This document shows, one piece after another, positions 1 to 64,000 of a stretch of 64,000 nucleotides of DNA (positions within the stretch are counted from its first letter, which is position 1; the number at the start of each line of letters is the position of its first letter). Made by a program: the position numbers and the translations under genes. This DNA is from an uncultured Bacteroidota bacterium (GTDB lineage: Bacteria > Bacteroidota > Ignavibacteria > UBA10030 > UBA6906), in the NCBI GenBank assembly GCA_963779225.1, contig CAVZWW010000001.1, positions 542,921 through 606,920 on the forward strand. The letters run 5' to 3'. A model generated the notes under the pieces. That model saw only the letters and a list, made by a program, of their open reading frames with translations, did not search any database and was not told where the DNA came from.

Positions 1-7
1 AGGAACG

Positions 8-1210
8 ATGCGGTTGCATGACGAGGTTGTACCTGCAAGAACGATAACACCGGTTCTCCGGACGACTGCGCTTGTCCGGGCCGGTAAAATGCGTGTAAAA
101 AAGATACCGCTGGAACTCAGGCGCAAACAACCCGATTTCGCAGGCGAGCGCCGCCGGTTCAAACGCATTGTGTGGCGTCTCAAAGAGGATTCGCAATTCC
201 AGAGAACGGTCGTCCAGGCTGCGTTTGTGCTCCTGTGTATCTGGATCGGGATCGAATTCTTCCTCTTTATGCGCTGGGGGATGTCCGGGGGCCAGGAGAC
301 GTTCTTCCCCCGCCCACCCGGCGTAGAGGGCTTCCTGCCCATCAGTGCGTTGATCAGCGTGAAGTACTGGTTCCATACGGGAATACTCAACAGCATCCAC
401 CCCTCCGGTTTCGTCATCCTCCTCGGGATTGTTGTGGTGAGCGTGGTTCTGAAGAAAGCCTTCTGCAGCTGGCTCTGTCCCGTGGGGACGCTCAGTGAGT
501 CCCTCTGGATGCTGGGCCAACGACTTTTCAAGGGTACGCTTACACTTCCCCGCTGGCTGGACTATCCTCTCCGGTCCCTGAAGTATCTGCTGCTGGTCTT
601 CTTTGTCTGGTCCATCTGGAACATGGACGTCGATGCCCTCCGGGAATTCATCTACAGCCCGTATAACAAGATGGCCGACGTGAAGATGTACCTGTTCTTT
701 GTGCACATTTCCACTTTTGCCCTCGGCACGATCCTCGTCCTTGTCCTTCTGTCAGTGGTGATAAAGAATTTCTGGTGCAGATTTCTCTGCCCGTACGGGG
801 CTTTGCTGGGGATCACGGGCTGGCTGAGCCCGCTCAAGATCACGCGCAACACACAGACGTGTGTGGACTGTGAGTTGTGCACGAAGGCCTGTCCCGCGTC
901 CATCAAGGTCCATAAAGCAAAGCGTGTCTGGAGTGATGAATGCAGCAGTTGTATGGCGTGCGTTGCGGTGTGCCCGGTGAAGGCCACACTTGATGTGCGC
1001 ATCAGCACGCGTGGACCGGCCGTGCCCACGTGGGTGTACGGGACGCTCGTGGCGGGGCTCTTTGTCGCCGTCACGGGTCTGGCGATGCTGAGCGGGTTCT
1101 GGCAGAACGGCATTACCCGTGAAGAATATCAACGGCGATTCCAGACCCTGGATGCACCGGTGTATCAACACTTCCGCGGACAGGTGCCGCAGTATGGTCC
1201 CAATGACTGA
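8..1210 (+). CDS. Membrane-bound 4Fe-4S polyferredoxin (NapH/MauN/RnfB-like)
   Basis: 400-aa ORF with hydrophobic TM stretches interleaved with Cys motifs CSWLCPVGT, CRFLCPYGA, CVDCELCTKACP, CSSCMACVAVCP (two CxxCxxCxxxCP ferredoxin clusters). Start may be upstream of the window or at an internal Met (about 86). Paralogous to the 46719-48296 gene. Confidence 0.6.
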   Translation: MRLHDEVVPARTITPVLRTTALVRAGKMRVKKIPLELRRKQPDFAGERRRFKRIVWRLKEDSQFQRTVVQAAFVLLCIWIGIEFFLFMRWGMSGGQETFFPRPPGVEGFLPISALISVKYWFHTGILNSIHPSGFVILLGIVVVSVVLKKAFCSWLCPVGTLSESLWMLGQRLFKGTLTLPRWLDYPLRSLKYLLLVFFVWSIWNMDVDALREFIYSPYNKMADVKMYLFFVHISTFALGTILVLVLLSVVIKNFWCRFLCPYGALLGITGWLSPLKITRNTQTCVDCELCTKACPASIKVHKAKRVWSDECSSCMACVAVCPVKATLDVRISTRGPAVPTWVYGTLVAGLFVAVTGLAMLSGFWQNGITREEYQRRFQTLDAPVYQHFRGQVPQYGPND

Positions 1211-1964
1211 TACACGGACGGCCGTGGCCGGCTTCTACGACCGGTTGTCTCCTGACTATGATGCAATGACCGGTTTTGAGCAACGGTTCGAGCGGGAACG
1301 GCCGTTCTTCAAGGGGCTGGTGGAGCAGTGGCATATCCGGTCGGCGATTGACGCGGGAACCGGGACGGGGTTCCATGCGCTTCTCCTGGCCCAGCTCGGC
1401 GTGGATGTGACCGCCGTGGATCTTTCTCCGAACATGATTTCCTCTCTCGCAGGGCATGCAAAGGAAATGGGTATTACCCTCCGCACACATGTGGCAGGCT
1501 TTTCCGACCTTCCCCGGTTGATCGAACAACCCGTCGATGCGGTAGTGTCGCTCGGCAATACTCTTGCGCACATTCTAACGCCGGAAGAACTGCATGAAGC
1601 GATGGTTTCCTTCGCCGCGGTGTTGAAGCCCGAAGGCATCCTGTTCGCCCAATTGCTGAACTACCGCAGGATCCTTGCTTCGCGCGAGACTCTGGTGAAC
1701 GTTAAAGAAGTGAACGGCAAACGGTACAGCCGCAGGTATGAATATCCCGCAGGACGTATCAGATTCACGATTACCCGGGAGGATCTCACGGGTCAGTCGG
1801 CAACCGTGTCCGAGAGTGTGGATTTGAATCCGATTATGGATGACGAGCTCGTTGCCGTCCTGCGTGCAGCCGGGTTCGCGCAGATCGGGTTATATGGTGG
1901 TGTGAACATGGACCCCTACATTCCAGAGACCTCAAAGGATCTGGTGATCCTTGCCGGCAGGTGA
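1203..1964 (+). CDS. Class I SAM-dependent methyltransferase
   Basis: Motif I IDAGTGTGFHALLLAQLG followed by the acidic loop VDLSPNM. Chosen start ATG 1203 overlaps the upstream stop (ATGACTGA), implying translational coupling; the ORF track begins at 1119. Confidence 0.6.
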   Translation: MTDTRTAVAGFYDRLSPDYDAMTGFEQRFERERPFFKGLVEQWHIRSAIDAGTGTGFHALLLAQLGVDVTAVDLSPNMISSLAGHAKEMGITLRTHVAGFSDLPRLIEQPVDAVVSLGNTLAHILTPEELHEAMVSFAAVLKPEGILFAQLLNYRRILASRETLVNVKEVNGKRYSRRYEYPAGRIRFTITREDLTGQSATVSESVDLNPIMDDELVAVLRAAGFAQIGLYGGVNMDPYIPETSKDLVILAGR

Positions 1965-2116
1965 TCCACGGGGAGTCAGGAACACCGGAGGAACGCGGGC
2001 TGCCTTCCCTGCGTTCGAAAAGAGGGAAGATCATCAAGGAGCCGGGGTTCGTAGCCATGCTCATCGACATTGAAGGGAACAGGTTTGCGCGCCATTCCAT
2101 GGCATAAGGCGGATCA

Positions 2117-2536
2117 ATGAGCCCGGGGTATGAGATTCTCGAGCACCCGGCGGACGTCGGCATCGAGGCGCGGGGACCGTCCCTGGCGGATGCTTTTGCG
2201 CAAGCGGCAGAAGGGCTGATGTCCGTCATACTTGATCCCACCCATGTGGTTCTGCGGGAATCGCGAAGGATAACGCTCACTGCCTCCGACACAGACCAAT
2301 TGCTCGTACGCTGGCTCTCCGAGATACTGTATCTGTTCGATGGGTGTGGGTTCGCGGGCTCCCGGTTTGATATCGAGATCCCTTCTCCTGCATCGCTCAT
2401 CGCGACCGTGCACGGAGAGATATTCTCCCCGTTGCGCCACACCGTGCGCACGGATGTGAAGGCGGTGACATATCATCTGCTCCATATACAGCAAAGCCCG
2501 GATGAGTGTGTGGTGAGGGTCTATTTGGACATCTAG
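2117..2536 (+). CDS. Archease (RtcB activator/chaperone)
   Basis: 139 aa; the N-terminus YEILEHPADVGIEARGPSLADAFAQAAEGLMSVILD matches the archease family signature (…EHTADIGI…). It lies directly upstream of rtcB. Confidence 0.75.
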   Translation: MSPGYEILEHPADVGIEARGPSLADAFAQAAEGLMSVILDPTHVVLRESRRITLTASDTDQLLVRWLSEILYLFDGCGFAGSRFDIEIPSPASLIATVHGEIFSPLRHTVRTDVKAVTYHLLHIQQSPDECVVRVYLDI

Positions 2537-2586
2537 AGACCGTCGTGCCACCGTCAGCGCACCGACCCCGAAAAGCAAAACCCCAC

Positions 2587-2782
2587 CGAAACGAACATCC
2601 TTGGGATCAACACCTTCAGGACGAGTGTCCCGGGACGAATGCCTTAGGGGGGAACGCCGCTGAAATGACATGTCCGGGGCGAAGACCTCGAGGCAACCAC
2701 TCCGGGAGGAACACCCTCGGGACAAACGGTCCCGAGCCACACCCCCTCCGGACGAACGCCTTCGGTGCGAACACTCCCGAGG
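2587..2782. repeat. About 13 tandem degenerate copies of a 14-15-nt unit (consensus roughly cGAACayCCyyGGGa) in the archease-rtcB spacer
   Basis: Read directly: gaacatccttggga / caacaccttcagga / cgagtgtcccggga / cgaatgccttagggg / tgacatgtccgggg / cgaagacctcgagg / caaccactccgggag / gaacaccctcggga / caaacggtcccgag / gacgaacgccttcggtg / cgaacactcccgagg. Many units hold short palindromes (CCCGGG, CCTCGAGG, CTCCGGGAG) and GGA/GGGA motifs. The ORFs the track places here (2506-2799+, 2616-2822-) show the same periodicity at amino-acid level and are repeat artefacts. Confidence 0.5.
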
Positions 2783-2864
2783 CAGAGACTTGCGAGTGAT
2801 CTTCTGCCCGGCTATCTTGCACTAATGCACAGAAGAACTGTTTCTGTCAGATGAGAGGATCCCC

Positions 2865-4298
2865 ATGTCCGGCTCATTCCGTTCCGTAGACCCATACCGC
2901 CACATCCTCCCGATGACATACAAGTCGGGGATGCGAATTGAGGGTATGGTCTATGCGGATGCCGAGCTGTTGAGACAAATTGAATCGGACCTGACCTGCG
3001 AGCAAATAGCCAACGTTGCCACACTTCCCGGCATGGTCGGCCGCTCGCTGGCAATGCCGGATGCGCACCAGGGGTACGGGTTTTGCATCGGGGGAGTCGC
3101 GGCCGCCGATCTTCAGGACGGCGTAGTGTCCGCCGGGGGTGTGGGCTTTGATATTAACTGCGGTGTCCGCCTTCTTGCTGCTGATGCCGATCCTGGCGAC
3201 GTGCGAGGTAGACTGGAAGAGCTGCTGTCCAGGCTGTTCCGCGACATCCCCTGCGGCACGGGGAAAAAGGGAGTTCTGGACCTCGGAATCAGAGAGTTGG
3301 ACGGGGTACTGCGTGAGGGTGCCCGATGGGCGGTGTCCCGGACGTACGGGCGCGAAGAGGATCTGACACGTATTGAGGAATCCGGATGCTTGCCCGGCGC
3401 AGATCCCGATCTTGTCAGCGCCCGGGCAAAAGAGCGGGGACACACCCAACTGGGAACCCTGGGTTCGGGGAATCACTTCATTGAAATCCAGTATGTGGCG
3501 GAGATCTATGACGGTCCCGTTGCAGCCGCCTTCGGTATCCGCCGGGACCAGATTGTCGTGTTGATACATAGCGGATCGCGGGGGCTTGGCCACCAGGTCT
3601 GCACGGACTATCTGGATCTTATGCACGACGGAATGAAGCGTTACCGGATCTCGGTGCCGGACCGTCAGCTTGCATGCGTGCCCGTGGGATCGAAGGAAGG
3701 GCGACAGTATCTGGCGGCCATGGCGGGAGCGGCCAATTTCGCCTTCGCAAACCGTCAGATGATGACACACTGGATCCGGGAGGTGTTCCGGAAGGTGATT
3801 GGCGATGCCGGTCTCCGGGTGGTCTACGACGTCTGTCACAATATCGCGAAACAGGAGAGCCACCTGGTGGACAAATCCCGCAGATCCGTTCTTGTCCACC
3901 GGAAAGGGGCGACCCGTGCGTTTCCGAAAGGGCATATGGCGCTGCCCCCTGACCTCCGGGAGGTCGGCCAACCGGTGCTGATTCCGGGAAGCATGGGTAC
4001 CGCCTCATACATTCTGGTTGGAACCGAGAGAGCCATGGAGGAAACATTTGGCTCGGCATGCCATGGTGCCGGACGCGCAAAAAGCCGTACCCGTGCAAAA
4101 GCCGGGACGTCGGCGGAAGCGCTCTTCCACGACATGGCACGCCGTGGTGTTCTGGTCCGGGGCCAGAGCAAAGCGGGCCTCACGGAAGAACAACCCGATG
4201 CCTACAAAGACGTTCACCGTGTGGTTGATGTTGTGCATTCGGCGGGCATCGCGCGCAAAGTGGCAAAGCTTGTCCCCCTCGCAGTGATGAAAGGCTGA
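2865..4298 (+). CDS. rtcB: RNA-splicing ligase RtcB (3'-phosphate/5'-OH RNA ligase)
   Basis: 477 aa; RtcB hallmarks GSGNHFIEIQ, HSGSRGLGHQ, CHNIA, LIPGSMGTASYILVG, ACHGAGR (metal-binding His/Cys and the GMP-histidine region). RBS gagagga 8 nt upstream of ATG. Confidence 0.9.
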   Translation: MSGSFRSVDPYRHILPMTYKSGMRIEGMVYADAELLRQIESDLTCEQIANVATLPGMVGRSLAMPDAHQGYGFCIGGVAAADLQDGVVSAGGVGFDINCGVRLLAADADPGDVRGRLEELLSRLFRDIPCGTGKKGVLDLGIRELDGVLREGARWAVSRTYGREEDLTRIEESGCLPGADPDLVSARAKERGHTQLGTLGSGNHFIEIQYVAEIYDGPVAAAFGIRRDQIVVLIHSGSRGLGHQVCTDYLDLMHDGMKRYRISVPDRQLACVPVGSKEGRQYLAAMAGAANFAFANRQMMTHWIREVFRKVIGDAGLRVVYDVCHNIAKQESHLVDKSRRSVLVHRKGATRAFPKGHMALPPDLREVGQPVLIPGSMGTASYILVGTERAMEETFGSACHGAGRAKSRTRAKAGTSAEALFHDMARRGVLVRGQSKAGLTEEQPDAYKDVHRVVDVVHSAGIARKVAKLVPLAVMKG

Positions 4299-4301
4299 TA
4301 T

Positions 4302-4739
4302 ATGAAAGACACCGACCCGAGGATGCACTCGGCCGAACACATCCTCTCGGCAACACTTGTCGCAATGTTCGGTATGGGACGGCCGTTCACCACCCATCTG
4401 GAGAAGAAGAAATCGAAGGCCGACTACCATTTCGGCAGAACGCTGACACCGGGAGAAGCAGGAGAAGTGGAACGCTGCGTCAATGAAGTGATCGACAGGG
4501 ATCTTCCGGTCTCTGAAGAATTCCTGCCGGCTGAAGTCGCGTCTTCGATGTTTGACCTGTCCCGCCTGCCCGGGGAATCGGCCGCCAGCGTGCGGATCGT
4601 GAGAATCGGAACATATGACGCCTGTCCATGTGCGGGAGCACATGTCCGCTCGACGCGGGAGATAGGCCGGTTCCGGCTGATCTCCTGGTCGCATGAGGAA
4701 GGTGCACTGCGGCTCCGGTTCAAACTCGACCAGGGCTGA
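4302..4739 (+). CDS. AlaX-S-like tRNA editing domain protein (threonyl/alanyl-tRNA synthetase second additional domain)
   Basis: 145 aa, starts 3 nt after the rtcB stop. Carries the two Zn-binding motifs of the tRNA_SAD/AlaX editing fold: HSAEHIL (HxxxH) and CPCAGAHV (CxxxH). Confidence 0.55.
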   Translation: MKDTDPRMHSAEHILSATLVAMFGMGRPFTTHLEKKKSKADYHFGRTLTPGEAGEVERCVNEVIDRDLPVSEEFLPAEVASSMFDLSRLPGESAASVRIVRIGTYDACPCAGAHVRSTREIGRFRLISWSHEEGALRLRFKLDQG

Positions 4740-4814
4740 GATGCACTTCCAAAAAAGTCTTCGTATATTGTCCGGTGACAATCGCGCCTGTTTCACTACC
4801 TGCACCGAAAACCA

Positions 4815-5633
4815 GTGAATAGGAAATTTCTGGGATTGCTGACCGCACTGCTCAGCGGCGGAATACTATGCGCTCCCGTAGTACTTTCGCTTCATGCCCT
4901 CGACAGCGTCGAACCCACGCCCGGTTCGATCGTTCTGGCCGATGAAGAGGAATTGACATATGAAGTCACCTGGTCGTTCGTCACGCTGGGTATCGTTCGC
5001 GTGAAAGCGAAACCGGACCTTACCGTTCAGGCATGGATTGACTCCTACGAGGGTCTGCCCTACGTGGATTTGCACTCCATCTACTACTCCAGGATGGATT
5101 CGTCCCTGTATTCGTCCAGTTCCTGGTCTCTGGACAAACAGGAAGACGGAGAGTGGACCGGACTAAACTATATCTATGATCCGCCCAGCAGGCGTCTCGC
5201 CATTGAGGAGGTTCGTCAGAAGGACCCCCACAGCGCGCCGCATCTTCGCAAAATGCGGGATACGCTTGTGTTGACCGAGCCATCGTTTCTGGATGGGATC
5301 TCCATCGCGTTCTTTCCACGAACGCTGGTTCACACCGCCCGGTCTGTCGGCGTGCCAACGGTCCTTCGTGAAAAGCTTGGCATCACGACGTTCTACCTTC
5401 CGGGAGAACGCACAACGGTGGACCTGGATGCCGTGGACTATCCCGTGCGCGCGATTGAGATGGAGGGTACCACAACGGTGGTGGGCGTATTCGGAATGAC
5501 CGGGGATTTCAAAGGATGGTTCAGTGACGACGCATATGCAGTTCCGCTGAAAGGCAAGCTGAAAGTGCTGCTCGGATCGGTCACCATGGAACTTGTGAAG
5601 TGGAAGCGTGGATCGTGGAACCCGCCTCAATGA
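4815..5633 (+). CDS. Hypothetical secreted protein (possibly DUF3108-like)
   Basis: GTG start; N-terminal signal peptide LGLLTALLSGGILCAPVVLSLHA; no catalytic motifs recognised. Confidence 0.35.
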   Translation: MNRKFLGLLTALLSGGILCAPVVLSLHALDSVEPTPGSIVLADEEELTYEVTWSFVTLGIVRVKAKPDLTVQAWIDSYEGLPYVDLHSIYYSRMDSSLYSSSSWSLDKQEDGEWTGLNYIYDPPSRRLAIEEVRQKDPHSAPHLRKMRDTLVLTEPSFLDGISIAFFPRTLVHTARSVGVPTVLREKLGITTFYLPGERTTVDLDAVDYPVRAIEMEGTTTVVGVFGMTGDFKGWFSDDAYAVPLKGKLKVLLGSVTMELVKWKRGSWNPPQ

Positions 5634-5725
5634 CGAAGAAACGGAGTCATGCGCGCGTCAGTGGTGGTCCAGGGGCACCTCACAGTACGATGACGGCGCC
5701 CGGGGCCATCGTAGCCGGCGAAGGG

Positions 5726-7087
5726 ATGAGCGAAAAGAAGCGTATCGCCCTGACTTCGGTCTTTGCTGCAATCTTCATCACGGGGCTCAAACTGGTGGTC
5801 GGCCTGGAGACGAACAGTCTGGGGTTACTCTCCGAGGCGGCACATTCGGGCCTGGATTTTCTGGCCGCGCTCATGACGTATGTTGCGGTTCGGGTCGCCG
5901 ACCGCCCCCCCGACCGGGAACATCAGTACGGGCACGGAAAAATTGAAAACCTCTCGGCTTTCCTTGAGACGCTCCTCCTGTTCATCACCTGCGCCTGGAT
6001 TATCTGGGAGGCGGTCCATCGTCTGGTGACGAAAAGCGCACACGTCGAATCCAGCATCTGGAGTTTTGTCGTCATCGCCATTGCTATCGTTGTGGACATC
6101 AGCCGTTCCCGGGCGCTGTCCCGCGTTGCCAAGAAGTACCGGAGTCAGGCTCTGGAAGCGGATGCCCTGCACTTTTCCAGCGATGTCTGGAGTTCACTCG
6201 TCGTACTGATGGGATTGGTCTGTGTGGCGTTCGGGTATGACTGGGTAGATGCTGTGGCGGCGATCGGAGTGGCTCTTCTGGTCCTCTTTGTGAGTTATCG
6301 CCTTGGACGCCGGACGATCGACGCGTTGATGGACAGGGTTCCCGAGGGGTTGTACGAACAGGTGCTCGAGGCTGTCCGTGGAGTGGACGGCGTTGCGGAG
6401 GTGCGCAGCATCCGCCTCAGGCCGTCAGGGGCCAAGGTGTTCGTGGATACCACCATTGCCATCCGGCGGACCACGCCCTTCCAGCTCGCACATACGATCA
6501 TGGATGACGTGGAACAGGCTATTCACGTTCACTATCGCGACATGGATGTGGTGGTCCATGCCGAACCGTATGAGAGCGACGATGAGACGATTGCCGACAA
6601 GATCCGCATGATCGTCATCGGCAGAGGGCTGCCTCCACCCCACAACCTGGAGGTGCATAATGCGGACGGCCGGTATCACGTGGAGTTTGATGTCGAGTAC
6701 GTGGAGGGGAAGAGCCTTGTCGAGGCGCATGACGTCGCCGACGAAATCGAGCGTGACATCCGCGCCGGACTTGCCTCTGTGGACAACGTGACCATCCACA
6801 TGGAAGAGAGCGGTTCCGATGAAAATCGGGTCAATGCCTCCGCGGGTGACGAGAACCTCCGGTCCGACATCACGGCCTTTGTCCGGAAAGATAAGCGGAT
6901 TGTGGATTGCACGAGTGTCCGGCTCTTCCATATCGGTGACCGGTACAATCTTTCCATCAACTGCTCGTTTGACCGTTCACTCACTCTTGAGGAAGTGCAT
7001 CGTGTTATTTCCCAGCTGGAGACGAAGTTGTACGACCATTTTGCGCATCTCCGGCGGGTGACCATTCACGCCGAGCCCTCGTCGTAG
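5726..7087 (+). CDS. Cation diffusion facilitator (CDF) metal efflux transporter with three tandem C-terminal cytoplasmic domains
   Basis: TM1-TM2 region LTSVFAAIFITGLKLVVGLETNSLGLLSEAAHSGLDFLAALMTYVAVRVADRPPDREHQYGHGKIENLSAF carries the CDF signature. It is followed by three CTD-like repeats, each ending …V(V/T)IH(A/M)EP (HVHYRDMDVVVHAEP; VDNVTIHMEESG; LRRVTIHAEP). Start chosen at MSEKKR (5726); the track ORF begins at 5600. Confidence 0.7.
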   Translation: MSEKKRIALTSVFAAIFITGLKLVVGLETNSLGLLSEAAHSGLDFLAALMTYVAVRVADRPPDREHQYGHGKIENLSAFLETLLLFITCAWIIWEAVHRLVTKSAHVESSIWSFVVIAIAIVVDISRSRALSRVAKKYRSQALEADALHFSSDVWSSLVVLMGLVCVAFGYDWVDAVAAIGVALLVLFVSYRLGRRTIDALMDRVPEGLYEQVLEAVRGVDGVAEVRSIRLRPSGAKVFVDTTIAIRRTTPFQLAHTIMDDVEQAIHVHYRDMDVVVHAEPYESDDETIADKIRMIVIGRGLPPPHNLEVHNADGRYHVEFDVEYVEGKSLVEAHDVADEIERDIRAGLASVDNVTIHMEESGSDENRVNASAGDENLRSDITAFVRKDKRIVDCTSVRLFHIGDRYNLSINCSFDRSLTLEEVHRVISQLETKLYDHFAHLRRVTIHAEPSS

Positions 7088-7194
7088 CCGCTAAGGAGAC
7101 AGTGCCACACCACCCGTGCGGCACCAAAATCCCACCTGAGACTCTGAAACTCCCGTTTACCCCCTTTTCCCCCTCTCTTGTGCGTAACAGATAC

Positions 7195-7209
7195 TGGCAC
7201 ACTGCTTGA
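7195..7209 (+). promoter_or_regulatory. Possible sigma54 (-24/-12) promoter-like element upstream of the cytochrome cluster
   Basis: TGGCAC-actgc-TTGAa against consensus TGGCAC-N5-TTGCA (-12 is GA not GC), 225 nt upstream of the 7435 ATG. A sigma54 activator is encoded elsewhere in the window. Confidence 0.2.
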
Positions 7210-7434
7210 ATGTCTGATGGCATCCAATCAGGATGGCTCATCTCCATCAGAGGTGCAGTCGTGCAGAAACTGTCTCTCCAGGATATCCGTATCCGGCCAA
7301 ACACACCGAGCGGGGAACGAAAAGACCTCCAGCATCGGTTTACATAATAGGGTTAAGCGGCACCCTGACGGCCGGACTTGATTTGATTTCCACGGACTCT
7401 CCACAATACGCCTCATCATCAGCTGGATACTCCG

Positions 7435-7836
7435 ATGACCACCAAGACTCAGATCTCCCTTCTGTTGTCTCTTGCTCTTCTTGCCGGGTGCAAGGATGCA
7501 GGCACCGAGCCGCAATCAGACCCGGTGACTCCACCGCCACCGGGTGCGACGGTTTCGTTTTCCCAGCAGGTGCTGCCCATCCTGACGGCAAAGGGGTGCA
7601 CCGGATGCCATGGTGGTAGCGGTGGGCTGGTTGTCGGCACGGTGGCCGATCTTCTTGCCGGCGGCAACCATGGACCTGCGGTGGTAGCGGGGGACGGGGC
7701 CGGCAGCAACCTGGTGAAGAAACTGATTGCTCCTCCCCCCTTTGGCGAGCGCATGCCTCTGGGCGGTTCGCAATTGCCCGACAGCACAATCACGGTCATA
7801 CGGACATGGATCAATCAGGGGGCGAATAACAACTGA
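7435..7836 (+). CDS. Monoheme c-type cytochrome lipoprotein, PSCyt1 (Planctomycete cytochrome c)-like domain
   Basis: Lipobox LLAGC; single CTGCH heme site followed by the family spacing …GGNHGPAVVAG…LIAPPPFGERMPLGG…VIRTWINQGA. Confidence 0.55.
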   Translation: MTTKTQISLLLSLALLAGCKDAGTEPQSDPVTPPPPGATVSFSQQVLPILTAKGCTGCHGGSGGLVVGTVADLLAGGNHGPAVVAGDGAGSNLVKKLIAPPPFGERMPLGGSQLPDSTITVIRTWINQGANNN

Positions 7837-7986
7837 CCGCTCGTTGTGGAGTTTATCGAGCCGGGAAGGTGAGGGGTAGCCGCAAGGAGTGAAGCGGGAG
7901 TCTCTGCGGGCAGATGAACGGCGTGGTCGTCGTTTGATCTTCCATCAGGATATGCGTATCATCCGGAAAGCCGAGGAAGGTGTAAA

Positions 7987-8457
7987 ATGGGGAAGATTCT
8001 CAAGGTTGGAGGCATAGGCCTCGCCATTTTGCTGATTGCGATACAGTTCTTCAGGCCGGAGCGTTCGAATCCGGCCGTAGATCCCGCAGGTGATATCGCC
8101 GCCCAGATGTCGGTTCCTCCCGCGGTCCGGTCGATACTCGAGCGGTCCTGCTACGATTGTCATTCAACCAAGACGCGATGGCCGTGGTACACCAATGTCG
8201 CTCCGGTTTCATGGCTTGTTGTTCATGATGTGGACGAAGGGCGGGAACACCTCAATTTGTCGGAATGGGGCTCCTACAAACAGGGAAAACGCATATCGCG
8301 GCTGGACATGATGATCAGTGAAGTGGACAAAGGCGAGATGCCTCCGACAACCTACCTTCTCCTGCACGGAGAGGCCGCGCTGACCGAGGCCGACAAGGAT
8401 ATTCTCTGTGCCTGGGCGGAGCAGCTCAGCGACAGTCTTACCGCCGCCGGCAAGTGA
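7987..8457 (+). CDS. Membrane-anchored heme-binding-domain protein (CxxCH; Haem_bd-type)
   Basis: N-terminal TM helix ILKVGGIGLAILLIAIQFF; CYDCHSTKTRWPWYTNVAPVSWLV heme motif; later MPP motif. RBS gaggaagg upstream. Confidence 0.5.
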   Translation: MGKILKVGGIGLAILLIAIQFFRPERSNPAVDPAGDIAAQMSVPPAVRSILERSCYDCHSTKTRWPWYTNVAPVSWLVVHDVDEGREHLNLSEWGSYKQGKRISRLDMMISEVDKGEMPPTTYLLLHGEAALTEADKDILCAWAEQLSDSLTAAGK

Positions 8458-8528
8458 GCCTGACGGTTCAGGGAATAGATCTCCCTGACCGGCCAGCGAG
8501 TGACAATACCAATCACGAGGACAGACGG

Positions 8529-9641
8529 ATGCGAACGAGACAACGTGGCGTGTTCCTGGTGGGAGTGTTGCTCCTTGCCGGCACGTGTGCCTGGTCGCTG
8601 CCCCGCTTCGCGGCACAAACCGGGACCAAATGCCAGTCGTGCCATATCAATCCCTCCGGAGGTTCGATGCGCCAGGCTTTCGGCGCACAATACGGTCGCG
8701 AAGAACTTCCCGTACCGGAGTGGTCGCAGGATTTCGAGGTGGAGGATTTTACCACGCTCCTGACAAACTTTCTCGGCGTCGGAGCGGATTTTCGGACGCT
8801 GTATTATGTGCGTGAGATTCCCGACTCTACTGGAGAGAGCTCACGATCGGAGGACACATTCTGGCAAATGCAGGGAGATCTGTATCTCAATTTCCGTGTC
8901 GCAAAGAAGGTCAATCTCTTCCTCAGGAAGGGTCTGTACAGCGGTTTCGAAGCATTTGGTCTCCTCAATATTCTGCCGGCGAACGGGCATGTGAAAATAG
9001 GCAAGTTTGTTCCCAACTACGGCCTCAAGCTGGATGACCACACGGCGTTTATACGCAAGTATACAGGATTCAGCGCGGAGAGCGGGCGTCCGGAACTGAC
9101 GGGACTCGAAATGGGAGTCTCTCCCGGTCCGGCCAGCATTACCGGGGGGGTGTTCAATGCTGAGGACGGGTTTGGCGGAGGCTCCAGCCAGAAAGCGTTT
9201 CTGGGGCGAGCGGAGGGGATCTTCGCTCTCGGCCAGAAGGTGTTTCTCGGCGCCGGAGCGGACATCTTTCATAAAGGAAATGACGACGGCTCAACGCAGA
9301 CCCTTTACGGGGGTTTTGCGTCGTTCGGTGCCGGACAGTTCACGCTCCTTGGCGAAGGGGACTACATCAATGAGAAGCAATCCGGAGTGACCAGCACCGG
9401 TCTGGTGATTTTCGCCGAGGCGTCATATACGGTAACACCCGGGGTGGATCTGAAGGCGTCGTACGACTTCTATGATCCGGATACGGACTACAAAACCGGC
9501 TCTTCCACGCGATACAGCTTCGGATTCGAGTTTTTCCCCATTGCCGGAGTTGAAATACGACCGATGTACCGCATCCTCGTGGAAGAACCGACCAATGCAA
9601 AGAACAATGAATTTCACTTTCTGTTCCACATCTACCTGTGA
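8529..9641 (+). CDS. Cyc2-like fused monoheme cytochrome-porin (outer-membrane beta-barrel with N-terminal CxxCH)
   Basis: Signal peptide MRTRQRGVFLVGVLLLAGTCAWSLPRFAAQ, then CQSCH within about 10 aa of the mature N-terminus, then roughly 330 aa of alternating-hydrophobic beta-strand-like sequence ending YSFGFEFFPIAGVEIRPMYRIL…FHFLFHIYL. RBS gagga. The track ORF starts at 8454 and overlaps the upstream gene. Confidence 0.45.
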   Translation: MRTRQRGVFLVGVLLLAGTCAWSLPRFAAQTGTKCQSCHINPSGGSMRQAFGAQYGREELPVPEWSQDFEVEDFTTLLTNFLGVGADFRTLYYVREIPDSTGESSRSEDTFWQMQGDLYLNFRVAKKVNLFLRKGLYSGFEAFGLLNILPANGHVKIGKFVPNYGLKLDDHTAFIRKYTGFSAESGRPELTGLEMGVSPGPASITGGVFNAEDGFGGGSSQKAFLGRAEGIFALGQKVFLGAGADIFHKGNDDGSTQTLYGGFASFGAGQFTLLGEGDYINEKQSGVTSTGLVIFAEASYTVTPGVDLKASYDFYDPDTDYKTGSSTRYSFGFEFFPIAGVEIRPMYRILVEEPTNAKNNEFHFLFHIYL

Positions 9642-9649
9642 GTCATCAA

Positions 9650-10081
9650 ATGAAGAAAGCGTACGTGATGGTGGTGTTGATCGGTGTGATCCCGTTACTC
9701 CTGAGCGTGACATTCCCCCGCACCGGCGCCCAGGACACGCCTGTTTCCCGGGACACCGCAGTCTCTTACAAGGAACAGGTTACACCGATACTTCAGAAGT
9801 ATTGTCTGCCCTGCCATGCGGAGGAGAGTAATAATCCGAGTGAACTCTCTCTGGATTCCTATGCCCTGTTGAAGAAGGGGGGGAAACACGGGGCGTCGTT
9901 CATAGAAGGCAAACCGGAGGAGAGTCTCCTGGTACAGAAGCTTGCCGATGCTCCGCCGTTCGGAGACAGGATGCCTATGCAGTCACGGCGCAAGAAGACG
10001 CAGACCCCTCCCAGGACGTTGACGGAAGAAGAAGTGAAGGTGCTTGAGGTGTGGATCGTGCAGGGGGGGAAGGACAACTGA
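9650..10081 (+). CDS. Secreted monoheme c-type cytochrome, PSCyt1-like domain (paralog of 7435)
   Basis: Signal peptide MKKAYVMVVLIGVIPLLLSVTFP; CLPCH followed by …LLKKGGKHGASFIEGKPEESLLVQKLADAPPFGDRMPM…VLEVWIVQGG. Confidence 0.55.
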   Translation: MKKAYVMVVLIGVIPLLLSVTFPRTGAQDTPVSRDTAVSYKEQVTPILQKYCLPCHAEESNNPSELSLDSYALLKKGGKHGASFIEGKPEESLLVQKLADAPPFGDRMPMQSRRKKTQTPPRTLTEEEVKVLEVWIVQGGKDN

Positions 10082-10129
10082 AGTGACAGGCCGGGATGCG
10101 TTCCTCCCGGCCGCAGGATTTCAGGCAAC

Positions 10130-13100
10130 ATGAAAAGCTCCGAAGCACCCGACGTTTCTCTCCGGGAATTTCCCTGTTTTGATCTGGTCAGTGCCTCTGC
10201 CGGCTCCGGCAAGACGCATGCGCTCGCGATGCGGTATATCGCCCTGCTGCTTGCCGACGGTGTACCTGCCAATGCCCTCCCGAACATCCTGGCTATTACC
10301 TTCACCAACAACGCGGCCGGCGAGATGCGGCAGCGGATTCTGCTGTTCCTGAAGAAGATTGCTCTCGGCGATCCGGGACTCCTCGCGCAGGTGACCGGCC
10401 TGACGCGGTTATCGTCCGCTGAAGCCCGCCGGCGCTCACATCTCCTGTTAGACCGCATGTTCGAGCAGTTTGCGGAAATGCAGGTACAGACAATCGACAG
10501 TTTCCTGGCCCGGGTATTCAAGGCTGCGGCGCTGGAACTCGGTTTCTCTCCTGATTTTGAAATCCTGCTTGATGCGCGGCCCCTGGTGGACTACACGTTC
10601 GATCTTTTTGCCCGGGACGTTGCCGAAGGGAGTCCGCAATGCCGTGACCTGCTGCGCCTTGCCGCACTGATAGCCGAGGGAAGGCAGTCGCAATCCTTTC
10701 TCTGGGACCCCTACACGACAATCAGGGATGGTGTGGCGCAGCTTATGCAGGGACAGGCGCATGTGGTTGCTCCTCTCGCGTTTCGTGTTGCCGAGCAGGA
10801 TGTCCGCGCGCTGGAACAGCAGCTCATCGGGAGTGCCCGGCGACTGCAGGAGTTGATCACCGGGTACGACCTCCCGGTGACGGCATTGTTTGCGGCCGAT
10901 CTCGAGATTATTCTCACCGGTGAGTGGCGGAAGATGTTGACGCGGAAGCAGCGAACGGGGAACCTTACGAAGAAGGGTTCCGCGGCGCAGCGGGCGGCCC
11001 TGGCCGAACACTCCGGGACGCTGGAAGACGAGGCATCCGTTCTGTACCGTACGTTCATTGCGCTTCTGGAGGCTGAAGCGCGTTTCTATTTTCACCCGTT
11101 TGTTGAGGCCCACACGGCTATCCGCAAGACGCTGAACGACGCAAAACGGCAGACCGGACAATTACTGTTCGAGGATATCAACCGCCACCTTGTGGAGTAT
11201 CTGGCAACGGGTGCCGTGCCGGACATCTATCTTGCACTGGGTGATCGCATCGCACATTATCTGATCGATGAATTCCAGGATACGTCTCCGCTGCAGTGGG
11301 CGGCATTAAGGCCATTGATCGAAAACGCCCTCTCCACAGCGGGCAGCCTCTTTGTGGTCGGTGACACCAAGCAATCGATTTACGGCTTTCGCGGAGGCGA
11401 CTGGCGGATCATGCGTGACCTTGCCCGCGGGCGGGAAGGGTTTGCCTCCGTCGTCCCCCGCGTGATTCCACTGGATACGAACCGTCGGAGCGATGAAAGC
11501 ATTGTACGGTTTGTCTCGGACGTGTTCGGTGCCGTGGCCGAACGCGGCGATAAGGATGCGGCCGCAGCGGTACGGAGCGGCCTGGATGCGTGCTCCCAGG
11601 ACGTGCTGCCCGAGCACCTGCGGAAAGGACATGTCGAGCTGTTCCGTTTCCCGGCCGGTGATGGTCGCGTCCCCGAGCGCGAGGCGCTCCTCCGTCTGAT
11701 TGAAGACCTTCGGCAGCGGGGTCATACGTTTGAAGATATCGCCGTGCTCACGCGCGGCAACGAAGAGGTGTTGCAGATCAGCGGGTGGCTGAACGGCGCG
11801 GGCATTCCGTTTCTCTCGCACAGCAGTCTGGATATCCGGAGTAGGCCCCTGGTTGGTGAACTGCTGGCTCTTCTCCGGTTTCTCGATTCTCCCATCGATA
11901 CGCTGTCGTTCGCCACGGTTCTCTTCGGAAAGGTATTCCGCGCCGCAGCCGTGGCCGCGGACGGCGGACCATCCGAAGCGCGGCTTCAACTCCTGGCCTC
12001 GGGTTGCCGGGCGCCGGAGGCTCCGCCTCTGTACCGGGCATTGCGCGAGACCTTCCCTGCAGTCTGGGAACGACTGTTCGCATCCTTGTTTGGCGGGGTG
12101 GGTCACCTCCCTCTCTACGATCTCGTCTGTGAAGTCTACAAGACCTTTGCGGTGTTCGATCGGTTTCCCGGAGAAGAAAGCGCGCTGGTGAAACTGCTCG
12201 AAGTGGTCAAAGACTTCGAGCAGGAAGGGGAGAACAGTCTGAAGCGTTTCCTTGATTTTGCCACTGAGCGGCCTGGCGAGAATTCCTCGGGGTGGAATAT
12301 CGATCCTCCGTCGGGAGGAGCCGTGACGTTGATGACCATCCACAAATCCAAAGGGATGCAGTTCCCGGTGGTGCTTCTCGTGCTCTATGATCGCCGGCCG
12401 AAGTCCACCACGCGTTTTGTTGACGGGCATGAGGGAGGCGTCGAACTCGTCCACATCACCAGAGCCCATACACTGTGGAGCCCTTCCCTCGAACAACTCC
12501 GGGGGCTGGTGGAAGGGCGGCAGCTGACCGATGGCATGAACACGTTGTACGTGGCGCTGACCAGGGCGGAGCGGGAGCTGTATCTTTTCTCGGTCTGTGA
12601 TCCGGAAGGGAGACTGTTTCCCGGGCGGGTGCTTCCCGGGGCCTTTGCCGGCGAAAATCCGCGTCCGGCTGCTGCTGCCACACGAGCACCCGGGAACCGC
12701 CCGCGGCTCGTGCCCCTGCACGAGACCTGCAGAGTTGCCCCCGCACCGGTGGCGGCATGGCACATCGGGCATTGGGCGACGAGGCGTGGCGAATATATCC
12801 ATCTCCTTCTGGCGCGGATGCTCTCGATGGACGATCCGGCCGTGACCGTGTCCCGTGCCGTAGCTGCGATACCTGCCCCGCCGCGGGACCGGGAAGAGGT
12901 GTCCGCTGTGCTCACGACCTTTCTCACCGGAAGCGGCATCCTCCCGTATTTTGTCCGGAGGCCGGAACGCCGGATTCTGGTCGAGCAGGAGTGCGTCGGT
13001 CCCGACGGTGCGCTCTGGCGCATGGATCGTCTGGTTGTTGATCCCGCCGAAGTGACCGTCATCGATTTCAAAACCGGCGGCGAAGAACGCGAAGAGGAGT

Positions 13101-13213
13101 ACCGCGAGCAGGTGCGCCGGTACATGCAACTTGCCGGCGATCTTTTTCCGGGTCGCCGGACGCATGGGGTGATTGCCTACGTCGACCTCAACATGCTCAG
13201 GAGGGTAACGTGA
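10130..13213 (+). CDS. addA: AddA/RexA-type ATP-dependent helicase-nuclease subunit (UvrD-like helicase plus C-terminal PD-(D/E)xK nuclease)
   Basis: 1027 aa; Walker A SASAGSGKTHALAMRY, UvrD motifs (DEFQDTSPLQW, VVGDTKQSIYGFRGGD, MTIHKSKGMQFPVV); C-terminal nuclease core VIDFKTGG…YREQVRRY. Confidence 0.8.
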   Translation: MKSSEAPDVSLREFPCFDLVSASAGSGKTHALAMRYIALLLADGVPANALPNILAITFTNNAAGEMRQRILLFLKKIALGDPGLLAQVTGLTRLSSAEARRRSHLLLDRMFEQFAEMQVQTIDSFLARVFKAAALELGFSPDFEILLDARPLVDYTFDLFARDVAEGSPQCRDLLRLAALIAEGRQSQSFLWDPYTTIRDGVAQLMQGQAHVVAPLAFRVAEQDVRALEQQLIGSARRLQELITGYDLPVTALFAADLEIILTGEWRKMLTRKQRTGNLTKKGSAAQRAALAEHSGTLEDEASVLYRTFIALLEAEARFYFHPFVEAHTAIRKTLNDAKRQTGQLLFEDINRHLVEYLATGAVPDIYLALGDRIAHYLIDEFQDTSPLQWAALRPLIENALSTAGSLFVVGDTKQSIYGFRGGDWRIMRDLARGREGFASVVPRVIPLDTNRRSDESIVRFVSDVFGAVAERGDKDAAAAVRSGLDACSQDVLPEHLRKGHVELFRFPAGDGRVPEREALLRLIEDLRQRGHTFEDIAVLTRGNEEVLQISGWLNGAGIPFLSHSSLDIRSRPLVGELLALLRFLDSPIDTLSFATVLFGKVFRAAAVAADGGPSEARLQLLASGCRAPEAPPLYRALRETFPAVWERLFASLFGGVGHLPLYDLVCEVYKTFAVFDRFPGEESALVKLLEVVKDFEQEGENSLKRFLDFATERPGENSSGWNIDPPSGGAVTLMTIHKSKGMQFPVVLLVLYDRRPKSTTRFVDGHEGGVELVHITRAHTLWSPSLEQLRGLVEGRQLTDGMNTLYVALTRAERELYLFSVCDPEGRLFPGRVLPGAFAGENPRPAAAATRAPGNRPRLVPLHETCRVAPAPVAAWHIGHWATRRGEYIHLLLARMLSMDDPAVTVSRAVAAIPAPPRDREEVSAVLTTFLTGSGILPYFVRRPERRILVEQECVGPDGALWRMDRLVVDPAEVTVIDFKTGGEEREEEYREQVRRYMQLAGDLFPGRRTHGVIAYVDLNMLRRVT

Positions 13214-16047
13214 GTCACATCCACGTTCTCTCCCCCGGCGAAGATCTGATCCGGTGTGTACTCGAGAAATTGCCTGTGGATTCTGCGGAGCTCCCACGGA
13301 CGCTCTGCGTGTTTTCCGGTAAACGTCCCGCCTTTTTCCTGCGAAAGGCTCTTGCGGAACGCCTGGGAAGAAGTTTCCTTCCCCCGGCATTCATGACCAT
13401 GGAATCGCTCGTCGATATGATGTACCGCGATGAGCTGGGGCGCAGGGATGTCGAAGTGGGTGAGTTGGACGCGCTGGCACTACTCTTTGCCATGCACCGC
13501 GCCGCGCAGACGCGTTTCGGTGCCGGGCAGCTTGACACCCTTGAGGCTTTTCTGCCGCTCGGCAGGCGGCTCTTTGCGGCGCTCGAAGAACTCCACGTCG
13601 GGGAGATCACCGTTTCCCGTCTCAGGGAAATCAGCGGAAATGTGCAATTCGACAGCGGCGCCATGCTTGCCGGCTTCTACGAGGAGTTCTATGCCCGCCT
13701 GCAGGCGGAGGGTGCATGCACGGCCGCAATGAAACTGAGCATGTGCGCAGCACAGGCTGATGAACTTCATATCCCTTCGGCCTCACGCGTAATCCTGGCC
13801 GGGCTGTACGCCTTCTCCGCGACCGGGCGCGTCATTGTCCGGCGTCTCCTCCGGCTTGACAAAACATATTTCGTGATCCATGACGGACCGGGGGTTTCCG
13901 GGCGTCTCCGGGAGATCGGAATCGACCATGCGCCGTCACCGCCGGTTTCCCGGTCAAGCGCAATCCATCTGTATCGCGCAGCGGACACGCATGGCGAGGT
14001 CCTGGGTCTCGCACGGGTGATCGATACGCTGCGGCGTGATGGAAACGCCCCGGACGAGCGCACGGTACTTGTGCTGCCTTCCGCCGATGCGCTATTTCCG
14101 GTCGTGCAGTGGATCCTGCCGCGGATTCCTGACCACAACATCTCGCTGGGGTATCCTGCAAGGCGAACGCCGGTGTTCGGGTTCCTGACGGGGGTCTTTC
14201 AAGCGATGCGTTCCATGGCGGACGGCAACGTCTACGCGCCGGACTATCTGCGCTGTGTGCTGCATCCGTATGTGAAGAATATCCGGTGGGGGGAGGCGGA
14301 AGGGGCAACGCGGATTCTCTTTCACACCATCGAGGAGTTTCTTGCAGAAGAAGGTGCCTGGACCTTTTTCTCCCTCGACGATCTGGAGTCCTTCCCGGGA
14401 CTTCTGGAACGCTGTGCCGGGGCAGTTCACGCGGCCGGTCTTGATGTCCGTCCGGCGGATATCCGGGCGCATCTGACAGGAATTCACGATGCGATACTCC
14501 GGCGCTTCGCCGGGACGGAAAATCTGGGGGATGCGGCACGTCGCACGATTGATATGCTGATGTTCATCGCCGACACCAGTCCCGCCCACCGTCACGGATT
14601 ATTCCGTCAGTTTGTGGTGGAGATCATTGGCGGGCTTGACCGCATTGCCACGTCGCGCCTGGCGGATGTGCGCGCTGCCGGAGCCGCCGGATACGCCCTG
14701 TTGCTCCGGACGCTGATGGAGGAGACGGTTGTCCCGTTCAGCGGGACGCCGCTGAGCGGCATGCAGATTCTGGGTCCGCTGGAAACCCGGAACCTCCAAT
14801 TCGACCGTGTCTGCATGCTGGATGTAAATGAGGATCTGCTCCCCGGCGGGGGGGATGTGGATCCGCTGCTTCCGCCGCAGGTGAGGACGCTCCTGGGTAT
14901 GCCGGGGCGGCGGGAGCACGAGGAGGAAACAGCGTATCAGTTCTTTACATTGCTGGCGGGGGCACGCGAGGCGCACCTTTTTTACCGGGAAGGGGGAAAG
15001 AAAGAAAAGAGCCGGTTCATCGAACAACTGCTCTGGGAGCGTCAGAGATCCCGGGGGAGTGTTGATGACCAGCAGGATGTGTCCATCGTGGAACTTGCCG
15101 TGGATCTGGCTCCCGGTCTTCCGCACTCCATAGCCAAGACGCCGGAGCTCCAATCGGTGCTGAGGGGGTTGACCTTTAGCGCCACATCACTGGATACCTA
15201 TCTCCGGTGTCCGCTCCGATTCTATTACGGACACGTTCTCGGGCTATCAGAACGGGAAGATGTGGAAGGAGAGATCGACAGGGCTTCCATCGGGATATTT
15301 GTCCATCACGTGCTGGCGGAGTTTTTCCGCGGGACAGAAGGAACACCGTTGACGGAATCGTCGCTGGACGCCGGGCGCCTCGACCGGCTGATTGTCACCC
15401 ATTTTGAACGGTCGTTCGGCAGGGATCAGAGGGGTCCGCGTCTTCTCACCCGCCTGCAGATACAGACGCATCTGAGAGAATTCCTGACGGCGTATCGTCT
15501 GCCGCTGGTTGGTGCCGTGCCTGTTGTGGTGCTGGCAGTGGAGAAGTCGATGAAGGTGGAAATCGGCGGATTCCGTTTCAGGGGGAAGGCTGACCATATC
15601 GAACGGCGGGGCGAGCGGACGTTCATTCTGGATTATAAAACCGGGAGCAAGCCGGAGCGTTACGCGATTCGTTTTGACGCATTGGATCCTTCCGATCGCA
15701 CCACGTGGCCGGGTGCGATCGGTTCGCTGCAGCTTCCGTTGTATGCGTTGCTGTACTCAGGGACGACCGGTGAACCGGCAGACCTTATCCGTCCCGCGTA
15801 TGTGATGTTGGGGACGGACGCCATCTCGTCGGATATTGAGTATCCATTGTTCGGCGACAAGGACGATCCTGTGAAGTGTCTCGCCGCCATAACGTCGGTA
15901 ATCCTCAAGCTCGTGCGGGAGATCGAGGATGCTTCTGTGGATTTTGTCCCCGCTTCAGATCTCCGGAAGGAATGTCCGAACTGCCAGTTTCAGGGATTAT
16001 GTGGAACGATGTGGACCGGCGGGAGGGACAGCGTGAGGGGGGAATAG
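13210..16047 (+). CDS. addB: AddB/RexB-type helicase-nuclease subunit with C-terminal Fe-S-cluster nuclease domain
   Basis: GTG start overlapping the addA stop (GTGA). 945 aa; no canonical Walker A (inactive helicase-like N-terminus, typical of AddB). C-terminal RecB-type nuclease ILDYKTG flanked by four Cys (YLRCPLRF … ECPNCQFQGLC) matching the AddB [4Fe-4S] staple. Confidence 0.75.
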   Translation: MSHIHVLSPGEDLIRCVLEKLPVDSAELPRTLCVFSGKRPAFFLRKALAERLGRSFLPPAFMTMESLVDMMYRDELGRRDVEVGELDALALLFAMHRAAQTRFGAGQLDTLEAFLPLGRRLFAALEELHVGEITVSRLREISGNVQFDSGAMLAGFYEEFYARLQAEGACTAAMKLSMCAAQADELHIPSASRVILAGLYAFSATGRVIVRRLLRLDKTYFVIHDGPGVSGRLREIGIDHAPSPPVSRSSAIHLYRAADTHGEVLGLARVIDTLRRDGNAPDERTVLVLPSADALFPVVQWILPRIPDHNISLGYPARRTPVFGFLTGVFQAMRSMADGNVYAPDYLRCVLHPYVKNIRWGEAEGATRILFHTIEEFLAEEGAWTFFSLDDLESFPGLLERCAGAVHAAGLDVRPADIRAHLTGIHDAILRRFAGTENLGDAARRTIDMLMFIADTSPAHRHGLFRQFVVEIIGGLDRIATSRLADVRAAGAAGYALLLRTLMEETVVPFSGTPLSGMQILGPLETRNLQFDRVCMLDVNEDLLPGGGDVDPLLPPQVRTLLGMPGRREHEEETAYQFFTLLAGAREAHLFYREGGKKEKSRFIEQLLWERQRSRGSVDDQQDVSIVELAVDLAPGLPHSIAKTPELQSVLRGLTFSATSLDTYLRCPLRFYYGHVLGLSEREDVEGEIDRASIGIFVHHVLAEFFRGTEGTPLTESSLDAGRLDRLIVTHFERSFGRDQRGPRLLTRLQIQTHLREFLTAYRLPLVGAVPVVVLAVEKSMKVEIGGFRFRGKADHIERRGERTFILDYKTGSKPERYAIRFDALDPSDRTTWPGAIGSLQLPLYALLYSGTTGEPADLIRPAYVMLGTDAISSDIEYPLFGDKDDPVKCLAAITSVILKLVREIEDASVDFVPASDLRKECPNCQFQGLCGTMWTGGRDSVRGE

Positions 16048-16083
16048 GGTGGGTATGAACTTACAATCCTCAAAAGAAATAAC

Positions 16084-16112
16084 TTGACAATAACCACCCA
16101 TCTCACTATAAT
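16084..16112 (+). promoter_or_regulatory. Perfect sigma70-consensus promoter (TTGACA-17-TATAAT)
   Basis: ttgaca ataaccacccatctcac tataat read directly; 17-nt spacer; immediately overlapped at its 3' end by LacI-type operator O1. Confidence 0.55.
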
Positions 16113-16178
16113 GTAAACGGTTACATAGGATGTTATTGGAGAGTCGATTTTTTTTTCCTTCGGATGTAAGCGTTTACA
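16112..16178 (+). promoter_or_regulatory. Two LacI-family palindromic operators, O1 TGTAAACGGTTACA (16112-16125) and O2 TGTAAGCGTTTACA (16165-16178)
   Basis: Both are 14-bp near-perfect palindromes of half-site TGTAAAC, the classic LacI/CcpA-type CG-centred operator shape, spaced about 53 bp apart, directly upstream of the LacI-family regulator gene. Confidence 0.5.
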
Positions 16179-16357
16179 TTAAATCATTTCCAACTTCGCG
16201 TCCCTTTTTCCGGGTTACCGTTTCAGCGTAGCCTTTCCAAGAGAGCAACTATGAGTCATTCGGTGAGGTTAGCTGTCTCTGCGTTTACCATGTCTGTATT
16301 GATGGTACACCCACGAATCGCACACGCGTGGAACGTCTTTGCGTGTGCAGGTCCGCG

Positions 16358-17374
16358 ATGAGCACCACGATCAAAGAGGTTGCGATCCGTGCCGGCGTTT
16401 CCATTGCCACCGTCTCCCGTGTGTTGAACAACGTGGATCCCGTGGACGAGCGGACACGCAAGCACGTGCAAGAAGTCGCACGGGAGATGCGGTATGTCCC
16501 GAATGCGATGGGGCGCAGTCTCAGTCGACGGAAGACGGAGGGGATCGGGCTGTTGTTGCCTGACCTGTTCGGCGAATTTTTCTCCGAGGTGCTGAGGGGG
16601 TGCGACCAAACCGCCCAGCAGTCCAACTATCATATGGTTGTGTCGAGTTCGCACAACAACAAGAAACAGACGCGTGCGGCTTTGCAGATGATGCGCGGGC
16701 GAGTCGATGGCCTCGTCATCATGTCGCCGCACATTGATGCAGAAACCCTGAATGAGAACCTCCCCCAGTCCCTTCCGGTGGTGCTGCTCAACTGCTACGT
16801 GCAATCGCATGATTTTGACGCGTTGAACATCGACAACTTCGCGGGCGCATTTGCTATGACGCAGCACCTCCTCTCGCACGGGCACAGGCGTATTGCCATT
16901 ATCACGGGGACCGAGCGAAACTTCGACGCCTCCGAGCGGCTCCGGGGATATGTTGACGCGCTTAAGGAACATGGCGTGCCGCTTGATGAACGTCTCCAGG
17001 CGCCGGGGGATTTTTCTGAATCCGGCGGGTATCATGCCGCCCAGCAATTGCTTACCCTCGCACCACGACCGACAGCGATCTTCGGCTGCAACGACTCCAT
17101 GGCGATTGGGGCGTTGAGTGCATTGCGTGATGCCGGCATCCAGGTGCCTGAACAGATGGCCCTCGCCGGCTTCGACGATGTCCCGATTGCGGCGTATCTC
17201 ACGCCGGCGCTCACATCCGTTACGGTAGGGATCCACAGTCTTGGTGTACGGGCGATCGAAACCCTGTTACACGCAGTGCGTCACCAGAACACGCATCACA
17301 AGCAGCAGATCTTGCTCCCGACGTCCCCGAGTCTCCGGGAATCATGTGGTTGTCATCAAGAATCGGGCAGATAG
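16358..17374 (+). CDS. LacI-family transcriptional regulator
   Basis: N-terminal HTH MSTTIKEVAIRAGVSIATVSRVLNN; periplasmic-binding-protein-like sugar-binding core. The track ORF begins at 16328; the antisense 16256-17236 ORF is spurious. Confidence 0.85.
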   Translation: MSTTIKEVAIRAGVSIATVSRVLNNVDPVDERTRKHVQEVAREMRYVPNAMGRSLSRRKTEGIGLLLPDLFGEFFSEVLRGCDQTAQQSNYHMVVSSSHNNKKQTRAALQMMRGRVDGLVIMSPHIDAETLNENLPQSLPVVLLNCYVQSHDFDALNIDNFAGAFAMTQHLLSHGHRRIAIITGTERNFDASERLRGYVDALKEHGVPLDERLQAPGDFSESGGYHAAQQLLTLAPRPTAIFGCNDSMAIGALSALRDAGIQVPEQMALAGFDDVPIAAYLTPALTSVTVGIHSLGVRAIETLLHAVRHQNTHHKQQILLPTSPSLRESCGCHQESGR

Positions 17375-17499
17375 CCCATTACCAACGCGGAGGTGATAAT
17401 TCGGTACTCAAAGTTACAGTGATATCCAACACCCAACATCCAACATCGTTGTATCCTAAACCACCTGTTCCTTCACACATCACCAGCAGAGAGGTGCAT

Positions 17500-19377
17500 A
17501 TGTACACTCGCCGATTTGTTTTGATGGTTCTTCTTCTGTCCGTGGCGTGCGGTGCGTTGTTTGCACAGTTCAACCCACGGGCAGACTACGTCTGGGCCCG
17601 CGATATTTCAGTTGCTGCGAGTCCGACGATTACGCTCGATGGTAATCTGAGCGAAGCGGTCTGGGCCAAGGCCGAATCCGTTATGGTCACCTATGGTACC
17701 CTCGATGGCAACCCGGGTAGTGGCTACAAGATCATGAATGGGTCGGGGACGCCCGGGAATGGTGCAAATGCCGTTATGAAGTTCCTGGTGAACAAAACGA
17801 CAAATATGTTGTATTTTTCCGTCAGCGCGAACGACAGCTCTGTCGGCGGCAACGGGTGGGAAAACGCCGACGGTGTCTTAGGCGGTTTCTACGAGCGCGC
17901 CTCCCGTGAGCCCAACCTGGGGATCACACTGCAAAAGGACTTCTTCATTTCGTTCGTCGATTCTTCCGCTCCCGATGCGGGGATGAATCTGAAGGGTGGC
18001 AATCTTCCGGATCGTGGAGTAATCAAAGCGGCCTTGCATGTTAACGGTACAGCGAATGTCGATACCACCGCTGGTGGTGCGCGTGTGGCCGACCAGGGAT
18101 GGGTGCTGGAAATGTCCGTCTCTCTGGACAGCCTCGGGTACAGCGCCAACAGCGCGACGACCGATGAAGTCCAGATGTCGATAAGCATCTGGGATGGAGA
18201 CTGGACCCACGGCGGCGGGACGTCCATTGCCACGAAAAACTGGTGGGGCAACGAGTGGGGCAACAATGGTGGCGGGATCGCAACACGCGTGCTCGTCCGC
18301 AACGATGTCAATGTTAACACAACATCTGTTCCGGAATATGGCTATGACGGCGTTGTTCCGAATGCGGCGAACTTTGCCGATCCCGTCATCGATGGCGATC
18401 TGAAGGATACGGTGTGGAGCAAAGTGTCATCGTTTACCATTCAGTACGGCAATTCTGCCTTGCGTGCCACGTATCCGACTATTGGCAAAGACCGTAGTGG
18501 CAATTTCAAGGCCAAGGGCACGACGGCCTTTGATGCCGGACAGGCAAAGTTCAAGGCGGTCTTCAAAGGTGACATGCTCTATCTCAGCGCCGATGTCGCC
18601 GACAAGTCACTGAACAGCTTTGTCAGCGATGACTTCTTCGATGGCATCCAGGTCAGCATGAGCGTTCCCGAGGATACGCTTTACGACAAGAATGCGCATG
18701 TGATGGCCGCACGACGCTTCGGAGGAGCCATTGATACCTCGGTGAGCGCCGCTCGCGGACTGTGGGATGTGATAGGGGACAGCCTCTTCATCAAGGCCGT
18801 CAAGTATGGGATGAAACTCAAAGCCGGCTCGACCATCAACGACAACACAGATGTGGATGCGGGATATACGGCGGAGATGTCAATCGATCTGTCCAAGCTC
18901 GGCTACGGTGCAGGTCAGACGAACAAAGTCGTCGCGATTGGGGTCAACTATCATGACTATGATATCGCCACCGATACCGTTGCAACCAGGGCCTGGTGGT
19001 TTAGAGAGTGGCCATGGTCGGCTTCGGCTGCATTCCTCTTGCTTGACAACGGAACCTTGGTCACTGGTGTGGAAGACCAGCCGGTAGGAGTTGCCGGAGA
19101 ATTTCGTTTGATGGGGAATTATCCCAATCCGTTCAACCCGTCGACGAAAATCCAGTTCAGGGTGCCGGAGGCCGGAACGGCGAAGCTTCAGATTGTTGAC
19201 ATTCTCGGTCGCATGGTACGGGAAATTGCTCTCCAGGTGGTGGGCGGGACGTACGAGCAGGCATTTGACGCCACGTCTCTGGCCAGCGGAGTGTACTTCT
19301 ACCGCATCGAGTTCGTCTCGGGGCAGACGGGTGCGCACAACCTGTCTGAAACCAGGAGCATGCTGTTGTTGAAGTAG
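17500..19377 (+). CDS. T9SS-secreted protein with two CBM9/DOMON-like carbohydrate-binding repeats
   Basis: Signal peptide MYTRRFVLMVLLLSVACGALFAQ. Two internal repeats of the pattern TLDGNLSEAVWAKAESV / IDGDLKDTVWSKVSSF. C-terminal T9SS sorting domain MGNYPNPFNPSTKIQFRVPEAG…GVYFYRIEF. RBS gagaggtg. Confidence 0.5.
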   Translation: MYTRRFVLMVLLLSVACGALFAQFNPRADYVWARDISVAASPTITLDGNLSEAVWAKAESVMVTYGTLDGNPGSGYKIMNGSGTPGNGANAVMKFLVNKTTNMLYFSVSANDSSVGGNGWENADGVLGGFYERASREPNLGITLQKDFFISFVDSSAPDAGMNLKGGNLPDRGVIKAALHVNGTANVDTTAGGARVADQGWVLEMSVSLDSLGYSANSATTDEVQMSISIWDGDWTHGGGTSIATKNWWGNEWGNNGGGIATRVLVRNDVNVNTTSVPEYGYDGVVPNAANFADPVIDGDLKDTVWSKVSSFTIQYGNSALRATYPTIGKDRSGNFKAKGTTAFDAGQAKFKAVFKGDMLYLSADVADKSLNSFVSDDFFDGIQVSMSVPEDTLYDKNAHVMAARRFGGAIDTSVSAARGLWDVIGDSLFIKAVKYGMKLKAGSTINDNTDVDAGYTAEMSIDLSKLGYGAGQTNKVVAIGVNYHDYDIATDTVATRAWWFREWPWSASAAFLLLDNGTLVTGVEDQPVGVAGEFRLMGNYPNPFNPSTKIQFRVPEAGTAKLQIVDILGRMVREIALQVVGGTYEQAFDATSLASGVYFYRIEFVSGQTGAHNLSETRSMLLLK

Positions 19378-19479
19378 TTGCGGTATCAGCGTCCTGTTCT
19401 TCCGGCTGTTCCTCTCCCGCAGCTACGCCGGGCGGGAGAGGGGCCGGAAGCGGCTCATCATGAAGGTCGTGTGAATGCC

Positions 19480-22134
19480 ATGAACTCCGCCCGATCACTC
19501 GTTCCGTCCTGCCGGCATGTGTGTGCCATGGTCACGGCTCTGGTGATGCTGACTCACACCATTCTCCTTGCGGATACCAAAGGCAAACTCACCGGACGTG
19601 TTATCGATCTGCGGGGACAGCCGGTACTGGGGGCAAATGTCATTGTGGTTGGTACCACAGTTGGTGGGACGGCAAACGATGAAGGGCAATACAACATCAT
19701 CAATGTGCCGGCTGGTGTGTACGATGTACGAACAAGTGCTGTTGGGTATCAGGGGAAGATCGTTCGCAGTGTGCGTATCAACGCCGGACAGACCACCACG
19801 CTGGAGTTCGTCATCAGCGAGAGCGCGATTGAAGCCGGCGAAGTAGTGACAATTGCTGAACGCCCGTTGGTGGATACCCGGCAAACCAGTGCAGTCTCAA
19901 TCCTGAGCAGGGACGATATCGAGGCCCTGCCTGTGCAGACCCTGAACGATATCGTGAATCTCCAGGCCGGCGTTGTGGATGGTCACTTCCGTGGCGGCCG
20001 TGCGGGCGAGGTGCAGTACCAGGTGGATGGAGTGTCCGTGAACAATCCGTACGATAACTCCTCCGTAATTCAACTGGATCGGTCGGTATTGCAGGAAGTA
20101 CAGGTTATTAGCGGAACATTTGATGCGGAGTATGGGCAGGCGATGAGTGGGGTTGTGAATGCCATCCTCCGCAGCGGATCGGAGGAGCAGTTTGAAGCAA
20201 GCGCCGAACTCTATGGTGGAGCGTACGTTACTGACCAGGAAGTGTTCCCGCACACCGCGGTCTCAAGGTCACCGGCACTTCAAAGCCTGACCATGTCGCT
20301 GAGCGGTCCGGCGGGAATTCCCCGCACCTCGTTTCTTCTGAACATCCGCCGTTTCATCGATGATGGGTATCTCTGGGGGCAGCAGACTTTTCTGCCCACG
20401 GATGCGTCCGATTTTGGCACAAAGCTCTTCACGCCGGGCGGCTCCAACGCTGCCGTGTCGATGGCATGGCACAAGGAATGGTCCGGGCAGCTCAAGATTG
20501 CCAATCGCTCACTGACTGATGTACAATTGAGCTATCAGGCGGTTGGTGTACTGAGCGAAGGAAAAGCATTCGCATTCGGGTATCGAATCAATCCGGACGG
20601 GACGCGAACGCACAACAACTGGTCGCTCGTCCACGGCCTTGATTTCACCCATACCCTCTCAGTGAACGCATTCTATACACTCAGTTTCCGTCAGAACTAT
20701 TTCCATTACACTGACTACGTCTTTTCCTCACTTGACGATCCCGGGTACGCGCTCGCGGGTGCTCCCCGCGGCGATCCCAATTATGAAATGGGGGCGATCA
20801 TCCAAGGATACGATCTGGGGAGGTTTGAACAGAAAACCAACGCATTCTTGCTGAAAGGCTCGTTAACGAGTCAGGTGACGAGCCTGCATCTGATGAAGCT
20901 CGGCTTTGAAGTGCAGGCGACGTCTATTCTCTTTGGTGCTCCCGGGACGCTGGCGTCGCAGATCCTCGGACCGACGCAGTCCACTGTGTACGAAGTTGCA
21001 GATACGCTTGCACAGAATATCCGCACATATTATCCGCGGTCCATGGCGCTCTTTATTCAAGACAGAATGGAAGTGGCCGACTTTCTCATCCGTGCGGGCC
21101 TCCGAGCGGAATTCTATGACGCGAATGCTACCGTTCCGAGCGATCTCGAAAATCCGGCAAACACCATCCAGGGTGCACCCACGTCAGTCCAGACGCCAAC
21201 AACGAGGAAGTTTGCGCTCGCACCCCGGCTGGGCATTTCCTACCCGATAGCCGCGACTGGCGCACTCTACTTTTCCTACGGACATTTCTATCAGATGCCC
21301 GGTATGGGCAATCTCTATGCAAATTCCGATTACTACATTCTGCGCAATCTGCAGTCCGGGAGTACGTCATACGGCGTGATGGGGAATCCCGATATCAAGC
21401 CGGAGTTCACCGTACAATATGAATTTGGATTCAAACAACAGTTCGGGCAATTCCTCGGCGTGGATCTGAGCGTCTTCTACAAAGACATCCGGGATCTGCT
21501 CGGTGTGGAATTCATTGACACGTATGCGGATTCACGATATTCCCGGTTTACAAATGTGGATTTCGGATCGGTCTACGGAATTCGCCTTGCGATCGACCAA
21601 CGCTTCACAGAGGCATTCAGCGTCTCGCTCAACTACACGAATCAGAACGCGATGGGGAATGCCAGCGATCCTCATGAGACGGCGAATCGGGCCGCGGCAG
21701 GCGAGGATCCCCGGCCCCGGCAAGTACCCTTCGACTGGGATCAGCGCCACACCCTGAATGTCGCGGCAATAGTTAACGATCACGACAATTTTCTCGCAAC
21801 CTGCATCGTGCGCTTTGGCAGCGGTAGTCCCTACACTCCTTCGGTTGGATCGGGATTCGGGGCACAACTCGAGAAGAACTCCTCTCCGAAGCCGACCTGG
21901 GTGACGGTTGACCTGCGTGTGGAGAAACCCTTTCACATCGGGACAATCACGCTCAACACGTTTCTGCGCGTGTTCAACCTTTTCGACGCACGCTACGCCA
22001 ATGGATTCGTGTTTTCAACAACGGGCAGCGTATTCTATTCCCTGACTTCCGCAGCAGATCGCACAACGCTGAGTGATCCATCGCGCTACACCACACCGCG
22101 ACGGATTGAACTCGGACTCGGAGTGAGAATCTGA
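19480..22134 (+). CDS. TonB-dependent outer-membrane receptor with N-terminal carboxypeptidase-regulatory-like domain
   Basis: Signal peptide; GRVIDLRGQPVLGANVIVVGTTVGGTANDEGQYNIINVPAGVYDV (CarbopepD_reg); plug region VVTIAERPLVDTRQTSAVSILSRDDIEALPVQTLNDIVNLQAGV; long beta-barrel. No SusD-like gene follows. Confidence 0.75.
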   Translation: MNSARSLVPSCRHVCAMVTALVMLTHTILLADTKGKLTGRVIDLRGQPVLGANVIVVGTTVGGTANDEGQYNIINVPAGVYDVRTSAVGYQGKIVRSVRINAGQTTTLEFVISESAIEAGEVVTIAERPLVDTRQTSAVSILSRDDIEALPVQTLNDIVNLQAGVVDGHFRGGRAGEVQYQVDGVSVNNPYDNSSVIQLDRSVLQEVQVISGTFDAEYGQAMSGVVNAILRSGSEEQFEASAELYGGAYVTDQEVFPHTAVSRSPALQSLTMSLSGPAGIPRTSFLLNIRRFIDDGYLWGQQTFLPTDASDFGTKLFTPGGSNAAVSMAWHKEWSGQLKIANRSLTDVQLSYQAVGVLSEGKAFAFGYRINPDGTRTHNNWSLVHGLDFTHTLSVNAFYTLSFRQNYFHYTDYVFSSLDDPGYALAGAPRGDPNYEMGAIIQGYDLGRFEQKTNAFLLKGSLTSQVTSLHLMKLGFEVQATSILFGAPGTLASQILGPTQSTVYEVADTLAQNIRTYYPRSMALFIQDRMEVADFLIRAGLRAEFYDANATVPSDLENPANTIQGAPTSVQTPTTRKFALAPRLGISYPIAATGALYFSYGHFYQMPGMGNLYANSDYYILRNLQSGSTSYGVMGNPDIKPEFTVQYEFGFKQQFGQFLGVDLSVFYKDIRDLLGVEFIDTYADSRYSRFTNVDFGSVYGIRLAIDQRFTEAFSVSLNYTNQNAMGNASDPHETANRAAAGEDPRPRQVPFDWDQRHTLNVAAIVNDHDNFLATCIVRFGSGSPYTPSVGSGFGAQLEKNSSPKPTWVTVDLRVEKPFHIGTITLNTFLRVFNLFDARYANGFVFSTTGSVFYSLTSAADRTTLSDPSRYTTPRRIELGLGVRI

Positions 22135-22145
22135 AAGGTGTATGT

Positions 22146-25100
22146 ATGAAGAGGCATTACCTCGTCGCTGCATTTCTCATTTTCATATCGGCGTCTCCGG
22201 CGTGGACGCAGACACCGCTCCAGCCGGTTGTCCCGAAAAGTCAACGGGGACGCAACGATGCCGAACGCTCGGGGACACATGATGCAGGGAATATCCGGAC
22301 GGTGTTCTACAACTACGGGATGGTGGGGGACTATCCCGCGGATCCCATCAATGTCGATCTGTCGATTTTTCATTCAGCGGAAGTCCCCAAGGGATCCGGG
22401 GAAAACTATACGGATGGTATTACGCCGTTCGTGCTGGCGAAGATTAAGGATGTGCATGGAACGGATAACTATATCATGGAAACGGGGTTTCGTGAACGTC
22501 AGGAACAGAGTCCTCTCACATCCAAGATTATGCGTTTCGAACCGCGCCCCGGTTATCTCCAGAGCGACCCGACAATCAATGTCGGCAGATCAATCGCTAT
22601 GAGTCATGACTCCCGGACGTGGCCGCCCGCCTGGCCGGACAAAGCAAATGATCCGGACGACCCGGGCTGGGCGGGCAGCTGGAATGGATATTTCGGGAAG
22701 CGTCCCAATGCTGACCAGGAAAGCTACTCTGTGATGGACGATGATTTTTATGATAAATGGGACTACTATCCGGACAACCGGGATCAGACACGCCGGGGTC
22801 TCGGGCTTCGTGTGGAAGTCCGCGGATTTCAGTGGGCCAACCCGCAATCGACCAACGTCATCTTCTGGCACTATGACATCACTAACGAAGCAACGACAGA
22901 CTACCCTGACAATATCATCTTCGGTCTCTATATGGATTCCGGCGTTGGCGGTTCGGCATTTTCGTGCGACGGGGTTGCGGAATCGGATGATGACAACGCC
23001 TATTTTGATCATTCAACAGGGCTGAATCTGGTATACACGTGGGACAAGTTCGGGCACGGTGTTGATCTCCGGAGCAATTGCTCGGCAACAGGCTATCTCG
23101 GATATGCGTATATGGAAACGCCCGGCAATCCCTACAATGGCATCGATGATGATGGTGATGGAATTACCGACGAACGGCGGGATAGTGGCCCCGGACAGCT
23201 GGTTGTAGGGCAGGACAACATCCGCATCTACGTTCTCGCGCACTATGATCTTGCAAAATTCGAATCGTTCTACGGGAAACTGGATACCAGGCCGGCATTC
23301 AAAGCCGGAAGATGGTGGACCGGCGACGAAAACCAGAATTGGGTTGCCGACTATGATGATCTCGGTGCTGATGGTGTGCAAAACACGTATGACACCGGCG
23401 AAGGGGATGGCATCCCGACAGCAGGAGAACCGGATTTCGATCAGACGGACAAAGATGAATCAGATCAGATCGGATTGACCGCGTTCAAGATGAATCGCAT
23501 CAAAGGTCCGTCAAAGGCTGACCCGGTGGATGATATTGTATTCTTCGGCTTGTGGCCGCCCGCCCTTTACCAGCAGTTCACCTCGCCCGTTCCTTCGTCA
23601 CGGTTTGACTCCGCCGTCGTCCTGAACTACAACATCGCCTTCTTGTTTGCATCCGGGACCTTCAAGTTGCCGGCGGGGGCGCATGAGAGATTCAGTCTTG
23701 CCCTGGCCTACGGGGCCGACTTGAATGAGCTCCGGGAACGGGTACGTACAGTTCAGCAAATCTACAATGCCAACTACCAGTTTGCTGTGCCTCCTCCGGC
23801 TCCTCTGGTCAAAGCCGAGTCGGGCGACGGTTTTGTACGGCTTTCGTGGAGCGATTATTCCGAGCGGGCAAGTGACCCCGTCACTCATGAAAACGACTTT
23901 GAAGGATACAAGATTTATCGTTCCACCGATGTTGACTTCCGCGATCCGAAAACAATCTCCAATGCCCGCGGGACCGGACCCTTTGGCAACGGTAAACCCA
24001 TGGCGCAGTTCGATCTGAAGAATGGCATACAAGGGTATTCGAAGCAGCTGATAGACGGCGTCGCGTATTATCTTGGCGACGATACCAACCTCATGCATGC
24101 CTACATCGATACCACCGTGAAGAACGGACAGGAATACTTCTACGCAGTCTGTTCGTTCGATCACGGTTCGGATTCTCTGGGATTCTTCCCGTCGGAGAAT
24201 GCCATTGCGGTCTCACGCACACTGCGGGGTGGCATCATCCTTCCGGTTAATGTTGTGGACACAAGGCCCGAACCGAACGTGCCGGGATTCGTGCCAGCGA
24301 CGGCATCGAACATATACCACAGGGCGGGTGGGGGGAGCGGTTCTGTTACATTGAATATTGTGGATTCCCGCCAGGTTCCTGATGGCCAGACGTATCTTCT
24401 CCGTTTCACGACCGATACACCGAGCCAGATCCATGCAGTGAGATATGCAATGGTGGATAGTACAACGGGGAAAGAAGTCTTTGGTGCGGGAACTGACTTC
24501 CATGGCGAGGGGCGCGGACCCGTTGGTCTTGGAATGCTGCCTGTCGTCGCCACGACGGATGTCACGATGCCGGATACCACGTACACGGGATTTACTGCCA
24601 CCTCCGTCACGAACATGCGATTTGCTGTGGCCAACAAAGACGCCGACTCAATCAATGTGCTCCGGCCCGGATACCCGAATGATTTCACGATTACCTTTTC
24701 GAGCGGCGTTCTTGACACGAGTCTTCTTTCCATTGTCAGCGATGCCATTCCTGTGAAATTCCGGATCGAAGCCTCGACGGCAAGCGGTCCGATGCGGTTG
24801 CGGTTGTATTTCCATGATGCCAATGACGACAGCACCATGAGTACACTCGGCGACTTCATCGATGTTGTTACGTATGTCCCAGGGAGCACGCGTCCGCGCG
24901 TGACGTGGCGTATAACGGTGGATACCGCCGGTCAAGCAGCCCGCGGCAACATTGTGCCTCCCACAACGGGAGATATCTACTCCGTGCGCCTCCTCATCCC
25001 GTACGGTAGTGAGGATGTGTTTACCTTCCGGACAACGGCACAGACGGTCTCCGGCGACAAAGGGCGGCAGCAGTATGGCTCCGGCCCGTACGTCGTGCCA

Positions 25101-25388
25101 AATCCGTATGCCGGAGCGGCGAGTTTCGAGGCGGAACGGTTCGCTGTGACCGGCCGCGGGGAGCGTCGTCTTGAATTCCGCAATCTGCCGGTTGGCGCCA
25201 GCGTTCGAATATTTACGGTGCGTGGCGATCTGGTGCAGTCACTTCATCAAGACGGATCCACGGTGGGTATGGTTCCCTGGAATCTGAGGACCAAAGACAA
25301 CCTGGACGTTGCGCCGGGTCTCTACGTCTATCATGTCGAGGCGCCGGGATTCGACTCCTTCGTTGGCAAGTTTGCGATCATCAAATAG
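22146..25388 (+). CDS. Large secreted protein with Asp-rich Ca-binding (thrombospondin-type-3-like) repeats, probable T9SS cargo
   Basis: Signal peptide MKRHYLVAAFLIFISASPAWTQ; DDDGDGITDERRD and DYDDLGADGVQNTYDTGEGDGIPTAGEPDFDQTDKDESDQ motifs; C-terminal …GLYVYHVEAPGFDSFVGKFAIIK resembles a T9SS CTD. Confidence 0.4.
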   Translation: MKRHYLVAAFLIFISASPAWTQTPLQPVVPKSQRGRNDAERSGTHDAGNIRTVFYNYGMVGDYPADPINVDLSIFHSAEVPKGSGENYTDGITPFVLAKIKDVHGTDNYIMETGFRERQEQSPLTSKIMRFEPRPGYLQSDPTINVGRSIAMSHDSRTWPPAWPDKANDPDDPGWAGSWNGYFGKRPNADQESYSVMDDDFYDKWDYYPDNRDQTRRGLGLRVEVRGFQWANPQSTNVIFWHYDITNEATTDYPDNIIFGLYMDSGVGGSAFSCDGVAESDDDNAYFDHSTGLNLVYTWDKFGHGVDLRSNCSATGYLGYAYMETPGNPYNGIDDDGDGITDERRDSGPGQLVVGQDNIRIYVLAHYDLAKFESFYGKLDTRPAFKAGRWWTGDENQNWVADYDDLGADGVQNTYDTGEGDGIPTAGEPDFDQTDKDESDQIGLTAFKMNRIKGPSKADPVDDIVFFGLWPPALYQQFTSPVPSSRFDSAVVLNYNIAFLFASGTFKLPAGAHERFSLALAYGADLNELRERVRTVQQIYNANYQFAVPPPAPLVKAESGDGFVRLSWSDYSERASDPVTHENDFEGYKIYRSTDVDFRDPKTISNARGTGPFGNGKPMAQFDLKNGIQGYSKQLIDGVAYYLGDDTNLMHAYIDTTVKNGQEYFYAVCSFDHGSDSLGFFPSENAIAVSRTLRGGIILPVNVVDTRPEPNVPGFVPATASNIYHRAGGGSGSVTLNIVDSRQVPDGQTYLLRFTTDTPSQIHAVRYAMVDSTTGKEVFGAGTDFHGEGRGPVGLGMLPVVATTDVTMPDTTYTGFTATSVTNMRFAVANKDADSINVLRPGYPNDFTITFSSGVLDTSLLSIVSDAIPVKFRIEASTASGPMRLRLYFHDANDDSTMSTLGDFIDVVTYVPGSTRPRVTWRITVDTAGQAARGNIVPPTTGDIYSVRLLIPYGSEDVFTFRTTAQTVSGDKGRQQYGSGPYVVPNPYAGAASFEAERFAVTGRGERRLEFRNLPVGASVRIFTVRGDLVQSLHQDGSTVGMVPWNLRTKDNLDVAPGLYVYHVEAPGFDSFVGKFAIIK

Positions 25389-25403
25389 CCGGGGACGTTT
25401 TCC

Positions 25404-26459
25404 ATGAACGGCATCAGTCATTCACCGGGCTCCGTCTCTCGCGCCATTCTGCCGGCGGGCTGCGTCCTCGCGATTCTTGCACTCCTGTTGCCTGCGGGTG
25501 TGATGATCGGACAGTCGAAGACGGGAACCACCATCGGACAATTCACACTGATCGAACCGAGTGCACGCACTGCGGCGATGGGAGGGGCCGGGGGCGCCTT
25601 TGCGGAAGAAGCCTTCGCGGGCTACTACAACCCCGGAGCCATCGGCGCTTTCGATCATTCGGATTTTCAGGTTTCGTACAACAGCTGGTTCGCCGGCATT
25701 TCTCTCAGCTACGCCGCCGGTGTGTTCCATCTCGGCGACCTCGGCACCGCGACCCTGGCGTTGACCAGTCTCAGCTCGGGCGAGATACCGGTCACCACGG
25801 TCGAACAGCCTCTTGGCACAGGCGAACACTACACAGTCGATAACCTCCTCCTCGGCATCGGCTACGGCTTCAGGATCACTGACCGATTCTCCTGTGGACT
25901 TCAGGTGAACTACATCACCGAACGGATCTGGCACAGTTCAGCAACGACCTTCGGGTTTAATGTGGGAACGCTGTACCAGCTCTCATCGGATGGCCTTCGC
26001 ATTGGTGCAAGTCTCATGAATTTCGGCTTTCAATCACATTTCGATGGAACTGACCTGCGTGTCAGGTACGATCTGGACCCCACGCGCTACGGAGACAATA
26101 GCAGTCTCCCCTCCGCGATTCTCACCGACGACTTCTCACTGCCGTTTGTGTTTCGTGTGAGCCTCGGGTACCCTCTGATGATCGATGGATCCAATACTGT
26201 CACATTTGCCGTCGATGCACTTCATCCAAGCGACAATTCGGAATGCGTCAACCTGGGCCTCGAGTGGCAATTCATGAGGGTGCTCTCACTTCGTGCAGGA
26301 TACAATGGTCTCTTTCAGACGGACAACCAATATGGTCTCACTGCAGGAGGTGGTGTTGCGTGGGATGGACTTGGATATCTTCTGCACGTTGACTACGGTT
26401 GGACAGAACAAAAGTACCTGGGTAGCGTTCATCGGCTAACGCTCGGGGTGGGATTGTGA
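25404..26459 (+). CDS. PorV/PorQ-family outer-membrane beta-barrel (T9SS-associated)
   Basis: Signal peptide, then GQFTLIEPSARTAAMGGAGGAFAEEAFAGYYNPGAI matching the family N-terminal motif (…SARAxAMGGAxxA…xxWNPAG); about 350 aa. Confidence 0.5.
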   Translation: MNGISHSPGSVSRAILPAGCVLAILALLLPAGVMIGQSKTGTTIGQFTLIEPSARTAAMGGAGGAFAEEAFAGYYNPGAIGAFDHSDFQVSYNSWFAGISLSYAAGVFHLGDLGTATLALTSLSSGEIPVTTVEQPLGTGEHYTVDNLLLGIGYGFRITDRFSCGLQVNYITERIWHSSATTFGFNVGTLYQLSSDGLRIGASLMNFGFQSHFDGTDLRVRYDLDPTRYGDNSSLPSAILTDDFSLPFVFRVSLGYPLMIDGSNTVTFAVDALHPSDNSECVNLGLEWQFMRVLSLRAGYNGLFQTDNQYGLTAGGGVAWDGLGYLLHVDYGWTEQKYLGSVHRLTLGVGL

Positions 26460-26472
26460 GAAGCAGGACGTA

Positions 26473-28872
26473 ATGAAGAAGCATATCTATGCGACGAAAT
26501 ACGGCGCCTTTTCTGACGACGGAAAGGAATTTGTTATTACCACACCCACGACGCCCCGCCCATGGGTGAATGTCATCAGCAACGGCGACTACGGCGTTGT
26601 CGTTTCACAGACAGGCAGCGGCTATAGCTGGCGCACGCACGCGCAGCTTAATAGACTCACGCGCTGGGATCAAGATCTGATCAAAGACGAGTGGGGAAAG
26701 TACATATATATTCAGGACGATCGGGGCAACGTCTGGTCGGCGGGATGGAAACCCGTCGCCGCCCAACCGGACATATACCGTTGCCGGCACGGCGTGGGGT
26801 ACACGATCATCGAGTCGCGTTACCACGGCATCGAAACGGACCTTCTGATACTCGTTCCGGTGGACGCACCGATGGAACTCTGGCAGCTGACGATCCGGAA
26901 TCGTTCACGATCGAAACGGACACTCCGGTTCACCTCATTTCTGGAATGGGGGCTGGGCCAGGCACCGGACTGGCACCGGGAGTTTCACAAGTCGTTCATT
27001 GAAACCGTTTACGATCCCGAGGCGCAGGCGATTCTCGCAACAAAACGATTGTGGGAGGTTCCTGCCGAGCATGGGCACTGGAACACCGACTGGCCTTTTG
27101 TGGCGTTTCATTCGGCAAATCTCAAACCCTCCTCCTTTGATGCCGACAAGGAATCGTTTCTCGGGATGTACGGCAGCCAGGCGATGCCGGCAGCGCTCAG
27201 AAAAGCCATACTTGCCAAACGGACGGGGAACGGGCTGGATCCGATAGCCAGCCTGCGCCACACGATCACGCTGGCACCCAAACAAGAAACGACCCTCATC
27301 TATTCGCTTGGCTGCGCGGAAAGCCAGACAGAGGCTGTGGAGCTCAGCCGGCGTTATCGCACGGTAGAAGCAGTCTCCGCCGCGCAGGAAGCCGTGAACC
27401 AGCGCTGGGCCGGACTGCTCGGGACAGTGCAGGTGGACACACCTGATGATGCGATGAACCTGATGGAGAATACCTGGCTCAAGTATCAGGCGATCTCAGG
27501 ACGTCTATGGGGGCGGACGGCATACTATCAGACAGGGGGTGCCTACGGGTTCCGCGATCAACTTCAGGACAGCCAGCTCTGGCTCCCGATTGATGCCGGC
27601 CGGACACAACAGCAAATCCGGCTGCACGCGCGGCACCAATTCGCCGACGGCACCGTGTATCACTGGTGGCACCCCATGTCGGAGATCGGCTTACGCAACG
27701 CGATCTCTGACAATCTGCTCTGGCTGCCGTTTGTGATGTTTGCGTACATCCAGGAGACGAGGGATACCGCGATTCTCGATCAATGTGAGCCGTTTGTGGA
27801 CCTGCCCGAGCCTGTTTCGTTGTATGATCATTGCACCCGCGCGGTCGACAAAGCACTCGAGAGGTTCAGCGAACGGGGCTTGCCGTTGATCGGCGATGGG
27901 GACTGGAATGACGGATTGAGTGCGGTTGGTCTGGACAAACACGGTGAATCGGTTTGGCTCGGGCATTTTCTCCACCGCATCCTCCTGGACATGGCCGGTG
28001 TCGCCGAATGGAGGGGAGATGGCACACGTGCCGTATGCTACCGGGAACGGGCGGGAACTCTCCGGGAACGACTGAATACGCTGGCATGGGACGGCAAGTA
28101 CTATTTCGGCGCGACCAAGGATTCCGGCGAACGGTTGGGGAGTCACCTCAACCAGGAAGGGCGTATCTGGTTAAACTCGCAAACATGGTCTATCATCGGG
28201 GGGGTAGCCGATGACCGGCGCGGCAACGAGGTGTTCGACATCGTGGAGCGTGAACTGGAGTTCGACATTGGCCCCCTCTTACTCTATCCCGCGTATTCGA
28301 AACCGGACAAAGAGGTCGGCTATCTCACGCGGTACAGTCCGGGCATGCGGGAAAACGGCGGAGTGTACACGCACGCAGCCACATGGTCGGTGATTGCCGC
28401 CGCAATTCTCGGCCGTGGGGAGAGCGCGTACCGCCTCTACGCGAAGTTGAACCCCATCAACCGCGGTCGGAAACCGGATGTCTACGGTGCGGAACCGTAT
28501 GTCACCGCCGGCAACATCGAAGGACCGGATTCTCCGTTTTTCGGACGTGGTGGCTGGACCTGGTATACGGGTTCGGCAGCCTGGTTGTTCAAGGTCGGGC
28601 TCGAGTGGATCCTCGGTGTCCGGGCGACGTTCGACGGTTTGATGGTGGATCCCTGCATACCACCCGCATGGGACGGGTACACGGTCCGGCGGACATTCCG
28701 GGGAGCCGTCTACAACATTGTCGTGAAAAATCCCCGGCATGTCTCGTGCGGTGTTGCGCAGATACATGTTGATGGAACGGAACAGTGTGCGGCGATGCCT
28801 CCTCGCGGCAAAACGCTTCCGCAATACGCGCCAGGCAGCGAACACAAGGTCGTGGTAGTATTGGGGAAATGA
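26473..28872 (+). CDS. GH94 glycoside phosphorylase (cellobiose/cellodextrin/chitobiose/laminaribiose-phosphorylase family)
   Basis: 799 aa, no signal peptide. N-terminus YGAFSDDGKEFVITTPTTPRPWVNVISNGDYGVVVSQTGSGYSW…RLTRWDQD closely parallels the cellobiose phosphorylase N-terminus (…YVITTPHTPYPWINYL…RLTRY…); the size matches GH94. Confidence 0.75.
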   Translation: MKKHIYATKYGAFSDDGKEFVITTPTTPRPWVNVISNGDYGVVVSQTGSGYSWRTHAQLNRLTRWDQDLIKDEWGKYIYIQDDRGNVWSAGWKPVAAQPDIYRCRHGVGYTIIESRYHGIETDLLILVPVDAPMELWQLTIRNRSRSKRTLRFTSFLEWGLGQAPDWHREFHKSFIETVYDPEAQAILATKRLWEVPAEHGHWNTDWPFVAFHSANLKPSSFDADKESFLGMYGSQAMPAALRKAILAKRTGNGLDPIASLRHTITLAPKQETTLIYSLGCAESQTEAVELSRRYRTVEAVSAAQEAVNQRWAGLLGTVQVDTPDDAMNLMENTWLKYQAISGRLWGRTAYYQTGGAYGFRDQLQDSQLWLPIDAGRTQQQIRLHARHQFADGTVYHWWHPMSEIGLRNAISDNLLWLPFVMFAYIQETRDTAILDQCEPFVDLPEPVSLYDHCTRAVDKALERFSERGLPLIGDGDWNDGLSAVGLDKHGESVWLGHFLHRILLDMAGVAEWRGDGTRAVCYRERAGTLRERLNTLAWDGKYYFGATKDSGERLGSHLNQEGRIWLNSQTWSIIGGVADDRRGNEVFDIVERELEFDIGPLLLYPAYSKPDKEVGYLTRYSPGMRENGGVYTHAATWSVIAAAILGRGESAYRLYAKLNPINRGRKPDVYGAEPYVTAGNIEGPDSPFFGRGGWTWYTGSAAWLFKVGLEWILGVRATFDGLMVDPCIPPAWDGYTVRRTFRGAVYNIVVKNPRHVSCGVAQIHVDGTEQCAAMPPRGKTLPQYAPGSEHKVVVVLGK

Positions 28873-31346
28873 TGAAGTCGAGCATGAGCGAATTGCCTGG
28901 TACCCTCTTCCTGCGCAGCGCAGCGTGGTCGGTTTTTGCTCTGCTGATCCCCGTCTCGGTCATCGGCCAGCCTCAGCCCTCTCTTGTGATCTTCGATGAG
29001 GACGATCCGGTCGGGACAGGATACTATGATGCGTCGTGGGCCTTTGCCTCCGGGGGGAGTTCGTTGGCGGTTGGGGCAGGGTCACACGACAAAATGCTCA
29101 TTGAAAACGCACACGCCTATAGTGGTTCACAGAGCGGACTGCTCCAGTGGACGTCTGCTGCGGGTGGTGCGTGGAAGATCTTTGTTGCGAGTCCGTCATG
29201 GGCAACCCGGGATGCCAGCTCGTTCGATTCTCTTGAAATGTACGTCAATGCCCCCGCCGCAATTGGTTCTTCGGATCTCCCGCTTGTTGCCCTCGAAAGC
29301 AGCACGAATGTGGCGACACCCGCCGTCTCCATGGGTTCGTATCTCTCCTCAGGCGTTGATGCAGATAGTAACACATGGCAACGTGTCATCATTCCGCTCT
29401 CTTCATTCCAGCCCTTCGGCTCCTTCTCGCTCGGCCAGTTCAAGGACGTTAATTTCGGACAGGGAACGGCAGACAACGTACCGCACAGGCTCTGGTTTGA
29501 CTACGTCCGGCTGACTGGAAGAAGCGACACAACACGTCCGGCGTCTCCCACCAACGTCGTAACACGCGTGGGAGACCGGTGTGTGATTCTGCACTGGGAC
29601 GTATCACCAGCCACACCGCTCACGGGCTGCAATATCTACCGGTCGGTCTCACCAACGGGACCATCGGTCAAGCTGAATTCCTCGCCGGTTGTACCCCGGG
29701 CGTATATTGACCTGACGGTGAACAACGGAAGCACCTATACCTACTCCGTGACTGCCGTAAGCGCGATCTCCATTGAAGGTTCGCCTTCCGATACTGTGCA
29801 GGCCACTCCCCATGTCTTTGCGAATGACGAACAGTTTCTGGATTTCATCGAACAAACGGCGGTGGACTATTTCTGGTATGAAGCCAATCCGACCAATGGG
29901 CTGATCAAAGACCGGAGTGCTGTCTGGTCACCCTGCAGCATCGCATCGACGGGATTTGGCCTCACGGCCCTGTGCATTGGGGTCGACCGCGGATGGATCG
30001 CCCGGGCTGACGCACGTGATCGCACGCTTACCGCGCTCAATACCTTCTGGACGAAGCCGCAAGGAATGGCGGCGTCAGGTACGATCGGTCACAACGGTTT
30101 CTTCTACCACTTCCTCGATATGTCATCAGCCACCCGGACCTGGAATTGTGAACTCTCTTCCGGGGATACCGGCGATCTCATAGCCGGCATTCTGTTCTCA
30201 AAGCAATACTTCAACGGTACCGATTCGTTGGAGTCGCGAATTCGTGCTCTGGCCGATTCGATTGCCGACCGGGTCGACTGGACCTGGATGATGAACGGAG
30301 AATCCAGACTTGCGATGGCGTGGTATCCCGAACGGGGATTTGACCCGTATCGCTACGAAGGCTATAACGAAGCGATGATCTTCTACATCATCGGGCTGGG
30401 GGCCAATGTGCATCCGATGCCGGTCGGTGCATGGTCCGCATGGACGAGCTCATACTTATGGCAAACTCACTACACCTATTCATTTGTGGTGTTCCCCCCC
30501 CTCTTCGGTCACCAAGCCTCCCATGCATGGATCGATTTCCGGTATGTGCAGGACGCGTATATGAAGGCGAAGGGCTCAACGTATTTCGAGAATTCACGAC
30601 GCGCTACCCTTGCACAGCGTGAATATTGTATTGCCAATCCGCCGGGTTTTCCGGGATATGGCTCGAACATATGGGGCTTGACGGCATCAGACGAACCCGC
30701 GGTATTCGGCAACGGCGGATATCGTGCCCACGGGGCGCCACCCTCATACAATGATAACGGGACGCTGGCTCCCACAGCACCGGCCAGTTCGATGCCTTTC
30801 ACGCCGGAGGTTTCGATTGCTGCGCTTCGCGCGATGTATGATCAATACCGTCTGACAATCTTCACCCCGTACGGTTTTTGCGATGCCTTTAATCTCAAAG
30901 AGAACTGGTGGGATCCGGATGTTATCGGTTTCGACCAGGGGACAGCGGCATTGATGATCGAGAACTATCGGACCGGATCTGTCTGGGCGCGCTTCATGCA
31001 GAATGCCATCATACAGCAGGGGATGCAGCGTGCGGGGTTCGAACCCGTCTCATCTGTCGTCTCCGAGTCTCCTGTTGTGCCGGAGCAACTCGCTCTTCAC
31101 CAGAACTATCCTAATCCATTCAACAGCGCTACGCACATACAGTTTGAACTTCCCGCCGCCGGCCCCACACGCATCACCGTGGTAGATATACTCGGACGTG
31201 TAGTGATGACGCCTGTCGATGGCCGGCTCGATGCCGGGGTGCACAGTGTCACCATCGATGCCAAAGTATTCGCAAGTGGAGTCTATATCTACTATCTTCA
31301 ACACGGGGGCGTGTCACGTGCGCGTACTTTCACCCTATTGCGATAG
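28869..31346 (+). CDS. T9SS-secreted six-hairpin (alpha/alpha)6 glycosidase-like protein (glucoamylase-like/DUF3131, GH144-like) with N-terminal beta-sandwich/FN3 modules
   Basis: Signal peptide; catalytic-like core …DYFWYEANPTNGLIKDRS…GHNGFFYHFLDMSSATRTWNCELSSGDTGDLIAGILFSKQYFNG…; C-terminal T9SS CTD LALHQNYPNPFNSATHIQFELPAAG…GVYIYYLQH. Start overlaps the GH94 stop. Confidence 0.45.
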   Translation: MMKSSMSELPGTLFLRSAAWSVFALLIPVSVIGQPQPSLVIFDEDDPVGTGYYDASWAFASGGSSLAVGAGSHDKMLIENAHAYSGSQSGLLQWTSAAGGAWKIFVASPSWATRDASSFDSLEMYVNAPAAIGSSDLPLVALESSTNVATPAVSMGSYLSSGVDADSNTWQRVIIPLSSFQPFGSFSLGQFKDVNFGQGTADNVPHRLWFDYVRLTGRSDTTRPASPTNVVTRVGDRCVILHWDVSPATPLTGCNIYRSVSPTGPSVKLNSSPVVPRAYIDLTVNNGSTYTYSVTAVSAISIEGSPSDTVQATPHVFANDEQFLDFIEQTAVDYFWYEANPTNGLIKDRSAVWSPCSIASTGFGLTALCIGVDRGWIARADARDRTLTALNTFWTKPQGMAASGTIGHNGFFYHFLDMSSATRTWNCELSSGDTGDLIAGILFSKQYFNGTDSLESRIRALADSIADRVDWTWMMNGESRLAMAWYPERGFDPYRYEGYNEAMIFYIIGLGANVHPMPVGAWSAWTSSYLWQTHYTYSFVVFPPLFGHQASHAWIDFRYVQDAYMKAKGSTYFENSRRATLAQREYCIANPPGFPGYGSNIWGLTASDEPAVFGNGGYRAHGAPPSYNDNGTLAPTAPASSMPFTPEVSIAALRAMYDQYRLTIFTPYGFCDAFNLKENWWDPDVIGFDQGTAALMIENYRTGSVWARFMQNAIIQQGMQRAGFEPVSSVVSESPVVPEQLALHQNYPNPFNSATHIQFELPAAGPTRITVVDILGRVVMTPVDGRLDAGVHSVTIDAKVFASGVYIYYLQHGGVSRARTFTLLR

Positions 31347-31352
31347 TCCTTC

Positions 31353-32744
31353 ATGATCTCTCCTGTACCTATTCTCCTTAACCTGCTTCTGGGATTCTAT
31401 GTTCTGATTCCCGACGGTGCTGCGGGAGCGTCACCCCGGAGTTCAGCACGGTGGGACCCTTTTCTGGACTCTCTCCAGCGCGGGACGATTCACTGGTTCC
31501 TCACGGCAACCCCGGAGAAGACCGGATTGACCCCTGATCGGTGGCCGTCTCCATCGCCCATCAGTATCGGTGCGGCAGGATTCGGTTTGACAACCGTGCC
31601 GATCGCGGTTGAACGCCGCCTCCTCACTCGCCGCCAGGCAGTGGCACGGACACTTCGCGCCTTCCGTTTCCTCCTCGCAATTCCACAGAGTGATCATCCC
31701 ACCGCCAGTGGCGGCTACCACGGATTCTTTTACCACTTCCTGGACGCGCAAACCGGTTTGCGTACGTGGAACTGCGAGCTCTCAACTGTTGATACCGGCC
31801 TGCTGATGATGGGCGTTCTGTTCTGCCAATCGTATTTTAACCGCACCAACTGCGATGAGCGCAAGCTCCGCCGTCTCGCGGACTCTCTCTACAGACAAGT
31901 TGACTGGATCTGGGCGATGGATGGCAGAGAGGGGATCACGCTCGGATGGTCACCGGAGCGGGCCTTTCATGAGATGACGTGGCGTGGGTACAATGAGGCT
32001 CAGTTCATCTATTTTCTTGCCCTGGGGTCGCCAACGCATCCCGTGCCGGCGTCAGCATATTCACACTGGCTTTCCGGTTACCGGTGGTTGTCATTCGAGG
32101 GGAAGGAATTCATCAGCTTCGCCCCTCTCTTTGGACATCAGTATACGGCGTGCTGGCTGGATATGCGCGGGATACAGGACCGATACGTACGGGAAAAGGG
32201 GATCGACTATTTTGAGAATTCACGACGGGCGACCTATTCTCACCAATCGTATGGGAAACATAATCCTGCACAGTGGCGGGACTATTCAGAGAAGGTCTGG
32301 GGTTGGACTGCGTGTGATGGTCCGGCCGACACCACATTGTGGATTGATGGTGTTCCCCGCATTTTTCAGACCTACAATGCACGCGGTCCTTCTGCAGACT
32401 GGACAAATGATGATGGTACTCTCGCTCCGACCGCTGTCGGCGGCTCGCTTCCGTTCGCACCGGAAATTTGCGTTCCGGCGCTGAAAGCGATGCGCCAAAC
32501 CTACGGTGACCGACTGTACACCGACTACGGTTTCCGGGATGCATTTAACCCGTCATTCATCACAGCAGAAACTCCTCGTGGATGGTTCGACAAAGATTTT
32601 CTCGGCATCGATCAGGGCCCCATCGCTATCATGATTGAGAACCTCCGGAGTGGTTTTGTCTGGAAGGTGATGAAAAAGAACCCGCATATCGTGCGTGGCT
32701 TGCGACGTGCCGGTTTTTCCGGCGGGTGGTTGGGACAACCGTGA
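31353..32744 (+). CDS. Paralogous six-hairpin glycosidase-like protein (DUF3131/GH144-like) without CTD
   Basis: 463 aa; core …YHGFFYHFLDAQTGLRTWNCELSTVDTGLLMMGVLFCQSYFN…YFENSRRATYSHQSY… is clearly paralogous to the core of the 28869 gene. N-terminal hydrophobic segment suggests secretion or a periplasmic location. Confidence 0.45.
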   Translation: MISPVPILLNLLLGFYVLIPDGAAGASPRSSARWDPFLDSLQRGTIHWFLTATPEKTGLTPDRWPSPSPISIGAAGFGLTTVPIAVERRLLTRRQAVARTLRAFRFLLAIPQSDHPTASGGYHGFFYHFLDAQTGLRTWNCELSTVDTGLLMMGVLFCQSYFNRTNCDERKLRRLADSLYRQVDWIWAMDGREGITLGWSPERAFHEMTWRGYNEAQFIYFLALGSPTHPVPASAYSHWLSGYRWLSFEGKEFISFAPLFGHQYTACWLDMRGIQDRYVREKGIDYFENSRRATYSHQSYGKHNPAQWRDYSEKVWGWTACDGPADTTLWIDGVPRIFQTYNARGPSADWTNDDGTLAPTAVGGSLPFAPEICVPALKAMRQTYGDRLYTDYGFRDAFNPSFITAETPRGWFDKDFLGIDQGPIAIMIENLRSGFVWKVMKKNPHIVRGLRRAGFSGGWLGQP

Positions 32745-35700
32745 GTTGCCACTCCTCGACGGCCCGGCGGTTCTCCATCTGCCAGTTGTTCCTGCTGTGC
32801 GCGATGCACCTCCTCCTGCCCTCTGCGTACTCCCAGCCCCGGCTTCTCGACGACTTTGAGACCCTGACCGGCTGGAAAGAAATCGTCTCCGAAGGGGCCA
32901 AACTGCATCTGATACAGGCAGGGGGGACCGCGGGCCGTTCGATGGGTATGGTCTTCGATCTGAGGGGGGTGTCCGGATACGTTATTGCGCAGAAGGAGTT
33001 TACGCTCGATCTCCCCACGAACTACCAGTTCACGTTTGACATGCGAGCGGAAGCTCCCGTCAACAACTTCGAATTCAAGTTGATCGACGATCAGGAAAAC
33101 GTGTTCTGGATCAAAAAGATGAGTTTCACCTACCCCGGCGAGTGGACGCGGCAACGTATCAAGAAACGGCATCTGACGTTCGCGTGGGGTCCCACCCGCG
33201 GCGGCGAAATCCGCAAGGTGCGCAAGATCGAGTTCGTCGTGTCGGTCAGCACGGGCGGAGCGGGCACGGTCTATCTGGACAATTTCCGTTTTGAACCGAT
33301 CGATGAACATGCGGGAAAAACCGCACGTGCCGAAGTTGAGGGTTCTTCAAATGCGTCCGGCCGGCTCCCCTCGATAGACGCCCAGGCCTCACTCCTCTCC
33401 GATTGGCACAGCTCAGGCGGACGCGAGCAAGAATGGCTGATCGTACGGTTCCACCAGCTCAAGGAAGTGGGGGGACTGGTGATTGATTGGGACAGCGTCG
33501 ATTTTGCCACGCATTATCAGGTCCTTCTTTCGGATGACAGCGTCGCATGGACAAGAGCGTACGCCGTGACAAACGGGAACGGAGGACGGGACTATGTCCC
33601 ATTGACGGAAGGGGAGGGGCGGTTTCTGAAACTCCTTCTTTTAAAGAGCGGAGGAAACCGAAGATTCGGAATCCGCCGGATGACCTTCAAACCCCCACAA
33701 TTCTCCGGATCACCGAACGAGTTCTTTCGTGCAGTGGCCGCGGATGCACCAGCGGGTCACTTTCCAAAGTTCTTTCAGAACCAGCAGTCGTACTGGACCG
33801 TCATCGGGGTGAACGGCGATAGCCAGGAAGCGCTGATGAACGAACAGGGGCAGATTGAAGTGGACAAACTCCTCTTCTCGTTGGAGCCTTTTCTGTACGT
33901 TGACAATCACCTGGTGACCTGGAATGATGTTGCGACAAGCCCGGCCCTTCTGGACGGCTATCTGCCGATTCCCTCGGTGACCTGGCGCTATAAGGACGAA
34001 TGGGTGCTCACGATCGAGGCGGTTGCCGGAGGCGTGGCGGGGAATTCGCTCCTGGGTATCCGGTATACCGTGCACCGGCTGAAGTCCGGAGATCCTGCAA
34101 AGCTGTTTGTTGCAGTGTGCCCCTTCCAGGTGAATCCCCCATGGCAGTTCCTGAATGTCGAAGGCGGGGCGACACGGATAGAAAGCATCGCGTACCATGA
34201 AGGATTTGTGCGCGTGGATGGCCGGGAGATCATCCCGATGACCCCGCCCTCACGCTTCGGGGCGGCGGAATTCGATCAGGGACATATTACGGAGTATCTG
34301 GCGCAGGGGACTGTTCCGCCGGAGCAAAATATCCATGATCATACGGGCTACGCCTCTGCTGCACTGGAATACGATCTGTCTCTGTCGGCGGGCGAAGTGA
34401 AGGAAATCTGCCTTGCTGTACCGTTCCACGGATGGCATGGAAGCCCTACACCCAACATGCAACAGTACGGCGACCGGATCTACTTCAACATGATGCTTTC
34501 ACAGACGGTGAATTTCTGGCGCGGCAAACTGGACAGGATCCGGATCACGCTCCCCCCATCCGCCCAGGATGTGGTGAATACGTTGAAGTCCAACCTCGCA
34601 TATATTCTCATCAACCGCGATGGTCCGGGCATACAGCCGGGCTCGCGCAACTATGAGCGTTCCTGGATACGCGACGGGTCACTGACCTGCTCGGCTCTGT
34701 TGCGCACGGGGAACATGGCCGAGGTGCGGGAATTTATCGACTGGTATGCAAAGGGGCAGTTCCCGAACGGCAAAATCCCGTGTGTCATTGATGCACGGGG
34801 GCCTGATGCGGTACCTGAACACGATAGCCATGGGGAATTCATCTATGCGGTGCTGCAGTACTTCCTGTTTACGAAAGACACCCTCTGGCTCCGCGGTAAG
34901 TTTGATAATATTGTGAAGACCGTCCGGTACATCCAGGCTTTGCGTGCAGAACGGAAGACGGATCTCTACAAAAGCGGCACACCACAGCAGCGGGCATTGT
35001 ACGGACTGCTGCCTGAATCGATCAGTCACGAAGGGTACTCGGATGTTCCCCGTCACTCGTACTGGGATGACTTTTTCGCCCTGCGCGGCCTCAAGGATGC
35101 CACCACCATCGCCCGGGTCCTTCGAGAAAAGGAATATGCGGCGGAGTTCGCCACTGAGCGGGACGATTTCCGCAAGGATCTGTACGCTTCCATGCGTCTG
35201 GCCATGAAGAACACCGGGGTAGACTACATACCCGGTTGCGCGGAGCTGGGAGATTTTGATGCCACATCCACAACCATCGGCGTGGTGCCCGGGGGAGAAC
35301 TCGGAAATATCCCCGAACCGCAGCTGCACAATACGTTTGACAGGTATTATCGCTATTTTGTCGGGAGGAAGACGAAAGAAGACGTCGTGAACTACACCCC
35401 CTATGAAACGCGTGTGATCGGGACGTTTGTCCATCTTGGTCAAAAACAGCGTGCGGAGGAAGCCCTTGCCTTCTTCATGAACGATCGGCGTCCGCCGGCC
35501 TGGAATCACTGGGCCGAAGTCGTCTGGCGCGATCCGTTGACCCCGAAATTCATCGGCGACATGCCGCACACATGGGTGGGATCCGATTTCATGCGGTCGG
35601 TGTTCAGCATGTTCATCTACGAAAGGGCACGGGATAGTGCTGTGGTTCTCGGGGCGGGGATCCCCGACCGGTGGGTGAATGATCCGGCCGGCGTGACCGT

Positions 35701-35935
35701 AAGAGATCTGCCGACCTATGACGGCAGCGTGAGCTATTCGATAAAGAGAAGCGGTGCGTCGGTACAGGTGGCTATTTCCGGCACCGTTCCGGTTCCGCGT
35801 ACAAAGCTTGTGCTTACATCCCCGCTGACGCAGGCGCCGCGGTCGGTCCGGCTGAATGGCAAGCGTATTCCGTCTCCGCAGACGAGGGAGATCGTGCTCA
35901 CCGCACTTCCCGCAAAAGTCGAGTTCAGGTATTAA
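32741..35935 (+). CDS. Large secreted glycoside-hydrolase-like protein (N-terminal carbohydrate-binding/discoidin-like module plus (alpha/alpha)6-like C-terminal region)
   Basis: GTG start in GTGA overlap with the upstream stop; signal peptide …ICQLFLLCAMHLLLPSAYSQ; about 1065 aa; C-terminal segment DGSLTCSALLRTGNMAEVREFIDWYAKGQFPNGKIPCVID reminiscent of six-hairpin glycosidases. Family not assignable by eye. Confidence 0.35.
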   Translation: MSCHSSTARRFSICQLFLLCAMHLLLPSAYSQPRLLDDFETLTGWKEIVSEGAKLHLIQAGGTAGRSMGMVFDLRGVSGYVIAQKEFTLDLPTNYQFTFDMRAEAPVNNFEFKLIDDQENVFWIKKMSFTYPGEWTRQRIKKRHLTFAWGPTRGGEIRKVRKIEFVVSVSTGGAGTVYLDNFRFEPIDEHAGKTARAEVEGSSNASGRLPSIDAQASLLSDWHSSGGREQEWLIVRFHQLKEVGGLVIDWDSVDFATHYQVLLSDDSVAWTRAYAVTNGNGGRDYVPLTEGEGRFLKLLLLKSGGNRRFGIRRMTFKPPQFSGSPNEFFRAVAADAPAGHFPKFFQNQQSYWTVIGVNGDSQEALMNEQGQIEVDKLLFSLEPFLYVDNHLVTWNDVATSPALLDGYLPIPSVTWRYKDEWVLTIEAVAGGVAGNSLLGIRYTVHRLKSGDPAKLFVAVCPFQVNPPWQFLNVEGGATRIESIAYHEGFVRVDGREIIPMTPPSRFGAAEFDQGHITEYLAQGTVPPEQNIHDHTGYASAALEYDLSLSAGEVKEICLAVPFHGWHGSPTPNMQQYGDRIYFNMMLSQTVNFWRGKLDRIRITLPPSAQDVVNTLKSNLAYILINRDGPGIQPGSRNYERSWIRDGSLTCSALLRTGNMAEVREFIDWYAKGQFPNGKIPCVIDARGPDAVPEHDSHGEFIYAVLQYFLFTKDTLWLRGKFDNIVKTVRYIQALRAERKTDLYKSGTPQQRALYGLLPESISHEGYSDVPRHSYWDDFFALRGLKDATTIARVLREKEYAAEFATERDDFRKDLYASMRLAMKNTGVDYIPGCAELGDFDATSTTIGVVPGGELGNIPEPQLHNTFDRYYRYFVGRKTKEDVVNYTPYETRVIGTFVHLGQKQRAEEALAFFMNDRRPPAWNHWAEVVWRDPLTPKFIGDMPHTWVGSDFMRSVFSMFIYERARDSAVVLGAGIPDRWVNDPAGVTVRDLPTYDGSVSYSIKRSGASVQVAISGTVPVPRTKLVLTSPLTQAPRSVRLNGKRIPSPQTREIVLTALPAKVEFRY

Positions 35936-38637
35936 TGGATTCCCCGCTGATCGACAATTCGCCGTTGCAGGCGTCGCCAAAGCCGGGGCAACCCAGACTC
36001 CAGATCCGGCTTAACGGACAATGGGATGCGCAGCCGGCCCCGGATTCGCTGATCCCACAGGAATGGCATCACACGGTACAGGTGCCCGGACTGGTTGACG
36101 GTGCCGAGCCGGCGTATGAAGTGCAGGCGTACGATTTCCACTGGTACCGCACATCGTTCGATTTGCCGCCGGAGAGCATCCGCCCGACCGCGCGGTTGGT
36201 GCTCGAGCAGGCGATGTTCGGCACGGAGGTGTGGCTGAACGGGCGCCGCCTGGGAGGTGATATCGCCTGCTACACATCTCAGGTCTACGATATTCCGGAC
36301 CGCGTTCTTCGTGACCGGGAGAATGTCCTGGTCGTCTGCGTGGGAAGCAGGCGGACACTTTCGAGTGAAGGCGCGGTCGGCAAAGACCAGGAACGGGAGA
36401 CGTTCATTCCGGGTATCTGGGGCGACGTCTCTGTGATTCTTGCCGGTACCGTACACATCACGCATGTTCAGGTTGTGCCACACATTGAGGGTGCATCAGC
36501 GGAGGTGCGTGTGACGGTGCGGAATCTGCTTGCGGCTGAACGTGACGTTTGCATCAGCACGCGGATCTCCGAGAAGCGTTCCGGCATGCATGCGAGCGGG
36601 GAAATCGAAATGCAGGCGACGGTCTCGCCGGGGGGAGAAACCGTCATCACGTTCCATCATGGAATTCGGGACATGAAGCTCTGGTCACCGGAGTCTCCGT
36701 TTCTCTACGAAGTGATTACCGGTGTGCGCGTGGAAGCCGAGCCGGAAGATCTGGTGCGAACCACGTTCGGAATGCGTTCATTTACTATCCAGAACGGTCA
36801 TTTCCTTCTGAACGGACAGCGCATATTCCTGCGCGGCGGGAATATCGCCTTTCACCGTTTTCTGTCGGATGCGGAACGGGGCACACTCCCCTGGGATCCG
36901 GCATGGATCAAACGCGTGCTGATCGATATCCCCAAATCCCACAACTTCAACTTCTTCCGGAATCATCTCGGACAGATGTACAACAGGTGGTACGACATCG
37001 CCGATGAATACGGCATGCTGCTGCAGAACGAGTGGCAGTTCTGGACGGCCACCGGAACGCGCGATCAGATTCTCCGGGAATTCGGCCGCTGGGTGGCCGA
37101 CAATGTGAATCATCCGAGTATCGTTATCTGGGATGCCCTGAATGAGTCTTCCGATGCAGTCGTTCAGCAGGAAGTTGTTCCGGCGATGAAGAGGCTGGAT
37201 CCCACCCGCCCATGGGAGTCGGTGGATTTCGTGGAAGACCATCCCTATATTTATTCGCTCGGTCCGGTGTTGAATGACCGGAAGTTCGGGTTTGCCAGAT
37301 CGCTGGAAGAAATCGCGCACTCGCCGGAACCCACGGTGGTGAATGAATTTCTCTGGTGGTGGCTCGACCGCGACGGCAACCCGGCTCCGCTTACACACGA
37401 AGTAGTGGAACGGTGGCTGGGGCGCGAATACACGCAGGAGGAGTTGCAGGAGCACCAGTCTTTCCTTGCGCGCGAGCTTGTGGAGCTGTTCCGGCGGATG
37501 CGGGTGGATGCCGTGCAGCCGTTTGTGTATCTGAGCAACAGTGCCGGACCGACGGGACACTGGTTCTCGGGTCCCATTGCTGAACTGCGCCCCAAACCGA
37601 TCCTGAGTGCGCTGAAGGAGAGTTTCGCGCCATTCGGTCTGAGCATAGAACTGTGGGACAGGCATTTTTCTCCCGGCGAGCACCGGACCATGCAGCTTTT
37701 CGTTTTCAACGATACTCCCGTGCCGGCAAAGGGAACCATCTGCTACGGTGTGCAGGGCGACGGCGGGCGCTGGATCATGTCCCGGACAATGGAGGTTGCC
37801 GTCGATGCGTCGGGGGTGAGGGGCGTTCCTGTCGTTGTGGGGCTTCCCGGTGCAGACGGGCGGTACCATATCCGGGCGGAGCTCATGGTTCCCGGCGAGG
37901 AACGGCCTGTTGCGGTCAGTCAGAAGCCCGCGTTTGTCGTCTCCGCAACCGCCCCCCCTCCGGCTCTGCTTCAGAGCGGAGTTGTCGTGGCCGACGGGAC
38001 GGGTGAAGTGAGTTCCTTCCTGGGTCAGGCGGGAATCCCGAGCACCGGGCTGGAGCAGGTTGATCTGAGCCGTACGTGGCCGGTGATCGTTGTGGAAGAA
38101 ATGATCCGGTCCGCAGCGTACCGGTCGAAAATGACCGATCTGAGTCTGATGGTTGCCGCGGGTGGAACACTGGTCCTGCTCGAACCGGAGAAGGGGGTCA
38201 CCGGGGCGGTCACCATTCCGCTCCTTACCGATGTGGATCTGTACATCCGTCGGCGCGCGGATACGGACAGGGGAGGATATGATTCCTATGTCTTTGCGGA
38301 CGATCACGGTCACCCCCTTTGGCGTGGGATCACGCGGGACCATCTCAAGATGTTCAACGGGGCATTCGGGGGGGAAGTGGTATCGCAGCACGACGTCATT
38401 CCCGGTCGCGCGGTGCATGTTCTGGCGCGGTGTGGTTTGAAGTTGAAGGTCGTCGTCGTAATGGAGATGCAGTATGGCAAAGGCAGGATAATCGTGTCGC
38501 GGATCCAGACCCGGGGCCGCCTGGTTGGCGGTGTGGATCCCGCTCCCCTGTATGCGCGTCGAAAGGATCCTGTCGTCCAGCGGTATTTCTTCAATCTGCT
38601 TTCGTGGGCTGCGGTGCCGCGGGGAGGGAAGCCTTGA
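35935..38637 (+). CDS. GH2-family glycoside hydrolase (beta-mannosidase/beta-galactosidase-like), cytoplasmic
   Basis: GH2 N-terminal sugar-binding jelly-roll (YDFHWYRTSFDLPP…LVLEQAMFGTEVWLNGRRLG…YDIPDRVLRDRENVLVVCV), TIM-barrel entry FTIQNGHFLLNGQRIFLRGGN, acid/base-like VIWDALNESS. No signal peptide. Confidence 0.6.
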   Translation: MDSPLIDNSPLQASPKPGQPRLQIRLNGQWDAQPAPDSLIPQEWHHTVQVPGLVDGAEPAYEVQAYDFHWYRTSFDLPPESIRPTARLVLEQAMFGTEVWLNGRRLGGDIACYTSQVYDIPDRVLRDRENVLVVCVGSRRTLSSEGAVGKDQERETFIPGIWGDVSVILAGTVHITHVQVVPHIEGASAEVRVTVRNLLAAERDVCISTRISEKRSGMHASGEIEMQATVSPGGETVITFHHGIRDMKLWSPESPFLYEVITGVRVEAEPEDLVRTTFGMRSFTIQNGHFLLNGQRIFLRGGNIAFHRFLSDAERGTLPWDPAWIKRVLIDIPKSHNFNFFRNHLGQMYNRWYDIADEYGMLLQNEWQFWTATGTRDQILREFGRWVADNVNHPSIVIWDALNESSDAVVQQEVVPAMKRLDPTRPWESVDFVEDHPYIYSLGPVLNDRKFGFARSLEEIAHSPEPTVVNEFLWWWLDRDGNPAPLTHEVVERWLGREYTQEELQEHQSFLARELVELFRRMRVDAVQPFVYLSNSAGPTGHWFSGPIAELRPKPILSALKESFAPFGLSIELWDRHFSPGEHRTMQLFVFNDTPVPAKGTICYGVQGDGGRWIMSRTMEVAVDASGVRGVPVVVGLPGADGRYHIRAELMVPGEERPVAVSQKPAFVVSATAPPPALLQSGVVVADGTGEVSSFLGQAGIPSTGLEQVDLSRTWPVIVVEEMIRSAAYRSKMTDLSLMVAAGGTLVLLEPEKGVTGAVTIPLLTDVDLYIRRRADTDRGGYDSYVFADDHGHPLWRGITRDHLKMFNGAFGGEVVSQHDVIPGRAVHVLARCGLKLKVVVVMEMQYGKGRIIVSRIQTRGRLVGGVDPAPLYARRKDPVVQRYFFNLLSWAAVPRGGKP

Positions 38638-39926
38638 TCAATCGATTGGACACCATTGCGCCGGGCGTGCGCCGTGTGTACATCGGACTCCTGGTCATTC
38701 TGGCCGGCGGTTGCGGTGGAGCGGGGCGCGAGCCGGTGGAAATCCGTTTCTGGGCCATGGGTGCGGAAGGGGAGAACGTCCAGCAACTGCTTCCGGAATT
38801 TGAGCGCAGAAATCCTGAAATCCGTGTCCGTTTGCAGATCATCCCGTGGACAGCAGCACATGAAAAGCTGCTGACCGCCTATGCGGGGAACGCCACTCCG
38901 GATGTCTGTCAGCTCGGGAACACCTGGATTCCTGAGTTCATCGTCCTCAACGCTCTTGAACCGCTCGATCAGCGGCTGCGTTCTTCGGCGGGCATCACGG
39001 ATTCCAGCTATTTTCCTGGTATCCTGGAGACCAACATCGTCGAAGGCAGACAGTACGGGGTTCCGTGGTACGTGGATACCCGCGTGCTGTTCTACAGGAA
39101 GGACATCCTCGCACGGGCCGGTTATTCCCATCCACCCCGGACATGGGAAGAGTGGCATGATGTCTGTCAACGCATTGTGGAAACCGGCCCTGCGACGGAG
39201 CATTACGCAATGTTACTGCCCACCACAGAGTGGATACCGCCGGTGATTCTCGGCATGCAATGCGGATCGCGATTTCTACGCGACGGTGATACGTACGGCG
39301 ATTTCTCGGGGCCGGCTTTTTCGCGCGCGTTCACATTCTATATCGACTTCTTCAGCCGGCACTACGCGCCCGTCGGGCTCATGGCGGTCACCAATATTTA
39401 CCAGAGTTTTGCCGAAGGGTACTTTGCGATGTATATCACGGGTCCCTGGAACATCGGCGAGTTCCGTCGCCGCCTGCCGCCGGCATTGCAGGATGCCTGG
39501 ACGACTGCGCCGCTCCCGGGGCCGGATATCCACACGCCCGGGATGTCCCTTGCGGGAGGATCCAGTCTTGTGATGTTCTCCGCCTCGACGAAGAAAAATG
39601 AGGTGTGGAAGCTGATCGAATATCTCTCCGAACCGGAACAACAGGTAGTGTTTTACCGGATCACGGGTGACCTTCCCGCGCGCACCGAGGCGTGGCGGGA
39701 CTCGTCACTCACGGAGAACCCGTATGCCCGTGCCTTTCTTACACAACTCGCGCACGTGGGACCCACACCGAAGATTCCCCAGTGGGAGCAAATTGCGATG
39801 AAGGTGCAGGACTATGCGGAGATTGCCGCCCGCAAAACCAAAACCGTGCAGCAGAGTCTCGAAGCACTCGACCGCGAAGTGGACCTCATTCTCGAAAAAC
39901 GCCGCTGGATGATCAATGCGCGCTGA
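38634..39926 (+). CDS. ABC transporter sugar-binding lipoprotein (family 1 extracellular solute-binding protein)
   Basis: Probable TTG start overlapping the GH2 stop; lipobox LLVILAGGCGG; SBP_bac_1-like sequence EIRFWAMGAEGENVQQLLPEFERRNPEIRVRLQIIPWTAAHEKLLTAYAGNATPDVCQLGNTWIPEF. The track ORF starts at 38319. Confidence 0.7.
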   Translation: MINRLDTIAPGVRRVYIGLLVILAGGCGGAGREPVEIRFWAMGAEGENVQQLLPEFERRNPEIRVRLQIIPWTAAHEKLLTAYAGNATPDVCQLGNTWIPEFIVLNALEPLDQRLRSSAGITDSSYFPGILETNIVEGRQYGVPWYVDTRVLFYRKDILARAGYSHPPRTWEEWHDVCQRIVETGPATEHYAMLLPTTEWIPPVILGMQCGSRFLRDGDTYGDFSGPAFSRAFTFYIDFFSRHYAPVGLMAVTNIYQSFAEGYFAMYITGPWNIGEFRRRLPPALQDAWTTAPLPGPDIHTPGMSLAGGSSLVMFSASTKKNEVWKLIEYLSEPEQQVVFYRITGDLPARTEAWRDSSLTENPYARAFLTQLAHVGPTPKIPQWEQIAMKVQDYAEIAARKTKTVQQSLEALDREVDLILEKRRWMINAR

Positions 39927-40800
39927 ACACTCACGGGCGGCGCTGGTGGTATTCCTCGGACCGGCATTGGCGGCCATCGGCGTCTTCTTTTTCCTTCCCG
40001 TTCTCGCTGCCTTCATGATGAGTTTCACCGACTTTGACATCTATTCGCTCGGCAACCTGGAGTTCGTACGCTTCGTCGGTCTCCGGAATTACCTGCAGCT
40101 CTTTCAGGACCCCCTGTTCTGGAAAGCTCTGAAGAATACGCTCTATTTTCTCCTTGTCGGCGGGCCGCTGTCCATCGGTGTCTCGCTGGGCGCCGCCCTT
40201 CTCCTGCAGTCGCGGTTGGTGCGTTTTCAGAGCTTCTTCCGGTTTGCCTACTTTGCGCCTGTTGTCACCACTCTGGTTGCCGTGGCGGTCGTCTGGCGCT
40301 ATATTTACCACCCCCGGTTCGGCGTCCTGAATTTCCTCCTCGGACTGGTCGGGATCAACCCCGTCGACTGGCTCGGGGATCCGGCGTGGGCAATGCCGGC
40401 GATTATTCTGATGGCTGTCTGGAAGAACTTCGGTTACAATATGATCATCTTCATTGCGGGTTTGCAGAACATCTCCCAGTCGCTGTACGAAGCGGCGAGC
40501 ATTGACGGGGCCGGGCCCGTCCAACGCTTTGTGACCATCACCCTGCCCTTGCTTGCCCCGACGACGCTCTTCATCAGCATCATCACCCTGATAGGCTATT
40601 TTCAGCTCTTCGCCGAGCCGTACATTATGACGCAGGGCGGACCCTTGAACAGTACGCTCAGTCTTGTGCTTCTGATGTACCAGCAGGGGTTTCGGTGGTG
40701 GAACATGGGCTATTCGGCGGCGCTGGCGTTTGTGCTGTTTGCGTTTATTCTTGCGGCTTCGGTCATCCAGACGCGTCTGCAACGAAAGAGAGGAGAATAA
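39916..40800 (+). CDS. ABC sugar transporter permease (MalF/UgpA-type)
   Basis: Six TM segments and the EAA-like loop of binding-protein-dependent permeases (…YEAASIDGAGPVQRFVTITLPLLAP…). Confidence 0.8.
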   Translation: MRAEHSRAALVVFLGPALAAIGVFFFLPVLAAFMMSFTDFDIYSLGNLEFVRFVGLRNYLQLFQDPLFWKALKNTLYFLLVGGPLSIGVSLGAALLLQSRLVRFQSFFRFAYFAPVVTTLVAVAVVWRYIYHPRFGVLNFLLGLVGINPVDWLGDPAWAMPAIILMAVWKNFGYNMIIFIAGLQNISQSLYEAASIDGAGPVQRFVTITLPLLAPTTLFISIITLIGYFQLFAEPYIMTQGGPLNSTLSLVLLMYQQGFRWWNMGYSAALAFVLFAFILAASVIQTRLQRKRGE

Positions 40801-40803
40801 CGC

Positions 40804-41622
40804 ATGCGGCGGTTGCAACAAAGCGGGTTGATGCTGGTGGTCCTGATGCTGGCGTGCGCGACGTTCGCCCCGCTGGTCTGGATGGTATCCGCGTCATTTA
40901 TGCCTTCCGGTCAGGCCGCCACATTTCCGCCACCGTTCTTTCCGCGTCAGATGACTCTCGATCAGTATGTGAATCTCTTCACACGCCTCCATCTGGGGCG
41001 CTCACTCTTCAACAGCGTTGTCCTCTCGGTGGCCGTGACAATGGTGTCGCTGCTGGTCAATTCCATGGCCGGCTACGCCTTTGCCAAGTACCGGTTTCGC
41101 GGACGTGCACCGCTCTTCAAACTGCTCATTGCCTCGATGATCATTCCGGCGCAGGTCACCATGCTTCCACTGTTTCTGTTGCTGAACAAGATGGGATTGA
41201 TCAACACCTACTTCGGGGTCATCATTCCAGGTATGGCAAGCATATTCGGCATCTTCCTGATCCGGCAATTTGCCCTGTCAATCCCGGACAGTCTCCTTGA
41301 AGCGGCCCGGATGGACGGGGCGGGCGATTTCCGCATTTACTGGTCGTTGATCCTGCCCCTCTGTAAACCGATTCTCATCACGCTGGCGATATTCACGTTC
41401 ATGGGTACGTGGAACGATTTCCTCTGGCCTCTGATCGTCATGACAGATGAGAGCATGTACACACTCCCGGTGGCGCTCGCCAGTCTCTCGGGAGAGCACA
41501 TGCAGGACACCGAGCTGATGATGGCGGGCTCGGTGATGACCATTCTACCGGTTCTTCTCGTTTTCGCTGCGGTGCAGAAGTACTACATTGCTGGGATCAT
41601 GGCAGGGAGTGTGAAGGAGTAG
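40804..41622 (+). CDS. ABC sugar transporter permease (MalG/UgpE-type)
   Basis: TM segments plus the EAA motif LEAARMDGAGDFRIYWSLILPLCKP. Confidence 0.8.
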   Translation: MRRLQQSGLMLVVLMLACATFAPLVWMVSASFMPSGQAATFPPPFFPRQMTLDQYVNLFTRLHLGRSLFNSVVLSVAVTMVSLLVNSMAGYAFAKYRFRGRAPLFKLLIASMIIPAQVTMLPLFLLLNKMGLINTYFGVIIPGMASIFGIFLIRQFALSIPDSLLEAARMDGAGDFRIYWSLILPLCKPILITLAIFTFMGTWNDFLWPLIVMTDESMYTLPVALASLSGEHMQDTELMMAGSVMTILPVLLVFAAVQKYYIAGIMAGSVKE

Positions 41623-41673
41623 TCTGAATGGCCCGTCGTGCTAACAGGTTTAGCTGTAACTCTTTCTTCCGAT

Positions 41674-41698
41674 CGGCCGGCCCGTTTGACAGGCGGGC
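41674..41698. terminator. GC-rich hairpin between convergent genes (possible bidirectional terminator)
   Basis: ccggcccg tttgacagg cgggccgg inverted repeat between the permease stop (41622, +) and the GT39 stop (41744, -); no clear U-tract. Confidence 0.25.
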
Positions 41699-41743
41699 CG
41701 GGGCACGATGCCCCTCCTGGATGTCCGGGCCCGGTTGTTAAGC

Positions 41744-43315
41744 CTAGTTGAAATGTTTCATGCCACTCCATAGTTCAGGTAACGGCCTCCGGAGTCCACG
41801 GCAGAGGAAGATCTTCAGGTTGTTCTCATAAGGCATGCAGTAAGGGCTTGACACCGACCCGATGATCTCTACCTGCGCAAAGCGCTCCTGTTTGTCCCGC
41901 AGTTCCCCTCCCAGAATCAACATGAGATCGCCTGTATACTCCCGCGGACCCCAGATCCAGTAGTTATTGTGTTTGCCTATGGACTTCGGAAGTCCGTAGT
42001 GCCTTCCGTAGTAATCCAGCGCTCCACAGCGGCCGTAGTTGTCTGCGAAGACGGCACAGCGGACCCTTTCCTCCGGTGTGAGCCGGTGGAACGCGGCCGC
42101 GACGGCAGCCGCCTTTTCCGGCCAACCGTGCATGTCGGCGTAAAACTGCGGAAGTTTTTCGAGCGTCTTTCCTTCGGGGGTGCCCGGACTGATTCCGAGC
42201 CTTCCGGTGTACGATATGTATCCTTCCACCGGAAGAATGGGAAGGGCAAGCGGTGCGAGTGCCGACCCGGATACGAGGAGCAGGCCTGCGTAGACCGGAC
42301 GGAACCAGCGCCGTGTGCGTTTTAGCGTGAAGCGTTCAAACAGCGTCGCTCCTGCGGCAAAGAGCACCGGATAGGCGGGCGCCAGATACTCCGCCTTGCT
42401 GTGCTGATTGACAAGAAGAATTGCCACCACCGCGAGATAGGCAATCCCCAGTGTGCGAAAGCTTTTTGCATGGGAGGAAAACAGAAGAAACAGGAGACCC
42501 GAGAACCAGAGCGGAAAAGTGACGGGATTGTTGATACCGAATTGTCCTGTAAGAAATGTCAGTGCCGATAGACCGGAGTACTTGCCTGCCGTGGCGTTTC
42601 TGATGAACTCCACATGCGCAAAGTCGTGCGAGATGTTCCAGAGAATGAAGGGCATAAAGAGCAGAACGATGAGCGTGCCTGCGACATAGGGCCAGCGGGT
42701 GAGGAACCAGGTCCGGAAGTGCGTGAGTGCAAAGCCGGCTGTGAGGCCCGCCGCATACCAGAGGATGCTGATCTTATTCAATGCCCCCAGGCCGAGGACG
42801 AGCCCGAGTCCGAGCCAGTAGCGGGGATCCTCGGTTTTCAAAAGGCGGATTGTGAGGTAGGCCGAAAGTGACCAGAAAAGCAGGTCGATGGCGTTCATCG
42901 AATATATCGAAGAGACGGCGAGGAAAACCGGGGAGACAATCGCGCAGAGCGCGGCCAGCACCTGAGCGACACGCCCCCCGCCGAGTTCCCTTGCCATCAC
43001 GCCAGTGATGAATACAACAGCCGCACCGGCGAAAGCGGGGAGAAGCCGGATGGCGAAAAGGGAGTCTCCGAAGAGCAGGCGGCTGACGGCGAGAAGATAG
43101 ATAGAGAGGGGGGGCTGATCGACGTAGCCGAGGTCCAGATGATCCGCGCACGCGAGGTAGTAGAGTTCGTCCCGGAAGATCCCGTAACCGCCGAGAGCGT
43201 TTGTTGCGAGGTGGATAAGGAGTTTTGCCAGCGCAAGCGAGAGAAGAATAGCGGTGTTTCCGGAAACCACAGAACGCCAGGAAAATGGTGAAGCAGGCTC
43301 TACCGTAGCCCTCAT
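41744..43315 (-). CDS. GT39/GT83-family membrane glycosyltransferase (PMT/ArnT-like, lipid-linked sugar donor dependent)
   Basis: 523 aa, polytopic; N-terminal region LALAKLLIHLATNALGGYGIFRDELYYLACADHLDLGYVDQPPLSIYLLAVS with the DE motif in loop 1, typical of ArnT/PMT. Confidence 0.65.
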   Translation of the reverse strand: MRATVEPASPFSWRSVVSGNTAILLSLALAKLLIHLATNALGGYGIFRDELYYLACADHLDLGYVDQPPLSIYLLAVSRLLFGDSLFAIRLLPAFAGAAVVFITGVMARELGGGRVAQVLAALCAIVSPVFLAVSSIYSMNAIDLLFWSLSAYLTIRLLKTEDPRYWLGLGLVLGLGALNKISILWYAAGLTAGFALTHFRTWFLTRWPYVAGTLIVLLFMPFILWNISHDFAHVEFIRNATAGKYSGLSALTFLTGQFGINNPVTFPLWFSGLLFLLFSSHAKSFRTLGIAYLAVVAILLVNQHSKAEYLAPAYPVLFAAGATLFERFTLKRTRRWFRPVYAGLLLVSGSALAPLALPILPVEGYISYTGRLGISPGTPEGKTLEKLPQFYADMHGWPEKAAAVAAAFHRLTPEERVRCAVFADNYGRCGALDYYGRHYGLPKSIGKHNNYWIWGPREYTGDLMLILGGELRDKQERFAQVEIIGSVSSPYCMPYENNLKIFLCRGLRRPLPELWSGMKHFN

Positions 43316-43442
43316 CCGTTCCTCCCGATTTACTGGATACGCAGAGCACTATGCGGAACAGGCTGACGGGGGCTCAGATCCGCCCTTGCCTATGATATAC
43401 GATTGCCGCGGCGGGGTGTTGCGGGGGGAGGGGGGAGTGGCA

Positions 43443-43472
43443 GGAAAAAGGGGGGATCCGGGAGATCCCCCC
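43443..43472 (-). terminator. Rho-independent terminator of trpB2
   Basis: On the minus strand GGGGGGATCtcccggGATCCCCCC is followed by TTTTT, about 80 nt after the trpB2 stop. Confidence 0.5.
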
Positions 43473-43548
43473 ACAGGGAATTCCGCGTAGCCAGAGCCCG
43501 GTCGAAAACCCTCCGGACCCCGCTCTCTTTAAGAAGGAAAGGAATGTG

Positions 43549-44913
43549 TCAGGCCGCCGGCACGGGGAACTCCTTCAATTCTGCGAGCGATGTACGGATT
43601 TCTTCTGTTGTAAGTTCGATGTTTTCCAGCCGCCCGGCAAAGTACGCGTCGTACGCGCTCATGTCAAAATGGCCGTGCCCGCTCAGGTTGAAGAGAATCA
43701 CGGGTTTTGTCCCCTCCTCACGCGCGCGGCGGGCCTCGTCGATCGCGGCTTTGATTGCATGGGAGGATTCTGGAGCCGGAATAATTCCCTCGGTGCGTGC
43801 GAACAACACACCCGACTCGAAGACTTCGTTCTGCATGTATGACCGGGCCTCAATCAGCCCGCTCAGGAGCAAACGGCTCAGGATGGGCGCCATACCATGG
43901 TAGCGCAGTCCGCCCGCATGGATCGAAGGCGGGATAAAATTGTGGCCGAGGGTATGCATGGCTAGGAGCGGCGTCATCATGGCGGTGTCGCCGAAGTCAT
44001 ACCGGAATTCACCCCGTGTCAGCGTCGGGCACGAGGCGGGCTCGACAGCGATGGAACGGACCTTCTTCCCGTGTATCCGCTCGCGCACGAAGGGAATGGC
44101 AATCCCGCCGAAATTCGATCCGCCCCCCACGCATCCGATCACGATGTCCGGAAATCGGTCGATCTTCTCCATCTGTGTGATACACTCAAGACCGATAATT
44201 GTCTGGTGCAGGAGTACATGATTCAAGACGCTGCCCAGGGAGTAGTTCGTATCGTCACGCCCCGCGGCGTCCTCCACCGCCTCGCTGATCGCCATGCCGA
44301 GGCTCCCGGGAGAATCGGGGTGCAGGGCCAGGACGTTGCGCCCGGCGTTGGTGTCCTGACTTGGACTGGCTACCACCTCGGCGCCCCATGCGCGTATCAT
44401 GGAACGGCGGTATGGTTTCTGATCATAACTCACACGGACCATGTAGACCTTGCATTCCAAACCGAAGAGCCCGCACGCAAAGCTTAACGCACTCCCCCAC
44501 TGGCCGGCCCCTGTTTCGGTTGTCAGACGCTTGATGCCGGCCTGCTTATTGTAATAGGCCTGTGGGATGGCCGTGTTGGGTTTGTGGCTGCCGGCCGGGC
44601 TGACACCTTCGTACTTGTAATAGATCTCCGCGGGCGTGTCCAGCACCCGTTCGAGGTTGAGTGCCCGGATCAACGGCGTCGGACGGTATATGCGGTAGAT
44701 TCGCTGAACTTCCTCAGGGATCGGAATGTATCGCTCGGGGCTCATCTCCTGCTTTATCAACTCCATCGGGAAGATGGCCGACAGGTCAGCGGGGCCGATC
44801 GGCTTTCCGGTGCCGGGGTGAAGGGGGGGCGCAAGCTTATCGGGCATATCAGCCAGAATGTTGTAGTAGGCCGTGGGCATTTCCCGTTCTTCGAGGTAGA
44901 TCTTTTGTTGCAT
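43549..44913 (-). CDS. trpB2: Tryptophan synthase beta-like PLP enzyme, TrpB2 family (stand-alone)
   Basis: [33 protein letters not shown]…[15 protein letters not shown]…[47 protein letters not shown] shows TrpB2-type N-terminal extension and the PLP-lysine region (SHK). SD GGAG 9 nt upstream of ATG. Confidence 0.8.
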
Positions 44914-44950
44914 GTGTCGCTCCGGATGGTTGGACTGTACAGTGACAGAA

Positions 44951-45172
44951 AATGAAAAATCGTGGGTGGATGCGCCCACGATTCTTGTTGAAGAGGCAAC
45001 AAAAAAGGTGGGAACACTCCGAGCGGCGTTCCCACCTTCATGACGTTACAGCAAAGATCAGAGGGGTGGGGACACCGTCGGGCGCCACCACCACCGGTTA
45101 AGCAGCCGAATCGGCAGAGTATGGATCTGTCTCATCATGATGAAGAATAGTGAAGTTGGCGGACATTGTCAA
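44951..45172 (-). promoter_or_regulatory. Ribosome-mediated Trp attenuator: promoter, 26-aa leader peptide with WWW (45058-45138), antiterminator/terminator hairpins
   Basis: Minus strand read directly: TTGACA-17-TATTCT; then ATGATGAGACAGATCCATACTCTGCCGATTCGGCTGCTTAACCGGTGGTGGTGGCGCCCGACGGTGTCCCCACCCCTCTGA encodes MMRQIHTLPIRLLNRWWWRPTVSPPL*. 20 nt later GGTGGGAACgccgctcggagtGTTCCCACC+TTTTTTG is an intrinsic terminator (forward 44995-45036). The leader segment GTGTCCCCACC duplicates the terminator 3' arm and can pair with GGTGGGAAC as an antiterminator; the Trp codons (GGTGG) can pair with it in turn. A second hairpin AATCGTGGGcgcatccaCCCACGATTTTTC sits 30 nt before the trpB2 ATG. Confidence 0.7.
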
Positions 45173-45298
45173 GAAAAAAGGGAAGCGTCCTGTTGCTTCA
45201 ACTGAAAATCAAGTCAATGAGGATTATGTCAAACGCTGACGTTTGCGCATAGGCTTTCCCCGGCGTATATTCATCTAACCCACTTCGAAGGAACACGC

Positions 45299-46762
45299 AT
45301 GAGCCCCCGTCGTCCTGCACATGTTCTCATACCCGCTTTTATGTCGCTGCTGTTCTTCCTCGTTGCCGGTTGCGCATCTCCAGGTGAAGAACAGATCACC
45401 ACGTGGATCAACAACGGAGAATTCGCCAAAGCGGAACGGGCGATCGGGACCATGCTTCAACGCGACACGTCGATGTCCGTCCAGCGGCGGCTCTTCTGGG
45501 AATTCGAAATCGAACGGATGCGCCGGATCAGACTTGATTTCACGAAGACCGAGTCGGATGTTCATGCATTCGTTACCCGGTACATCCCTCAGATGGATCA
45601 TGGCACGTACAGGCGCCTGGAAGAATCCCATGCGCTGGAAGTCATGACCATCGACGGCGAAAAACGGTATTTCCACTCTGCGGCCCGAAACCTGTTTCGT
45701 CTGGATCCCGAAGCCAGGCTGGTCTGGAAGGAAAGGTTCAAGGACGCGCCGCCGGACTCCGGCCTAGCGGGCGAAGAGGGACTCGATGCGCATCTGCGTG
45801 AAGTGATAGAAGCTGCAGTCAAGGGCGGGAAACCGTTCGTGAAACCCGTCCGGCTGCATATCATTCATACCATCGACATCAAACCGGATGCCGTGCCTGA
45901 AGGTGAGACCATCAGGTGCTGGATCCCGTTTCCGAGGGAGATCCCCGGTCGCCAGGAGGTTCTGACCATTCTCACCACGGACCCGCCGCAGTACGTTCTG
46001 GCCGGCAACCCGGTACATCTGCAGCGCACAATCTATTTTGAGAAGCGATCCCTGGGAAGGTCCAAAACACGATTTAGCGTGGAATACGAGTACACTTCAA
46101 AGGGGGTCTTTGTGCCCGTGGATCCTGCAAGGGTAAAACCCGCTGCCATCACTCCGGAGCTCGCCCCCTTTGTGAAAGAAGAGCCGCCGCACATCGTGTT
46201 CACACCCGAACTTAAGGATCTTTCCCGGAAGATCGTGGGAAGCGAGACCAATCCGTACCTGATTGCCCGGCGGCTTTTTGCGTGGGCTGACACCAACGTC
46301 ACATGGGCGACGGCGAGAGAATACTCCACCGTCCCGAATCTCAGTATGTATCCGTTCATCAACCGCCATGGCGACTGCGGCATGCAGACGATGCTGTTCA
46401 TCACGCTCTGCCGTATGAATGGCATCCCCGCCCGCTGGCAGTCGGGGTGGGAGTTCCGTCCGCCGGACAACAGCATGCATGACTGGGGAATGGTCTACTA
46501 TGAGCCTTACGGGTGGGTTCCCATGGATGTCACGTACGGCATGCGGAAGACGGCGGACGACCGGCTCAAGTTCTTCTACCTGAACGGCATGGACAGCTAC
46601 CGGTTGATCTTTAACGATGCCACCTCGACACCTTTCTATCCGGCTAAAATGTTCCCCCGTTCTGAAACGGTGGATTCGCAGCGCGGCGAAGTGGAGTGGC
46701 GGGGAGGAAATCTCTACTTCAACATGTGGGAGTGGGATCTTGAGTGGAAGGTCGTGAGGTGA
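45299..46762 (+). CDS. Transglutaminase-like (Cys-His-Asp) domain lipoprotein
   Basis: Lipobox FFLVAGC; catalytic triad context HGDCGMQTMLFITLCRMNGIPARW … HDWGMVYYEPYGWVPMD. Confidence 0.65.
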   Translation: MSPRRPAHVLIPAFMSLLFFLVAGCASPGEEQITTWINNGEFAKAERAIGTMLQRDTSMSVQRRLFWEFEIERMRRIRLDFTKTESDVHAFVTRYIPQMDHGTYRRLEESHALEVMTIDGEKRYFHSAARNLFRLDPEARLVWKERFKDAPPDSGLAGEEGLDAHLREVIEAAVKGGKPFVKPVRLHIIHTIDIKPDAVPEGETIRCWIPFPREIPGRQEVLTILTTDPPQYVLAGNPVHLQRTIYFEKRSLGRSKTRFSVEYEYTSKGVFVPVDPARVKPAAITPELAPFVKEEPPHIVFTPELKDLSRKIVGSETNPYLIARRLFAWADTNVTWATAREYSTVPNLSMYPFINRHGDCGMQTMLFITLCRMNGIPARWQSGWEFRPPDNSMHDWGMVYYEPYGWVPMDVTYGMRKTADDRLKFFYLNGMDSYRLIFNDATSTPFYPAKMFPRSETVDSQRGEVEWRGGNLYFNMWEWDLEWKVVR

Positions 46763-48296
46763 GGAGGCCGCCGCGTTTCTGATTTTCCGTCGTCACAAAT
46801 ATGCCCGCCTGCCCCGGCAGCGGGCATTTTGTTTCGCAGATCCCGCACCCGATACACAGATCACGAATCACATATGGATACTTGACCATGCGTTTGACTC
46901 CGTTCGGGAGAAGGGCTTCCTTGATCTCGAATTTGATGGCCTTGTCCGGAGTCGGGCAGTGCTCTTCACATACGATGCAATCGCTGTTCTGTGCAAAAGG
47001 AATACAGAGATTCTTGTCAAAATGCGCCAGCCCCATAGGCAGGTGTTGTTTTTCCTGCAGCGTCATGGGGAGGATGGCCTCCGTGGGGCAGACCATGCCG
47101 CAGAGATTGCAGTTGTATTCGCAGTATCCCTCCCGCATTGCCGCGACCGGCAGCCAGAGTTCGAGTAGGGATGAGTGAATCCGGTCGGGCTGCAGGCAGC
47201 CCCCGTTGGATTTGCAGATGCGCACGCACTCCAGGCACCGTATACACCGGTCGGCGAACTGTTCTTCCGGGAGCGCTCCCGGGGGCCGTATCTGGCGGGT
47301 CTGCGTATCCTTCGCGGGCAGGCCGATCTGCAGCAGGCCCAGCGCGGCAACGCTCCCTGCGGACGTCTGGAGCACCTGCCGGCGTGTCATGTCCACCGGA
47401 GTGTGATACGGACTCCAGCGCCACCTGTAGGTGATCGCCTTCACTTTGGGCGGGCACACCTTTCCGCAATTGAAACAGTCAATACACTCCACCTTGCTCG
47501 TGTGCTTCACATCCCCGCCGGGGATGGCGTTCATCTTGCATTCGGTCTGGCACTTGTTGCAGATCGGGCATGCCTCTCCGACGATCCGTTCGAACATCCG
47601 GAATTGGGAAAGGAAACCCAGCCAGGCTCCGGCAGGGCAGAGGTTCCGGCACCAGAAACGGCGGGACAGTCGTTCCAGACCCAGGATCCCGCCGATGAAG
47701 AGCGCGATCCAAAACAGCCCCTGATGATGTGCCTGGGTTTCGGGCATGATCAGGCTCTTGTACGCGTCATACACGGACATCGCCGGATCCTCCAGGAACG
47801 GGATCCTTCCTGCCGCCAGAAGCGTCTGATCTACGAATAATGTGCCTAGAGGATAGAACACAACCGTCAGCGCGCGGTTAAATATGGACAGCGGATCCAG
47901 ATACCCCCAGACATTGACCGAAAACAGGGCGAGAAGAACACACCCAAGCAGGATGCCGAACTTGAGCCAACGCAGTTTCTCCCATTTCTGCGAAAGCCGG
48001 TTCGAGGGGGATTTGACCACCTTCCCGGCTGCGTCGATCGCCGTTCCGAGCGGACAGAGCCAGCCGCAGAAAAACCGGCCGAGGAACGGTGTCAGCGCCA
48101 GGATGACCAGCGCGGGCCAGAAGAGTGTAGAAACACGGAGGTGCTGGATGAAGTCGAACAGGGGGATAAGCGGACTGAAGCGGAGGAAGATGTCCGCCTC
48201 GGTATGCTCTGTGTACGGGTAACGTGCCAGAAGAAACAGGACGACGAAGAACCCGAGCGCGAGCAGTTGAACGACCTTGCGGATGTTCGCGGTCAT
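46719..48296 (-). CDS. Membrane-bound multi-cluster 4Fe-4S polyferredoxin (NapH/MauN-like)
   Basis: 525 aa; N-terminal TM helices with CGWLCPLGT; multiple CxxCxxCxxxCP motifs (CPICNKCQTEC, CIDCFNCGKVCP, CIRCLECVRIC, CNLCGMVCP, CIVCEEHCP, CIGCGICETKCP); an internal RRQVLQTSAGSVAALGL twin-Arg-like segment. Start overlaps the stop of the upstream DUF362 gene. Confidence 0.65.
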   Translation of the reverse strand: MTANIRKVVQLLALGFFVVLFLLARYPYTEHTEADIFLRFSPLIPLFDFIQHLRVSTLFWPALVILALTPFLGRFFCGWLCPLGTAIDAAGKVVKSPSNRLSQKWEKLRWLKFGILLGCVLLALFSVNVWGYLDPLSIFNRALTVVFYPLGTLFVDQTLLAAGRIPFLEDPAMSVYDAYKSLIMPETQAHHQGLFWIALFIGGILGLERLSRRFWCRNLCPAGAWLGFLSQFRMFERIVGEACPICNKCQTECKMNAIPGGDVKHTSKVECIDCFNCGKVCPPKVKAITYRWRWSPYHTPVDMTRRQVLQTSAGSVAALGLLQIGLPAKDTQTRQIRPPGALPEEQFADRCIRCLECVRICKSNGGCLQPDRIHSSLLELWLPVAAMREGYCEYNCNLCGMVCPTEAILPMTLQEKQHLPMGLAHFDKNLCIPFAQNSDCIVCEEHCPTPDKAIKFEIKEALLPNGVKRMVKYPYVIRDLCIGCGICETKCPLPGQAGIFVTTENQKRGGLLTSRPSTQDPTPTC

Positions 48297-49192
48297 GCGA
48301 GCCGCACCCGCCGCAGATTCAGTTTTTTGACATCATAGGTGTTCAGGCCGCGCTTGATTGCTTCGCCGACGAATCCGGCATCGCCTGCACCGAGCCCGAA
48401 GAGCTCCAGGGCAACATAGTCAGCGGTCACCAGACAGGGGCTCATGATCAAGGTGCGGGTCTGCTTCACGTGGGCGAGGTTGCCTCCGACCGGTCCGTTG
48501 GCGGTGAGAATACGGTAGGCATCGATGATGGTGAGTGTCGGCAGGATGGTTCTGTCTATGTCCACCAGCTTCTGGGCAAAATTGTTGTGAATGTCACCCC
48601 GGTTTCCACCCATCACGCCCATCAGATTCTTCATTCCGAGCGTGACGCCGGACAGGGAATGGTGTTTTGCGATCGGGAGATTTATGACTTTGTCCGCTTC
48701 CAGGTAGTCCTTATAGATGGGCCATTCCTTGACCAGTTCCCCGTTGATCGCCTTGTTGACGAAACGGCTCTCACGCACCTGTGAAACATCGGCCCCCGCG
48801 TTCTTTGCCTTTTCTTCGATCTGGGAATTGGTGTAGCATCGGAGCGGGTTGTTGCACGTGCGGTCAAACACCTTCACGGTCTTCGCGCCGGCACCGAGGC
48901 ATGCCGTGACCACCGCGGCAACGAGCTCGGGATTCGTGTTTGCGGCATATTGCGGGGCACGGTCCCATCCCATGTTCGGCTTGACCACCACCACGTCGCC
49001 CCGGCTGATGAAGTGGGAGATGCCGCCCATCTCTTTGAGTGCTGCGGCAAGGAGCTGAGCCGGTTCTCCGTTTTCCACCCAGACGGCATGGGGCATCTGC
49101 GTCTGTGCAAGAAGCCGGTCCCATGCAGGGGACAGCAGGGAAGCCCCCAGGACGCCGGCGCCCGTGGTAACCAGAAAATCACGTCTGTTCAT
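48293..49192 (-). CDS. TAT-signal DUF362-family protein
   Basis: Twin-arginine signal MNRRDFLVTTGAGVLGASLLSPAW; body VVKPNMGWDRAPQYAANTNPELVAAVVTACLGAGAKTVKVFDRTCNNP matches the DUF362 pattern (…VxIKPN…). The track ORF extends to 49540, but the RR-motif Met at 49192 is the plausible start. Confidence 0.5.
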   Translation of the reverse strand: MNRRDFLVTTGAGVLGASLLSPAWDRLLAQTQMPHAVWVENGEPAQLLAAALKEMGGISHFISRGDVVVVKPNMGWDRAPQYAANTNPELVAAVVTACLGAGAKTVKVFDRTCNNPLRCYTNSQIEEKAKNAGADVSQVRESRFVNKAINGELVKEWPIYKDYLEADKVINLPIAKHHSLSGVTLGMKNLMGVMGGNRGDIHNNFAQKLVDIDRTILPTLTIIDAYRILTANGPVGGNLAHVKQTRTLIMSPCLVTADYVALELFGLGAGDAGFVGEAIKRGLNTYDVKKLNLRRVRLA

Positions 49193-49333
49193 AGAGTATC
49201 TCCCAAAGTGGCCCATTCTCCCATGCTCCATTGAGTATAGAAAAAAAATTACATAAAATACACCCGTTCTCCTCCCGGACCACACATCGCCACGAACGGA
49301 GATCCGATGAATCGTCCAAATCGCACACCAGAA

Positions 49334-50488
49334 ATGAATCGCCGCGAATTCTGCGCTCTGGTTGCCGGCGCAGGAGCAACGGCAGCCCTGGGCATTCAAT
49401 CGTTGCGCGCCGCACAGGAGCAGGTGCGGCCCCCTGAAAAACCTGGCACCAACCGGGCTGATGCGCTCAAGCACCCCCGGAAGCAGATCTCCATGCCGGG
49501 GAAGTATCCCGGCCGTGTCGCCCGTTCGGTGCATGAACACGCTCTTGTGAACAACACTCCGGACCCGGCCATCGCCGATGCATTGGTATCACACGCGCTT
49601 CTCGCTCTTACGGGTGCAGCGAATATCAACGAGGCCTGGCGCGAGTTCGTCTCTCCCGAAGACATTATCGGTCTGAAAGTGAACCCCGTGGCCGGCAAAC
49701 TCCTCAGCACGAGCCCGGAAATTGTGGCCGCCATTATCGGTCAGCTCGTGAAGGCAGGGATCCCGCGGAACCATCTGGTGATCTGGGATCGCCGGGAATT
49801 CGAGCTCCAGGAAACCGGATACACCGCGGAACGATTCCCGGGTATCAGGATCACGGGCACGGAACGGAAGGATGCCGCCGGATCGTTCACGGATGCGAAA
49901 GGGAAACTGTACGGGGAGGCGATGATCGACCGTGACTGGTACTACTGGGCGGATGTGGAAGAACAGTATGATGCGGAAACGATGCCGTATATGATCAATA
50001 GCGGGAAGTTTTCCTACTTCAGCCGCATTGTCACACAGGACGTGACGAAGATCGTCAATATTCCCATTCTCAAGAACGCCGGGGCATCGATTACGTTATG
50101 TCTCAAGAATCTTGCGTACGGCGCCATCAGCAACACCCAGCGGCTCCACAAACACCTCTGGTCGGAGACCACCGCGGAAGTGCCGGCGTTTCCGCCGCTG
50201 CGCGACAAGGTGGTGTTGAACATCGTGGACGGCATACGGGGGTGCTTCAACGGCGGGCCCGGAGCGAACCCGCAATTCTTCACCGACTACAACACCGTCC
50301 TTGCCGGCACCGACCCCGTTGCTGTCGACCGGATCGGGTATGATATTGTGCTGAAGAAGCGACTTGAAGAGAAAGTGCAGAAAGAAGAATCGCCGCGCGG
50401 GCGCCTTTTCCTTGACCTTGCTGCCGCCATGGGACTGGGTGAGGCGGATATTTTGCGGATACAGCTCACCACGGAAATCCTCTCATGA
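49334..50488 (+). CDS. TAT-signal DUF362-family protein (divergent paralog)
   Basis: MNRREFCALVAGAGATAALGIQSLRAAQ twin-Arg signal; IGLKVNPVAGKLLSTSPEIVAAIIGQLVKAGIPRNHLVIWDRREFE core paralogous to the 48293 gene. Confidence 0.5.
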   Translation: MNRREFCALVAGAGATAALGIQSLRAAQEQVRPPEKPGTNRADALKHPRKQISMPGKYPGRVARSVHEHALVNNTPDPAIADALVSHALLALTGAANINEAWREFVSPEDIIGLKVNPVAGKLLSTSPEIVAAIIGQLVKAGIPRNHLVIWDRREFELQETGYTAERFPGIRITGTERKDAAGSFTDAKGKLYGEAMIDRDWYYWADVEEQYDAETMPYMINSGKFSYFSRIVTQDVTKIVNIPILKNAGASITLCLKNLAYGAISNTQRLHKHLWSETTAEVPAFPPLRDKVVLNIVDGIRGCFNGGPGANPQFFTDYNTVLAGTDPVAVDRIGYDIVLKKRLEEKVQKEESPRGRLFLDLAAAMGLGEADILRIQLTTEILS

Positions 50489-51351
50489 TGAGATCGCTTG
50501 CGCTGCTGTTCATGGCTGTTTTTCAGCAGGGGGCCGATCCGGACCGGGTCAGCCTGCGCAGCGGTGATATCCCCGGATTGGATGTCACTCAGACGCAACG
50601 TTATGAAGGCGTGTCGCTGACGGGGCATATCAACGGCGGCGCCGAGCTGTACCGCGAGTACGGGTTTCGAACGCTCACGGTGCAGGAAGTAACTATTCGC
50701 GGCGGCGAAGAACTCACGATCGAATCGTACCGGATGACCGATCCGGCGGCGGCATTCGGCATTTTTTCGATCTCCCGTTCCGGCTGCGGGCCGGCCGACA
50801 CCGCATTCCTGGCGAGCTGCGGTTCGCCGTTTCAACTTCAGCTGGTGGCACACGACCTGTATGTGCGGATTCAAAACGGCAGCGGAACACCGGTCATGCA
50901 GGAGTCCAGCCGTATTCTTGCGCGCTGGATCGTTGGTCGCGCCGGACAGGATCTTCCCGTGTTGCCGCCCCGGTTCACCCACCCTCTTCTCCTGCCGTTT
51001 GTCCCCGGGGTTAAACGCATGGCAGGTCCTCTCGGCCTCCAGAACGGACTTCCGGACTGGGCTGAACCCTGCGAGGGTTTGCGGGCTTTTTCGGTGTTTG
51101 CGCTGCCGGCAGTCTTCGAAGGGCGGGAACTGTCGGTCCTGGTCTGGCGGTTTGGATCACCGGAGGATTGCGGGGTATTCCTGGGACGGATCGGGGCAGA
51201 GGAGCAGGGGGCAGATTTGATGGCGATACGGCGGGGAGGTGGGACCCTCTGGGTGAAACGTCAGGGTCCGGTGGAGTGCATCCTTGTGGAAACTGGTGAG
51301 GGAGGCCTTGAACCCGCGCTGCGGGAGGTTATCTTCGGACCGGAAAAGTAA
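50485..51351 (+). CDS. Hypothetical secreted protein translationally coupled to DUF362
   Basis: ATGA overlap with the upstream stop; N-terminal hydrophobic signal MMRSLALLFMAVFQQG; no known motifs. Confidence 0.35.
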   Translation: MMRSLALLFMAVFQQGADPDRVSLRSGDIPGLDVTQTQRYEGVSLTGHINGGAELYREYGFRTLTVQEVTIRGGEELTIESYRMTDPAAAFGIFSISRSGCGPADTAFLASCGSPFQLQLVAHDLYVRIQNGSGTPVMQESSRILARWIVGRAGQDLPVLPPRFTHPLLLPFVPGVKRMAGPLGLQNGLPDWAEPCEGLRAFSVFALPAVFEGRELSVLVWRFGSPEDCGVFLGRIGAEEQGADLMAIRRGGGTLWVKRQGPVECILVETGEGGLEPALREVIFGPEK

Positions 51352-52711
51352 TACCGTACTGTTTCATTTTGGCGAACAGCTGCCGGCGATGGATCTTGAG
51401 GAGTTCCGCGGCCCGGCTCCGGTTCCCGCCTGTTTGCTGCAATGCCCGAAGGATCAACTGTTTTTCCACGTCCTCGACGATGCCCTTCATCGGCATCCCC
51501 TCCTGCCAGAGAATGTTGCGCGGCAGCAGATCCCCCCCGGTGCGCAGCGTGAGAGGCAGACTGTCAAGCGTGATGACCTCCCCTCTGGCCATGACAATGG
51601 CGCGTTGAACAACATTCTCCAGTTCACGGACATTTCCCGGCCAGGAGTATTCCCGGAATTTCTGCATCACTTCATGGGATACCACCACCATCCGCCCGGG
51701 GGCATATTTGTACAGGAAGTGATCGACGAACACCGGGATATCTTCCGGATGCTCCCGAAGCGGCGGAACGTTGATATGAAGGATATTGAGCCGGTAGTAG
51801 AGATCTTCCCGGAAACGCCCTGCCCGTACTTCTCCTTCAAGGTCCTTGTTTGTTGCGGCTATCACGCGTACATCCACGACCAGAGTTGTCTTCCCGCCGA
51901 CCCGTTCCAGGGTCTTCTGCTGGAGGACCCGCAGGAGCTTGACCTGGAGGGAGGGGGTCATGGCATTCACTTCATCCAGAAACAATGTGCCCCCATCGGC
52001 CAATTCAAAACGGCCCTGCCGTTGTCCTACGGCTCCGGTGAAGGCGCCCCGCTCGTGTCCGAACATCTCGCTCTCCAGGAGAGTCTCGGGTAACGCACCA
52101 CAGTTGACTTTGATGAAGGGCCGGTCCTGGCGGAGGGAGTGGCGCTGCAGTGCATCGGCTATCAATTCCTTGCCCGTTCCGCTCTCCCCCTGGATGAGCA
52201 CCGTGGTGTCCGTCGGTGCCACCCGTCCGATGAGCTTGAAAATCTCTTGCATCTGACCGCTGCTGCCGATGATGCTCTTGTCCGGTGCTTCCTGGTTCTT
52301 CTGTGTGACCTGTGACCGCAGTTGTCTGACTTCCCCGAGCAGATCGTGGTACTGCAGGGAGCGGCGGATGATGAGCAGGAATTCGTCGAGTTCAAAAGGT
52401 TTCTCCAGATAATCATATGCCCCCGCCTTCATCGCTTCAATGGCGCGTTCGCTGGTGCCGTACGCCGTAAAGACGATCACCACTGTATCGGGGATTGACC
52501 GTTTGATTTCGCGCAACGCGGCGAGCCCGTCGAGTCCCGGGAGATTAATGTCCATCAGGACTACGGCGGGACGATGGTTCCGGGTAAGAGCCACTGCTGT
52601 CTCGCCGTCAGCCGCTTCGAGCATCGTGTATCCCTCCTCCCGAAGGAGCTCGAGGAGACTCTTGCGCATCGAAGGTTCATCGTCGGCAATAAGGATGGTA
52701 TGATGGTTCAT
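51329..52711 (-). CDS. Sigma54-dependent response regulator (NtrC family: REC-AAA+-HTH)
   Basis: REC domain ILIADDEPSMRKSL…; AAA+ sigma54-interaction domain GESGTGKELIADALQ, GAFTGA, ESEMFGHERGAF; C-terminal Fis-type HTH RSRAAELLKIHRRQLFAKMKQYGI. Confidence 0.9.
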   Translation of the reverse strand: MNHHTILIADDEPSMRKSLLELLREEGYTMLEAADGETAVALTRNHRPAVVLMDINLPGLDGLAALREIKRSIPDTVVIVFTAYGTSERAIEAMKAGAYDYLEKPFELDEFLLIIRRSLQYHDLLGEVRQLRSQVTQKNQEAPDKSIIGSSGQMQEIFKLIGRVAPTDTTVLIQGESGTGKELIADALQRHSLRQDRPFIKVNCGALPETLLESEMFGHERGAFTGAVGQRQGRFELADGGTLFLDEVNAMTPSLQVKLLRVLQQKTLERVGGKTTLVVDVRVIAATNKDLEGEVRAGRFREDLYYRLNILHINVPPLREHPEDIPVFVDHFLYKYAPGRMVVVSHEVMQKFREYSWPGNVRELENVVQRAIVMARGEVITLDSLPLTLRTGGDLLPRNILWQEGMPMKGIVEDVEKQLILRALQQTGGNRSRAAELLKIHRRQLFAKMKQYGITFPVRR

Positions 52712-54258
52712 GATGTACCGCGCATTTCCGGACCGATGGTGGGGATGTGAATGTGGCAGACTGTCCCCCGGCCGTCACGCGGGAGGAACTCTATTCTGCC
52801 GCCGTGTGTGCGGATAATTTCGTATGAAATGGAAAGTCCGAGACCTGCTCCGTGGGCTTTCGTGGAAAAGAACGGCTCGAAGATCCGGGGAAGTACTTCC
52901 GGTGGAATCCCGGTCCCGTCGTCCTCGATGGAAACGACCACCAGCTGGCGCTCCGCCTCAAATGCCGTGGCCACGGCAAGATGACCGCCCCCCGGCATCG
53001 CATCCAGCGCATTGGTGCAGATATTCAAGAAAACCTGTTCCATTGCCTGGGGATCCAGCGGGATGAGGGGTGCTTCAGGGGCGAAGGCGGTTTGCACGCG
53101 CACGCGTCGTGCCCGCGCCACGGGCTCCACAACCGTCAGTGTCCGCCGGAGAACGTGATGGACATCGGAGGGAATGGGGATGGTCGCTACCGGTTTTGAG
53201 AACGTCAGGAGCCGCTTCACGAGTTCCGACAGGCGGTCGATCTCGCCCACCACCACGGCCATGGCGTCCTCTGATACGACACTGCCTTTGTCTGCGGTGC
53301 CGGGTCTCTTGAGTTTCCGTTGCCACATCTGGATACGGGTCTTGATGACCGCCAGGGGGGTTTTTACTTCATGAGCCACACGCGCGATCAGTTTGCCGAG
53401 CGAGGCCATCTTGTCCTGCTGGTGGAGCTCCTGCTCAAGCTGTTCCCGTAAGTGTTGGTCTTCAGTCCGTGCCGCAACCATGTCATTGATTGCCAGCATG
53501 ATTACGCCGAAGACTCCACGCCGCTGCGGGAAGCGAAATGCCGTGTCTCGTCGCAGCGCGTCCAGACCGATGCGTATTTCTTCTGTCCGCTCCCGCAATC
53601 TCCAAGCAATCGCAATGACCACAATGAACCCGATAAGCGAAACAATAGCAGCGACAATGAGGACGCTCGTCAACCGCACGGTGGGGAGCAGACGTTCGAT
53701 GTGCACCCGTGCCCAGACGGCTCCCACGATCCGGCCACGAACCTCGATCGGGTCCGTCACCAGCGGAAAGGTGGCAGGATCAAACTGATGCATCTGAATG
53801 ATCTTTTGCTGCCGGGCGATCGACTGCCGTACCTGTTCGCGAATGATGTGAAAAGAGCGTGGAGGGGGACCGAAAGCCGGCTGGGGCGGGGGTGATGTGG
53901 GGAAGGCGTATCCGAGAAACTGATCCGCGTCGGCAATGTAAAATCCACCCTCCGTCCCCTGAAACAACATCAGTTCCCGGGTGGCAACGGCGGACAGCAG
54001 GGCATCCGCCCGCTTCTCCTCTTCCCGCGTCCAGGAGGTTCGCTGCAGGAATGTTGAGTGCCACAGACTGTCCATGAGTGCCCGTGCAGCCGTGTTGATT
54101 TCCGCCACCGCCGCTTCCGTCATGATCCGGTTGGAGGCAATCACTTCGTCAGCGGAACGCTGCAGCGTGGCATAGAAATAGACGGCGCACCCTGCAATAA
54201 CGACGGCAAATGCGGATGCCAGCATGAGCGCCTTGAATCGAAGACTGAGACGGTGCAT
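52708..54258 (-). CDS. Membrane sensor histidine kinase
   Basis: Two TM helices flanking a periplasmic region of about 230 aa; H-box ARVAHEVKTPLAVIKT; N/G boxes (ICTNALDAM, DDGTGIPPEVLPRIFEPFFSTK…GLGLSIS). Start 54258 chosen at MHRLSLRF. Confidence 0.8.
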   Translation of the reverse strand: MHRLSLRFKALMLASAFAVVIAGCAVYFYATLQRSADEVIASNRIMTEAAVAEINTAARALMDSLWHSTFLQRTSWTREEEKRADALLSAVATRELMLFQGTEGGFYIADADQFLGYAFPTSPPPQPAFGPPPRSFHIIREQVRQSIARQQKIIQMHQFDPATFPLVTDPIEVRGRIVGAVWARVHIERLLPTVRLTSVLIVAAIVSLIGFIVVIAIAWRLRERTEEIRIGLDALRRDTAFRFPQRRGVFGVIMLAINDMVAARTEDQHLREQLEQELHQQDKMASLGKLIARVAHEVKTPLAVIKTRIQMWQRKLKRPGTADKGSVVSEDAMAVVVGEIDRLSELVKRLLTFSKPVATIPIPSDVHHVLRRTLTVVEPVARARRVRVQTAFAPEAPLIPLDPQAMEQVFLNICTNALDAMPGGGHLAVATAFEAERQLVVVSIEDDGTGIPPEVLPRIFEPFFSTKAHGAGLGLSISYEIIRTHGGRIEFLPRDGRGTVCHIHIPTIGPEMRGTS

Positions 54259-54416
54259 GATGTAAGATACGGTGGGAGAGAGGACTAGTGCAAGTGGGCG
54301 GTGTTCGAAGAGCAACCTCAGTGAGGCAGCAGGGCGTGCGGATGCTGCACAGGCCCGGTGTTGTAAATGGAACATGATGCGCGTATATTTGTCTACACAT
54401 TGACGGGGCACATTGC

Positions 54417-56291
54417 ATGCAGGCGCTTCCTGAGATCGTCAGGTTCTTAAGCGGCATTGAACTGTTCACGGATCTGGAAGAGAACGAACAGAGTCAGCTG
54501 GCGGGTCTTGTACACGAACAGCACCTGCCGGCCGGGGCACTGGTCTTCGCGGAAAACACTCCCCGGCAGGGTCTGATCCTGATTCAGACCGGGGAGATCG
54601 AACTCTTCAAGCGGACGCCGTTCGGCGAAGAAAAACGTCTGGCCTACTTCCGCCAGGGAGATTTTCTCGGCGAAGGGGCACTGATGGATGAGGATCCTCA
54701 TTCCACATCGGCACGGGCACTCCATCCCGCAGTCATCCTTCTGATCAGCAGCGGGGACTTCTCGGCCCTGGCGCGCCGTAGCCCCACCCTTGGTGCGAAG
54801 GTGCTCTCCCGCATCGCCCGCGTCATCGTCCGGCGCATGCGCTCGACCACATCCAGAGTGATTGACGAAACCGCACAATATGTTTCCGGCCGGACTCGCA
54901 GGGAGCATGACCTCCTCGGTGACCGTGACGTGCCCCACGAGTTTTATTACGGCATACAAACACTCCGGGCAATCGAAAACTTTCCTATCAGCGGCATCAC
55001 GCTGGAGCTCTATCCGGCGCTGATTGCCGGGCTGGCGATCGTGAAAATGGCCGCAGCGCGCGCCAATGTGGATCTCGGGCTGATCACACCACCTGTCGGA
55101 GACGCCATCGGCAGGGCGTGCGGTGAAATCCTCCAGGGAAAGCTGCACAACCAGTTCGTGGTGGATATGATTCAGGGGGGAGCCGGGACTTCCACCAACA
55201 TGAATGCCAATGAAGTCATTGCCAACCGGGCGCTCGAATTGCTGGGGCACGAGAGAGGGGAGTACCGGTTCTGCCACCCGAACAATGACGTCAACTGCTC
55301 GCAGTCCACGAACGACGCCTATCCCACGGCATTGAAGATTGCGATTATCATGAGTAACGGGAAGCTCATTGAAGGACTCGAACAATTGATCGACTCGTTC
55401 CGTGTCAAGGCCCGGGAGTTTGCCCATGTCATAAAGATGGGGCGGACCCAGCTGCAGGATGCCGTGCCGATGACGCTGGGCCAGAGTTTTGAGGCGTATG
55501 CCGCAACCCTTGCCGAAGAAGTGGAACGGCTTGAACAGAACGCACGGCTCTTCCTCGAGGTTAATCTGGGCGGAACGGCGATCGGCACCGGCATTAACGC
55601 CGATCCTCTCTACAGCGAAAAGGCGGTCGGGCACCTGCGGTCGATTTCCGGGTTGGACGTGGTGCTCGCCCCGAACCTGGTGGAGGCGACGCAGGACACA
55701 GGCGCATTCGTCATCTATTCTTCGGCAGTGAAACGACTCGCGGTAAAGCTCTCGAAGATTTGCAACGACCTCAGGCTGCTTTCCTCCGGACCGCGTGCCG
55801 GTCTTTTTGAGATCAACCTTCCACCGATGCAGCCCGGTTCCTCCATCATGCCCGGGAAAGTCAACCCTGTTATCCCCGAAGTCATCAACCAGATCGCGTT
55901 CAAGGTGATCGGCAATGACCTGACGGTGACACTCGGCGCGGAAGCGGGCCAGCTGGAATTGAACGTGATGGAGCCGGTGATCGCGGAGTGCATATTTGAG
56001 TCGATCGAGATGCTCAAGAACGGCATGGCCACGCTCAAACACCGGTGCATCGACGGGATCACGGCAAACGAGAAACGGTGCCGTCTGATGGTGGAGAGGA
56101 GCATCGGCCTGGTGACGGCCCTGAACCCCGTGCTGGGTTATGAAACATGTACCGCGCTCGCCAGGGATGCGCTGGATCAGGAGAGAAGCGTATATGAGCT
56201 GGTGCTTGAACGCAACCTGCTCACACAGGAGGAGCTGGATCGTCTGATGGCGCCGGAATCCATGATCGCTCCCCAGCGGGCAAAACGCTAG
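54417..56291 (+). CDS. Cyclic-nucleotide-binding (CAP-effector) domain fused to aspartate ammonia-lyase (class II fumarase/aspartase family)
   Basis: Residues about 10-150: cNMP-binding fold with FRQGDFLGEGALMDEDPHSTSARAL (G-E…R-A phosphate-binding cassette). Residues about 165-624: aspartase, with EHDLLGDRDVPHEFYYGIQTLRAIENF, QGGAGTSTNMNANEVIANRALELLG, CSQSTNDAYPTALKIA, and the lyase signature GSSIMPGKVNPV. Confidence 0.8.
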   Translation: MQALPEIVRFLSGIELFTDLEENEQSQLAGLVHEQHLPAGALVFAENTPRQGLILIQTGEIELFKRTPFGEEKRLAYFRQGDFLGEGALMDEDPHSTSARALHPAVILLISSGDFSALARRSPTLGAKVLSRIARVIVRRMRSTTSRVIDETAQYVSGRTRREHDLLGDRDVPHEFYYGIQTLRAIENFPISGITLELYPALIAGLAIVKMAAARANVDLGLITPPVGDAIGRACGEILQGKLHNQFVVDMIQGGAGTSTNMNANEVIANRALELLGHERGEYRFCHPNNDVNCSQSTNDAYPTALKIAIIMSNGKLIEGLEQLIDSFRVKAREFAHVIKMGRTQLQDAVPMTLGQSFEAYAATLAEEVERLEQNARLFLEVNLGGTAIGTGINADPLYSEKAVGHLRSISGLDVVLAPNLVEATQDTGAFVIYSSAVKRLAVKLSKICNDLRLLSSGPRAGLFEINLPPMQPGSSIMPGKVNPVIPEVINQIAFKVIGNDLTVTLGAEAGQLELNVMEPVIAECIFESIEMLKNGMATLKHRCIDGITANEKRCRLMVERSIGLVTALNPVLGYETCTALARDALDQERSVYELVLERNLLTQEELDRLMAPESMIAPQRAKR

Positions 56292-56360
56292 AGCTGTTCC
56301 AGCCGGATCGGTGAATACCGGATAGATAACGAAACCTTGTACACGTACAGAAGGTTGAAG

Positions 56361-57848
56361 ATGCGGCAACATACGGCTACTCTCCTCCTTGCTTTTGCCT
56401 TCTCCTCCAACGTCCTTGTAGCGCAGCTCTCCACACCGCTTGAAGTCAAGGACTTCGTCAGGGCGACGGAACACGCGGAGATGCTGGAGTTCCTGCGGGC
56501 GGCTGACGGGGTTTCGGACAGAATCTCGCTGGAGACGGCAGGGAAATCGGCGTTGGGGCGGGAGATCCCTCTGGTCATCCTGCGCCACCCGTCAGATACA
56601 AACGGATCCCCGCGGCTGCGCGTGCTGCTTTTCTGCCAGCAGCACGGCAACGAGCCCTCGGGGAAGGAAGCGGCGTTGATGTTGATAGCCCGCGCGGCAT
56701 CCGGAATGCTGGACACGCTCCTGGCGCGGATGGACCTGTTGGTGATTCCTTCCGTCAATCCGGACGGAAATGAAGCGGGCAAACGTCAGAATGGAAACGG
56801 TGCCGACCTCAACCGTGACCACCTGCTCCTCTCACAGCCCGAGACACAGGTCGTTCATGCGGTATTCAACCGGTGGAAACCTGAAGTGACCCTCGATGTG
56901 CATGAGTTCGGGGCCCTCGGAAGGGAATGGATGGAAGCCGGGTATGTTCGGGCCATGGATGAACAGTTCGGCACCCCCACGAATCCGAACGTTCCCCAAT
57001 CTCTTGTCCGGTTCGGTCTCGAGCAGATGTTCCCCGTTCTGGATGCGGAGCTTCGGGAACAGGGAGTGCGGTTTTTCAATTATATCATCATCGACGGGCC
57101 GCGGGATAACCCGCGTCATAGCACCACCGCCATCAATGACGGCCGGCAGAGCTTCGCAATTCTGAACACGTTTTCGTTTATTCTTGAAGGGCGGAACGGC
57201 AGGACCATGCACGAGGATCTGGCCCGTCGCACGAAGGGACAGGCCGTCGCGATCACGGCATTTCTCAGATTCGTGGCGAGCCGGGCCGGGGAAATCCGCG
57301 TCCTGGTCCGGGAAGAACGCTTCAAGAATCTTGCCCGGAAGGACTCCGTTGCGCTGGTGATGGATCACGTACATGACGGATCGGTGATCGCCATCCCCGT
57401 GAGAACAGTCCCCGGTGGCAATGACTCGACGGTGTCCGTGCCTTACCGGCCGGTCGTGAAGACCTTTGTGAAGGTTGGACGTCCGCAAGGGTATGTGCTC
57501 CCGCAAACGTTGACAGGCGTGCTGGAGATCCTGGAGCGTCACGGGGTTGAATTCCGGATGTTGCAGCGCGACACCACACTGGAAGTGGAAACCACCGTTA
57601 TTACGCGGGTGGATACGGTGGAGCGCGAAGGAATGAATACTCTCCTTCCTTGGTACACGGTCCGGAAAGCACAACGGCAGTTCCAGATCGGGGATGTTTT
57701 TGTTCCCCTTGCACAGCTCCATTCCACGATGCTGGTGATCGCCCTTGAACCGGCCTCTATGTGGGGTCTGGTCCAGGAAAGCCTGTTCACGCCGTGGCGT
57801 GCTGCAGGCCTTGAATATCCGGTGTACCGTCTGCCGTTGCAGGAGTAA
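56361..57848 (+). CDS. Secreted M14-family zinc carboxypeptidase
   Basis: Signal peptide MRQHTATLLLAFAFSSNVLVAQ; Zn-binding motif LLFCQQHGNEPSG (HxxE). Confidence 0.7.
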   Translation: MRQHTATLLLAFAFSSNVLVAQLSTPLEVKDFVRATEHAEMLEFLRAADGVSDRISLETAGKSALGREIPLVILRHPSDTNGSPRLRVLLFCQQHGNEPSGKEAALMLIARAASGMLDTLLARMDLLVIPSVNPDGNEAGKRQNGNGADLNRDHLLLSQPETQVVHAVFNRWKPEVTLDVHEFGALGREWMEAGYVRAMDEQFGTPTNPNVPQSLVRFGLEQMFPVLDAELREQGVRFFNYIIIDGPRDNPRHSTTAINDGRQSFAILNTFSFILEGRNGRTMHEDLARRTKGQAVAITAFLRFVASRAGEIRVLVREERFKNLARKDSVALVMDHVHDGSVIAIPVRTVPGGNDSTVSVPYRPVVKTFVKVGRPQGYVLPQTLTGVLEILERHGVEFRMLQRDTTLEVETTVITRVDTVEREGMNTLLPWYTVRKAQRQFQIGDVFVPLAQLHSTMLVIALEPASMWGLVQESLFTPWRAAGLEYPVYRLPLQE

Positions 57849-58008
57849 GCCGCATCGCGTTCCCGTACTAGTCGTACGCCTCCCGTTGTCGCCGGGTGGG
57901 CGGGGCCTGATGCAATCGAGCTTCCTCTACGACTCATGGAAGCCGGGACGCCCGGTTGTCCGGGCCGGCGGATCAGTTAATTCTTCTTTCCCTCTCTCTG
58001 GAGATCAC

Positions 58009-59238
58009 ATGCGCGTTCCTGTGCTGGTTATCATCATGTATATCTTCGTTGTATCACAGAGTATTGCCTGTACATCGGCGGTCATCTCCGGCAAAGCGAC
58101 AAAGGACGGGCGTCCTTTGCTCTGGAAGCAGCGCGACACAGGTACCCTGGAAAACAAGCTGGTGTCTTCCCGCGGAGAGCGGTACCGGTTTCTTGGTGTT
58201 CATGATCTGACCGATTCCGCGAACGCAGAGTGTTTCATGGGGAGCAATGAAGTCGGGTTCAGCATCATCAACACCGCCTCGTACAACCTCTCGTATGAAA
58301 AGTATCAGGGGAAGATGGACGAAGAAGGTGTGCTGATGAAGCAGGCCCTGGGGACGTGCAGGACCCTGGCGGATTTTGAGCAATTGCTGATTGATACACG
58401 TGGCAAACGGGGCGTCGAAGCGAACTTCGGTGTGATTGACGCGGCAGGGGGGGCGGCATATTACGAAACGGACCCGTACGCGTTCAAGAAGTTTGATGCC
58501 AATGATCCTGTTGCCGCCCCGCGCGGATATCTGCTGCGCACGAATTTCTCCGCATCCGGAGCTCCTGAACACGGCCAGGGATATATCCGTTTTCAGACCG
58601 CAACCGATCTCTTCCAGTGGGCATATCTCGGAGAGGGATTGTCCGTGGATTTTCTCCTGCTCGAGGGAACAGTCTGTTTCACGCACTCGCTTGTCGGGAC
58701 CAATCTGGCGAAGGACAATCTTCCGGAGTCGGAGGACGTTCGCACAATGGTGAATTTTGCCGATTTCATCCCGCGGTATTCGACGTCCGCGTCTATGGTT
58801 ATTCAGGGAGTGAAGCCTGATGAGGATGTTGCGCTAACCACGTTATGGATCGTTCTCGGCTCACCGCTGACGACGCCTGTCGTTCCGGTGTGGGTGAAGT
58901 ACGCGGAAGCGGTCCCCTCAATCTGGATTGCCAGGGGAGCCGAGCCGGCGCAGGTCAACGATGTGTCCCTCAAGATCAAAGCGCGTTGCTTTCCCCTGAA
59001 AACCTCTGAAGGAAAGTACTACCTCGACCTGGCGAAGGTGCTGAACAGGCAGGGAACGGGAACGGTCCAGCAGCTGCGCGACACGGACGAGAAGATCCTC
59101 GGGCTCGGCCATCAGGCGGTCGAATCCTTCCGCAAGAAGATGCCGTCCGTGTCTGATGTGCGGGTGCTGTATGCGGGCGTGGAGAAACTGGTGGTGGCCT
59201 ATTTCAGCCGGTTCGGATATCCGGTGGTACATCCATAG
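58009..59238 (+). CDS. Secreted N-terminal-nucleophile (Ntn) hydrolase with catalytic Cys after signal cleavage (C69/C45-like peptidase/acylase)
   Basis: Signal peptide MRVPVLVIIMYIFVVSQSIA | CTSAVISGKATKDGRPLLWKQRD. Cys1 then basic residues and Asp is characteristic of Ntn cysteine hydrolases. Confidence 0.45.
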   Translation: MRVPVLVIIMYIFVVSQSIACTSAVISGKATKDGRPLLWKQRDTGTLENKLVSSRGERYRFLGVHDLTDSANAECFMGSNEVGFSIINTASYNLSYEKYQGKMDEEGVLMKQALGTCRTLADFEQLLIDTRGKRGVEANFGVIDAAGGAAYYETDPYAFKKFDANDPVAAPRGYLLRTNFSASGAPEHGQGYIRFQTATDLFQWAYLGEGLSVDFLLLEGTVCFTHSLVGTNLAKDNLPESEDVRTMVNFADFIPRYSTSASMVIQGVKPDEDVALTTLWIVLGSPLTTPVVPVWVKYAEAVPSIWIARGAEPAQVNDVSLKIKARCFPLKTSEGKYYLDLAKVLNRQGTGTVQQLRDTDEKILGLGHQAVESFRKKMPSVSDVRVLYAGVEKLVVAYFSRFGYPVVHP

Positions 59239-59288
59239 CCGGCCGGCGGGCGGGCATGTGATCCTGCGTGAGGTCGCCGAAGCGCGGA

Positions 59289-61922
59289 TTATTCCCGTTC
59301 AGCACCGCTGGCGGGCGGACGTATGATCTGGCCGAAAAAGACCGCGTTGAGAAGGATTTTTTCCGAGCCGAGCCAGAATCCCCTGAAGGAAGGGTTGTCG
59401 GTGATTTGTACGACGCGTCCGGAGCCGAGCCCGCTTACCACCACAGCCGCACTGTTCCCCAGGGCCTTCTGATGCTCCTTTGCCATGTACCCGCTGACTA
59501 GCAGTGAGCCGGTGTATACCACCGGTGTCGCATAGGGATCGCGGGAAGGTTCCAGCGCAAGTGTGTTCACACGGCAGAGGTGAAGCCGGTCACCCTCAAT
59601 ACCGTAGCAGATCGGATGTGTTGAATCGAAGGATGCCTCCACAATGGCCCCGTTGATCTGCTGCGCGGCTTCTGCGTCTCTTCTGCTTTCGAAGGGGCGC
59701 CGGGCAACGCCGCTATCCATGCGCGCCTCCGCGGCCGGCCGGAATCGCAACGTGGCGAGATTCTTCCGGGCAAGCCACTCACCCGCGTTCTCCAGGCTCA
59801 CAACCGTCCCGCCTTTCTCCAGCCAGATCCGTATGGCGGCCACTCCGGAAGAATCCACCTGTGTGTAGTTGCCGCCGGGCATGATAATCACCGAATATCT
59901 GTCGAGGGCTGTCCGGTTCAATTGTGCCGGCTCGACCAGTGTCACCGTCATACCGATGCGCTGATCCAGCAGGTGCCACACCTCGCCGGCATCGTTGCTC
60001 CGTACACCGGGCCCTGCTACCAGAAGGACGCGGGGTAGCGCAACGGGCCGCATCGCATCACTTCCGAGATCAACTCCCTCCTCGGCCTGACCTGTGCCGA
60101 GGCCGTACGTCATGATACCTTCGGCGCGGATTGCACGCTCGACAATTGTGCGAATGGTATCACTCTTCTGCGGCTGGATGCCGAGGGGAATGATGATGGT
60201 GCCGAAACCGAAGCGGACCGGCGCCGGGATTCCCTCGACCTTCGCCAAAAACCCCCGTGAAGCGCTCCGCGCGCGAACACCTGCAGCAAGAAGTTGGTGC
60301 AGGAGGCGTGGTGCGTTCTGCTGTGACCAGGGGAATGCATACGCAACCGGATCCGCGGGCCCCCGGTAGAATCCCGTTGCCGGAAGTTGGCGGGACACCT
60401 CCTTGCCGCGGATCTCTGCCGGGATGGCGTTCAGTCCGGCATAGGGAACACCGTATGCAAGGGGGAGGGTCCATGAGGAAATGTCGTAGAATACACTGTC
60501 TGTGAATTGCGTGCGTTTCTCGAACAATGACGTCAGGAGTCGATACTGCGGCTGGACCGCGTCGAGAACAAAAGCCGAACCGGGGAGATAGCGTGTCCCG
60601 GCGGCGTCATACGGTAGGGCGAGTTCATGGACGATGATGTGATGCCTGCGGAGGAGGTCAACCAGGAGGCGGCCGCGCACCGGGTCAACGGCAGAGCCGA
60701 AGACATATCCGCGGATGGAGGCGCGCGACGCTTCATGGACGGCCTCCCGGAAAAACTCCTGCTGGTAGGTAAGGAAATCGATACGATGCCCGGACACCGC
60801 ATCCAGCGCTGTCAGCGCGGACGTCACGTGATTACGGATTGCATCGGGGAATTCGAGCACACCATCCGTCTGTTCCTGTCGATGTCCTCTGACGCTGGCC
60901 TGTTCAAAGAGGATGCCGACCGAACCGGTGACATCGGTGTAGGAAGATCCTTTGCCTATGAAAAAGTCGTCGAAAATTTCCCTGGAAAAATACAGCGATC
61001 CGATTCTGTCCAGTGCCGCCGCAAAATACCGGCTCAGGAGAGCGGTGAGCTTCTGGTTGCCAGCGGTGATCTGAGGGTGGATGGCAGAGGGTTTCCCCGG
61101 CTGGAAGAAGTAGGTTGAGTTGGTCCCCATTTCATGGAAGTCGAGCAGGAGGTTGGGCATCCAGCGGTAATACTGCTCAAGCCGGGCGCGGGATTCCGGA
61201 TGCACCAGCGGAAAATAGTCTCTGTTGAGATCAAACCAGTAATGATTGGTACGGCCGGAGGGCCAGGGTTCCTGATGCTCCCGCGTGGCCGGGTCAGCCA
61301 CCGGTTGTGCCCCCCGGTTGCCGTTCACCCAGGTGACGAACCGGTCGTAGCCGTCCGGATTGATGCACGGGTCGATCAGGATGACGGTGTTCCGGAGTTG
61401 TTCTTCTATGGCCGGCCCCTGGGCTGCTGCAAGGAAGTACGCCACCAGAGGGGTGGCATTTGCCCCGCTTGCTTCGTTGCCATGGACGCTGAATCCCATC
61501 CAGAGAACAGCTGGCAGCACAGCGGGATCGGTCTTCTGTCCTGCCGCGGGGTTACCGAGGGCGAGATGTTGAGTCCGGATCTTCTCGAGCTGTAGGTGAT
61601 TATCCGGATGCGTGACGGTCAGGAGTACCAGCGCACGCTGCTCATAAGTCCGTCCGTATTCCTGCAACGTCAAACGGTCGGACGCAGCATCCAGCGCCTT
61701 CAGATATTCCAGCAACTGATCATGCCGGATGTGCCAGTCGCCCACCGGGAAACCAAAAAACGATTCCGGCGTCGGAATCACAGGATCATATTGTATCCCC
61801 GCGGGCAGACCCCGGGGGGGCAGCTCTTGAGGAATCGACCCCGGAGGCTGATTCTGAGCGGAAACAGGGTATGCGGCGATCAGAAGAGCCGGAATCAGAA
61901 ACAGAAGGCGAGATGCGTGCAT
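59289..61922 (-). CDS. Large secreted M14-like peptidase
   Basis: Signal peptide MHASRLLFLIPALLIAAYPVSAQ; Zn site VLWMGFSVHGNEASGANATPLVAYF (HxxE); about 875 aa, typical of Bacteroidota-type multi-domain M14 proteins. Confidence 0.6.
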   Translation of the reverse strand: MHASRLLFLIPALLIAAYPVSAQNQPPGSIPQELPPRGLPAGIQYDPVIPTPESFFGFPVGDWHIRHDQLLEYLKALDAASDRLTLQEYGRTYEQRALVLLTVTHPDNHLQLEKIRTQHLALGNPAAGQKTDPAVLPAVLWMGFSVHGNEASGANATPLVAYFLAAAQGPAIEEQLRNTVILIDPCINPDGYDRFVTWVNGNRGAQPVADPATREHQEPWPSGRTNHYWFDLNRDYFPLVHPESRARLEQYYRWMPNLLLDFHEMGTNSTYFFQPGKPSAIHPQITAGNQKLTALLSRYFAAALDRIGSLYFSREIFDDFFIGKGSSYTDVTGSVGILFEQASVRGHRQEQTDGVLEFPDAIRNHVTSALTALDAVSGHRIDFLTYQQEFFREAVHEASRASIRGYVFGSAVDPVRGRLLVDLLRRHHIIVHELALPYDAAGTRYLPGSAFVLDAVQPQYRLLTSLFEKRTQFTDSVFYDISSWTLPLAYGVPYAGLNAIPAEIRGKEVSRQLPATGFYRGPADPVAYAFPWSQQNAPRLLHQLLAAGVRARSASRGFLAKVEGIPAPVRFGFGTIIIPLGIQPQKSDTIRTIVERAIRAEGIMTYGLGTGQAEEGVDLGSDAMRPVALPRVLLVAGPGVRSNDAGEVWHLLDQRIGMTVTLVEPAQLNRTALDRYSVIIMPGGNYTQVDSSGVAAIRIWLEKGGTVVSLENAGEWLARKNLATLRFRPAAEARMDSGVARRPFESRRDAEAAQQINGAIVEASFDSTHPICYGIEGDRLHLCRVNTLALEPSRDPYATPVVYTGSLLVSGYMAKEHQKALGNSAAVVVSGLGSGRVVQITDNPSFRGFWLGSEKILLNAVFFGQIIRPPASGAERE

Positions 61923-61975
61923 GGTGGGGAGACCCGGGTCAGTGTGTGGTCGGTTGGATCCGCTAAGGAGTTCCG

Positions 61976-63274
61976 TCATCTGGCGAGCAGCAACGGGTGT
62001 GTGACGATCCGGCCGTCTGCCGCGAGGCGGCAGTAATAGACGCCGCTGGGTTGTCTCTCCGCGTGCCAGACGACCTCATGTATCCCGGGTGATTGAAGGC
62101 CCGAAACCAGCACTGCTACCTCCTGGCCGAGGAGATTATAGATCGTGATGTGTGTTGAGGTAGTGCGGTCGAGTTCAAAACGAATCGTCGTTGCGGGATT
62201 AAACGGATTTGGATAGTTCTGGAACAGCCGGAAATGGAAGTCCTGTGCAGGTTGAACCGTGGTAGGAGTTTCGGGGAATGTGAGACCGACGGCGGTGGCC
62301 AGAATTCCCCAATGCTCTTTGGTGTCCCGCAGTCCAAGATACTTCTGTTCGAGGTGCAGGAAGCGTCCATTGGCGCTCGTTGCGGAGATTCCGCATGGAG
62401 AGGAGCTGCCATTGATGAGCCGTCCCTGAGTGCTGGTTGTCGCGATCAGGCGTGTCCAGTCGGTATCCACATGGGCAACCTTGAATTTCAGCGATGGATC
62501 TACGAGAAGGAGATTGTCACGCAGCGCGAGGAGATCGTCGCCGCCGGGCGGCGGTGCTTTTTGCGTACCGTTGCTCATGATGATGTCGGGGTCCCCCTGC
62601 AGCTGCGCAAAGCCGTGAGGCTGGAGGAAGACACAGCTGTCGATGCACGTCAAAGCGGCCTCGGTAGATTTCTGGAACGTACCGTCCACGACGTGTGCCT
62701 GATCGGATTGTCGATACGGGTCATTGCTGGTGCCGCAAGCGGTAGTTGTGCCGCTGCACGGGGACGGGAGGGCGTTGTTGCACCGGTGGGTGCCGCTGAG
62801 AAAAAAGGCCCGGGCTTGCACGGTGAAAAAGACATACCATCCCTGATATCCGGTCTTTGAGTCGTAAAGCGGATGCGGGACCTGTATGATCAGCCGTGGC
62901 CTGACGGGAGAGACGGCAAAGACATATGTGCCCCAGTGGTTGCCGGAAGATGGGCTCTTTTCCAGGACGTAGTATTTTCGTTCAATCAGTGTGGAGGTGT
63001 CGGTGTAGTCCAGAAGGAGATAGCCGAGGGGGGGGGCCTGTGCCGCTGCCAGTGAAATGTCCCCCTGCAGGATTGTCTCCACCATGGTTCGCCACTGGGA
63101 TTGCTGGGTTGTTCCGGGTGGTTGATACTGTCCGGTTCCGGACCCCGCGGGTATGGCGGCGATGAGGCTGTCCACATGTGAGGTGAGGTCCCCGCGAACG
63201 GTGGTCTGCGCATTTGTCGCAGAGGCGCAGAGGAGGATAGTGAGGAGGAGGCGATAGGTCATTGTGAGATTCAT
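61976..63274 (-). CDS. T9SS-secreted protein of unknown function
   Basis: Signal peptide MNLTMTYRLLLTILLCASATNAQ; C-terminal sorting domain FRLFQNYPNPFNPATTIRFELD…GVYYCRLAADGRIV. Confidence 0.45.
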   Translation of the reverse strand: MNLTMTYRLLLTILLCASATNAQTTVRGDLTSHVDSLIAAIPAGSGTGQYQPPGTTQQSQWRTMVETILQGDISLAAAQAPPLGYLLLDYTDTSTLIERKYYVLEKSPSSGNHWGTYVFAVSPVRPRLIIQVPHPLYDSKTGYQGWYVFFTVQARAFFLSGTHRCNNALPSPCSGTTTACGTSNDPYRQSDQAHVVDGTFQKSTEAALTCIDSCVFLQPHGFAQLQGDPDIIMSNGTQKAPPPGGDDLLALRDNLLLVDPSLKFKVAHVDTDWTRLIATTSTQGRLINGSSSPCGISATSANGRFLHLEQKYLGLRDTKEHWGILATAVGLTFPETPTTVQPAQDFHFRLFQNYPNPFNPATTIRFELDRTTSTHITIYNLLGQEVAVLVSGLQSPGIHEVVWHAERQPSGVYYCRLAADGRIVTHPLLLAR

Positions 63275-63623
63275 GATACGATCTCCGGCTGCGAATATCA
63301 AATCAGGTTCAGAACTCAGGCTGAGCCACAGGCTGAGCCTCAGGGTGAGGCACACGTGCATCACGTGCATTTTGTCTCACGTTGAGTTTCTATGTGGGAA
63401 AACTGCACATTAAAGTGTGCGGAATCTGCACATTGTCCGATCTCCGATGGCAAAAATGGATGAAAAAGTGTATTATCCATATGGTACACTGTTTGAATCT
63501 TGTTATGTCGCGATTTTCCTCACCCGGCAACTGCAGAGCCGGGAAACACTCCCATCATGGATCTTTGCGCATCTCCCGTAGATGTCGCCGGCTTATTTCT
63601 CACCAACCTTCAAGGAGCCAAAC

Positions 63624-64000
63624 ATGAGGACCCTTGTTTTTGCATTGCTTTTCCTGGCGTATTGCGCATCTGGTGTGGCGCAGGACGTTTCTGTGGTGCA
63701 GGATAATTTGGGGAACAGTGCCCCAGTCTACTATTTCCATCAACGGAAGGTGGCCCGGACACCCGGTGGACTTCTACTGGCGACCTGGACTGACAAGAAT
63801 GCCACGGGAGGGCAGGTGGTGTATGCAACATATGATGATGCATTCCAGTCCTGGTCACCTGCAACAGCGATGTCCAATGCAGCGGATCGTGCCCTCCAAT
63901 CAGCGCTGGCGGCCGACGAATCGGGCAACATCCACGCTGTCTGGATTCAACGAGCCGCATCCAGTGCCCGATACCAGGTGTTCTATGCGAAATTCAACGG
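63624..64000 (+). CDS. Secreted protein, 5' partial (runs off the window end)
   Basis: RBS aaggag 8 nt upstream of ATG; signal peptide MRTLVFALLFLAYCASGVAQ; open to position 64000. Confidence 0.4.
   Translation, partial: MRTLVFALLFLAYCASGVAQDVSVVQDNLGNSAPVYYFHQRKVARTPGGLLLATWTDKNATGGQVVYATYDDAFQSWSPATAMSNAADRALQSALAADESGNIHAVWIQRAASSARYQVFYAKFN

Follow-up and report, generated by a model that had tools for sequence, protein, structure and literature searches.

Does an operon that runs from archease through the RNA ligase RtcB to a free-standing tRNA editing domain of the AlaX-S type encode one unit of tRNA repair and proofreading, or does it preserve a gene order inherited within a lineage? 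The question is raised by a locus in a 64-kb stretch of DNA from an uncultured Bacteroidota bacterium (the window, meaning the whole stretch analysed), for which the preliminary description had read three genes in this order; we found open reading frames for all three in the places it had assigned to them (Table 1). The parts are known genes, and their arrangement is a lineage-specific operon of one Ignavibacteriota clade.

Table 1. Features of the archease-rtcB-alaX-S locus, with positions counted from the first letter of the window.
Feature	Position	Strand	Description	Basis
archease gene	2117-2536	+	139 aa, RtcB activator	PF01951
degenerate repeat tract	2585-2789	+	~13 units x ~15 nt, consensus roughly GAACRCCYTCGGGRC	autocorrelation
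promoter-like element TTG-N20-TATCTTG	2790-2819	+	directly upstream of rtcB	inferred, conserved block
rtcB 5' leader	2829-2859	+	inverted repeat ACAGAA/TTCTGT at 2829-2834 and 2842-2847; ribosome-binding site GAGGA at 2855-2859	sequence read
rtcB	2865-4298	+	477 aa, archaeal/eukaryal-type 3'-phosphate/5'-OH RNA ligase	PF01139
rtcB-alaX junction ATG AAA GGC TGA tat ATG	4287-4304	+		sequence read
alaX-S	4302-4739	+	145 aa, free-standing tRNA editing domain; inferred Ser-tRNA(Ala) deacylase	PF07973

The first two genes form the established 'tRNA splicing operon', a pair known from a wide range of bacteria and archaea (Desai et al. 2014, PMC3973293). The archease product matches PF01951 over the whole profile (1-136 of 136; E 5e-38, 130.9 bits) and solved archeases over its full length (4n2p, E 3e-15; 1jw3, E 7e-15), with its N-terminal EHPADVG and C-terminal KAVTYH pairing with the equivalent segments of both. 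RtcB likewise spans all of PF01139 (1-426 of 426; E 1e-170, 569 bits against a cut-off of 27) and aligns over residues 6-477 with P. horikoshii PH1602 (phmmer, 1uc2/4dwq; E 3e-165). In this alignment D95, C98, N202, H203, H234, H329 and H404 (P. horikoshii numbering) are all identical, among them every metal ligand (D95, C98, H203, H234, H329) and the guanylylated residue (H404); the segments concerned read DINCG, GSGNHF, HSGSRGLGH, CHNI and CHGAGR. The ligase is of the archease-dependent archaeal type and not of the E. coli type, whose NCBIfam model PRK09588 it matches with only 176 bits against a cut-off of 407; it is full-length, and GTP/Mn-dependent joining of 3'-phosphate to 5'-OH ends is predicted for it.

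The locus resembles the published tRNA splicing operon (PMC3973293) in that archease is followed directly, on its own strand, by an archaeal-type rtcB and both proteins are full-length with catalytic and metal-binding residues kept. The same position of archease was seen in every rtcB-bearing relative whose contig extends that far. Two features set it apart from that operon: throughout the clade a third gene, alaX-S, sits at the 3' end after a gap of 2-3 nt, and in the window's sub-lineage archease and rtcB are separated by 92-328 nt carrying a promoter-like block. Like the E. coli rtcBA/RtcR and the Salmonella and Deinococcus rtcB-Ro-Y RNA operons, the locus places an RtcB ligase amid RNA-related operon genes; unlike in those operons, RtcA, RtcR and Ro domains were found in none of the adjacent genes examined, and no sigma-54 promoter was seen by eye.

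The identification of the third product withstood the profile search that the preliminary description had proposed. The 145-aa protein matches PF07973 (tRNA_SAD) above the Pfam cut-off (E 6e-11), and its zinc motifs, H9-x3-H13 and C110-A-G112-A-H114, show no variation among 18 homologs and align with those of P. horikoshii AlaX-S (1v4p), in agreement with the HXXXH and CXGXH definition of the AlaX zinc-binding motifs (PMC12003907). NCBIfam models of AlaXM and the alaS editing region also match, below their equivalog cut-offs, and the AlaXM match is confined to model positions 96-230 of 234 (71 bits against a cut-off of 300). The alignment of the protein with P. horikoshii AlaX-S (1v4p/1wnu; residues 4-150 of the 157 aa of 1v4p) covers its full length, as fits the minimal AlaX-S form, an editing core lacking both the N-terminal beta-barrel of AlaX-M and the C-Ala domain of AlaX-L. 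An AlphaFold (AF2) model (pLDDT 90.7, pTM 0.86) returned 1v7o, 1v4p and 1wnu as the top Foldseek matches in the PDB (TM 0.85 by query, 0.81 by target, E 1e-12). By its HxxxH/CxGxH motifs and predicted fold, at TM 0.85, the protein is of the AlaX-S type, and it presumably acts as a Ser-tRNA(Ala) deacylase.

It thus shares minimal size (145 against 157 aa), zinc motifs and fold with P. horikoshii AlaX-S (1v4p, 1v7o, 1wnu, 1wxo), from which it differs in an identity of only ~26% and in an invariant basic segment, RPFTTHLEKKKSKADY, that belongs to the bacterial AlaX-S subfamily. The threonine that discriminates serine is reportedly Thr30 in the P. horikoshii protein; the window's protein carries an invariant T30-T31, although in the pairwise alignment W29-T30 of the P. 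horikoshii protein fall into an insertion, so that the threonines are at most tentatively equivalent. AlaX-S enzymes are reported to be relaxed in tRNA specificity. In P. horikoshii the rtcB tag, PH1602, lies far from PH0574, which we take to be the AlaX-S locus tag, suggesting that the two genes are apparently not adjacent there.

The rtcB stop codon ends at 4298 and the alaX ATG begins at 4302, which bears out the 3-nt gap first described. Of the 16 junctions examined, those of the window and L005 have a gap of 3 nt and those of 14 other relatives a gap of 2 nt, and both ATGAARGGNTRR-NN-ATG and AAAGG are kept in 16 of 16. The final rtcB codons would appear to supply the AAAGG ribosome-binding site of alaX, and the earlier expectation of co-translation stands to the extent that co-transcription and translational coupling are probable. 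Strict retention of the junction extends to ~20 independent contigs in which the proteins have diverged considerably (RtcB 68-93%, archease 44-89%, AlaX 63-92% identity), and conservation over such divergence would normally count as weak guilt-by-association evidence for a functional link.

How far the adjacency reaches was assessed in 80 GTDB species representatives carrying the AlaX-S subfamily (54-87% identity) and in 50 metagenome contigs; both surveys consist almost entirely of AlaX-S sequences at least 48% identical to the query, with distant lineages such as archaea lying outside them. RtcB was scored by tblastn, with L005 added to the positives from a reading of its junction, and the loci counted as RtcB-negative reached 1.5 kb or further upstream. 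Among the representatives, rtcB lay directly upstream of alaX in 9/80, 62 had no RtcB there and 9 could not be assessed (9/71 of those assessable). The metagenome contigs gave 11 with the adjacency, 17 without and 22 not assessable (11/28 assessable, all positives in one clade). All nine positive representatives are among the closest relatives of the window and belong to its Ignavibacteriota clade, with AlaX identities of at least 63%. No adjacency was found among the surveyed delta-proteobacterial/Desulfobacterales-type, Spirochaetes, Elusimicrobia or Verrucomicrobia loci, nor among the more distant Ignavibacteriota loci, the surveyed MAGs bearing Ignavibacteriota/Bacteroidota labels and those of the other four groups. 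Recurrence in other genomes, on which the preliminary description had made its proposal depend, was thus essentially not found, the adjacency being confined to a single Ignavibacteriota clade.

This distribution suggests that the adjacency arose once and has been passed on by common descent within the clade. Elsewhere AlaX-S has unrelated housekeeping genes as neighbours, with products such as a nitroreductase, aldo-keto reductase, peptidases, PBP or histidine kinase, and RNA-related genes are not among them. Within the clade the region is same-strand and generally syntenic (Rrf2 - Fer4_5 protein - SAM methyltransferase - archease - rtcB - alaX-S - DUF3108 - CDF metal transporter), and flanking genes with no functional relation to the three (Fer4_5, methyltransferase, CDF) keep their order to the same extent as rtcB-alaX.

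Gene losses in the relatives separate the two functions further. In L001, whose AlaX is 85% identical, rtcB is reduced to ~25 codons of its 3' end, and L009 retains an N-terminal archease remnant and a C-terminal rtcB remnant; alaX is intact in both, and in both the rtcB tail with its AAAGG ribosome-binding site persists as a scar. L004 and L007 show the order methyltransferase-alaX-CDF with rtcB missing. Conversely, archease-rtcB occurs with no alaX downstream in L091-L095, a sample of three RtcB proteins on five contigs (P0226, P0218 and P0202; 69-70% identical) in which archease was upstream in all cases and a UvrD/PDDEXK helicase or PAS-GAF kinase gene was downstream. Joint gain, loss and retention of rtcB and alaX is thus not borne out by L001, L009, L004 and L091-L095. 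Archease-rtcB is ancestral in the clade, given the deletion scars in relatives; these scars, together with a homogeneous GC content (0.54-0.63 over 1-9000), exclude a recent horizontal transfer of the pair.

These observations bear directly on the proposal of the preliminary description that RtcB, archease and AlaX-S form a dedicated module, in which cleaved tRNA would be rejoined by RtcB and its aminoacylation then checked by AlaX-S. Translational coupling and a junction kept clade-wide speak for such a module, and a link is biochemically conceivable since both proteins act on tRNA (PMC3973293; PMC11260482). We found no paper treating RtcB and AlaX together in the literature searched, which excluded the RNA-repair-neighbourhood survey of Burroughs & Aravind 2016, so that within that literature the idea is neither described nor refuted. 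Against it stand the one evolutionary origin, the missing adjacency in 62 of 71 assessable representatives of the subfamily, the RtcB orthologs with no alaX beside them and the survival of alaX after archease-rtcB deletion in at least two lineages; moreover, the adjacent genes were seen to include no anticodon nuclease, toxin or tRNA gene, and tRNA genes are absent from all 64 kb of the window. We consequently consider the module very unlikely, and the proposal as first made does not hold up. The same must be said of a real partnership restricted to this clade, in which AlaX-S would deacylate mis-acylated or damaged tRNAs for RtcB-archease repair, or proofread them after religation, with the rtcB losses as secondary simplifications; this, too, appears decidedly improbable.

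The spacer between archease and rtcB (2537-2864, 328 nt) had been described as unusually long, repeat-filled and structured, and the first two of these properties were confirmed. Spacers among the relatives range from -8 to 328 nt, most of them from -8 to 59 nt. Autocorrelation against first-order Markov simulations revealed a periodicity of ~15 nt (z = 5.0 at lag 15, 4.5 at lag 29), and four repeat families (D1-D4) were identified; Tandem Repeats Finder reported no repeats in the spacer, because the units are too degenerate. Within the window the motif clusters solely in the tract at 2585-2789. The conserved part of the spacer is limited to its last ~80 nt, comprising a promoter-like TTG-N20-TAnnTTG and a ribosome-binding site; this block is common to the window, L005, L085, L086, L088, L096 and L097, with variable sequence further upstream, and the 48-nt spacers of L003, L008 and L011 carry an analogous TTG-N20-TAGCTTG. 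A scan for the sigma-70 consensus left the block unflagged (8/12 positions by our own count, against a threshold of 9); it resembles what we take to be the Bacteroidota-type -33/-7 promoter. TTG-N20-TATCTTG is thereby a putative promoter of rtcB.

Structure, the third property, was not apparent, as the spacer folds with no excess stability over its shuffles (MFE z-score -0.49). The idea, raised earlier by analogy with the Salmonella and Deinococcus rtcB operons, that the spacer holds a structured non-coding RNA, Y-RNA-like or other, working with RtcB is encouraged by its unusual length and by small palindromes inside the repeats, and weakened by the following results. Rfam returned no family in 2537-2864 at E<=1 and none at gathering score in the whole window, with no Y-RNA or YrlA match in either search. 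The repeat tract is missing in L005 and L096 (spacer 92 nt; RtcB 90% identical), ~100 nt shorter in L085, L086 and L088, of another repeat flavour in L097 and unrelated in L119. RNAalifold on the 92-nt conserved block gave -5.5 kcal/mol, the covariation term being +0.92, and no convincing covariation (six input sequences; the range of L085 was mis-set, which left the result unaffected). An RNA gene in the spacer is on these grounds extremely unlikely. The sole Rfam match in 1-8000 is a chance-level snoRNA inside rtcB (E 0.26).

Two other readings of the repeats deserve mention. The tract could be an array of regulator binding sites or an upstream promoter element serving the rtcB-alaX promoter, given that it lies directly upstream of the conserved TTG-N20-TAnnTTG block, is regularly phased at 15 nt and is confined to the sub-lineage with the 92-nt promoter block. 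We nevertheless regard this as unlikely: copy number and sequence vary strongly among close relatives, zero copies are tolerated in L005 and L096, and no candidate regulator gene is adjacent, the Rrf2 gene lying several genes upstream in relatives and being kept also in L004, which has no rtcB. Alternatively, the period of 15 nt equals five codons, and an ORF at 2506-2799 would encode 97 aa with a 5-residue periodicity (GTNALGGNAAE...RTNAFGANTPE); L086 (62 aa) and L088 (63 aa) likewise have an ORF in this frame, with ...ETCE or ...ETCV at its end. The start of the window's ORF, however, falls within the archease gene, GC-rich sequence poor in stops is expected to contain open frames, and by our own reading the translated repeat departs from the canonical pentapeptide-repeat consensus A(D/N)LXX. 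A small repeat protein is barely credible here, and as the main reading of the spacer it is ruled out, since the ORF cannot exist in the 92-nt spacers of L005 and L096.

Taken together, the locus is probably an archease-RtcB pair followed by a housekeeping AlaX-S gene, linked by descent as an arrangement of expression and not as a functional unit, with a spacer that represents repeat expansion and not an RNA gene. Judging from family membership, archease would accelerate the guanylylation of RtcB His404, RtcB would join RNA 3'-phosphate or 2',3'-cyclic-phosphate ends to 5'-OH ends, and AlaX-S, acting independently, would remove serine mis-attached to tRNA(Ala). Transcription of alaX-S would most likely start from the promoter-like element in the archease-rtcB spacer, and its translation would probably be coupled to that of rtcB, whose AAAGG would serve as its ribosome-binding site; as alaX-S in this clade lacks the space for a separate promoter, and with rtcB-coupled translation, its linkage is best read as an expression arrangement. 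The rtcB-alaX linkage would thus have been fixed once, by descent, and the long spacer would result from rapidly evolving, degenerate 15-nt repeats that expanded upstream of the promoter-like block.

A functional link between RtcB and AlaX-S, if true, would join the repair of RNA breaks to the quality control of aminoacylation and would constitute a new idea on how cells recover from tRNA damage; the practical value of the locus is modest, because the comparative evidence favours a lineage-specific operon of two independent housekeeping or accessory functions. The rtcB deletions provide a clean example of a gene being removed while its last codons, which also serve the following gene as ribosome-binding site, are spared, and the surveys document a bacterial AlaX-S subfamily with many members (52-92% identity in nearly all loci surveyed), present in MAGs assigned to several phyla and marked by the invariant RPFTTHLEKKKSKADY.

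The archease, RtcB and AlaX-like reading frames of the preliminary description were recovered in full, and all three protein assignments hold. The archease is homologous end to end with solved archeases (4n2p, 1jw3), and residues 6-477 of RtcB align with P. horikoshii RtcB (PH1602; E 3e-165), keeping all of the metal ligands D95, C98, H203, H234 and H329 as well as the guanylylated H404. The third product, proposed earlier to be an AlaX-S-type tRNA_SAD protein, aligns end to end with the AlaX-S structures 1v4p/1wnu, matches AlaXM and AlaRS models over their editing-core part only, and carries H9-x3-H13 and C110-A-G112-A-H114, invariant in 18 homologs; HXXXH/CXGXH motifs define the AlaRS-editing family (PMC12003907). 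Its AlphaFold model (pLDDT 90.7) has P. horikoshii AlaX-S as best PDB match (TM 0.85).

Features of the archease-rtcB-alaX region (window coordinates)
Feature	Coordinates	Strand	Basis
Archease	2117-2536	+	PF01951, E 5e-38, whole profile matched
97-aa ORF	2506-2799	+	spans the spacer repeat tract
TTG-N20-TATCTTG element	2790-2819	+	conserved among relatives
RtcB, 477 aa	2865-4298	+	PF01139, E 1e-170
AlaX-S, 145 aa	4302-4739	+	above tRNA_SAD threshold

Conservation across this bacterial AlaX-S subfamily is striking: nearly every locus surveyed is 52-92% identical to the query, and the subfamily spans MAGs titled Ignavibacteriota, Deltaproteobacteria/Desulfobacterales, Spirochaetes, Elusimicrobia and Verrucomicrobia, together with a human-gut contig. 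To our knowledge none of its members has been characterised. Its invariant basic segment RPFTTHLEKKKSKADY, which archaeal AlaX-S lack (alignment A1), may be a tRNA-binding patch.

As judged from their families, archease would activate RtcB guanylylation, RtcB would join RNA ends bearing 3'-P or 2',3'>P to 5'-OH ends, and AlaX-S would hydrolyse Ser-tRNA(Ala) and perhaps Ser-tRNA(Thr), in line with what is reported for P. horikoshii AlaX-S (PMC11260482). The alaX ATG, at 4302, follows an rtcB stop codon that ends at 4298, and in 16/16 junctions examined the sequence reads ATGAARGGN-stop-NN(N)-ATG, leaving 2 or 3 nt between the genes and making it very likely, as the preliminary description had supposed for translation, that the two genes are co-transcribed and translationally coupled within the clade, the Ignavibacteriota group in which rtcB adjoins alaX. 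If gene anatomy is a guide, production of AlaX-S would depend on the rtcB promoter and on translational coupling to rtcB.

The expectation that the RtcB-AlaX association would recur in other genomes was not borne out. We scanned GTDB, at one genome per species, for the AlaX-S subfamily and kept the best 80 loci (54-87% identity to the query; MAGs titled Ignavibacteriota/Bacteroidota, delta-proteobacterial/Desulfobacterales-type, Spirochaetes, Elusimicrobia and Verrucomicrobia), counting adjacency by tblastn with the window's proteins and scoring RtcB as absent only with at least 1.5 kb of upstream sequence. Among these 80, rtcB abuts alaX in 9, 62 have no RtcB and 9 cannot be assessed; the corresponding counts for 50 metagenome contigs are 11, 17 and 22. 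All nine positive genomes (L005, L006, L008, L010, L011, L012, L013, L014 and L016, of which L010 is truncated by its contig edge, L013 carries frameshifts and L005 was entered by hand after the junction comparison) belong to the query's closest relatives and have AlaX at least 63% identical to it; the 11 positive contigs likewise all have AlaX at least 64% identical. Within these surveys, which comprise almost only AlaX sequences at least 48% identical to the query, the adjacency is restricted to one lineage. Outside the clade, alaX-S neighbours nitroreductase, aldo-keto reductase, M49/M64/S46 peptidase, class A PBP, PAS histidine kinase and permease genes, with no RNA-related gene among the neighbours identified.

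Even within the clade, alaX and archease-rtcB are retained independently of each other. Three relatives without archease-rtcB retain methyltransferase-alaX-CDF synteny, two of them with deletion scars beside an intact alaX. In L001 (7920-8003; AlaX 85% identical) the scar holds some 25 degenerate codons from the 3' end of rtcB and finishes in an exact ...PLAVMKG-stop 2 bases upstream of the alaX ATG, while in L009 (5820-6013) an archease N-terminal remnant, GVRFLDHPADIGV, precedes what is left of the rtcB C-terminus, IVCKVAPLVPRAVMKG. The ancestor of the clade therefore had archease-rtcB, and at least two deletions have since removed the pair but left alaX intact. The spared rtcB tail (..VMKG) in both loci includes AAAGG, the alaX ribosome-binding site, which is probably why it survived. 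Conversely, a small reverse look-up of three RtcB proteins that share 69-70% identity with the window's RtcB, no less than many RtcBs of the clade do, found archease directly upstream on 5/5 contigs, a UvrD/PDDEXK helicase or PAS-GAF kinase downstream, and alaX downstream on none of the five. The stable unit is archease-rtcB, an operon already published (PMC3973293), and AlaX-S is one of several downstream neighbours.

The closest public relatives, MAGs labelled Ignavibacteriota or, in older entries, "Bacteroidetes bacterium", share a long same-strand block: Rrf2, Fer4_5 protein, SAM methyltransferase, an AMP-binding enzyme in some, archease, rtcB, alaX-S, sometimes DUF3108, and a CDF cation-efflux protein. 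The functionally unrelated Fer4_5, methyltransferase and CDF genes keep their order as faithfully as RtcB-AlaX does, so the synteny is not specific to that pair. GC content is even across the region, and the 64-kb window contains no tRNA genes or Rfam-family RNAs. An adjacency that arose once and was then inherited is only weakly indicative of a functional link, and we regard a genuine repair-plus-proofreading partnership, as the preliminary description proposed, as very improbable. We hold with good confidence that RtcB and AlaX-S function independently and that their linkage is a matter of expression, an arrangement that became fixed a single time in the clade. Our literature search found neither a paper treating RtcB and AlaX together nor this gene order.

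Several further features of the block were observed. The upstream trio of Rrf2 regulator, membrane Fer4_5/4Fe-4S protein and class I SAM methyltransferase is conserved (window 8-1964; L003:1181-3657; L004:5319-7790; L085:3348-5886); the methyltransferase ORF overlaps the Fer4_5 gene end, and its best NCBIfam match, far under cut-off, is glycine/sarcosine N-methyltransferase. A CDF cation-efflux/ZT_dimer transporter lies 3' of alaX-S throughout the clade, sometimes beyond a DUF3108 gene (window 4302-7087; L003, L004, L008, L009, L011, L014), even where rtcB is deleted; its position beside a zinc enzyme may be coincidental synteny or a zinc-handling link. In the long-read MAG L013 (CAVOYH010000001.1, 6584-10195) rtcB and the CDF gene are each broken into several frames, most likely through homopolymer/indel assembly error and not pseudogenisation, with a similar problem at the 5' end of alaX in L005. 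Archease and rtcB overlap in some relatives (spacer -1 or -8 nt; L013, L016), and the 622-aa database protein P0174, containing both domains, may be either a true fusion or the product of a frameshift or assembly error.

The archease-rtcB spacer is indeed unusually long and repeat-filled, but the structure suggested for it gains no support: the folding of its 328 nt does not surpass that of shuffled controls (z = -0.49). Within it, degenerate units of 15 nt, each resembling GAACRCCYTCGGGRC, recur about 13 times (autocorrelation z = 5.0 at lag 15, 4.5 at lag 29), and this motif clusters nowhere else in the window. The tract has not been stable in evolution. Most relatives have -8 to 59 nt between archease and rtcB, against 92 nt in L005/L096, where the tract is absent, about 190 nt with different short repeats in L097, 223-226 nt in L085/L086/L088 and about 275 nt of unrelated sequence in L119. 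With neither an Rfam nor a Y-RNA match in the spacer, the conjectured Y-RNA-like gene finds no support. The 97-aa ORF across the tract shows 5-residue periodicity (..GTNALGGNAAE..GRNTLGTNGPE..RTNAFGANTPE..) and the same frame is open in both L086 and L088. L005/L096, which lack the tract, cannot contain this ORF, and it is therefore probably non-coding. The repeats might serve a regulatory function, an idea that gained no support.

What is conserved is the last ~80 nt before rtcB, where the TTG-N20-TATCTTG element, resembling what we take to be the Bacteroidota-type -33/-7 promoter consensus, is followed by a short inverted repeat and a GAGGA ribosome-binding site; an analogous TTG-N20-TAGCTTG occurs in the 48-nt spacers of L003/L008/L011. 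We read this block as a putative rtcB-alaX promoter with a fast-evolving repeat expansion upstream. In L097 (RtcB 91% identical) the spacer (2365-2575) carries an exact tandem duplication of the 14-nt CTGAAAATCGAGTC, and the region upstream of the block seems prone to slippage-type expansions.

The locus falls within the established archease-RtcB operon class, to which an AlaX-S gene, likewise of a known kind, has been joined. Unlike E. coli-type rtcBA/RtcR loci, it has no RtcA or RtcR domains in the adjacent genes examined, and unlike Ro/Y-RNA systems no Ro domain there and no Y-RNA match. The evidence makes the archease-rtcB-alaX order a lineage-specific variant of little mechanistic consequence. 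L001 and L009 offer a neat case in which the tail of a deleted gene is kept and would drive translation of the next.

Follow-up and report, generated by a model that had tools for sequence, protein, structure and literature searches.

Bacterial intergenic VNTRs, or minisatellites, include the MIRU-VNTR loci of mycobacteria and the typing VNTRs of many pathogens. In such loci, as in the array described here, repeats lie head to tail in an intergenic spacer with a unit tens of bases long, the copy number varies among close relatives and from one near-identical strain to another, and loss of the whole array is tolerated. The repeat tracts of contingency loci, which mediate phase variation in Haemophilus and Neisseria, consist of near-identical units of 1 to 8 bp and alter either the spacing between the -35 and -10 hexamers or the reading frame. 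Reiterated GGA motifs with a spacing superficially like that in our array occur in the RNA CsrB, and Y-RNA-like genes occur at some rtcB loci of other bacteria. The copies of the STAR elements of Staphylococcus aureus are separated by spacers. STAR elements are interspersed, short, G+C-rich direct repeats of intergenic DNA, varying in number and sequence with strain and species (PMC3532100). Our array resembles them in consisting of short G+C-rich direct repeats, in lying only in intergenic DNA, and in varying between strains and species, whereas it differs from these elements, dispersed over many loci, in being a single-locus, strictly head-to-tail array with no second copy in 64 kb.

We analyzed a window, i.e., the whole stretch of DNA presented here, of 64,000 nucleotides. 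In this window, an archease gene (2117..2536, + strand; ORF with PF01951) is followed by rtcB (2865..4298, + strand; ORF with PF01139), and a 328-nt spacer separates the archease stop (2536), its upstream boundary, from the rtcB start (2865). Archease homologues with 73 to 88% identity occupy the same position in the related contigs L081 to L093, L103, and L104, and the best match of RtcB was an Ignavibacteriota MAG (74% identity), with MAGs of Acidobacteriota, Bacteroidota, and Chlorobiaceae ranking next. In Logan ERR12035938, an independent assembly with identical RtcB, the archease ends at 391 and rtcB starts at 720, again giving a gap of 328 nt; thus, the length of the array is not an artifact of one assembly.

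The neighboring genes encode a 4Fe-4S protein, a methyltransferase, archease, RtcB, a tRNA_SAD protein, a DUF3108-like protein, and a cation efflux protein. The tRNA_SAD gene (AlaX-like, PF07973; 145 aa; 4302-4739) starts 3 nt past the rtcB stop and is conserved both in the close clade and in L001, an Ignavibacteriota MAG (67% identity); therefore, the local order is methyltransferase-archease-RtcB-tRNA_SAD. Besides, a gene remnant (1965-2107, in an ORF at 1961-2107, + strand) lies between the methyltransferase stop and archease, and its translation, ending in GKIIKEPGFVAMLIDIEGNRFARHSMA and a stop codon, matches the C terminus of a protein encoded upstream of archease in L104, which ends in ELGFVAIVRDSEGNRVALHSMA and a stop codon. 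This L104 protein is complete-looking, a different protein, and glyoxalase/VOC-like by eye; a Pfam search of the remnant (1961-2107) gave no match. In closer relatives, only the last few codons of the remnant (ALHSMA and the stop) are kept, fused to the methyltransferase end, and both L085 and L089 carry a 25-nt duplication at the site of these codons. A scan of the whole window for tRNA and tmRNA genes found none.

A degenerate repeat array, comprising about 14 head-to-tail units of 12 to 17 nt each, occupies positions 2587-2798. Read by eye, the units lie at 2587-2591 (cgaaa), 2592-2607, 2608-2621, 2622-2635, 2636-2652, 2653-2667, 2668-2679, 2680-2693, 2694-2709, 2710-2722, 2723-2737, 2738-2752, 2753-2767, and 2768-2782. 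The regular part (2592..2782), delimited by unit boundaries, periodicity, and unit alignment, consists of 13 units of 12 to 17 nt with the rough consensus CGAACrCCyyyGGGr, and the mean pairwise identity between units in the array is about 61%. On the archease side, the array ends in an old stretch of more decayed, C-rich units (about 2541 to 2591; GC skew of -0.32 to -0.36), which aligns with the first ~110 nt of the L083, L089, L091, and L081 arrays.

Tandem Repeats Finder (2000-3400, score of 30) did not report the array, because its units are too degenerate and too variable in length, and we therefore measured the periodicity by our own autocorrelation. The period is about 14.7 nt, with self-identity maxima at lags of 15, 29-30, 44-45, and 58-60, and the periodicity score of 0.215 compares with 0.017 ± 0.020 for 2000 dinucleotide shuffles (z = 9.9; top shuffle, 0.107). 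Every one of the best eleven 220-nt scanning windows in the 64 kb overlaps the array, which is thus the strongest such signal there. This bears out the sequence-only reading, in which about 13 degenerate tandem repeats of ~15 nt had been recognized between archease and rtcB. The arrays of relatives are periodic as well (z = 2.0 to 5.1), and all arrays are C-rich and T-poor (C, 34 to 38%; G, 20 to 28%; T, 7 to 14%, with 11% in the window's array).

The mini-palindromes that had been noted in the units are indeed present, including five CYCGRG sites inside the window's array versus ~0.35 expected. Restriction-site avoidance was considered as the meaning of these AvaI-type sites and rejected; CYCGRG occurs at about the expected frequency genome-wide (101 found versus 111 expected), and thus the sites are a mere property of the unit. 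A scan of viral contigs with a two-unit pattern gave nine single chance matches within high-GC coding DNA and zero arrays. In the decayed spacer upstream of archease, we also observed caGGAACACCGGAGGAACGCGGG (1977-1999), in which the motif GGAAC(A/G)C occurs twice at a distance of 11 nt; both motifs are similar to the array unit, e.g., GGAGGAACACC at 2705-2715, a similarity that may be due to chance.

The array always terminates at a block composed of TTGCG (-35), N17, and TATCTT (-10). This block, GACTTGCGaGTGATCTnnnGCCCGgcTATCTTGCA, was found in every spacer, array-bearing or array-free, and TTGCG and AT.TTG were invariant with zero indels between them in ten sequences with 73 to 100% archease identity. 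The distance from TTGCGA to TATCTT was 17 nt in 10/10 sequences, and the intervening letters vary (GTGATCT... in the window, CTGTGTG... in L103, and GTTGGCT... in L093). Two conserved hexamers at a fixed spacing of 16 to 18 nt around a variable spacer characterize a sigma-70-type promoter, and this is the pattern at 2790..2818 (+ strand), which agrees with the E. coli consensus at 8/12 positions, the cutoff of the scan tool being 9. We infer from these conserved letters that TTGCGA (2790-2795) and TATCTT (2813-2818) constitute an rtcB promoter of the sigma-70 type, internal to the operon, from which transcription would start near 2825. Two other promoter types were rejected: a sigma-54 promoter (RtcR-type control), by eye, on account of the GG/GC spacing of the conserved block, which is incompatible with TGGCAC-N5-TTGC, and a Bacteroidota-type -33/-7 promoter, on account of TAtcTTGc, which only partially matches TAnnTTTG and fits less well than the sigma-70 type.

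Two blocks at the promoter side of the array resemble its units. The last unit-like block, cagagaCTTGCGAGtg (= cagagacttgcgagtg; 2783..2798), resembles the unit consensus, includes the -35 hexamer, and is present in all relatives, including array-free ones. The promoter-proximal unit, CGAACACTCCCGAGG (2768..2782, approximately -58 to -44 from the putative start), is conserved across the clade and is kept as GAAC..CTCCyGAGG in the outgroups L093, L103, and L104 (73 to 75% archease identity), whereas in array-free relatives just the 3' half of this unit (TTCCCCGAGA) remains, immediately following the archease stop. The proximal unit is likely the seed of the array, judging from this distribution.

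Downstream of the promoter, folding predicts a small hairpin, CAGAAgaactgTTTCTG (2830..2846, + strand), in the short rtcB leader; its support is weak, with zero compensatory changes among seven relatives and broken pairs in 2/7. A hairpin had been noted immediately after the array and before the rtcB RBS, and although such a hairpin is predicted, it does not follow immediately, as a conserved promoter-like block of 45 nt lies between. In relatives with 73 to 75% archease identity, the rtcB leader after the same promoter is ~110 to 120 nt long (L093, 1341-1449; L103, 745-860; L104, 1035-1150) versus ~40 nt in the window's clade. The leaders of L103 and L104 carry a GC-rich hairpin (GGCGCACCGaaagCCGGTGaCCGCC), and Rfam gave no match at an E value of ≤1 on the long leaders of L093, L103, and L104.

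To compare the spacers of relatives, we used contigs from an archease protein search, which delimited a tight clade with 73 to 88% identity followed by a drop to 60%, and from a scan of metagenomes in which the conserved block that follows the array served as the query. The array is confined to the window's own clade (archease 73 to 100% identical), where the copy number ranges from 0 to ~14. The spacer is 91 to 94 nt without an array in L082, L084 to L088, and L092; 176 nt with 1 to 2 units and a long leader in L093; 188 nt with ~6 to 7 degenerate units in L081; and 205 nt with 3 units in L103. It is 212 nt in the P0005 contig (length only), 228 nt with an array in L089 and L090, 242 nt with one unit more than L089 in L091, and 328 nt with ~14 units in the window. 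L083 has an array of ~10 units in a spacer of at least 152 nt, the contig stopping at the end of the array, and L104 has eight very regular 16-nt units, GAACRRCTCCTGTGTT, on a contig that stops before rtcB. At least eight related contigs are array-free, and their promoter is kept only 20 nt past the archease stop.

A strain-level change is seen in the pair L089 and L091, which encode the same archease protein and differ at 3/888 flanking coding positions (99.5 to 100% identity). Their spacers are set apart by a single 16-nt unit, by two indels of 1 nt each, and by 4 substitutions (Fisher P = 0.035). Thus, the comparison of copy number between strains that had been proposed as a check revealed variation even between contigs with the same archease protein. 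The arrays of the window, L083, L089/L091, and L081 have an alignable archease-side part in common and differ by whole-unit blocks, and ~7 interior units were found in the window's array only. Identities between adjacent units indicate that the most regular units are those nearest the promoter. Furthermore, unit identity is 0.66 to 0.71 within the L103/L104 lineage versus 0.47 to 0.59 between lineages. Likeness of units within a lineage, whole-unit block differences, and regularity close to the promoter are characteristic of a minisatellite undergoing turnover. A neighbor-joining tree of the 420-nt archease gene mixed array-bearing and array-free lineages and was poorly resolved, and therefore, the gains and losses of the array are not countable.

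Taken together, we consider it probable (roughly 70%) that the array is a noncoding DNA minisatellite (VNTR) that originated when an element preceding a promoter was duplicated in tandem and that lies, in a single uncultured lineage, just before a conserved rtcB promoter. A slippage-prone minisatellite was one of three options in the sequence-only reading, and it fits the range of 0 to ~14 copies and the one-unit difference between L089 and L091. In the simplest history, replication slippage or unequal recombination would presumably have generated head-to-tail duplicates of an element of ~15 bp just upstream of the -35 hexamer of the internal rtcB promoter, and the copies would then have diverged, with the greatest divergence on the archease side. 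Our comparisons demonstrate that the array is a DNA-level, noncoding, and hypervariable feature, with 0 to ~14 units in one genus- or family-level clade, and that it is dispensable for the archease-rtcB operon. The array may tune rtcB transcription, but any such effect is probably small and exerted in cis; it might come about through more or fewer copies of the promoter-upstream element or through a longer untranslated stretch separating archease from the promoter.

The array belongs with bacterial intergenic VNTRs, or minisatellites, since it shows all three of the defining features that we tested, i.e., head-to-tail units of ~10 to 100 bp beyond chance, a copy number that differs among strains or close relatives, and a noncoding location. 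It departs from the usual VNTRs in that its units are unusually short (~15 bp) and so degenerate that a standard finder misses them and in that it abuts, and is probably seeded from, the -35 region of a promoter. Furthermore, it was found in an uncultured lineage, the closest database relatives of which are Ignavibacteriota and Bacteroidota MAGs. With promoter contingency loci, it shares a mutable repeat tract beside a promoter and the gain and loss of units between strains; however, the array lies upstream of the -35 hexamer, its units are degenerate, and the spacing between the hexamers is fixed at 17 nt, so that repeat number alters neither core promoter geometry nor a reading frame. Switching of copy number would be slow, and any effect would be graded at most.

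If 15 nt is taken as five codons, the array might instead encode a low-complexity or pentapeptide-repeat protein or represent a recent pseudogene. The period is near five codons and open frames run across the array (2506-2799 and 2670-2825 on the + strand and 2616-2822 on the - strand), but these are open because T is nearly absent. Unit lengths of 12 to 17 nt break every reading frame, the indel between L089 and L091 (16 nt) is not a multiple of 3, and close relatives have no array. Besides, the three ORFs over the array matched no Pfam family at an E value of ≤1, in contrast to the frame-preserving 15-nt units and family profile match of pentapeptide-repeat proteins, and gene callers left the spacer empty on all contigs spanning it, the sole call in any spacer being a 32-aa ORF located where the L083 contig is cut off. 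The argument against coding that had been drawn from the nucleotide-level periodicity is thus borne out, and we regard the chance that the array is coding as practically negligible.

A second possibility is a role of the array at the RNA level, either as a GGA decoy of the CsrB/RsmZ type or as a Y-RNA-like partner of RtcB repair, in a transcript made together with archease and rtcB or from between the two genes. This was also among the options put forward from the letters, with folding, covariation, and an Rfam scan as checks. The ~15-nt spacing of GGA/GGGA in the window's own array is superficially CsrB-like, the Y-RNA-like genes of rtcB loci elsewhere offer a precedent, and the array has the same orientation as both genes with no terminator after archease, so that it is probably contained in archease-rtcB read-through RNA. 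However, the GGA motifs, although present as claimed, are not enriched (8 in 221 nt versus 5.8 expected from the window-wide frequency); their density in the arrays is 0 to 3.2 per 100 nt versus 2.6 window-wide, with zero in L081, and they are not conserved. Where present, GGA lies in the 3' arm of mini-palindromes rather than in a loop, and most of these palindromes (CCCGGG, CCTCGAGG, and CTCCGGGAG) have only 0 to 2 nt between their arms, which makes them unfit for RNA hairpins.

Folding was no better than in shuffles for the spacer (z = -0.5 on the + strand and -1.5 on the - strand), the array (z = -1.0), or the regular array of L104 (z = -0.02 and -0.25), and the leader hairpin, as noted above, lacks covariation. 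Rfam gave no match at the gathering score in the window, nothing relevant at an E value of ≤10 on 2400-3000, and none at an E value of ≤1 in five relatives; weak matches to sR36, mir-3547, and sR16 were far under the gathering scores. The sR36 match, to an archaeal C/D-box sRNA model, lies inside the rtcB coding region (2927-2996; 19 bits versus a gathering score of 55; E = 0.02) and was taken as chance. A scan for promoter- and terminator-like sites flanking the array, a weak test, found none. Thus, in contrast to the GGA-rich loops, own promoter and terminator, and family model of the CsrB/RsmZ sponge RNAs, the array shares with these only the superficial spacing of GGA units in the window. 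A Y RNA/YrlA would be expected to match Y-RNA-type models or to show a conserved stem plus a tRNA-like domain, but Rfam gave no match at an E value of ≤10 and the folding z-scores were not significant, and no Ro/Rsr (TROVE) gene was found among the genes neighboring the locus. Given that close relatives and all of the 80 other rtcB loci (see below) lack the array as well, nothing supports a structured or decoy RNA here, and we judge such a role to be extremely improbable.

A third alternative is that the array functions in cis. The proximal unit GAAC..CTCCyGAGG (approximately -44 to -58) would be a site for an activator or repressor of rtcB, its copies would serve as extra or decoy sites, and copy number would set rtcB expression in the manner of a contingency locus. 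The proximal unit is positioned where class I activators and UP elements exert their effect on sigma-70 promoters. Its conservation extends over the whole clade, in spite of near-saturation at four-fold sites. Many units contain short palindromes (CTC-N-GAG or CYCGRG), and arrays occur at the same spot in at least three diverged sublineages. Units in lineages down to 73% archease identity share GAAC..C(T)CC..G.G, whereas four-fold sites are only 52% identical there, and aligned array segments are 78 to 84% identical versus 63 to 81% at four-fold sites, an identity that gapped alignment of repeats inflates. The shared motif and the identity above four-fold sites could reflect selection on the motif rather than neutral drift, but the same picture would arise if turnover drew its copies from a constrained master unit next to the promoter.

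Several observations speak against such sites. The array-free contigs retain the promoter with only half of the proximal unit, and the palindromic cores differ between lineages (CGGGA or CGAGG in the window versus TGTGTT in L104). Elsewhere in the 64 kb, the unit motif occurs at chance frequency (8 found versus 9.3 expected), with a pattern that was one base longer than the window's proximal unit and missed it, which makes this a weak test. No regulator gene is evident among the neighboring genes, and a period of 14.7 bp places successive sites on opposite helix faces. Hence, of the array of regulator-binding sites proposed in the sequence-only reading, the position abutting a conserved promoter and the clade-wide conservation of the proximal unit stand, whereas no binding protein or regulon motif was found. 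We regard a function in cis as possible, if unlikely. Its stronger form, in which the array is a copy-number-tunable operator or activator stack grown from the element upstream of the rtcB -35 hexamer and strains thereby set different basal levels of the RNA-repair ligase, appears to us quite unlikely.

The array might also act as a transcriptional insulator, i.e., a long, untranslated, C-rich, and weakly structured stretch in which Rho would end archease transcripts, leaving rtcB to rely on its own promoter. The GC skew in the first 80 nt past the archease stop (about -0.36; C roughly twice G), the C-rich and T-poor composition of all arrays, their folding no better than shuffles, and a separate putative promoter after the array are compatible with this. 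However, in the regular part of the array the G content is near the C content, which is not rut-like, and array-free relatives keep the same promoter 20 nt past the archease stop. Insulation is therefore very improbable in our estimation.

Thus, a repeat by rtcB that looks like a decoy RNA or Y RNA is best read as a lineage-specific DNA minisatellite, which has value as a negative result. Two by-products of the analysis are a well-supported candidate for an internal rtcB promoter in a clade with Ignavibacteriota as its nearest relatives in the databases, in contrast to the archease-rtcB gaps of a few to ~75 nt elsewhere, and a clear example of a tandem array that seems to have grown out of a promoter-upstream element. 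If copy number tunes rtcB, the clade would offer a natural series of 0, 1 to 2, 3, 8, ~10, and ~14 units for studying upstream repeats. If the operator stack were real, the RNA-repair operon of an environmental bacterium would have a graded contingency locus. Besides, the locus might be usable as a strain marker in metagenomes.

Beyond the clade, we scanned GTDB for RtcB with one genome per species and obtained 80 loci, all with ≤74% RtcB identity. A periodic array adjoining rtcB was found in 0/80 of these loci of other species. Archease was present in the same fetched locus in 51/80, nearly always directly upstream, with its last aligned residue ~10 to 100 nt before the rtcB match, and in the sequences L001 to L009 the gap between archease and rtcB was a few to ~75 nt. 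With no array in the 80 loci and such short gaps, the long spacer is peculiar to the window's lineage. Homologous loci lacking a conserved spacer had been named beforehand as an observation that would speak against the proposal, and the short gaps of L001 to L009 count in this way against the RNA interpretation. Two unrelated tandem repeats were seen farther downstream of rtcB in this set. In Candidatus Desulfatibia vada (L075, 7837-7956), a 14-nt repeat, CAAGCATCAAGAAA, is present in 8.6 copies with 94% matches, 3.8 kb downstream of rtcB. A Dehalococcoidales MAG (L067, 6831-6987) carries, 2.8 kb downstream of rtcB, 10 copies of an indel-free 15-nt repeat, CCAGAGACTGCGCCT, which probably codes for a Pro/Glu/Thr/Ala-rich linker.

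Follow-up and report, generated by a model that had tools for sequence, protein, structure and literature searches.

A predicted monoheme porin-cytochrome from a putative sister clade of Cyc2, encoded beside PSCyt1-type cytochromes in an uncultured Ignavibacteria bacterium

We analysed a 64-kb stretch of contig CAVZWW010000001.1 (assembly GCA_963779225.1; uncultured Bacteroidota/Ignavibacteria), referred to below as the window, in which four plus-strand genes, g1 to g4, follow one another between positions 7435 and 10081. An ORF check confirms the original prediction that each of the four carries one CxxCH motif. They are the only ORFs of at least 80 amino acids with a CxxCH in the window, and their occurrence in a row is therefore not due to chance. 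Upstream of g1 on the same strand lies, as context, the gene of a CDF-family cation efflux transporter (5600..7087; Pfam Cation_efflux and ZT_dimer). Neither an Rfam family nor a convincing intrinsic terminator lies within the cluster itself.

Three of the genes encode small predicted monoheme cytochromes. The product of g1 (7435..7836, plus strand) is a putative c-type lipoprotein of 133 residues with an LLAGC lipobox, a CTGCH heme motif and the sequence PPFGERMP; it passes the Pfam PSCyt1 model (PF07635) at 24.5 bits against a cutoff of 22, and an ortholog occupies the same position in the related loci L003/L203. The 156-residue product of g2 (7987..8457, plus strand) carries CYDCH behind a single N-terminal hydrophobic helix that has no obvious cleavage site and presumably serves as a membrane anchor, and it matches Pfam Haem_bd (PF14376) at 159.5 bits against a cutoff of 27 (E 5.5e-47, model positions 2-132 of 133). 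The product of g4 (9650..10081, plus strand; 143 residues, CLPCH, PPFGDRMP) is again of the PSCyt1 type, at 32.5 bits against the cutoff of 22. An alternative GTG start at 9638 would lengthen it to 147 residues (9638-10081), but the ATG at 9650 is more likely and agrees with the gene call in the closest relative. In Pfam, PSCyt1 is usually met as the N-terminal module of DUF1549/DUF1553 proteins.

The remaining gene, g3 (8529..9641, plus strand), encodes a 370-residue protein that appears to fuse a monoheme cytochrome segment to a porin. Its N-terminus is SLPRFAAQTGTKCQSCH, and it reads MRTRQRGVFLVGVLLLAGTCAWS/LPRF...CQSCH, where the slash marks a cleavage site judged by eye. The signal peptide spans 8529-8597, the only CxxCH of the protein (CQSCH, residues 35-39) lies at 8631-8645, and the N-terminal motif SLPRFAAQTGTKCQSCHINPSGGSMR ends at 8672, all on the plus strand. 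If the signal peptide is cut behind AWS, the mature protein would carry its heme His at position 16; H16 is likewise the heme ligand in the A. ferrooxidans Cyc2 model, in a numbering scheme that is not stated. Conservation of the motif had been set as a test that could refute the prediction, and the CxxCH proves invariant in the 169 aligned members of the g3 family and is kept in all full-length homologs examined. Met47 was rejected as a universal sixth heme ligand, being kept in only 60% of the 169 sequences, among which His367 (96%) and His171 (89%) are better candidates.

A structure model of g3 yields the predicted barrel, a 16-strand porin encoded by 8772-9635 (plus strand), with low confidence in the N-terminal part (pLDDT below 50 for residues 19-116). 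OprP is the best match among solved structures, at about 14% sequence identity. Nor does the protein fall into a known non-redox porin family above cutoff in Pfam or NCBIfam, the other outcome that would have spoken against the prediction: Porin_4 reaches only 18 bits where 27 are needed, and OMP_b-brl gives a further weak match. A PDB sequence search with g3 returned no match, and its homologs and cluster members are named 'hypothetical protein' throughout, without family annotation. The most conserved motif of the family, PNYGxKxDDH, sits in the long loop joining strands 5 and 6 of the model, where g3 has the conserved KLDDH (9027-9041, plus strand). In general porins this long loop forms the pore constriction.

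We measured g3 against Cyc2 in the definition of Keffer et al. 2021 (PMC8406198). By that definition, Cyc2 carries the consensus AXPXFAR[Q/K][T/Y] just before CXXCH, spaced as AxPxFAR[Q/K][T/Y]-x3-CxxCH, with PXFAR[Q/K][T/Y] as the inclusion filter; a PXL motif follows about 4 residues past CXXCH, and the 16-stranded porin domain resembles OprO/OprP, OprP being the reported modelling template (PMC8406198). The FeGenie length floor is 365 residues, and most confirmed members have at least 400. Like Cyc2, g3 has a signal peptide (judged by eye), then a single CXXCH and, in the model, a 16-stranded OprO/OprP-like porin domain, and at 370 residues it lies above the floor. All 71 full-length motif-positive Cyc2 sequences collected are longer than g3, although they had been pre-selected to 390-560 residues. 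The spacing from Pro to Cys is identical in g3 and over 100 motif-defined metagenomic Cyc2 sequences, and the gap from [T/Y] to Cys is 3 residues in g3 as in motif-positive Cyc2.

Two signature elements are nevertheless different. First, g3 reads S-L-P-R-F-A-A-Q-T and lacks the Arg of FAR, as does the family consensus A-L-P-R-F-A-[A/S/L/V]-[R/Q]-[T/Y]; the regular expression PXFAR[Q/K][T/Y] matches 0 of 134 heme-motif-bearing cluster representatives of the g3 family. Second, in place of PXL, g3 has CH-I-N-P-S-G-G-S-M-R with Pro at +3, and the family has NP[T/S]GGG[M/L]R where Cyc2 has [F/W]PxL[N/T]xFG.

Pairwise similarity between g3 and Cyc2 is weak (BLASTP, median 27 bits) and mainly N-terminal, with bit scores between the g3 family and Cyc2 about half those between Cyc2 subclusters. 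An HMM built from the 71 motif-positive sequences scores g3 at 22-24.3 bits, all in the N-terminus. Profile-profile comparison detects the relationship: hhalign aligns the g3 family with motif-defined Cyc2 over 350 columns at 98.9% probability (E 1.4e-17), and the barrel alone at 93.4%, a value that could partly reflect features common to all porins. A search from one motif-positive Cyc2 sequence retrieved only 'cytochrome C' of Gammaproteobacteria/Proteobacteria MAGs and 'hypothetical protein' entries; since no named iron oxidiser was among the matches, our canonical Cyc2 set is defined by the published motif and not by organism. Because the profiles are homologous, yet the strict signature is absent, we place g3, on sequence grounds, in a cohesive, unnamed sister clade of Cyc2, outside Cyc2 strictly defined. 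The original assignment to Cyc2 thus holds as remote homology but not as membership, given the missing Arg and PxL and the separate clade. This clade comprises at least 2,059 clusters at 50% identity and occurs in Ignavibacteriota/Bacteroidota, Nitrospirota and Deltaproteobacteria.

Comparison with related loci shows which parts of the cluster are conserved. In 64 of the 68 loci with enough flank for the count, one to three PSCyt1-like cytochrome genes directly adjoin g3 downstream, whereas a gene of the g1 or g2 type precedes g3 in 14 of 67 loci and g2 itself is present in 9 of 80. The conserved module is g3 plus its downstream PSCyt1 cytochrome(s) only, with g4 as the conserved partner. The four-protein wire from inner membrane through periplasm to outer membrane that had been proposed is accordingly not a conserved entity. 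Many of the related loci derive from fen, peat, soil and groundwater MAGs, and the closest MAGs were obtained from Danish soil and fen samples.

The tight spacing of the four genes also has a local history. The window has lost two segments that survive in the closest relative, whose g3 protein is 91% identical and whose DNA is 80-88% identical along 10 aligned kb. The first, about 2.6 kb, lay between the CDF gene and g1: L203 3287-5352 and 5420-5974 are without counterpart in the window, and between them a remnant of a deleted CHRD-domain gene survives at 7311..7376 (plus strand), 88% identical to L203 5353-5419 inside the CHRD gene. The second, of 2,987 bp between g2 and g3, corresponds to L203 6948-9934 and held a kinase and a regulator; in the closest relative, the sensor kinase gene starts in overlap with the g2 stop codon. 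What remains is a scar at 8456..8478 (plus strand), GAGCCTGACGGTTCAGGGAATAG, in which the final codons of a gene for a sigma-54-dependent response regulator are fused to the g2 stop codon and which aligns with the 3' end of the L003 regulator gene (EPERFRE*). The tight four-gene layout is thus the product of a deletion of about 3 kb that took the genes of a heme-containing sensor kinase and of a sigma-54 activator, both of which the closest relative has. Genes and order are as originally described, but the close packing is lineage-specific and made by deletion.

The sigma-54-like element noted upstream is borne out as a candidate promoter. We searched for the -24/-12 pattern TGGCAC-N5-TTGC[A/T] (GG at -24, GC at -12), and the sole match in the window with at most one mismatch is TGGCACactgcTTGAA at 7195..7210 (plus strand), about 225 bp upstream of g1, with a perfect -24 half and TTGA instead of TTGC in the -12 half. 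Its core, TGGCACACTGCTTGA, is identical in the closest relative, inside an intergenic region that is 82% identical. Across 80 related loci (1.05 Mb), TGGCAC-N5-TTG[CA] occurs 21 times on the plus strand and once on the minus strand, always upstream of the string of genes that leads to g3, either before an ECF sigma gene or before the first gene of the string; 14 of the 21 sites have the TTGA variant. A promoter of this type directly upstream of g3 was rejected, with only 5 weak matches in the 80 loci. Encoded at the relatives' loci are a sensor kinase that itself bears a CxxCH, a sigma-54 activator and, in many cases, an ECF sigma factor. Here, the promoter-like element would have outlasted the deleted kinase and activator genes, and expression of the cluster is questionable because the cognate activator is missing from the locus. 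The two-component system at 51329-54411 (minus strand) was rejected as the missing pair and is a paralog: its regulator is 44% identical, and its kinase is 30% identical in the catalytic core only and lacks a CxxCH.

Taken together, a route for electrons across the outer membrane is a plausible role for the cluster, and Fe(II) oxidation is by analogy its likeliest function. We give a probability of roughly 60% to the reading in which g3 would be a Cyc2-like conduit that takes electrons most likely from Fe2+ and passes them to PSCyt1 cytochromes. In such a scheme, g3 would sit in the outer membrane as a 16-stranded porin whose short N-terminal segment bears one covalent c-type heme. A soluble redox species from outside the cell, by analogy with Cyc2 most likely Fe2+, would enter the pore and exchange an electron with the heme at its periplasmic mouth, and the electron would then move to small periplasmic PSCyt1-type monoheme cytochromes, among them the conserved partner g4. 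In this lineage the relay would probably be extended by g1, a lipoprotein, and by g2, the membrane-anchored Haem_bd cytochrome. Counting against the scheme are the departures from the Cyc2 signature, the weak pairwise similarity, the missing activator, and the gene content of the window and the lifestyle of cultured Ignavibacteria described below; the function of divergent Cyc2 homologs is itself held to be uncertain (PMC8406198).

A tentative alternative is that the PRFAxRxGxxCxxCHVNPxGGGxR proteins form an unrecognised monoheme porin-cytochrome family parallel to Cyc2, with partners, regulators and a substrate or direction of its own. Its PSCyt1-type periplasmic partners may be obligate, its regulation may be a cascade in which a c-heme sensor kinase acts through a sigma-54 activator on an ECF sigma factor, and its substrate or direction may differ from energy-yielding Fe(II) oxidation, as in redox shuttling with humics or soluble metals in heterotrophs.

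We consider it doubtful that the same conduit runs outward, or reversibly, in a heterotroph, with soluble Fe(III) chelates, humic quinones or shuttles as acceptors. Cultured Ignavibacteria are indeed described as heterotrophs or Fe(III) reducers (PMC8478452, PMC7914226), MAG surveys report 'oxidation' as well as 'reduction' markers in Ignavibacteria (PMC8478452, PMC7914226, PMC13594681), and Cyc2 homologs from humic lakes have been proposed as general extracellular electron transfer genes (PMC6344600). The fen, peat, soil and groundwater provenance of many related loci fits outward flow, as does the absence of autotrophy and oxidase genes from the 64-kb window, where there is no oxidase or bc complex, no rusticyanin-like protein or carbon-fixation gene and nothing that would link the cluster to quinones or an oxidase. 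Yet all fused cytochrome-porins tested biochemically (A. ferrooxidans Cyc2, Cyc2PV-1 and Cyt572) oxidise Fe(II) (PMC8406198), solid acceptors would be out of reach for a single heme behind a narrow pore, and neither the window nor the 80 relatives have multiheme cytochromes at the locus.

The CDF gene immediately upstream on the same strand raises the question of metal homeostasis, in which g3 would oxidise or handle envelope Fe2+ or Mn2+ together with the efflux pump as a means of detoxification. Some relatives have the order CDF-g3-UvrD with the small cytochromes wholly absent; in L001, L007 and L008 the CDF gene directly adjoins g3 without them. This linkage is seen, however, in a single close clade only, in which g3 is about 60% identical or more; CDF is missing from the g3 neighbourhood at nearly all loci further removed, and all of these retain PSCyt1 partners. 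The DUF3108, RtcB and UvrD genes in the flanks are likewise conserved within the CDF-g3 clade. This suggests that the gene order was inherited and does not reflect shared function, and we judge the detoxification role improbable. That g3 is an ordinary diffusion porin with a non-respiratory CxxCH (heme or iron capture, or a structural plug) and unrelated cytochrome neighbours is very improbable, for although it matches Porin_4 and OMP_b-brl weakly, resembles substrate porins best in structure and has no family annotation, its CxxCH is invariant over 169 divergent sequences within a motif homologous to the Cyc2 cytochrome segment, cytochrome genes neighbour it in 64 of 68 loci and the associated regulators include a CxxCH-bearing kinase.

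The assignment matters because Cyc2 is the main marker gene from which microbial iron oxidation is inferred in metagenomes, and the g3 clade is large and cohesive, with a Cyc2-like architecture, a defining motif that departs from that of Cyc2, and hosts regarded as heterotrophs. If its members oxidise Fe(II), the ability to oxidise iron in soils, fens and groundwater would be much broader than cultures suggest; if they do otherwise, tools that label such genes 'Cyc2' over-call iron oxidation, and should the clade be a parallel family with another role, surveys based on marker genes would be giving a widespread function the wrong label of 'iron oxidation'. Handles for testing are the conserved PSCyt1 pairing and the kinase, sigma-54 activator and ECF sigma genes that lie beside g3 in many relatives, for which the present genome, without kinase and activator at the locus, is a natural comparison case. 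As to the claim that the combination of a Cyc2-like barrel with stand-alone PSCyt1 cytochromes had not been described, novelty lies in the synteny and the clade, whereas Cyc2 homologs have already been reported in Ignavibacteria and Bacteroidetes MAGs (PMC6344600, PMC8478452, PMC13594681).

Among known systems, Cyc2 itself (A. ferrooxidans Cyc2, Mariprofundus Cyc2PV-1 and Leptospirillum Cyt572; clusters 1-3 of McAllister 2020 and Keffer 2021) is the closest. Both proteins have a signal peptide, a single CxxCH some 12 residues behind the mature N-terminus and a 16-strand barrel for which OprP is the best template; they share the spacing P-x-F-A...[T/Y]-x3-C and profile-profile homology over the full length, and a small periplasmic cytochrome gene adjoins g3 as in cyc2-cyc1 (PMC10654088). 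They differ in that the g3 family reads PRFA[A/S/L/V][R/Q]T without the Arg of the Cyc2 FAR, and VNP[T/S]GGG[M/L]R after the heme motif where Cyc2 reads xx[F/W]PxLNxFGxxFKxNGY; g3 is also shorter (about 370 residues against 400-540), would be served by PSCyt1-type cytochromes instead of Cyc1 (c4) or rusticyanin, and, unlike Cyc2, lacks an adjacent oxidase operon. OprP/OprO and other 16-strand general porins are without the N-terminal covalent-heme segment predicted for g3, which shares about 14% identity with OprP/OprO and does not reach the Pfam porin families. Domains of the PSCyt1 (PF07635) and Haem_bd (PF14376) types, as in large Planctomycete-type proteins, recur in g1 and g4 and in g2, respectively, but here as stand-alone, single-domain proteins of 130-160 residues, syntenic with a porin-cytochrome. 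MtrCAB and MtoAB/PioAB likewise place a heme protein in or at an outer-membrane barrel to carry electrons across, but in these the polypeptides are separate, the barrel has 26 strands and a decaheme wire can reach solids (PMC8406198), whereas g3 would combine barrel and cytochrome in a single polypeptide with 16 strands and one heme.

The four consecutive plus-strand genes of the original prediction, each with one CxxCH, were confirmed by an ORF check of the window. The first, g1 (7435-7836, +), encodes 133 residues with a lipobox (LLAGC), CTGCH and a PSCyt1 (Pfam) match of 24.5 bits (cutoff 22). Its post-lipobox residues (C-K-D-A-G-T-E; window 7435-7460) bear what we take to be a loose likeness to the Bacteroidota lipoprotein surface-export signal; if that likeness holds, g1 might be surface-exposed instead of periplasmic. 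The 156-residue g2 product (7987-8457, +) combines a single N-terminal hydrophobic helix with CYDCH and a full-length Haem_bd match (PF14376, E 5.5e-47). The barrel protein encoded by g3 (8529-9641, +; 370 residues) carries a signal peptide followed by CQSCH (residues 35-39) and matches no Pfam or NCBIfam family at cutoff, Porin_4 reaching just 18 bits. The last gene, g4 (+), encodes CLPCH and PSCyt1 (32.5 bits) and ends at 10081, its start at 9650 being more likely than that at 9638. All other ORFs of at least 80 residues in the 64-kb window lack CxxCH; the remaining genes are housekeeping, TonB-receptor, type IX secretion (T9SS) substrate and peptidase genes, and no oxidase or bc-type complex is encoded in the 64 kb. 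ORFs of 1,080, 351 and 713 residues (22146-26459, 54447-56588) match nothing in Pfam at E <= 1e-5, and the first two adjoin genes for a TonB-dependent receptor and a T9SS-tail protein.

Among public genomes the closest relative is an Ignavibacteriota MAG, with 91% identity in the g3 protein and 80-88% in DNA across 10 kb. None of the 480 close g3 homologs is named, and all reside in Ignavibacteriota/Bacteroidota-type MAGs. CxxCH is present in 116 of the 120 listed among these 480, and the other four lack it because their truncated gene calls start at an internal Met. A g3 profile searched against 1.84 billion cluster representatives recovered 2,059 clusters with E <= 1e-3, of which 855 reach E <= 1e-10. 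Among the matches listed, every representative containing the N-terminus bears the motif [A]-x-P-R-[F/Y]-[A/S]-x-[R/Q]-x-G-x-x-C-x-x-C-H-V-N-P-[T/S]-G-G-G-[M/L]-R, including two annotated as Nitrospirota and Deltaproteobacteria. Across 169 family sequences, Met47 is conserved at only 60%, whereas His367 and His171, the better candidates for the sixth heme ligand, reach 96% and 89%.

Synteny was compared in 80 related loci of GTDB species genomes. In 64 of the 68 with enough flank, between one and three genes for PSCyt1-like monoheme cytochromes lie directly 3' of g3, and in more distant loci one of these cytochromes bears an IPT/TIG domain. In a clade of approximately 40% identity (e.g. L056 9130-9756), the first gene after g3 encodes about 210 residues with IPT/TIG and then a cytochrome c domain, followed by two PSCyt1 cytochromes of about 120 residues; the partner cytochrome set thus varies between clades. 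Genes of the g2 type occur in 9/80 loci, and a g1- or g2-type gene precedes g3 in 14/67. The order cation-efflux (CDF) gene-g3-UvrD, free of small cytochromes, is found in three loci; the CDF gene abuts the porin-cytochrome gene in the relatives L001, L007 and L008. In the window the CDF protein (5600-7087) is extended at its C-terminus, where ZT_dimer matches repeatedly, in three stretches. A sensor histidine kinase and an NtrC-type sigma-54 activator are encoded upstream of g3 in 15-17 of 58 loci with sufficient upstream flank, and another 16 have a gene for an ECF sigma factor directly ahead. Before its HAMP domain the kinase sensor region contains a conserved CxxCH, e.g. STKVCQRCHAVPENY, in L003 (4944-6545, corresponding to 6944-8545 of L203, the locus of the closest relative) and 14 other loci, which points to a sensor of redox state or of a ligand that uses c-type heme and feeds the activator.

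The window is collinear with L203 apart from three missing segments: a lipoprotein gene and a CHRD-repeat gene (L203 3287-5352), a T9SS-tail ORF (5420-5974), and the kinase and activator genes (6948-9934). A 66-nt CHRD remnant persists at window 7311-7376, within the first junction region (7282-7394). The kinase/activator pair was removed at a short TGA microhomology, leaving the activator gene's last codons at 8456-8478, joined to the g2 stop codon. Because the kinase-activator-g3 adjacency is also found in distant relatives, we assign the loss to this lineage. The tight four-gene operon originally proposed is therefore real as an adjacency but secondary as a layout, a junction of g1-g2 with g3-g4 created by deletion, and g1 and g2 are rare in related loci. 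The g1-g2 spacer measures 150 bp in the window versus 64 bp in the closest relative; some 88 bp of it (7844-7931) have no counterpart there, and neither a repeat nor a convincing terminator was identified in them. A two-component system at 51329-54411 (-) is not the missing pair: it is paralogous, with an activator 44% identical to the deleted one and a kinase lacking CxxCH. This second pair might in principle cross-activate the candidate sigma-54 promoter at 7195, left orphaned by the deletion.

That sigma-54-like element (7195-7210), also predicted originally, is borne out as a sequence feature. It is orthologous to one in the closest relative that precedes a lipoprotein-CHRD-g1-g2-kinase-activator-g3-g4 string, and in the window is now some 225 bp 5' of g1. 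On the g3 strand, the 1.05 Mb of related loci contain TGGCAC-N5-TTG[CA] 21 times, compared with a single occurrence on the opposite strand and a chance expectation of about two per strand. It is always located upstream of the genes that run up to g3, in many cases right before the ECF sigma gene. A search directly before g3 in the 80 related loci found no such element beyond five weak matches.

The g3 locus is best read as a Cyc2-like conduit, in which a soluble redox species would enter the 16-strand pore of g3 and exchange an electron with its single heme on the periplasmic side. The PSCyt1 cytochromes, whose conserved PPFG[E/D]RMP likely supplies an axial Met, would take the electron onward. 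The most conserved family motif, PNYGxKxDDH, sits in the long strand 5-6 loop; since the equivalent loop of general porins forms the pore constriction, this motif is a candidate substrate site. Fe(II) oxidation is the favored function, because every tested fused cytochrome-porin oxidizes Fe(II) (PMC8406198), with electron direction and substrate assigned by that analogy. Against it stand the view of Ignavibacteria as heterotrophs (PMC8478452, PMC7914226) and the absence of an oxidase from the g3 neighborhood.

Cyc2 homologs have been reported from Ignavibacteriaceae and Bacteroidetes MAGs (PMC6344600), and FeGenie 'iron oxidation' matches from Ignavibacteriales and Ignavibacteriaceae (PMC8478452, PMC13594681), so the general idea is not new, and the novelty first claimed narrows to the synteny and the clade. 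One related locus belongs to the Bacteroidetes-labelled MAG DeMMO3_9, whose source seems to be the mine studied in PMC8478452. Our literature searches did not find the clade delineation and motif, the near-obligate PSCyt1 partners, the associated kinase, sigma-54 activator and ECF sigma genes, or the deletion in this genome.

Cyc2, the fused cytochrome-porin, is defined by a signal peptide, one CXXCH flanked by AXPXFAR[Q/K][T/Y] upstream and PXL downstream, and a 16-strand porin, with PXFAR[Q/K][T/Y] and at least 365 residues as the tree filter (Keffer et al. 2021; PMC8406198). Scanning metagenome contigs for FAR[QK][TY]-gap-CxxCH yielded more than 100 matches to signal peptide-A-x-P-x-F-A-R-[QK]-[TY]-x3-C-x-x-C-H-x-x-[F/W]-P-x-L-N-x-F-G-x-x-F-K-x-N-G-Y, and the matches with both termini intact are mostly 400-540 residues long. 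The Pro-to-Cys spacing equals that of g3 exactly. Assuming cleavage after AWS, the g3 heme His falls at position 16 of the mature chain; H16 is likewise the heme ligand in the A. ferrooxidans Cyc2 model, under a numbering scheme not stated there. In contrast, the FAR arginine is missing from g3 and its entire clade, as is the PxL/FPxLN segment, and an HMM from 71 motif-positive sequences scores g3 at 24 bits, essentially across signal peptide and heme motif only. Profile-profile comparison aligns the two families at 98.9% probability (E 1.4e-17, 350 columns), and at 93.4% (E 2.6e-7, 259 columns) once the cytochrome segments are removed. BLASTP scores have a median of 135 bits within the g3 clade, run from 42 to 65 bits between Cyc2 subclusters, and have a median of 27 (maximum 50) between the g3 clade and Cyc2. 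The predicted Cyc2 architecture thus stands, and membership by the strict motif does not. Judged from these sequence comparisons, we read g3 as a remote homolog of Cyc2 with the same architecture, and its group as a cohesive sister clade outside Cyc2 as strictly defined.

Follow-up and report, generated by a model that had tools for sequence, protein, structure and literature searches.

The window analysed here, 64,000 nucleotides of DNA from an uncultured Bacteroidota bacterium, contains 12 co-directional genes at 17500–41622 (+ strand), located behind a LacI gene, a predicted promoter and two predicted operators (16084–17374), and we conclude that this locus is most probably a LacI-repressed operon for scavenging β-1,2-glucans, linear or cyclic, that are made by other bacteria. 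Such glucans act in symbiosis, virulence and osmoprotection in many Proteobacteria; enzymes degrading them have been found only since 2014, mostly by mining similar clusters. From the receptor gene (19480) onward, the genes overlap or are separated by gaps of at most ~30 nt, and thus the locus is taken as an operon-like unit and not as a chance arrangement. A preliminary description of this DNA had listed the same genes, each of which was recovered at its coordinates on the + strand, and had given 17500–41622 as the extent of the locus; the gene block stands, but the start lies earlier and includes the LacI gene (16358–17374), the promoter (16084–16112) and the operators. Searches for rRNA, tRNA and Rfam families gave no match in the 64-kb window, and an Ignavibacteria-like lineage is suggested solely by syntenic MAGs that carry the labels Ignavibacteriae or Bacteroidota.

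That β-1,2-glucan would be the substrate, as had been proposed before, is well supported by the homology of the GH144 proteins, the solute-binding protein and the GH94 protein to characterised proteins. Two genes encode homologues of GH144 endo-β-1,2-glucanases that are 42% identical to each other over 436 aa. The product of 28869–31346 (+) matches PF10091 (E 6e-73), has a signal peptide, an N-terminal extension of ~300 aa, a weak CBM30 match and a T9SS tail (Por_Secre_tail, E 3.5e-7), and aligns with XcSGL at 336 bits and with CpSGL at 187 bits. The product of 31353–32744 (+) matches the same model (E 2e-80) and has a signal peptide without a T9SS tail, and is predicted to be periplasmic; here, as for all locus products, the localisation was read from the N-termini and T9SS tails. 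Its score against XcSGL (8xul, XCC2207), an active β-1,2-glucanase that hydrolyses β-1,2-glucans (PMC12102758), is 450 bits, and BDI_3064 is also among the GH144 relatives of the locus proteins. The DUF3131 label that these six-hairpin paralogs had been given is replaced by GH144. Their falling into unrelated families, which had been named as an outcome that would refute the interpretation, was not observed.

The solute-binding protein, a predicted lipoprotein encoded at 38667–39926 (+; the start is at 38646 or 38667), matches SBP_bac_1 (E 2e-41) and has a lipobox-like LAGGC near its N-terminus. It appears to be of the sophoro-oligosaccharide type, with 404 bits against 3uor of Xanthomonas and 247 bits against Lin1841 of Listeria (5ysb). 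Since the closest solved binding protein is that of Xanthomonas, the term ‘Gram-positive-style’, previously applied to the importer, is a misnomer. The two ABC permeases (39916–40800 and 40804–41622, both +) match BPD_transp_1 and are 62–70% identical to those of the related loci L007, L013 and L085. ABC import was thus borne out as regards the binding protein and the permeases, but neither the locus nor the large window ORFs that were scanned yielded an ATPase gene.

The GH94 gene (26473–28872, +) encodes a stand-alone protein of 799 aa with GH94 catalytic and supersandwich domains and no signal peptide, in agreement with the cytoplasmic location suggested earlier. Its best solved match was the GH94 domain of the cyclic glucan synthase Cgs (477 bits, 35.6% identity), only modestly above the cellobiose phosphorylase of C. 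thermocellum (456 bits, 31.9% identity). These nearly equal scores would also suit a locus directed at another β-glucan (cellodextrins, mixed-linkage glucan or laminarin), in which the GH94 would be a cellobiose or laminaribiose phosphorylase, and the same could be said of the CBM11-like and CBM32-like modules of the 1064-aa protein described below, a kind found on β-glucanases, and of sister cassettes of the same outer-membrane type that flank GH16, GH9, GH5 and GH3. However, the locus has two GH144 genes and none for GH5, GH9, GH16, GH17 or GH3, its binding protein is of the Lin1841 type, and the solved laminaribiose phosphorylase is distant from the GH94 (64 bits). In cellobiose and chitobiose phosphorylases, the catalytic Asp (DWND) is immediately followed by a long loop of the active site, which has a functional role. 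The spacer after DWND comprises 26 residues in the C. thermocellum cellobiose phosphorylase and 11 in both Cgs and the locus GH94, which lacks this insertion and groups with the Cgs domains. We consider it unlikely that the locus serves one of these other β-glucans.

The relatives of the GH94 are consistent with β-1,2-glucan as the substrate. Those with at least 46% identity are stand-alone enzymes of ~800 aa; a GH144 gene lies within the fetched stretch in 8 of the 15 that came from the genome scan, and also near every GH94 recovered via homologues of the 1080-aa protein (L081–L083, L085, L086). The next tier (36–42% identity) consists mostly of ~2900-aa ORFs, which we read as cyclic β-1,2-glucan synthases, and the short segment after DWND is common to all these relatives. 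An interpretation of the relatives at ~40% identity as cellobiose phosphorylases was dropped because the ORF lengths and loop lengths are those of cyclic glucan synthases. By sequence, the locus GH94 belongs to the cyclic-glucan-synthase-type clade and not to that of the cellobiose and chitobiose phosphorylases. Nor is it of the Listeria SOGP type: LpSOGP (5h3z) was absent among the sequence matches at E 1e-10 or better, and SOGP-type GH94 enzymes are ~1100 aa long with an extra N-terminal domain (PMC5309861).

Chitobiose phosphorylases were also among the GH94 matches (407 and 378 bits), as would be expected if the locus served chitin or chitobiose utilisation with the GH94 as a chitobiose phosphorylase. 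Their scores are below those of Cgs and the cellobiose phosphorylases, the locus contains no GH18, GH19, GH20 or NagA/NagB gene, and the chitin-type binding-protein model NgcE gave only 21.5 bits (cut-off 400). Chitin was rejected as the substrate on these grounds and is hardly credible; a chitobiose-specific GH94, which the preliminary description had said would point to chitin, is not what the predicted Cgs-type clade suggests.

Two further glycosidases may belong to the same pathway. The product of 32741–35935 (+), a putative glycosidase of 1064 aa that is predicted to be periplasmic, is composed of CBM11-like and CBM32/discoidin domains, a β-supersandwich, an (α/α)6 barrel and a C-terminal β-sandwich. 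The supersandwich and (α/α)6 barrel together form the fold of bacterial glucoamylase/glucodextranase (GH15). There was no Pfam GH15 match, the NCBIfam GH15 models scored 22–23 bits (cut-offs 820), and when the 1064-aa family was used as a profile against solved structures, only its CBM domains gave hits. The family has the invariant motifs ERSWIRDG, SHEGYW and NHWAEV, which we take to resemble GH15 regions. Its closest structural relatives act on α-glucosides, which is not an obvious fit to a pure β-1,2 substrate.

The other glycosidase (35935–38637, +) is a divergent member of GH2 with no signal peptide, predicted to be cytoplasmic. Its sugar-binding, Ig-like and TIM-barrel domains of GH2 score above their Pfam cut-offs (PF02837, 30.5 with cut-off 28; PF00703, 52.9 with cut-off 23; PF02836, 45.2 with cut-off 21), and its best solved relatives reach just ~75 bits. 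The candidate catalytic glutamates are those of N403-E404 and N470-E471, two pairs that do not vary among 25 homologues; none of the alignments to solved GH2 enzymes reaches the nucleophile region. This protein is the only cytoplasmic glycosidase of the locus besides the GH94. No GH3 or GH1 β-glucosidase for sophorose was recognised in the locus; a GH3 is present in the related loci L085 and L087 and a GH1 in L084. The stand-alone Cgs-type GH94, the GH15-like periplasmic enzyme and the cytoplasmic GH2 thus represent three conserved candidates that synteny links to β-1,2-glucan catabolism.

The putative control region lies 5′ of the LacI gene. A σ70-type promoter (TTGACA-17 nt-TATAAT; 16084–16112, +) is predicted in this intergenic region solely from its match to the consensus, at 12/12 positions. 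The two predicted LacI-type palindromic operators, TGTAAACGGTTACA (16112–16125, +) and TGTAAGCGTTTACA (16165–16178, +), were spotted by reading the sequence and then retrieved by pattern search; an automatic inverted-repeat finder did not report them. With up to 2 mismatches, these are the only two matches to the motif in the 64 kb, where 0.02 would be expected by chance. When 88 loci were searched, the motif was also found just 5′ of the LacI gene or of the first locus gene in L005, L013, L081, L084 and L085, and in none of the remaining loci. The regulator (16358–17374, +) matches the Pfam LacI HTH and Peripla_BP_1/3/4 models, and the related loci are likewise accompanied by LacI homologues. 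From these features we infer that the operon is under LacI control.

Such control with operators is typical of catabolic operons and argues against a locus that serves to recycle or remodel periplasmic or cyclic β-1,2-glucans of the cell itself instead of feeding on glucan from outside. GH94 domains of the same clade do work within cyclic glucan synthases, and one GH144 and the 1064-aa enzyme are predicted to be periplasmic, which would suit such recycling. However, no GT84/Cgs synthase gene was found in the window, and the surface GH144, the TonB-dependent receptor and the ABC importer point to uptake from outside. We regard recycling as quite unlikely.

The outer-membrane part of the locus, comprising the receptor, a 1080-aa protein and a PorV-like barrel, is preceded by a gene for a T9SS-tailed protein. 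The product of 17500–19377 (+) is a predicted T9SS-exported surface protein with the signal peptide MYTRRFVLMVLLLSVACGALFAQ and a Por_Secre_tail match (E 3.5e-9); it is possibly glycan-binding, the CBM9_1 match being borderline (25.9 bits, cut-off 23.4), and no solved relative was found by sequence. In most related cassettes, a gene with a T9SS tail at its end is likewise found upstream of the receptor. The TonB-dependent receptor (19480–22134, +) has CarboxypepD_reg, Plug and TonB_dep_Rec_b-barrel domains. It does not belong to the SusC/RagA family, as it matches the SusC/RagA model TIGR04056 at 50 bits (cut-off 368) and only over residues 70–192, its N-terminal domain, and no locus product has a SusD-family Pfam match. 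The earlier view of a polysaccharide utilisation locus whose receptor has no SusD partner was thus confirmed, as was T9SS display, with T9SS tails on three products; SusC is lacking as well. The locus had been called non-canonical; this holds with regard to SusC/SusD, but the architecture is usual in this lineage, and a homologue in I. album has been published (PMC8861115).

The receptor gene is followed by a gene for a secreted protein of 1080 aa (22146–25388, +) that has a T9SS-type C-terminal domain with the motifs PNPY...GLY...GKFAIIK; neither of the Pfam models for type A and type B tails matches it. Searches of Pfam and of solved-structure sequences gave nothing for the protein, and the sole NCBIfam match was a weak one to the PorZ tail (E 3.8e-4). 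The family has more than 3699 homologues; among those sampled, identities across phyla are 59–85%. In an AlphaFold model based on 33 sequences, residues 1–550 were poor and the C-terminal β-sandwiches were good. Because the N-terminal half could not be modelled, the role given to this protein below is a guess from its context. A Foldseek search with the model produced generic Fn3/Ig matches with TM-scores of 0.06–0.09 (query) and 0.05–0.22 (targets), which were disregarded. The 1080-aa protein is not a paralog of the CBM9-like protein. The next gene (25404–26459, +) encodes an outer-membrane barrel that matches the PorV/PorQ-family model NF033709 at 179.7 bits (cut-off 90) and scores 58.9 bits against the PorV equivalog (cut-off 250) and 75.7 bits against that of PorQ (cut-off 220). 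On these scores, it is a PorV/PorQ paralog and neither PorV nor PorQ itself. The adjacency of the two genes, and this alone, suggests that the barrel is associated with the 1080-aa protein.

The neighbourhoods of the 1080-aa family were surveyed in 80 divergent metagenomic loci, the counts being limited to loci with enough sequence. A TonB receptor gene lies directly upstream in all testable loci (68/68), and a gene for a PorV/PorQ-family barrel directly downstream in 68 of 70, and we class the 1080-aa family as an obligate neighbour of this receptor clade. The contigs span 33–63% GC, and the cassette adjoins other glycosidases in them (GH3, GH16, GH9, GH5). The receptor, the 1080-aa protein and the PorV-like barrel look like a general SusD-free glycan-uptake cassette, of which no description was found in the literature searched. 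Tentatively, we suggest that these three components and a T9SS-tailed protein might form an undescribed and widespread alternative to SusC/SusD. Large surface proteins with a new fold would be delivered by the T9SS and kept beside a receptor clade dedicated to them by a PorV-family shuttle or anchor of their own, and would capture glycans in FCB-group lineages outside Bacteroidia, with subfamilies serving different glycans. On the same reading, the 1064-aa enzyme with its GH15-like fold and the divergent GH2 would represent new activities, possibly new families, of β-1,2-glucan metabolism; we think of this reading as possible rather than probable. If so, the cassette may account for the capture of polysaccharides in soils, sediments and the ocean by the many relatives of Bacteroidia that lack SusD, and a nutrient-uptake role for T9SS PorV paralogs would follow.

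For the locus itself, the following order of steps is proposed. At the cell surface, the T9SS-exported GH144 would cut the β-1,2-glucan polymer, and the CBM9-like and 1080-aa proteins, beside the TonB-dependent receptor, would capture the fragments, the PorV/PorQ-family barrel being a dedicated shuttle or anchor of the 1080-aa protein. The receptor would bring sophoro-oligosaccharides into the periplasm, where the second GH144 would shorten them and the GH15-like 1064-aa enzyme may perform some trimming, ring-opening or debranching step. The binding protein and the two permeases would move the oligosaccharides to the cytoplasm with an ATPase encoded elsewhere. There, the Cgs-type GH94 would release glucose 1-phosphate by phosphorolysis, and the divergent GH2 may handle the residual short product, either by hydrolysis of sophorose or by glucose transfer, as the GH35 of I. 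album does.

The overall architecture is not new, because a homologous SGL cluster of Ignavibacterium album (IALB_1177–IALB_1187) has been published together with a speculated pathway (Kobayashi et al. 2022, PMC8861115), which runs from the outside to the cytoplasm by the same logic. That cluster and our locus each comprise two GH144 genes along with a stand-alone GH94, a TonB-dependent transporter, and an ABC transporter whose binding protein is Lin1841-like; the paper describes the I. album GH94 as homologous to the C-terminal domain of Cgs (PMC8861115). In that paper, several genes had no predicted function, and transport by the receptor was marked as lacking evidence. The I. album cluster has the GH35 β-1,2-glucosyltransferase IaSGT, whereas our locus has the GH15-like 1064-aa enzyme and the divergent GH2. 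The Ignavibacteriaceae loci L003 and L005 share with our locus LacI, the GH94, a T9SS protein, the receptor, a 1080-aa homologue, the PorV-like barrel and a GH144; the GH94 gene follows the outer-membrane cassette here and precedes it in L003.

Other known systems resemble parts of the locus. Cytoplasmic GH94 phosphorolysis of sophoro-oligosaccharides and their uptake by a homologous binding protein, the roles in our locus being predicted, are also features of lin1839–lin1843 of Listeria innocua (SOGP, GH3 β-glucosidase, Lin1841 ABC), which differs in having a ~1100-aa monomeric SOGP GH94 and a GH3 for sophorose and in lacking an outer-membrane stage and GH144. Bacteroidia SusC/SusD PULs are likewise co-regulated and unite glycan capture and endo-enzymes at the surface with a TonB-dependent importer and trimming in the periplasm. 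Unlike these, the locus has no SusD, a receptor outside SusC/RagA, T9SS-tailed surface proteins instead of lipoproteins, a PorV/PorQ-family barrel, an inner-membrane ABC transporter, and LacI instead of HTCS or ECF sigma factors. A receptor without SusD combined with an inner-membrane transporter is a proteobacterial pattern. Xanthomonas is the source of the closest solved relatives of both the periplasmic GH144 and the binding protein, but lacks T9SS components. A T9SS-tailed protein is also encoded beside an outer-membrane barrel in pairs of T9SS cargo and cognate barrel (type B CTD with PorP/SprF, PorZ with PorQ), where the dedicated barrel decides the final location of the cargo (PMC9143113, PMC12618676, PMC10947112). 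In our case, the barrel is of the PorV/PorQ and not of the PorP/SprF family, the pair stands behind a TonB receptor in nutrient loci, and the pairing of the proteins is putative.

The whole gene order is kept in L081, L087 and L088, and in L088 the conservation extends to the PMT_2 and PALP genes that flank the locus. MAGs with the labels KSB1, Eisenbacteria, Calditrichaeota, Chlorobiota and Neomarinimicrobiota keep the core order.

Mapping of the open reading frames and family scans reproduced the gene list of the preliminary description, with all genes on the + strand. The locus contains genes for a T9SS C-terminal-domain protein with a signal peptide and a borderline CBM9 match (17500-19377), a TonB-dependent receptor (19480-22134), a 1080-aa protein without a Pfam domain (22146-25388), a PorV/PorQ-family barrel (25404-26459), a GH94 lacking a signal peptide (26473-28872), a T9SS-tailed GH144 (28869-31346), another GH144 (31353-32744) with 42% identity to the T9SS-tailed one over 436 residues, a 1064-aa protein with a discoidin domain (32741-35935), a GH2 that likewise lacks a signal peptide (35935-38637), a binding protein carrying LAGGC close to its N-terminal start (about 38667-39926), and two permeases (39916-41622). 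From the receptor on, the genes overlap or are spaced by no more than about 30 nt. The view of the locus as a polysaccharide utilisation locus (PUL) without SusD pairing also held, as the family scans gave no SusD match in any locus product, and the SusC/RagA model matched only the N-terminal domain of the receptor, reaching 50 bits where its cut-off is 368. Neither the locus nor the scanned large open reading frames of the window yielded an ABC ATPase gene.

The locus is preceded by a LacI-family gene (16358-17374, +). Upstream of this gene, we observed a 12/12 match to the sigma-70 consensus (16084-16112, TTGACA-17-TATAAT), directly followed by two LacI-type palindromes, TGTAAACGGTTACA and TGTAAGCGTTTACA (within 16084-16178), which were the sole two matches to the pattern in the window, with 0.02 expected. 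Since the LacI gene, the promoter, and the palindromes all precede the locus, the functional unit begins near 16084. Five related loci, namely L081, one from an Ignavibacterium album MAG, and those from MAGs labelled Chlorobiota, Eisenbacteria, and Calditrichaeota, carry the motif TGTAANCGNTTACA shortly before either the LacI gene or their first locus gene; it was absent from the other 83 loci compared. A putative operator motif is thus conserved before related loci of several phyla.

The substrate had been proposed to be beta-1,2-glucan or another beta-glucan, and three independent lines of homology, provided by GH144, the binding protein, and GH94, point to beta-1,2-glucan. Both six-hairpin paralogs matched BDI_3064 and the Chitinophaga enzyme on which GH144 was founded, which argues against their belonging to unrelated families. 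XcSGL (8xul, XCC2207), reported to hydrolyse beta-1,2-glucans (PMC12102758), scored 450 bits with the periplasmic GH144 and 336 bits with the T9SS GH144. The binding protein matched the Xanthomonas sugar-binding protein 3uor with 404 bits and Lin1841, the sophoro-oligosaccharide-binding protein of Listeria, with 247 bits, the next match being at 122 bits.

[quoted passage not shown] Since the score gap between Cgs and cellobiose phosphorylase was small, we examined a qualitative character, the segment directly after the catalytic DWND. The segment comprised 11 residues in the window GH94 and in Cgs, for which the reference covered 585 residues only, and 26 residues in cellobiose phosphorylase. 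In cellobiose phosphorylases, the insertion following DWND probably closes the acceptor site. When 185,579 species genomes were scanned, 80 GH94 relatives were returned. Fifteen of these (46-58% identity) were stand-alone proteins of about 800 aa, with a GH144 gene within the fetched stretch in eight cases. The remaining 65 (36-42% identity) were mostly open reading frames of about 2900 aa, which we read as cyclic glucan synthases on the basis of their length and proximity to the Agrobacterium Cgs domain, and the short post-DWND segment was common to nearly all of the 65. On this reading, the closest relatives beyond the stand-alone clade act on beta-1,2-glucan chains.

The 1064-aa protein has more than 2500 homologues, for which the best name given is 'discoidin domain-containing protein'. 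Its AlphaFold model (pLDDT 86.8) consists, in order, of two N-terminal beta-sandwiches, a beta-supersandwich, an (alpha/alpha)6 barrel, and a C-terminal beta-sandwich. The N-terminal domains show sequence kinship to CBM11 and CBM32, and no GH15 sequence model accepted the protein. Since it has a signal peptide and lacks a T9SS tail, it is probably periplasmic. The closest folds are those of enzymes acting on alpha-glucosides, and speculatively the protein might open Xanthomonas-type cyclic glucans at their alpha-1,6 closure, an exo-beta-1,2 activity being equally plausible. GH2 scored above the Pfam thresholds yet had only distant relatives among solved GH2 enzymes, at about 75 bits. Residues N403-E404 and N470-E471 were invariant across 25 homologues and would correspond to the acid/base and the nucleophile of clan GH-A. 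Many GH2 homologues were found on contigs of the same size as those with 1064-aa homologues, and the genes of both families lie side by side in the related loci L087 and L088. The family scans found neither GH3 nor GH1 in the locus, which makes GH2 the candidate for handling sophorose.

A homologous cluster of Ignavibacterium album was described by Kobayashi et al. 2022 (PMC8861115), and the general architecture and the link to beta-1,2-glucan have thus already been published. The I. album cluster has two GH144 genes, a stand-alone GH94 described as a homologue of the Cgs C-terminal domain, and the GH35 beta-1,2-glucosyltransferase IaSGT. Its transport genes encode a TonB-dependent transporter and an ABC transporter whose binding protein resembles Lin1841. 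The authors speculated on a pathway leading from the cell exterior into the cytoplasm, with the caveat that transport by the receptor was without evidence and that several cluster genes could not be assigned (PMC8861115). In its catabolic logic, the locus is a new member of the kind of cluster published there, differing in its set of accessory enzymes.

The gene order of the window locus was the same in L081, L087, and L088, the last being from GCA_016707525.1 (labelled Ignavibacteriae). Genes for a PMT_2-family glycosyltransferase and a PLP-dependent (PALP) enzyme flank the locus in the window (41744-44979, -) as well as at L088, showing that the neighbourhood is conserved beyond the operon. 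The core set of T9SS protein, receptor, 1080-aa homologue, PorV-like barrel, GH94, and GH144 was also found in MAGs labelled by their depositors KSB1, Eisenbacteria, Calditrichaeota, Chlorobiota, Neomarinimicrobiota, and Bacteroidetes. In L084 (8-3883, -; MAG labelled Eisenbacteria), a long 1291-aa GH94 and a GH1 gene take the place of the 799-aa GH94, so that loci appear able to exchange the phosphorylase module. In L082/L083 (MAG labelled KSB1), the locus is interrupted by small TumE-family gene pairs and by an isolated ribosomal-protein-L18-like open reading frame, which separate the gene of the 1080-aa homologue from that of the PorV-like barrel.

The part of the locus most surprising to a specialist is the SusD-free, T9SS/PorV-linked uptake cassette, consisting of the receptor, the 1080-aa protein, and the barrel (19480-26459). 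The 1080-aa protein has more than 3699 homologues, and those sampled were 59-85% identical across phyla. Conservation is highest in its first 550 residues, which contain many DxDxDG-like motifs; structure prediction gave no usable model for this part. The C-terminal half was modelled as Fn3-like and beta-sandwich domains, and the C-terminal end carries the usual T9SS tail motifs, with a weak match to the PorZ tail. When the full library was searched with the N-terminal domain, the matches fell into 729 clusters (50% identity), many of them no more than 35-45% identical, and Pfam scans of their members found nothing for this domain.

A metagenome scan with an alignment of divergent members of the 1080-aa family yielded 80 loci with 28-38% identity to the window protein and 33 to 63% GC. 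A receptor homologue was located directly upstream of the family member in all 68 loci with enough sequence (median alignment gap 66 nt), and of 70 such loci, 68 had a PorV/PorQ-family homologue as the next gene downstream (median gap 88 nt). GH94 was found in only two of the 80 loci and a GH144 core in only one. Among 81 flanking open reading frames scanned, 31 had a T9SS tail; the glycosidases were GH3 (six), GH16 (four), GH9, GH5, and GH2 (two each), and CBM9 (five), Laminin_G_3 (eight), sodium:solute symporters (seven), and LacI and GntR regulators were also observed. Since the triplet, usually after a T9SS-tailed protein, recurs beside varied glycosidase genes, it is a general glycan-locus module. 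It is not specific to beta-1,2-glucan, and the window locus is one instance of it. Full-text literature searches gave no description of the module, which does not prove its absence. In L117, one of the metagenome loci, the receptor and PorV-like genes are separated by two tandem members of the 1080-aa family, each encoding 1043 aa (9887-16146).

In Bacteroidota, PorV handles type A tails, whereas type B cargo needs cognate PorP/SprF barrels, which are encoded adjacently and fix the final location (PMC9143113, PMC12618676); PorQ holds PorZ (PMC10947112). By analogy, the PorV/PorQ paralog may shuttle the 1080-aa protein or anchor it at the surface beside the receptor, and the 1080-aa and CBM9-like proteins would then do the capture work done in Bacteroidia by SusD and surface glycan-binding lipoproteins. 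We infer this mechanism, including the proximity of the 1080-aa protein, barrel, and receptor, from that analogy.

Elsewhere in the window, an AddAB-like pair of adjacent large genes (10130-16047, +) lies directly upstream of the sugar locus and encodes a 1027-aa UvrD-like helicase with a PD-(D/E)XK nuclease domain and a second, 945-aa PD-(D/E)XK protein. Multi-4Fe-4S proteins are clustered with two DUF362 proteins at 46719-50488, and a related Fer4 protein was also seen upstream of L081. An unusual fusion at 54417-56291 (+) joins a class II fumarase/aspartase-type lyase (Lyase_1 + FumaraseC_C) to an N-terminal cyclic-nucleotide-binding domain. T9SS cargo is frequent in the source genome, as shown by the region 56337-63370, where two large M14 carboxypeptidase-like proteins are encoded along with another T9SS-tailed protein.
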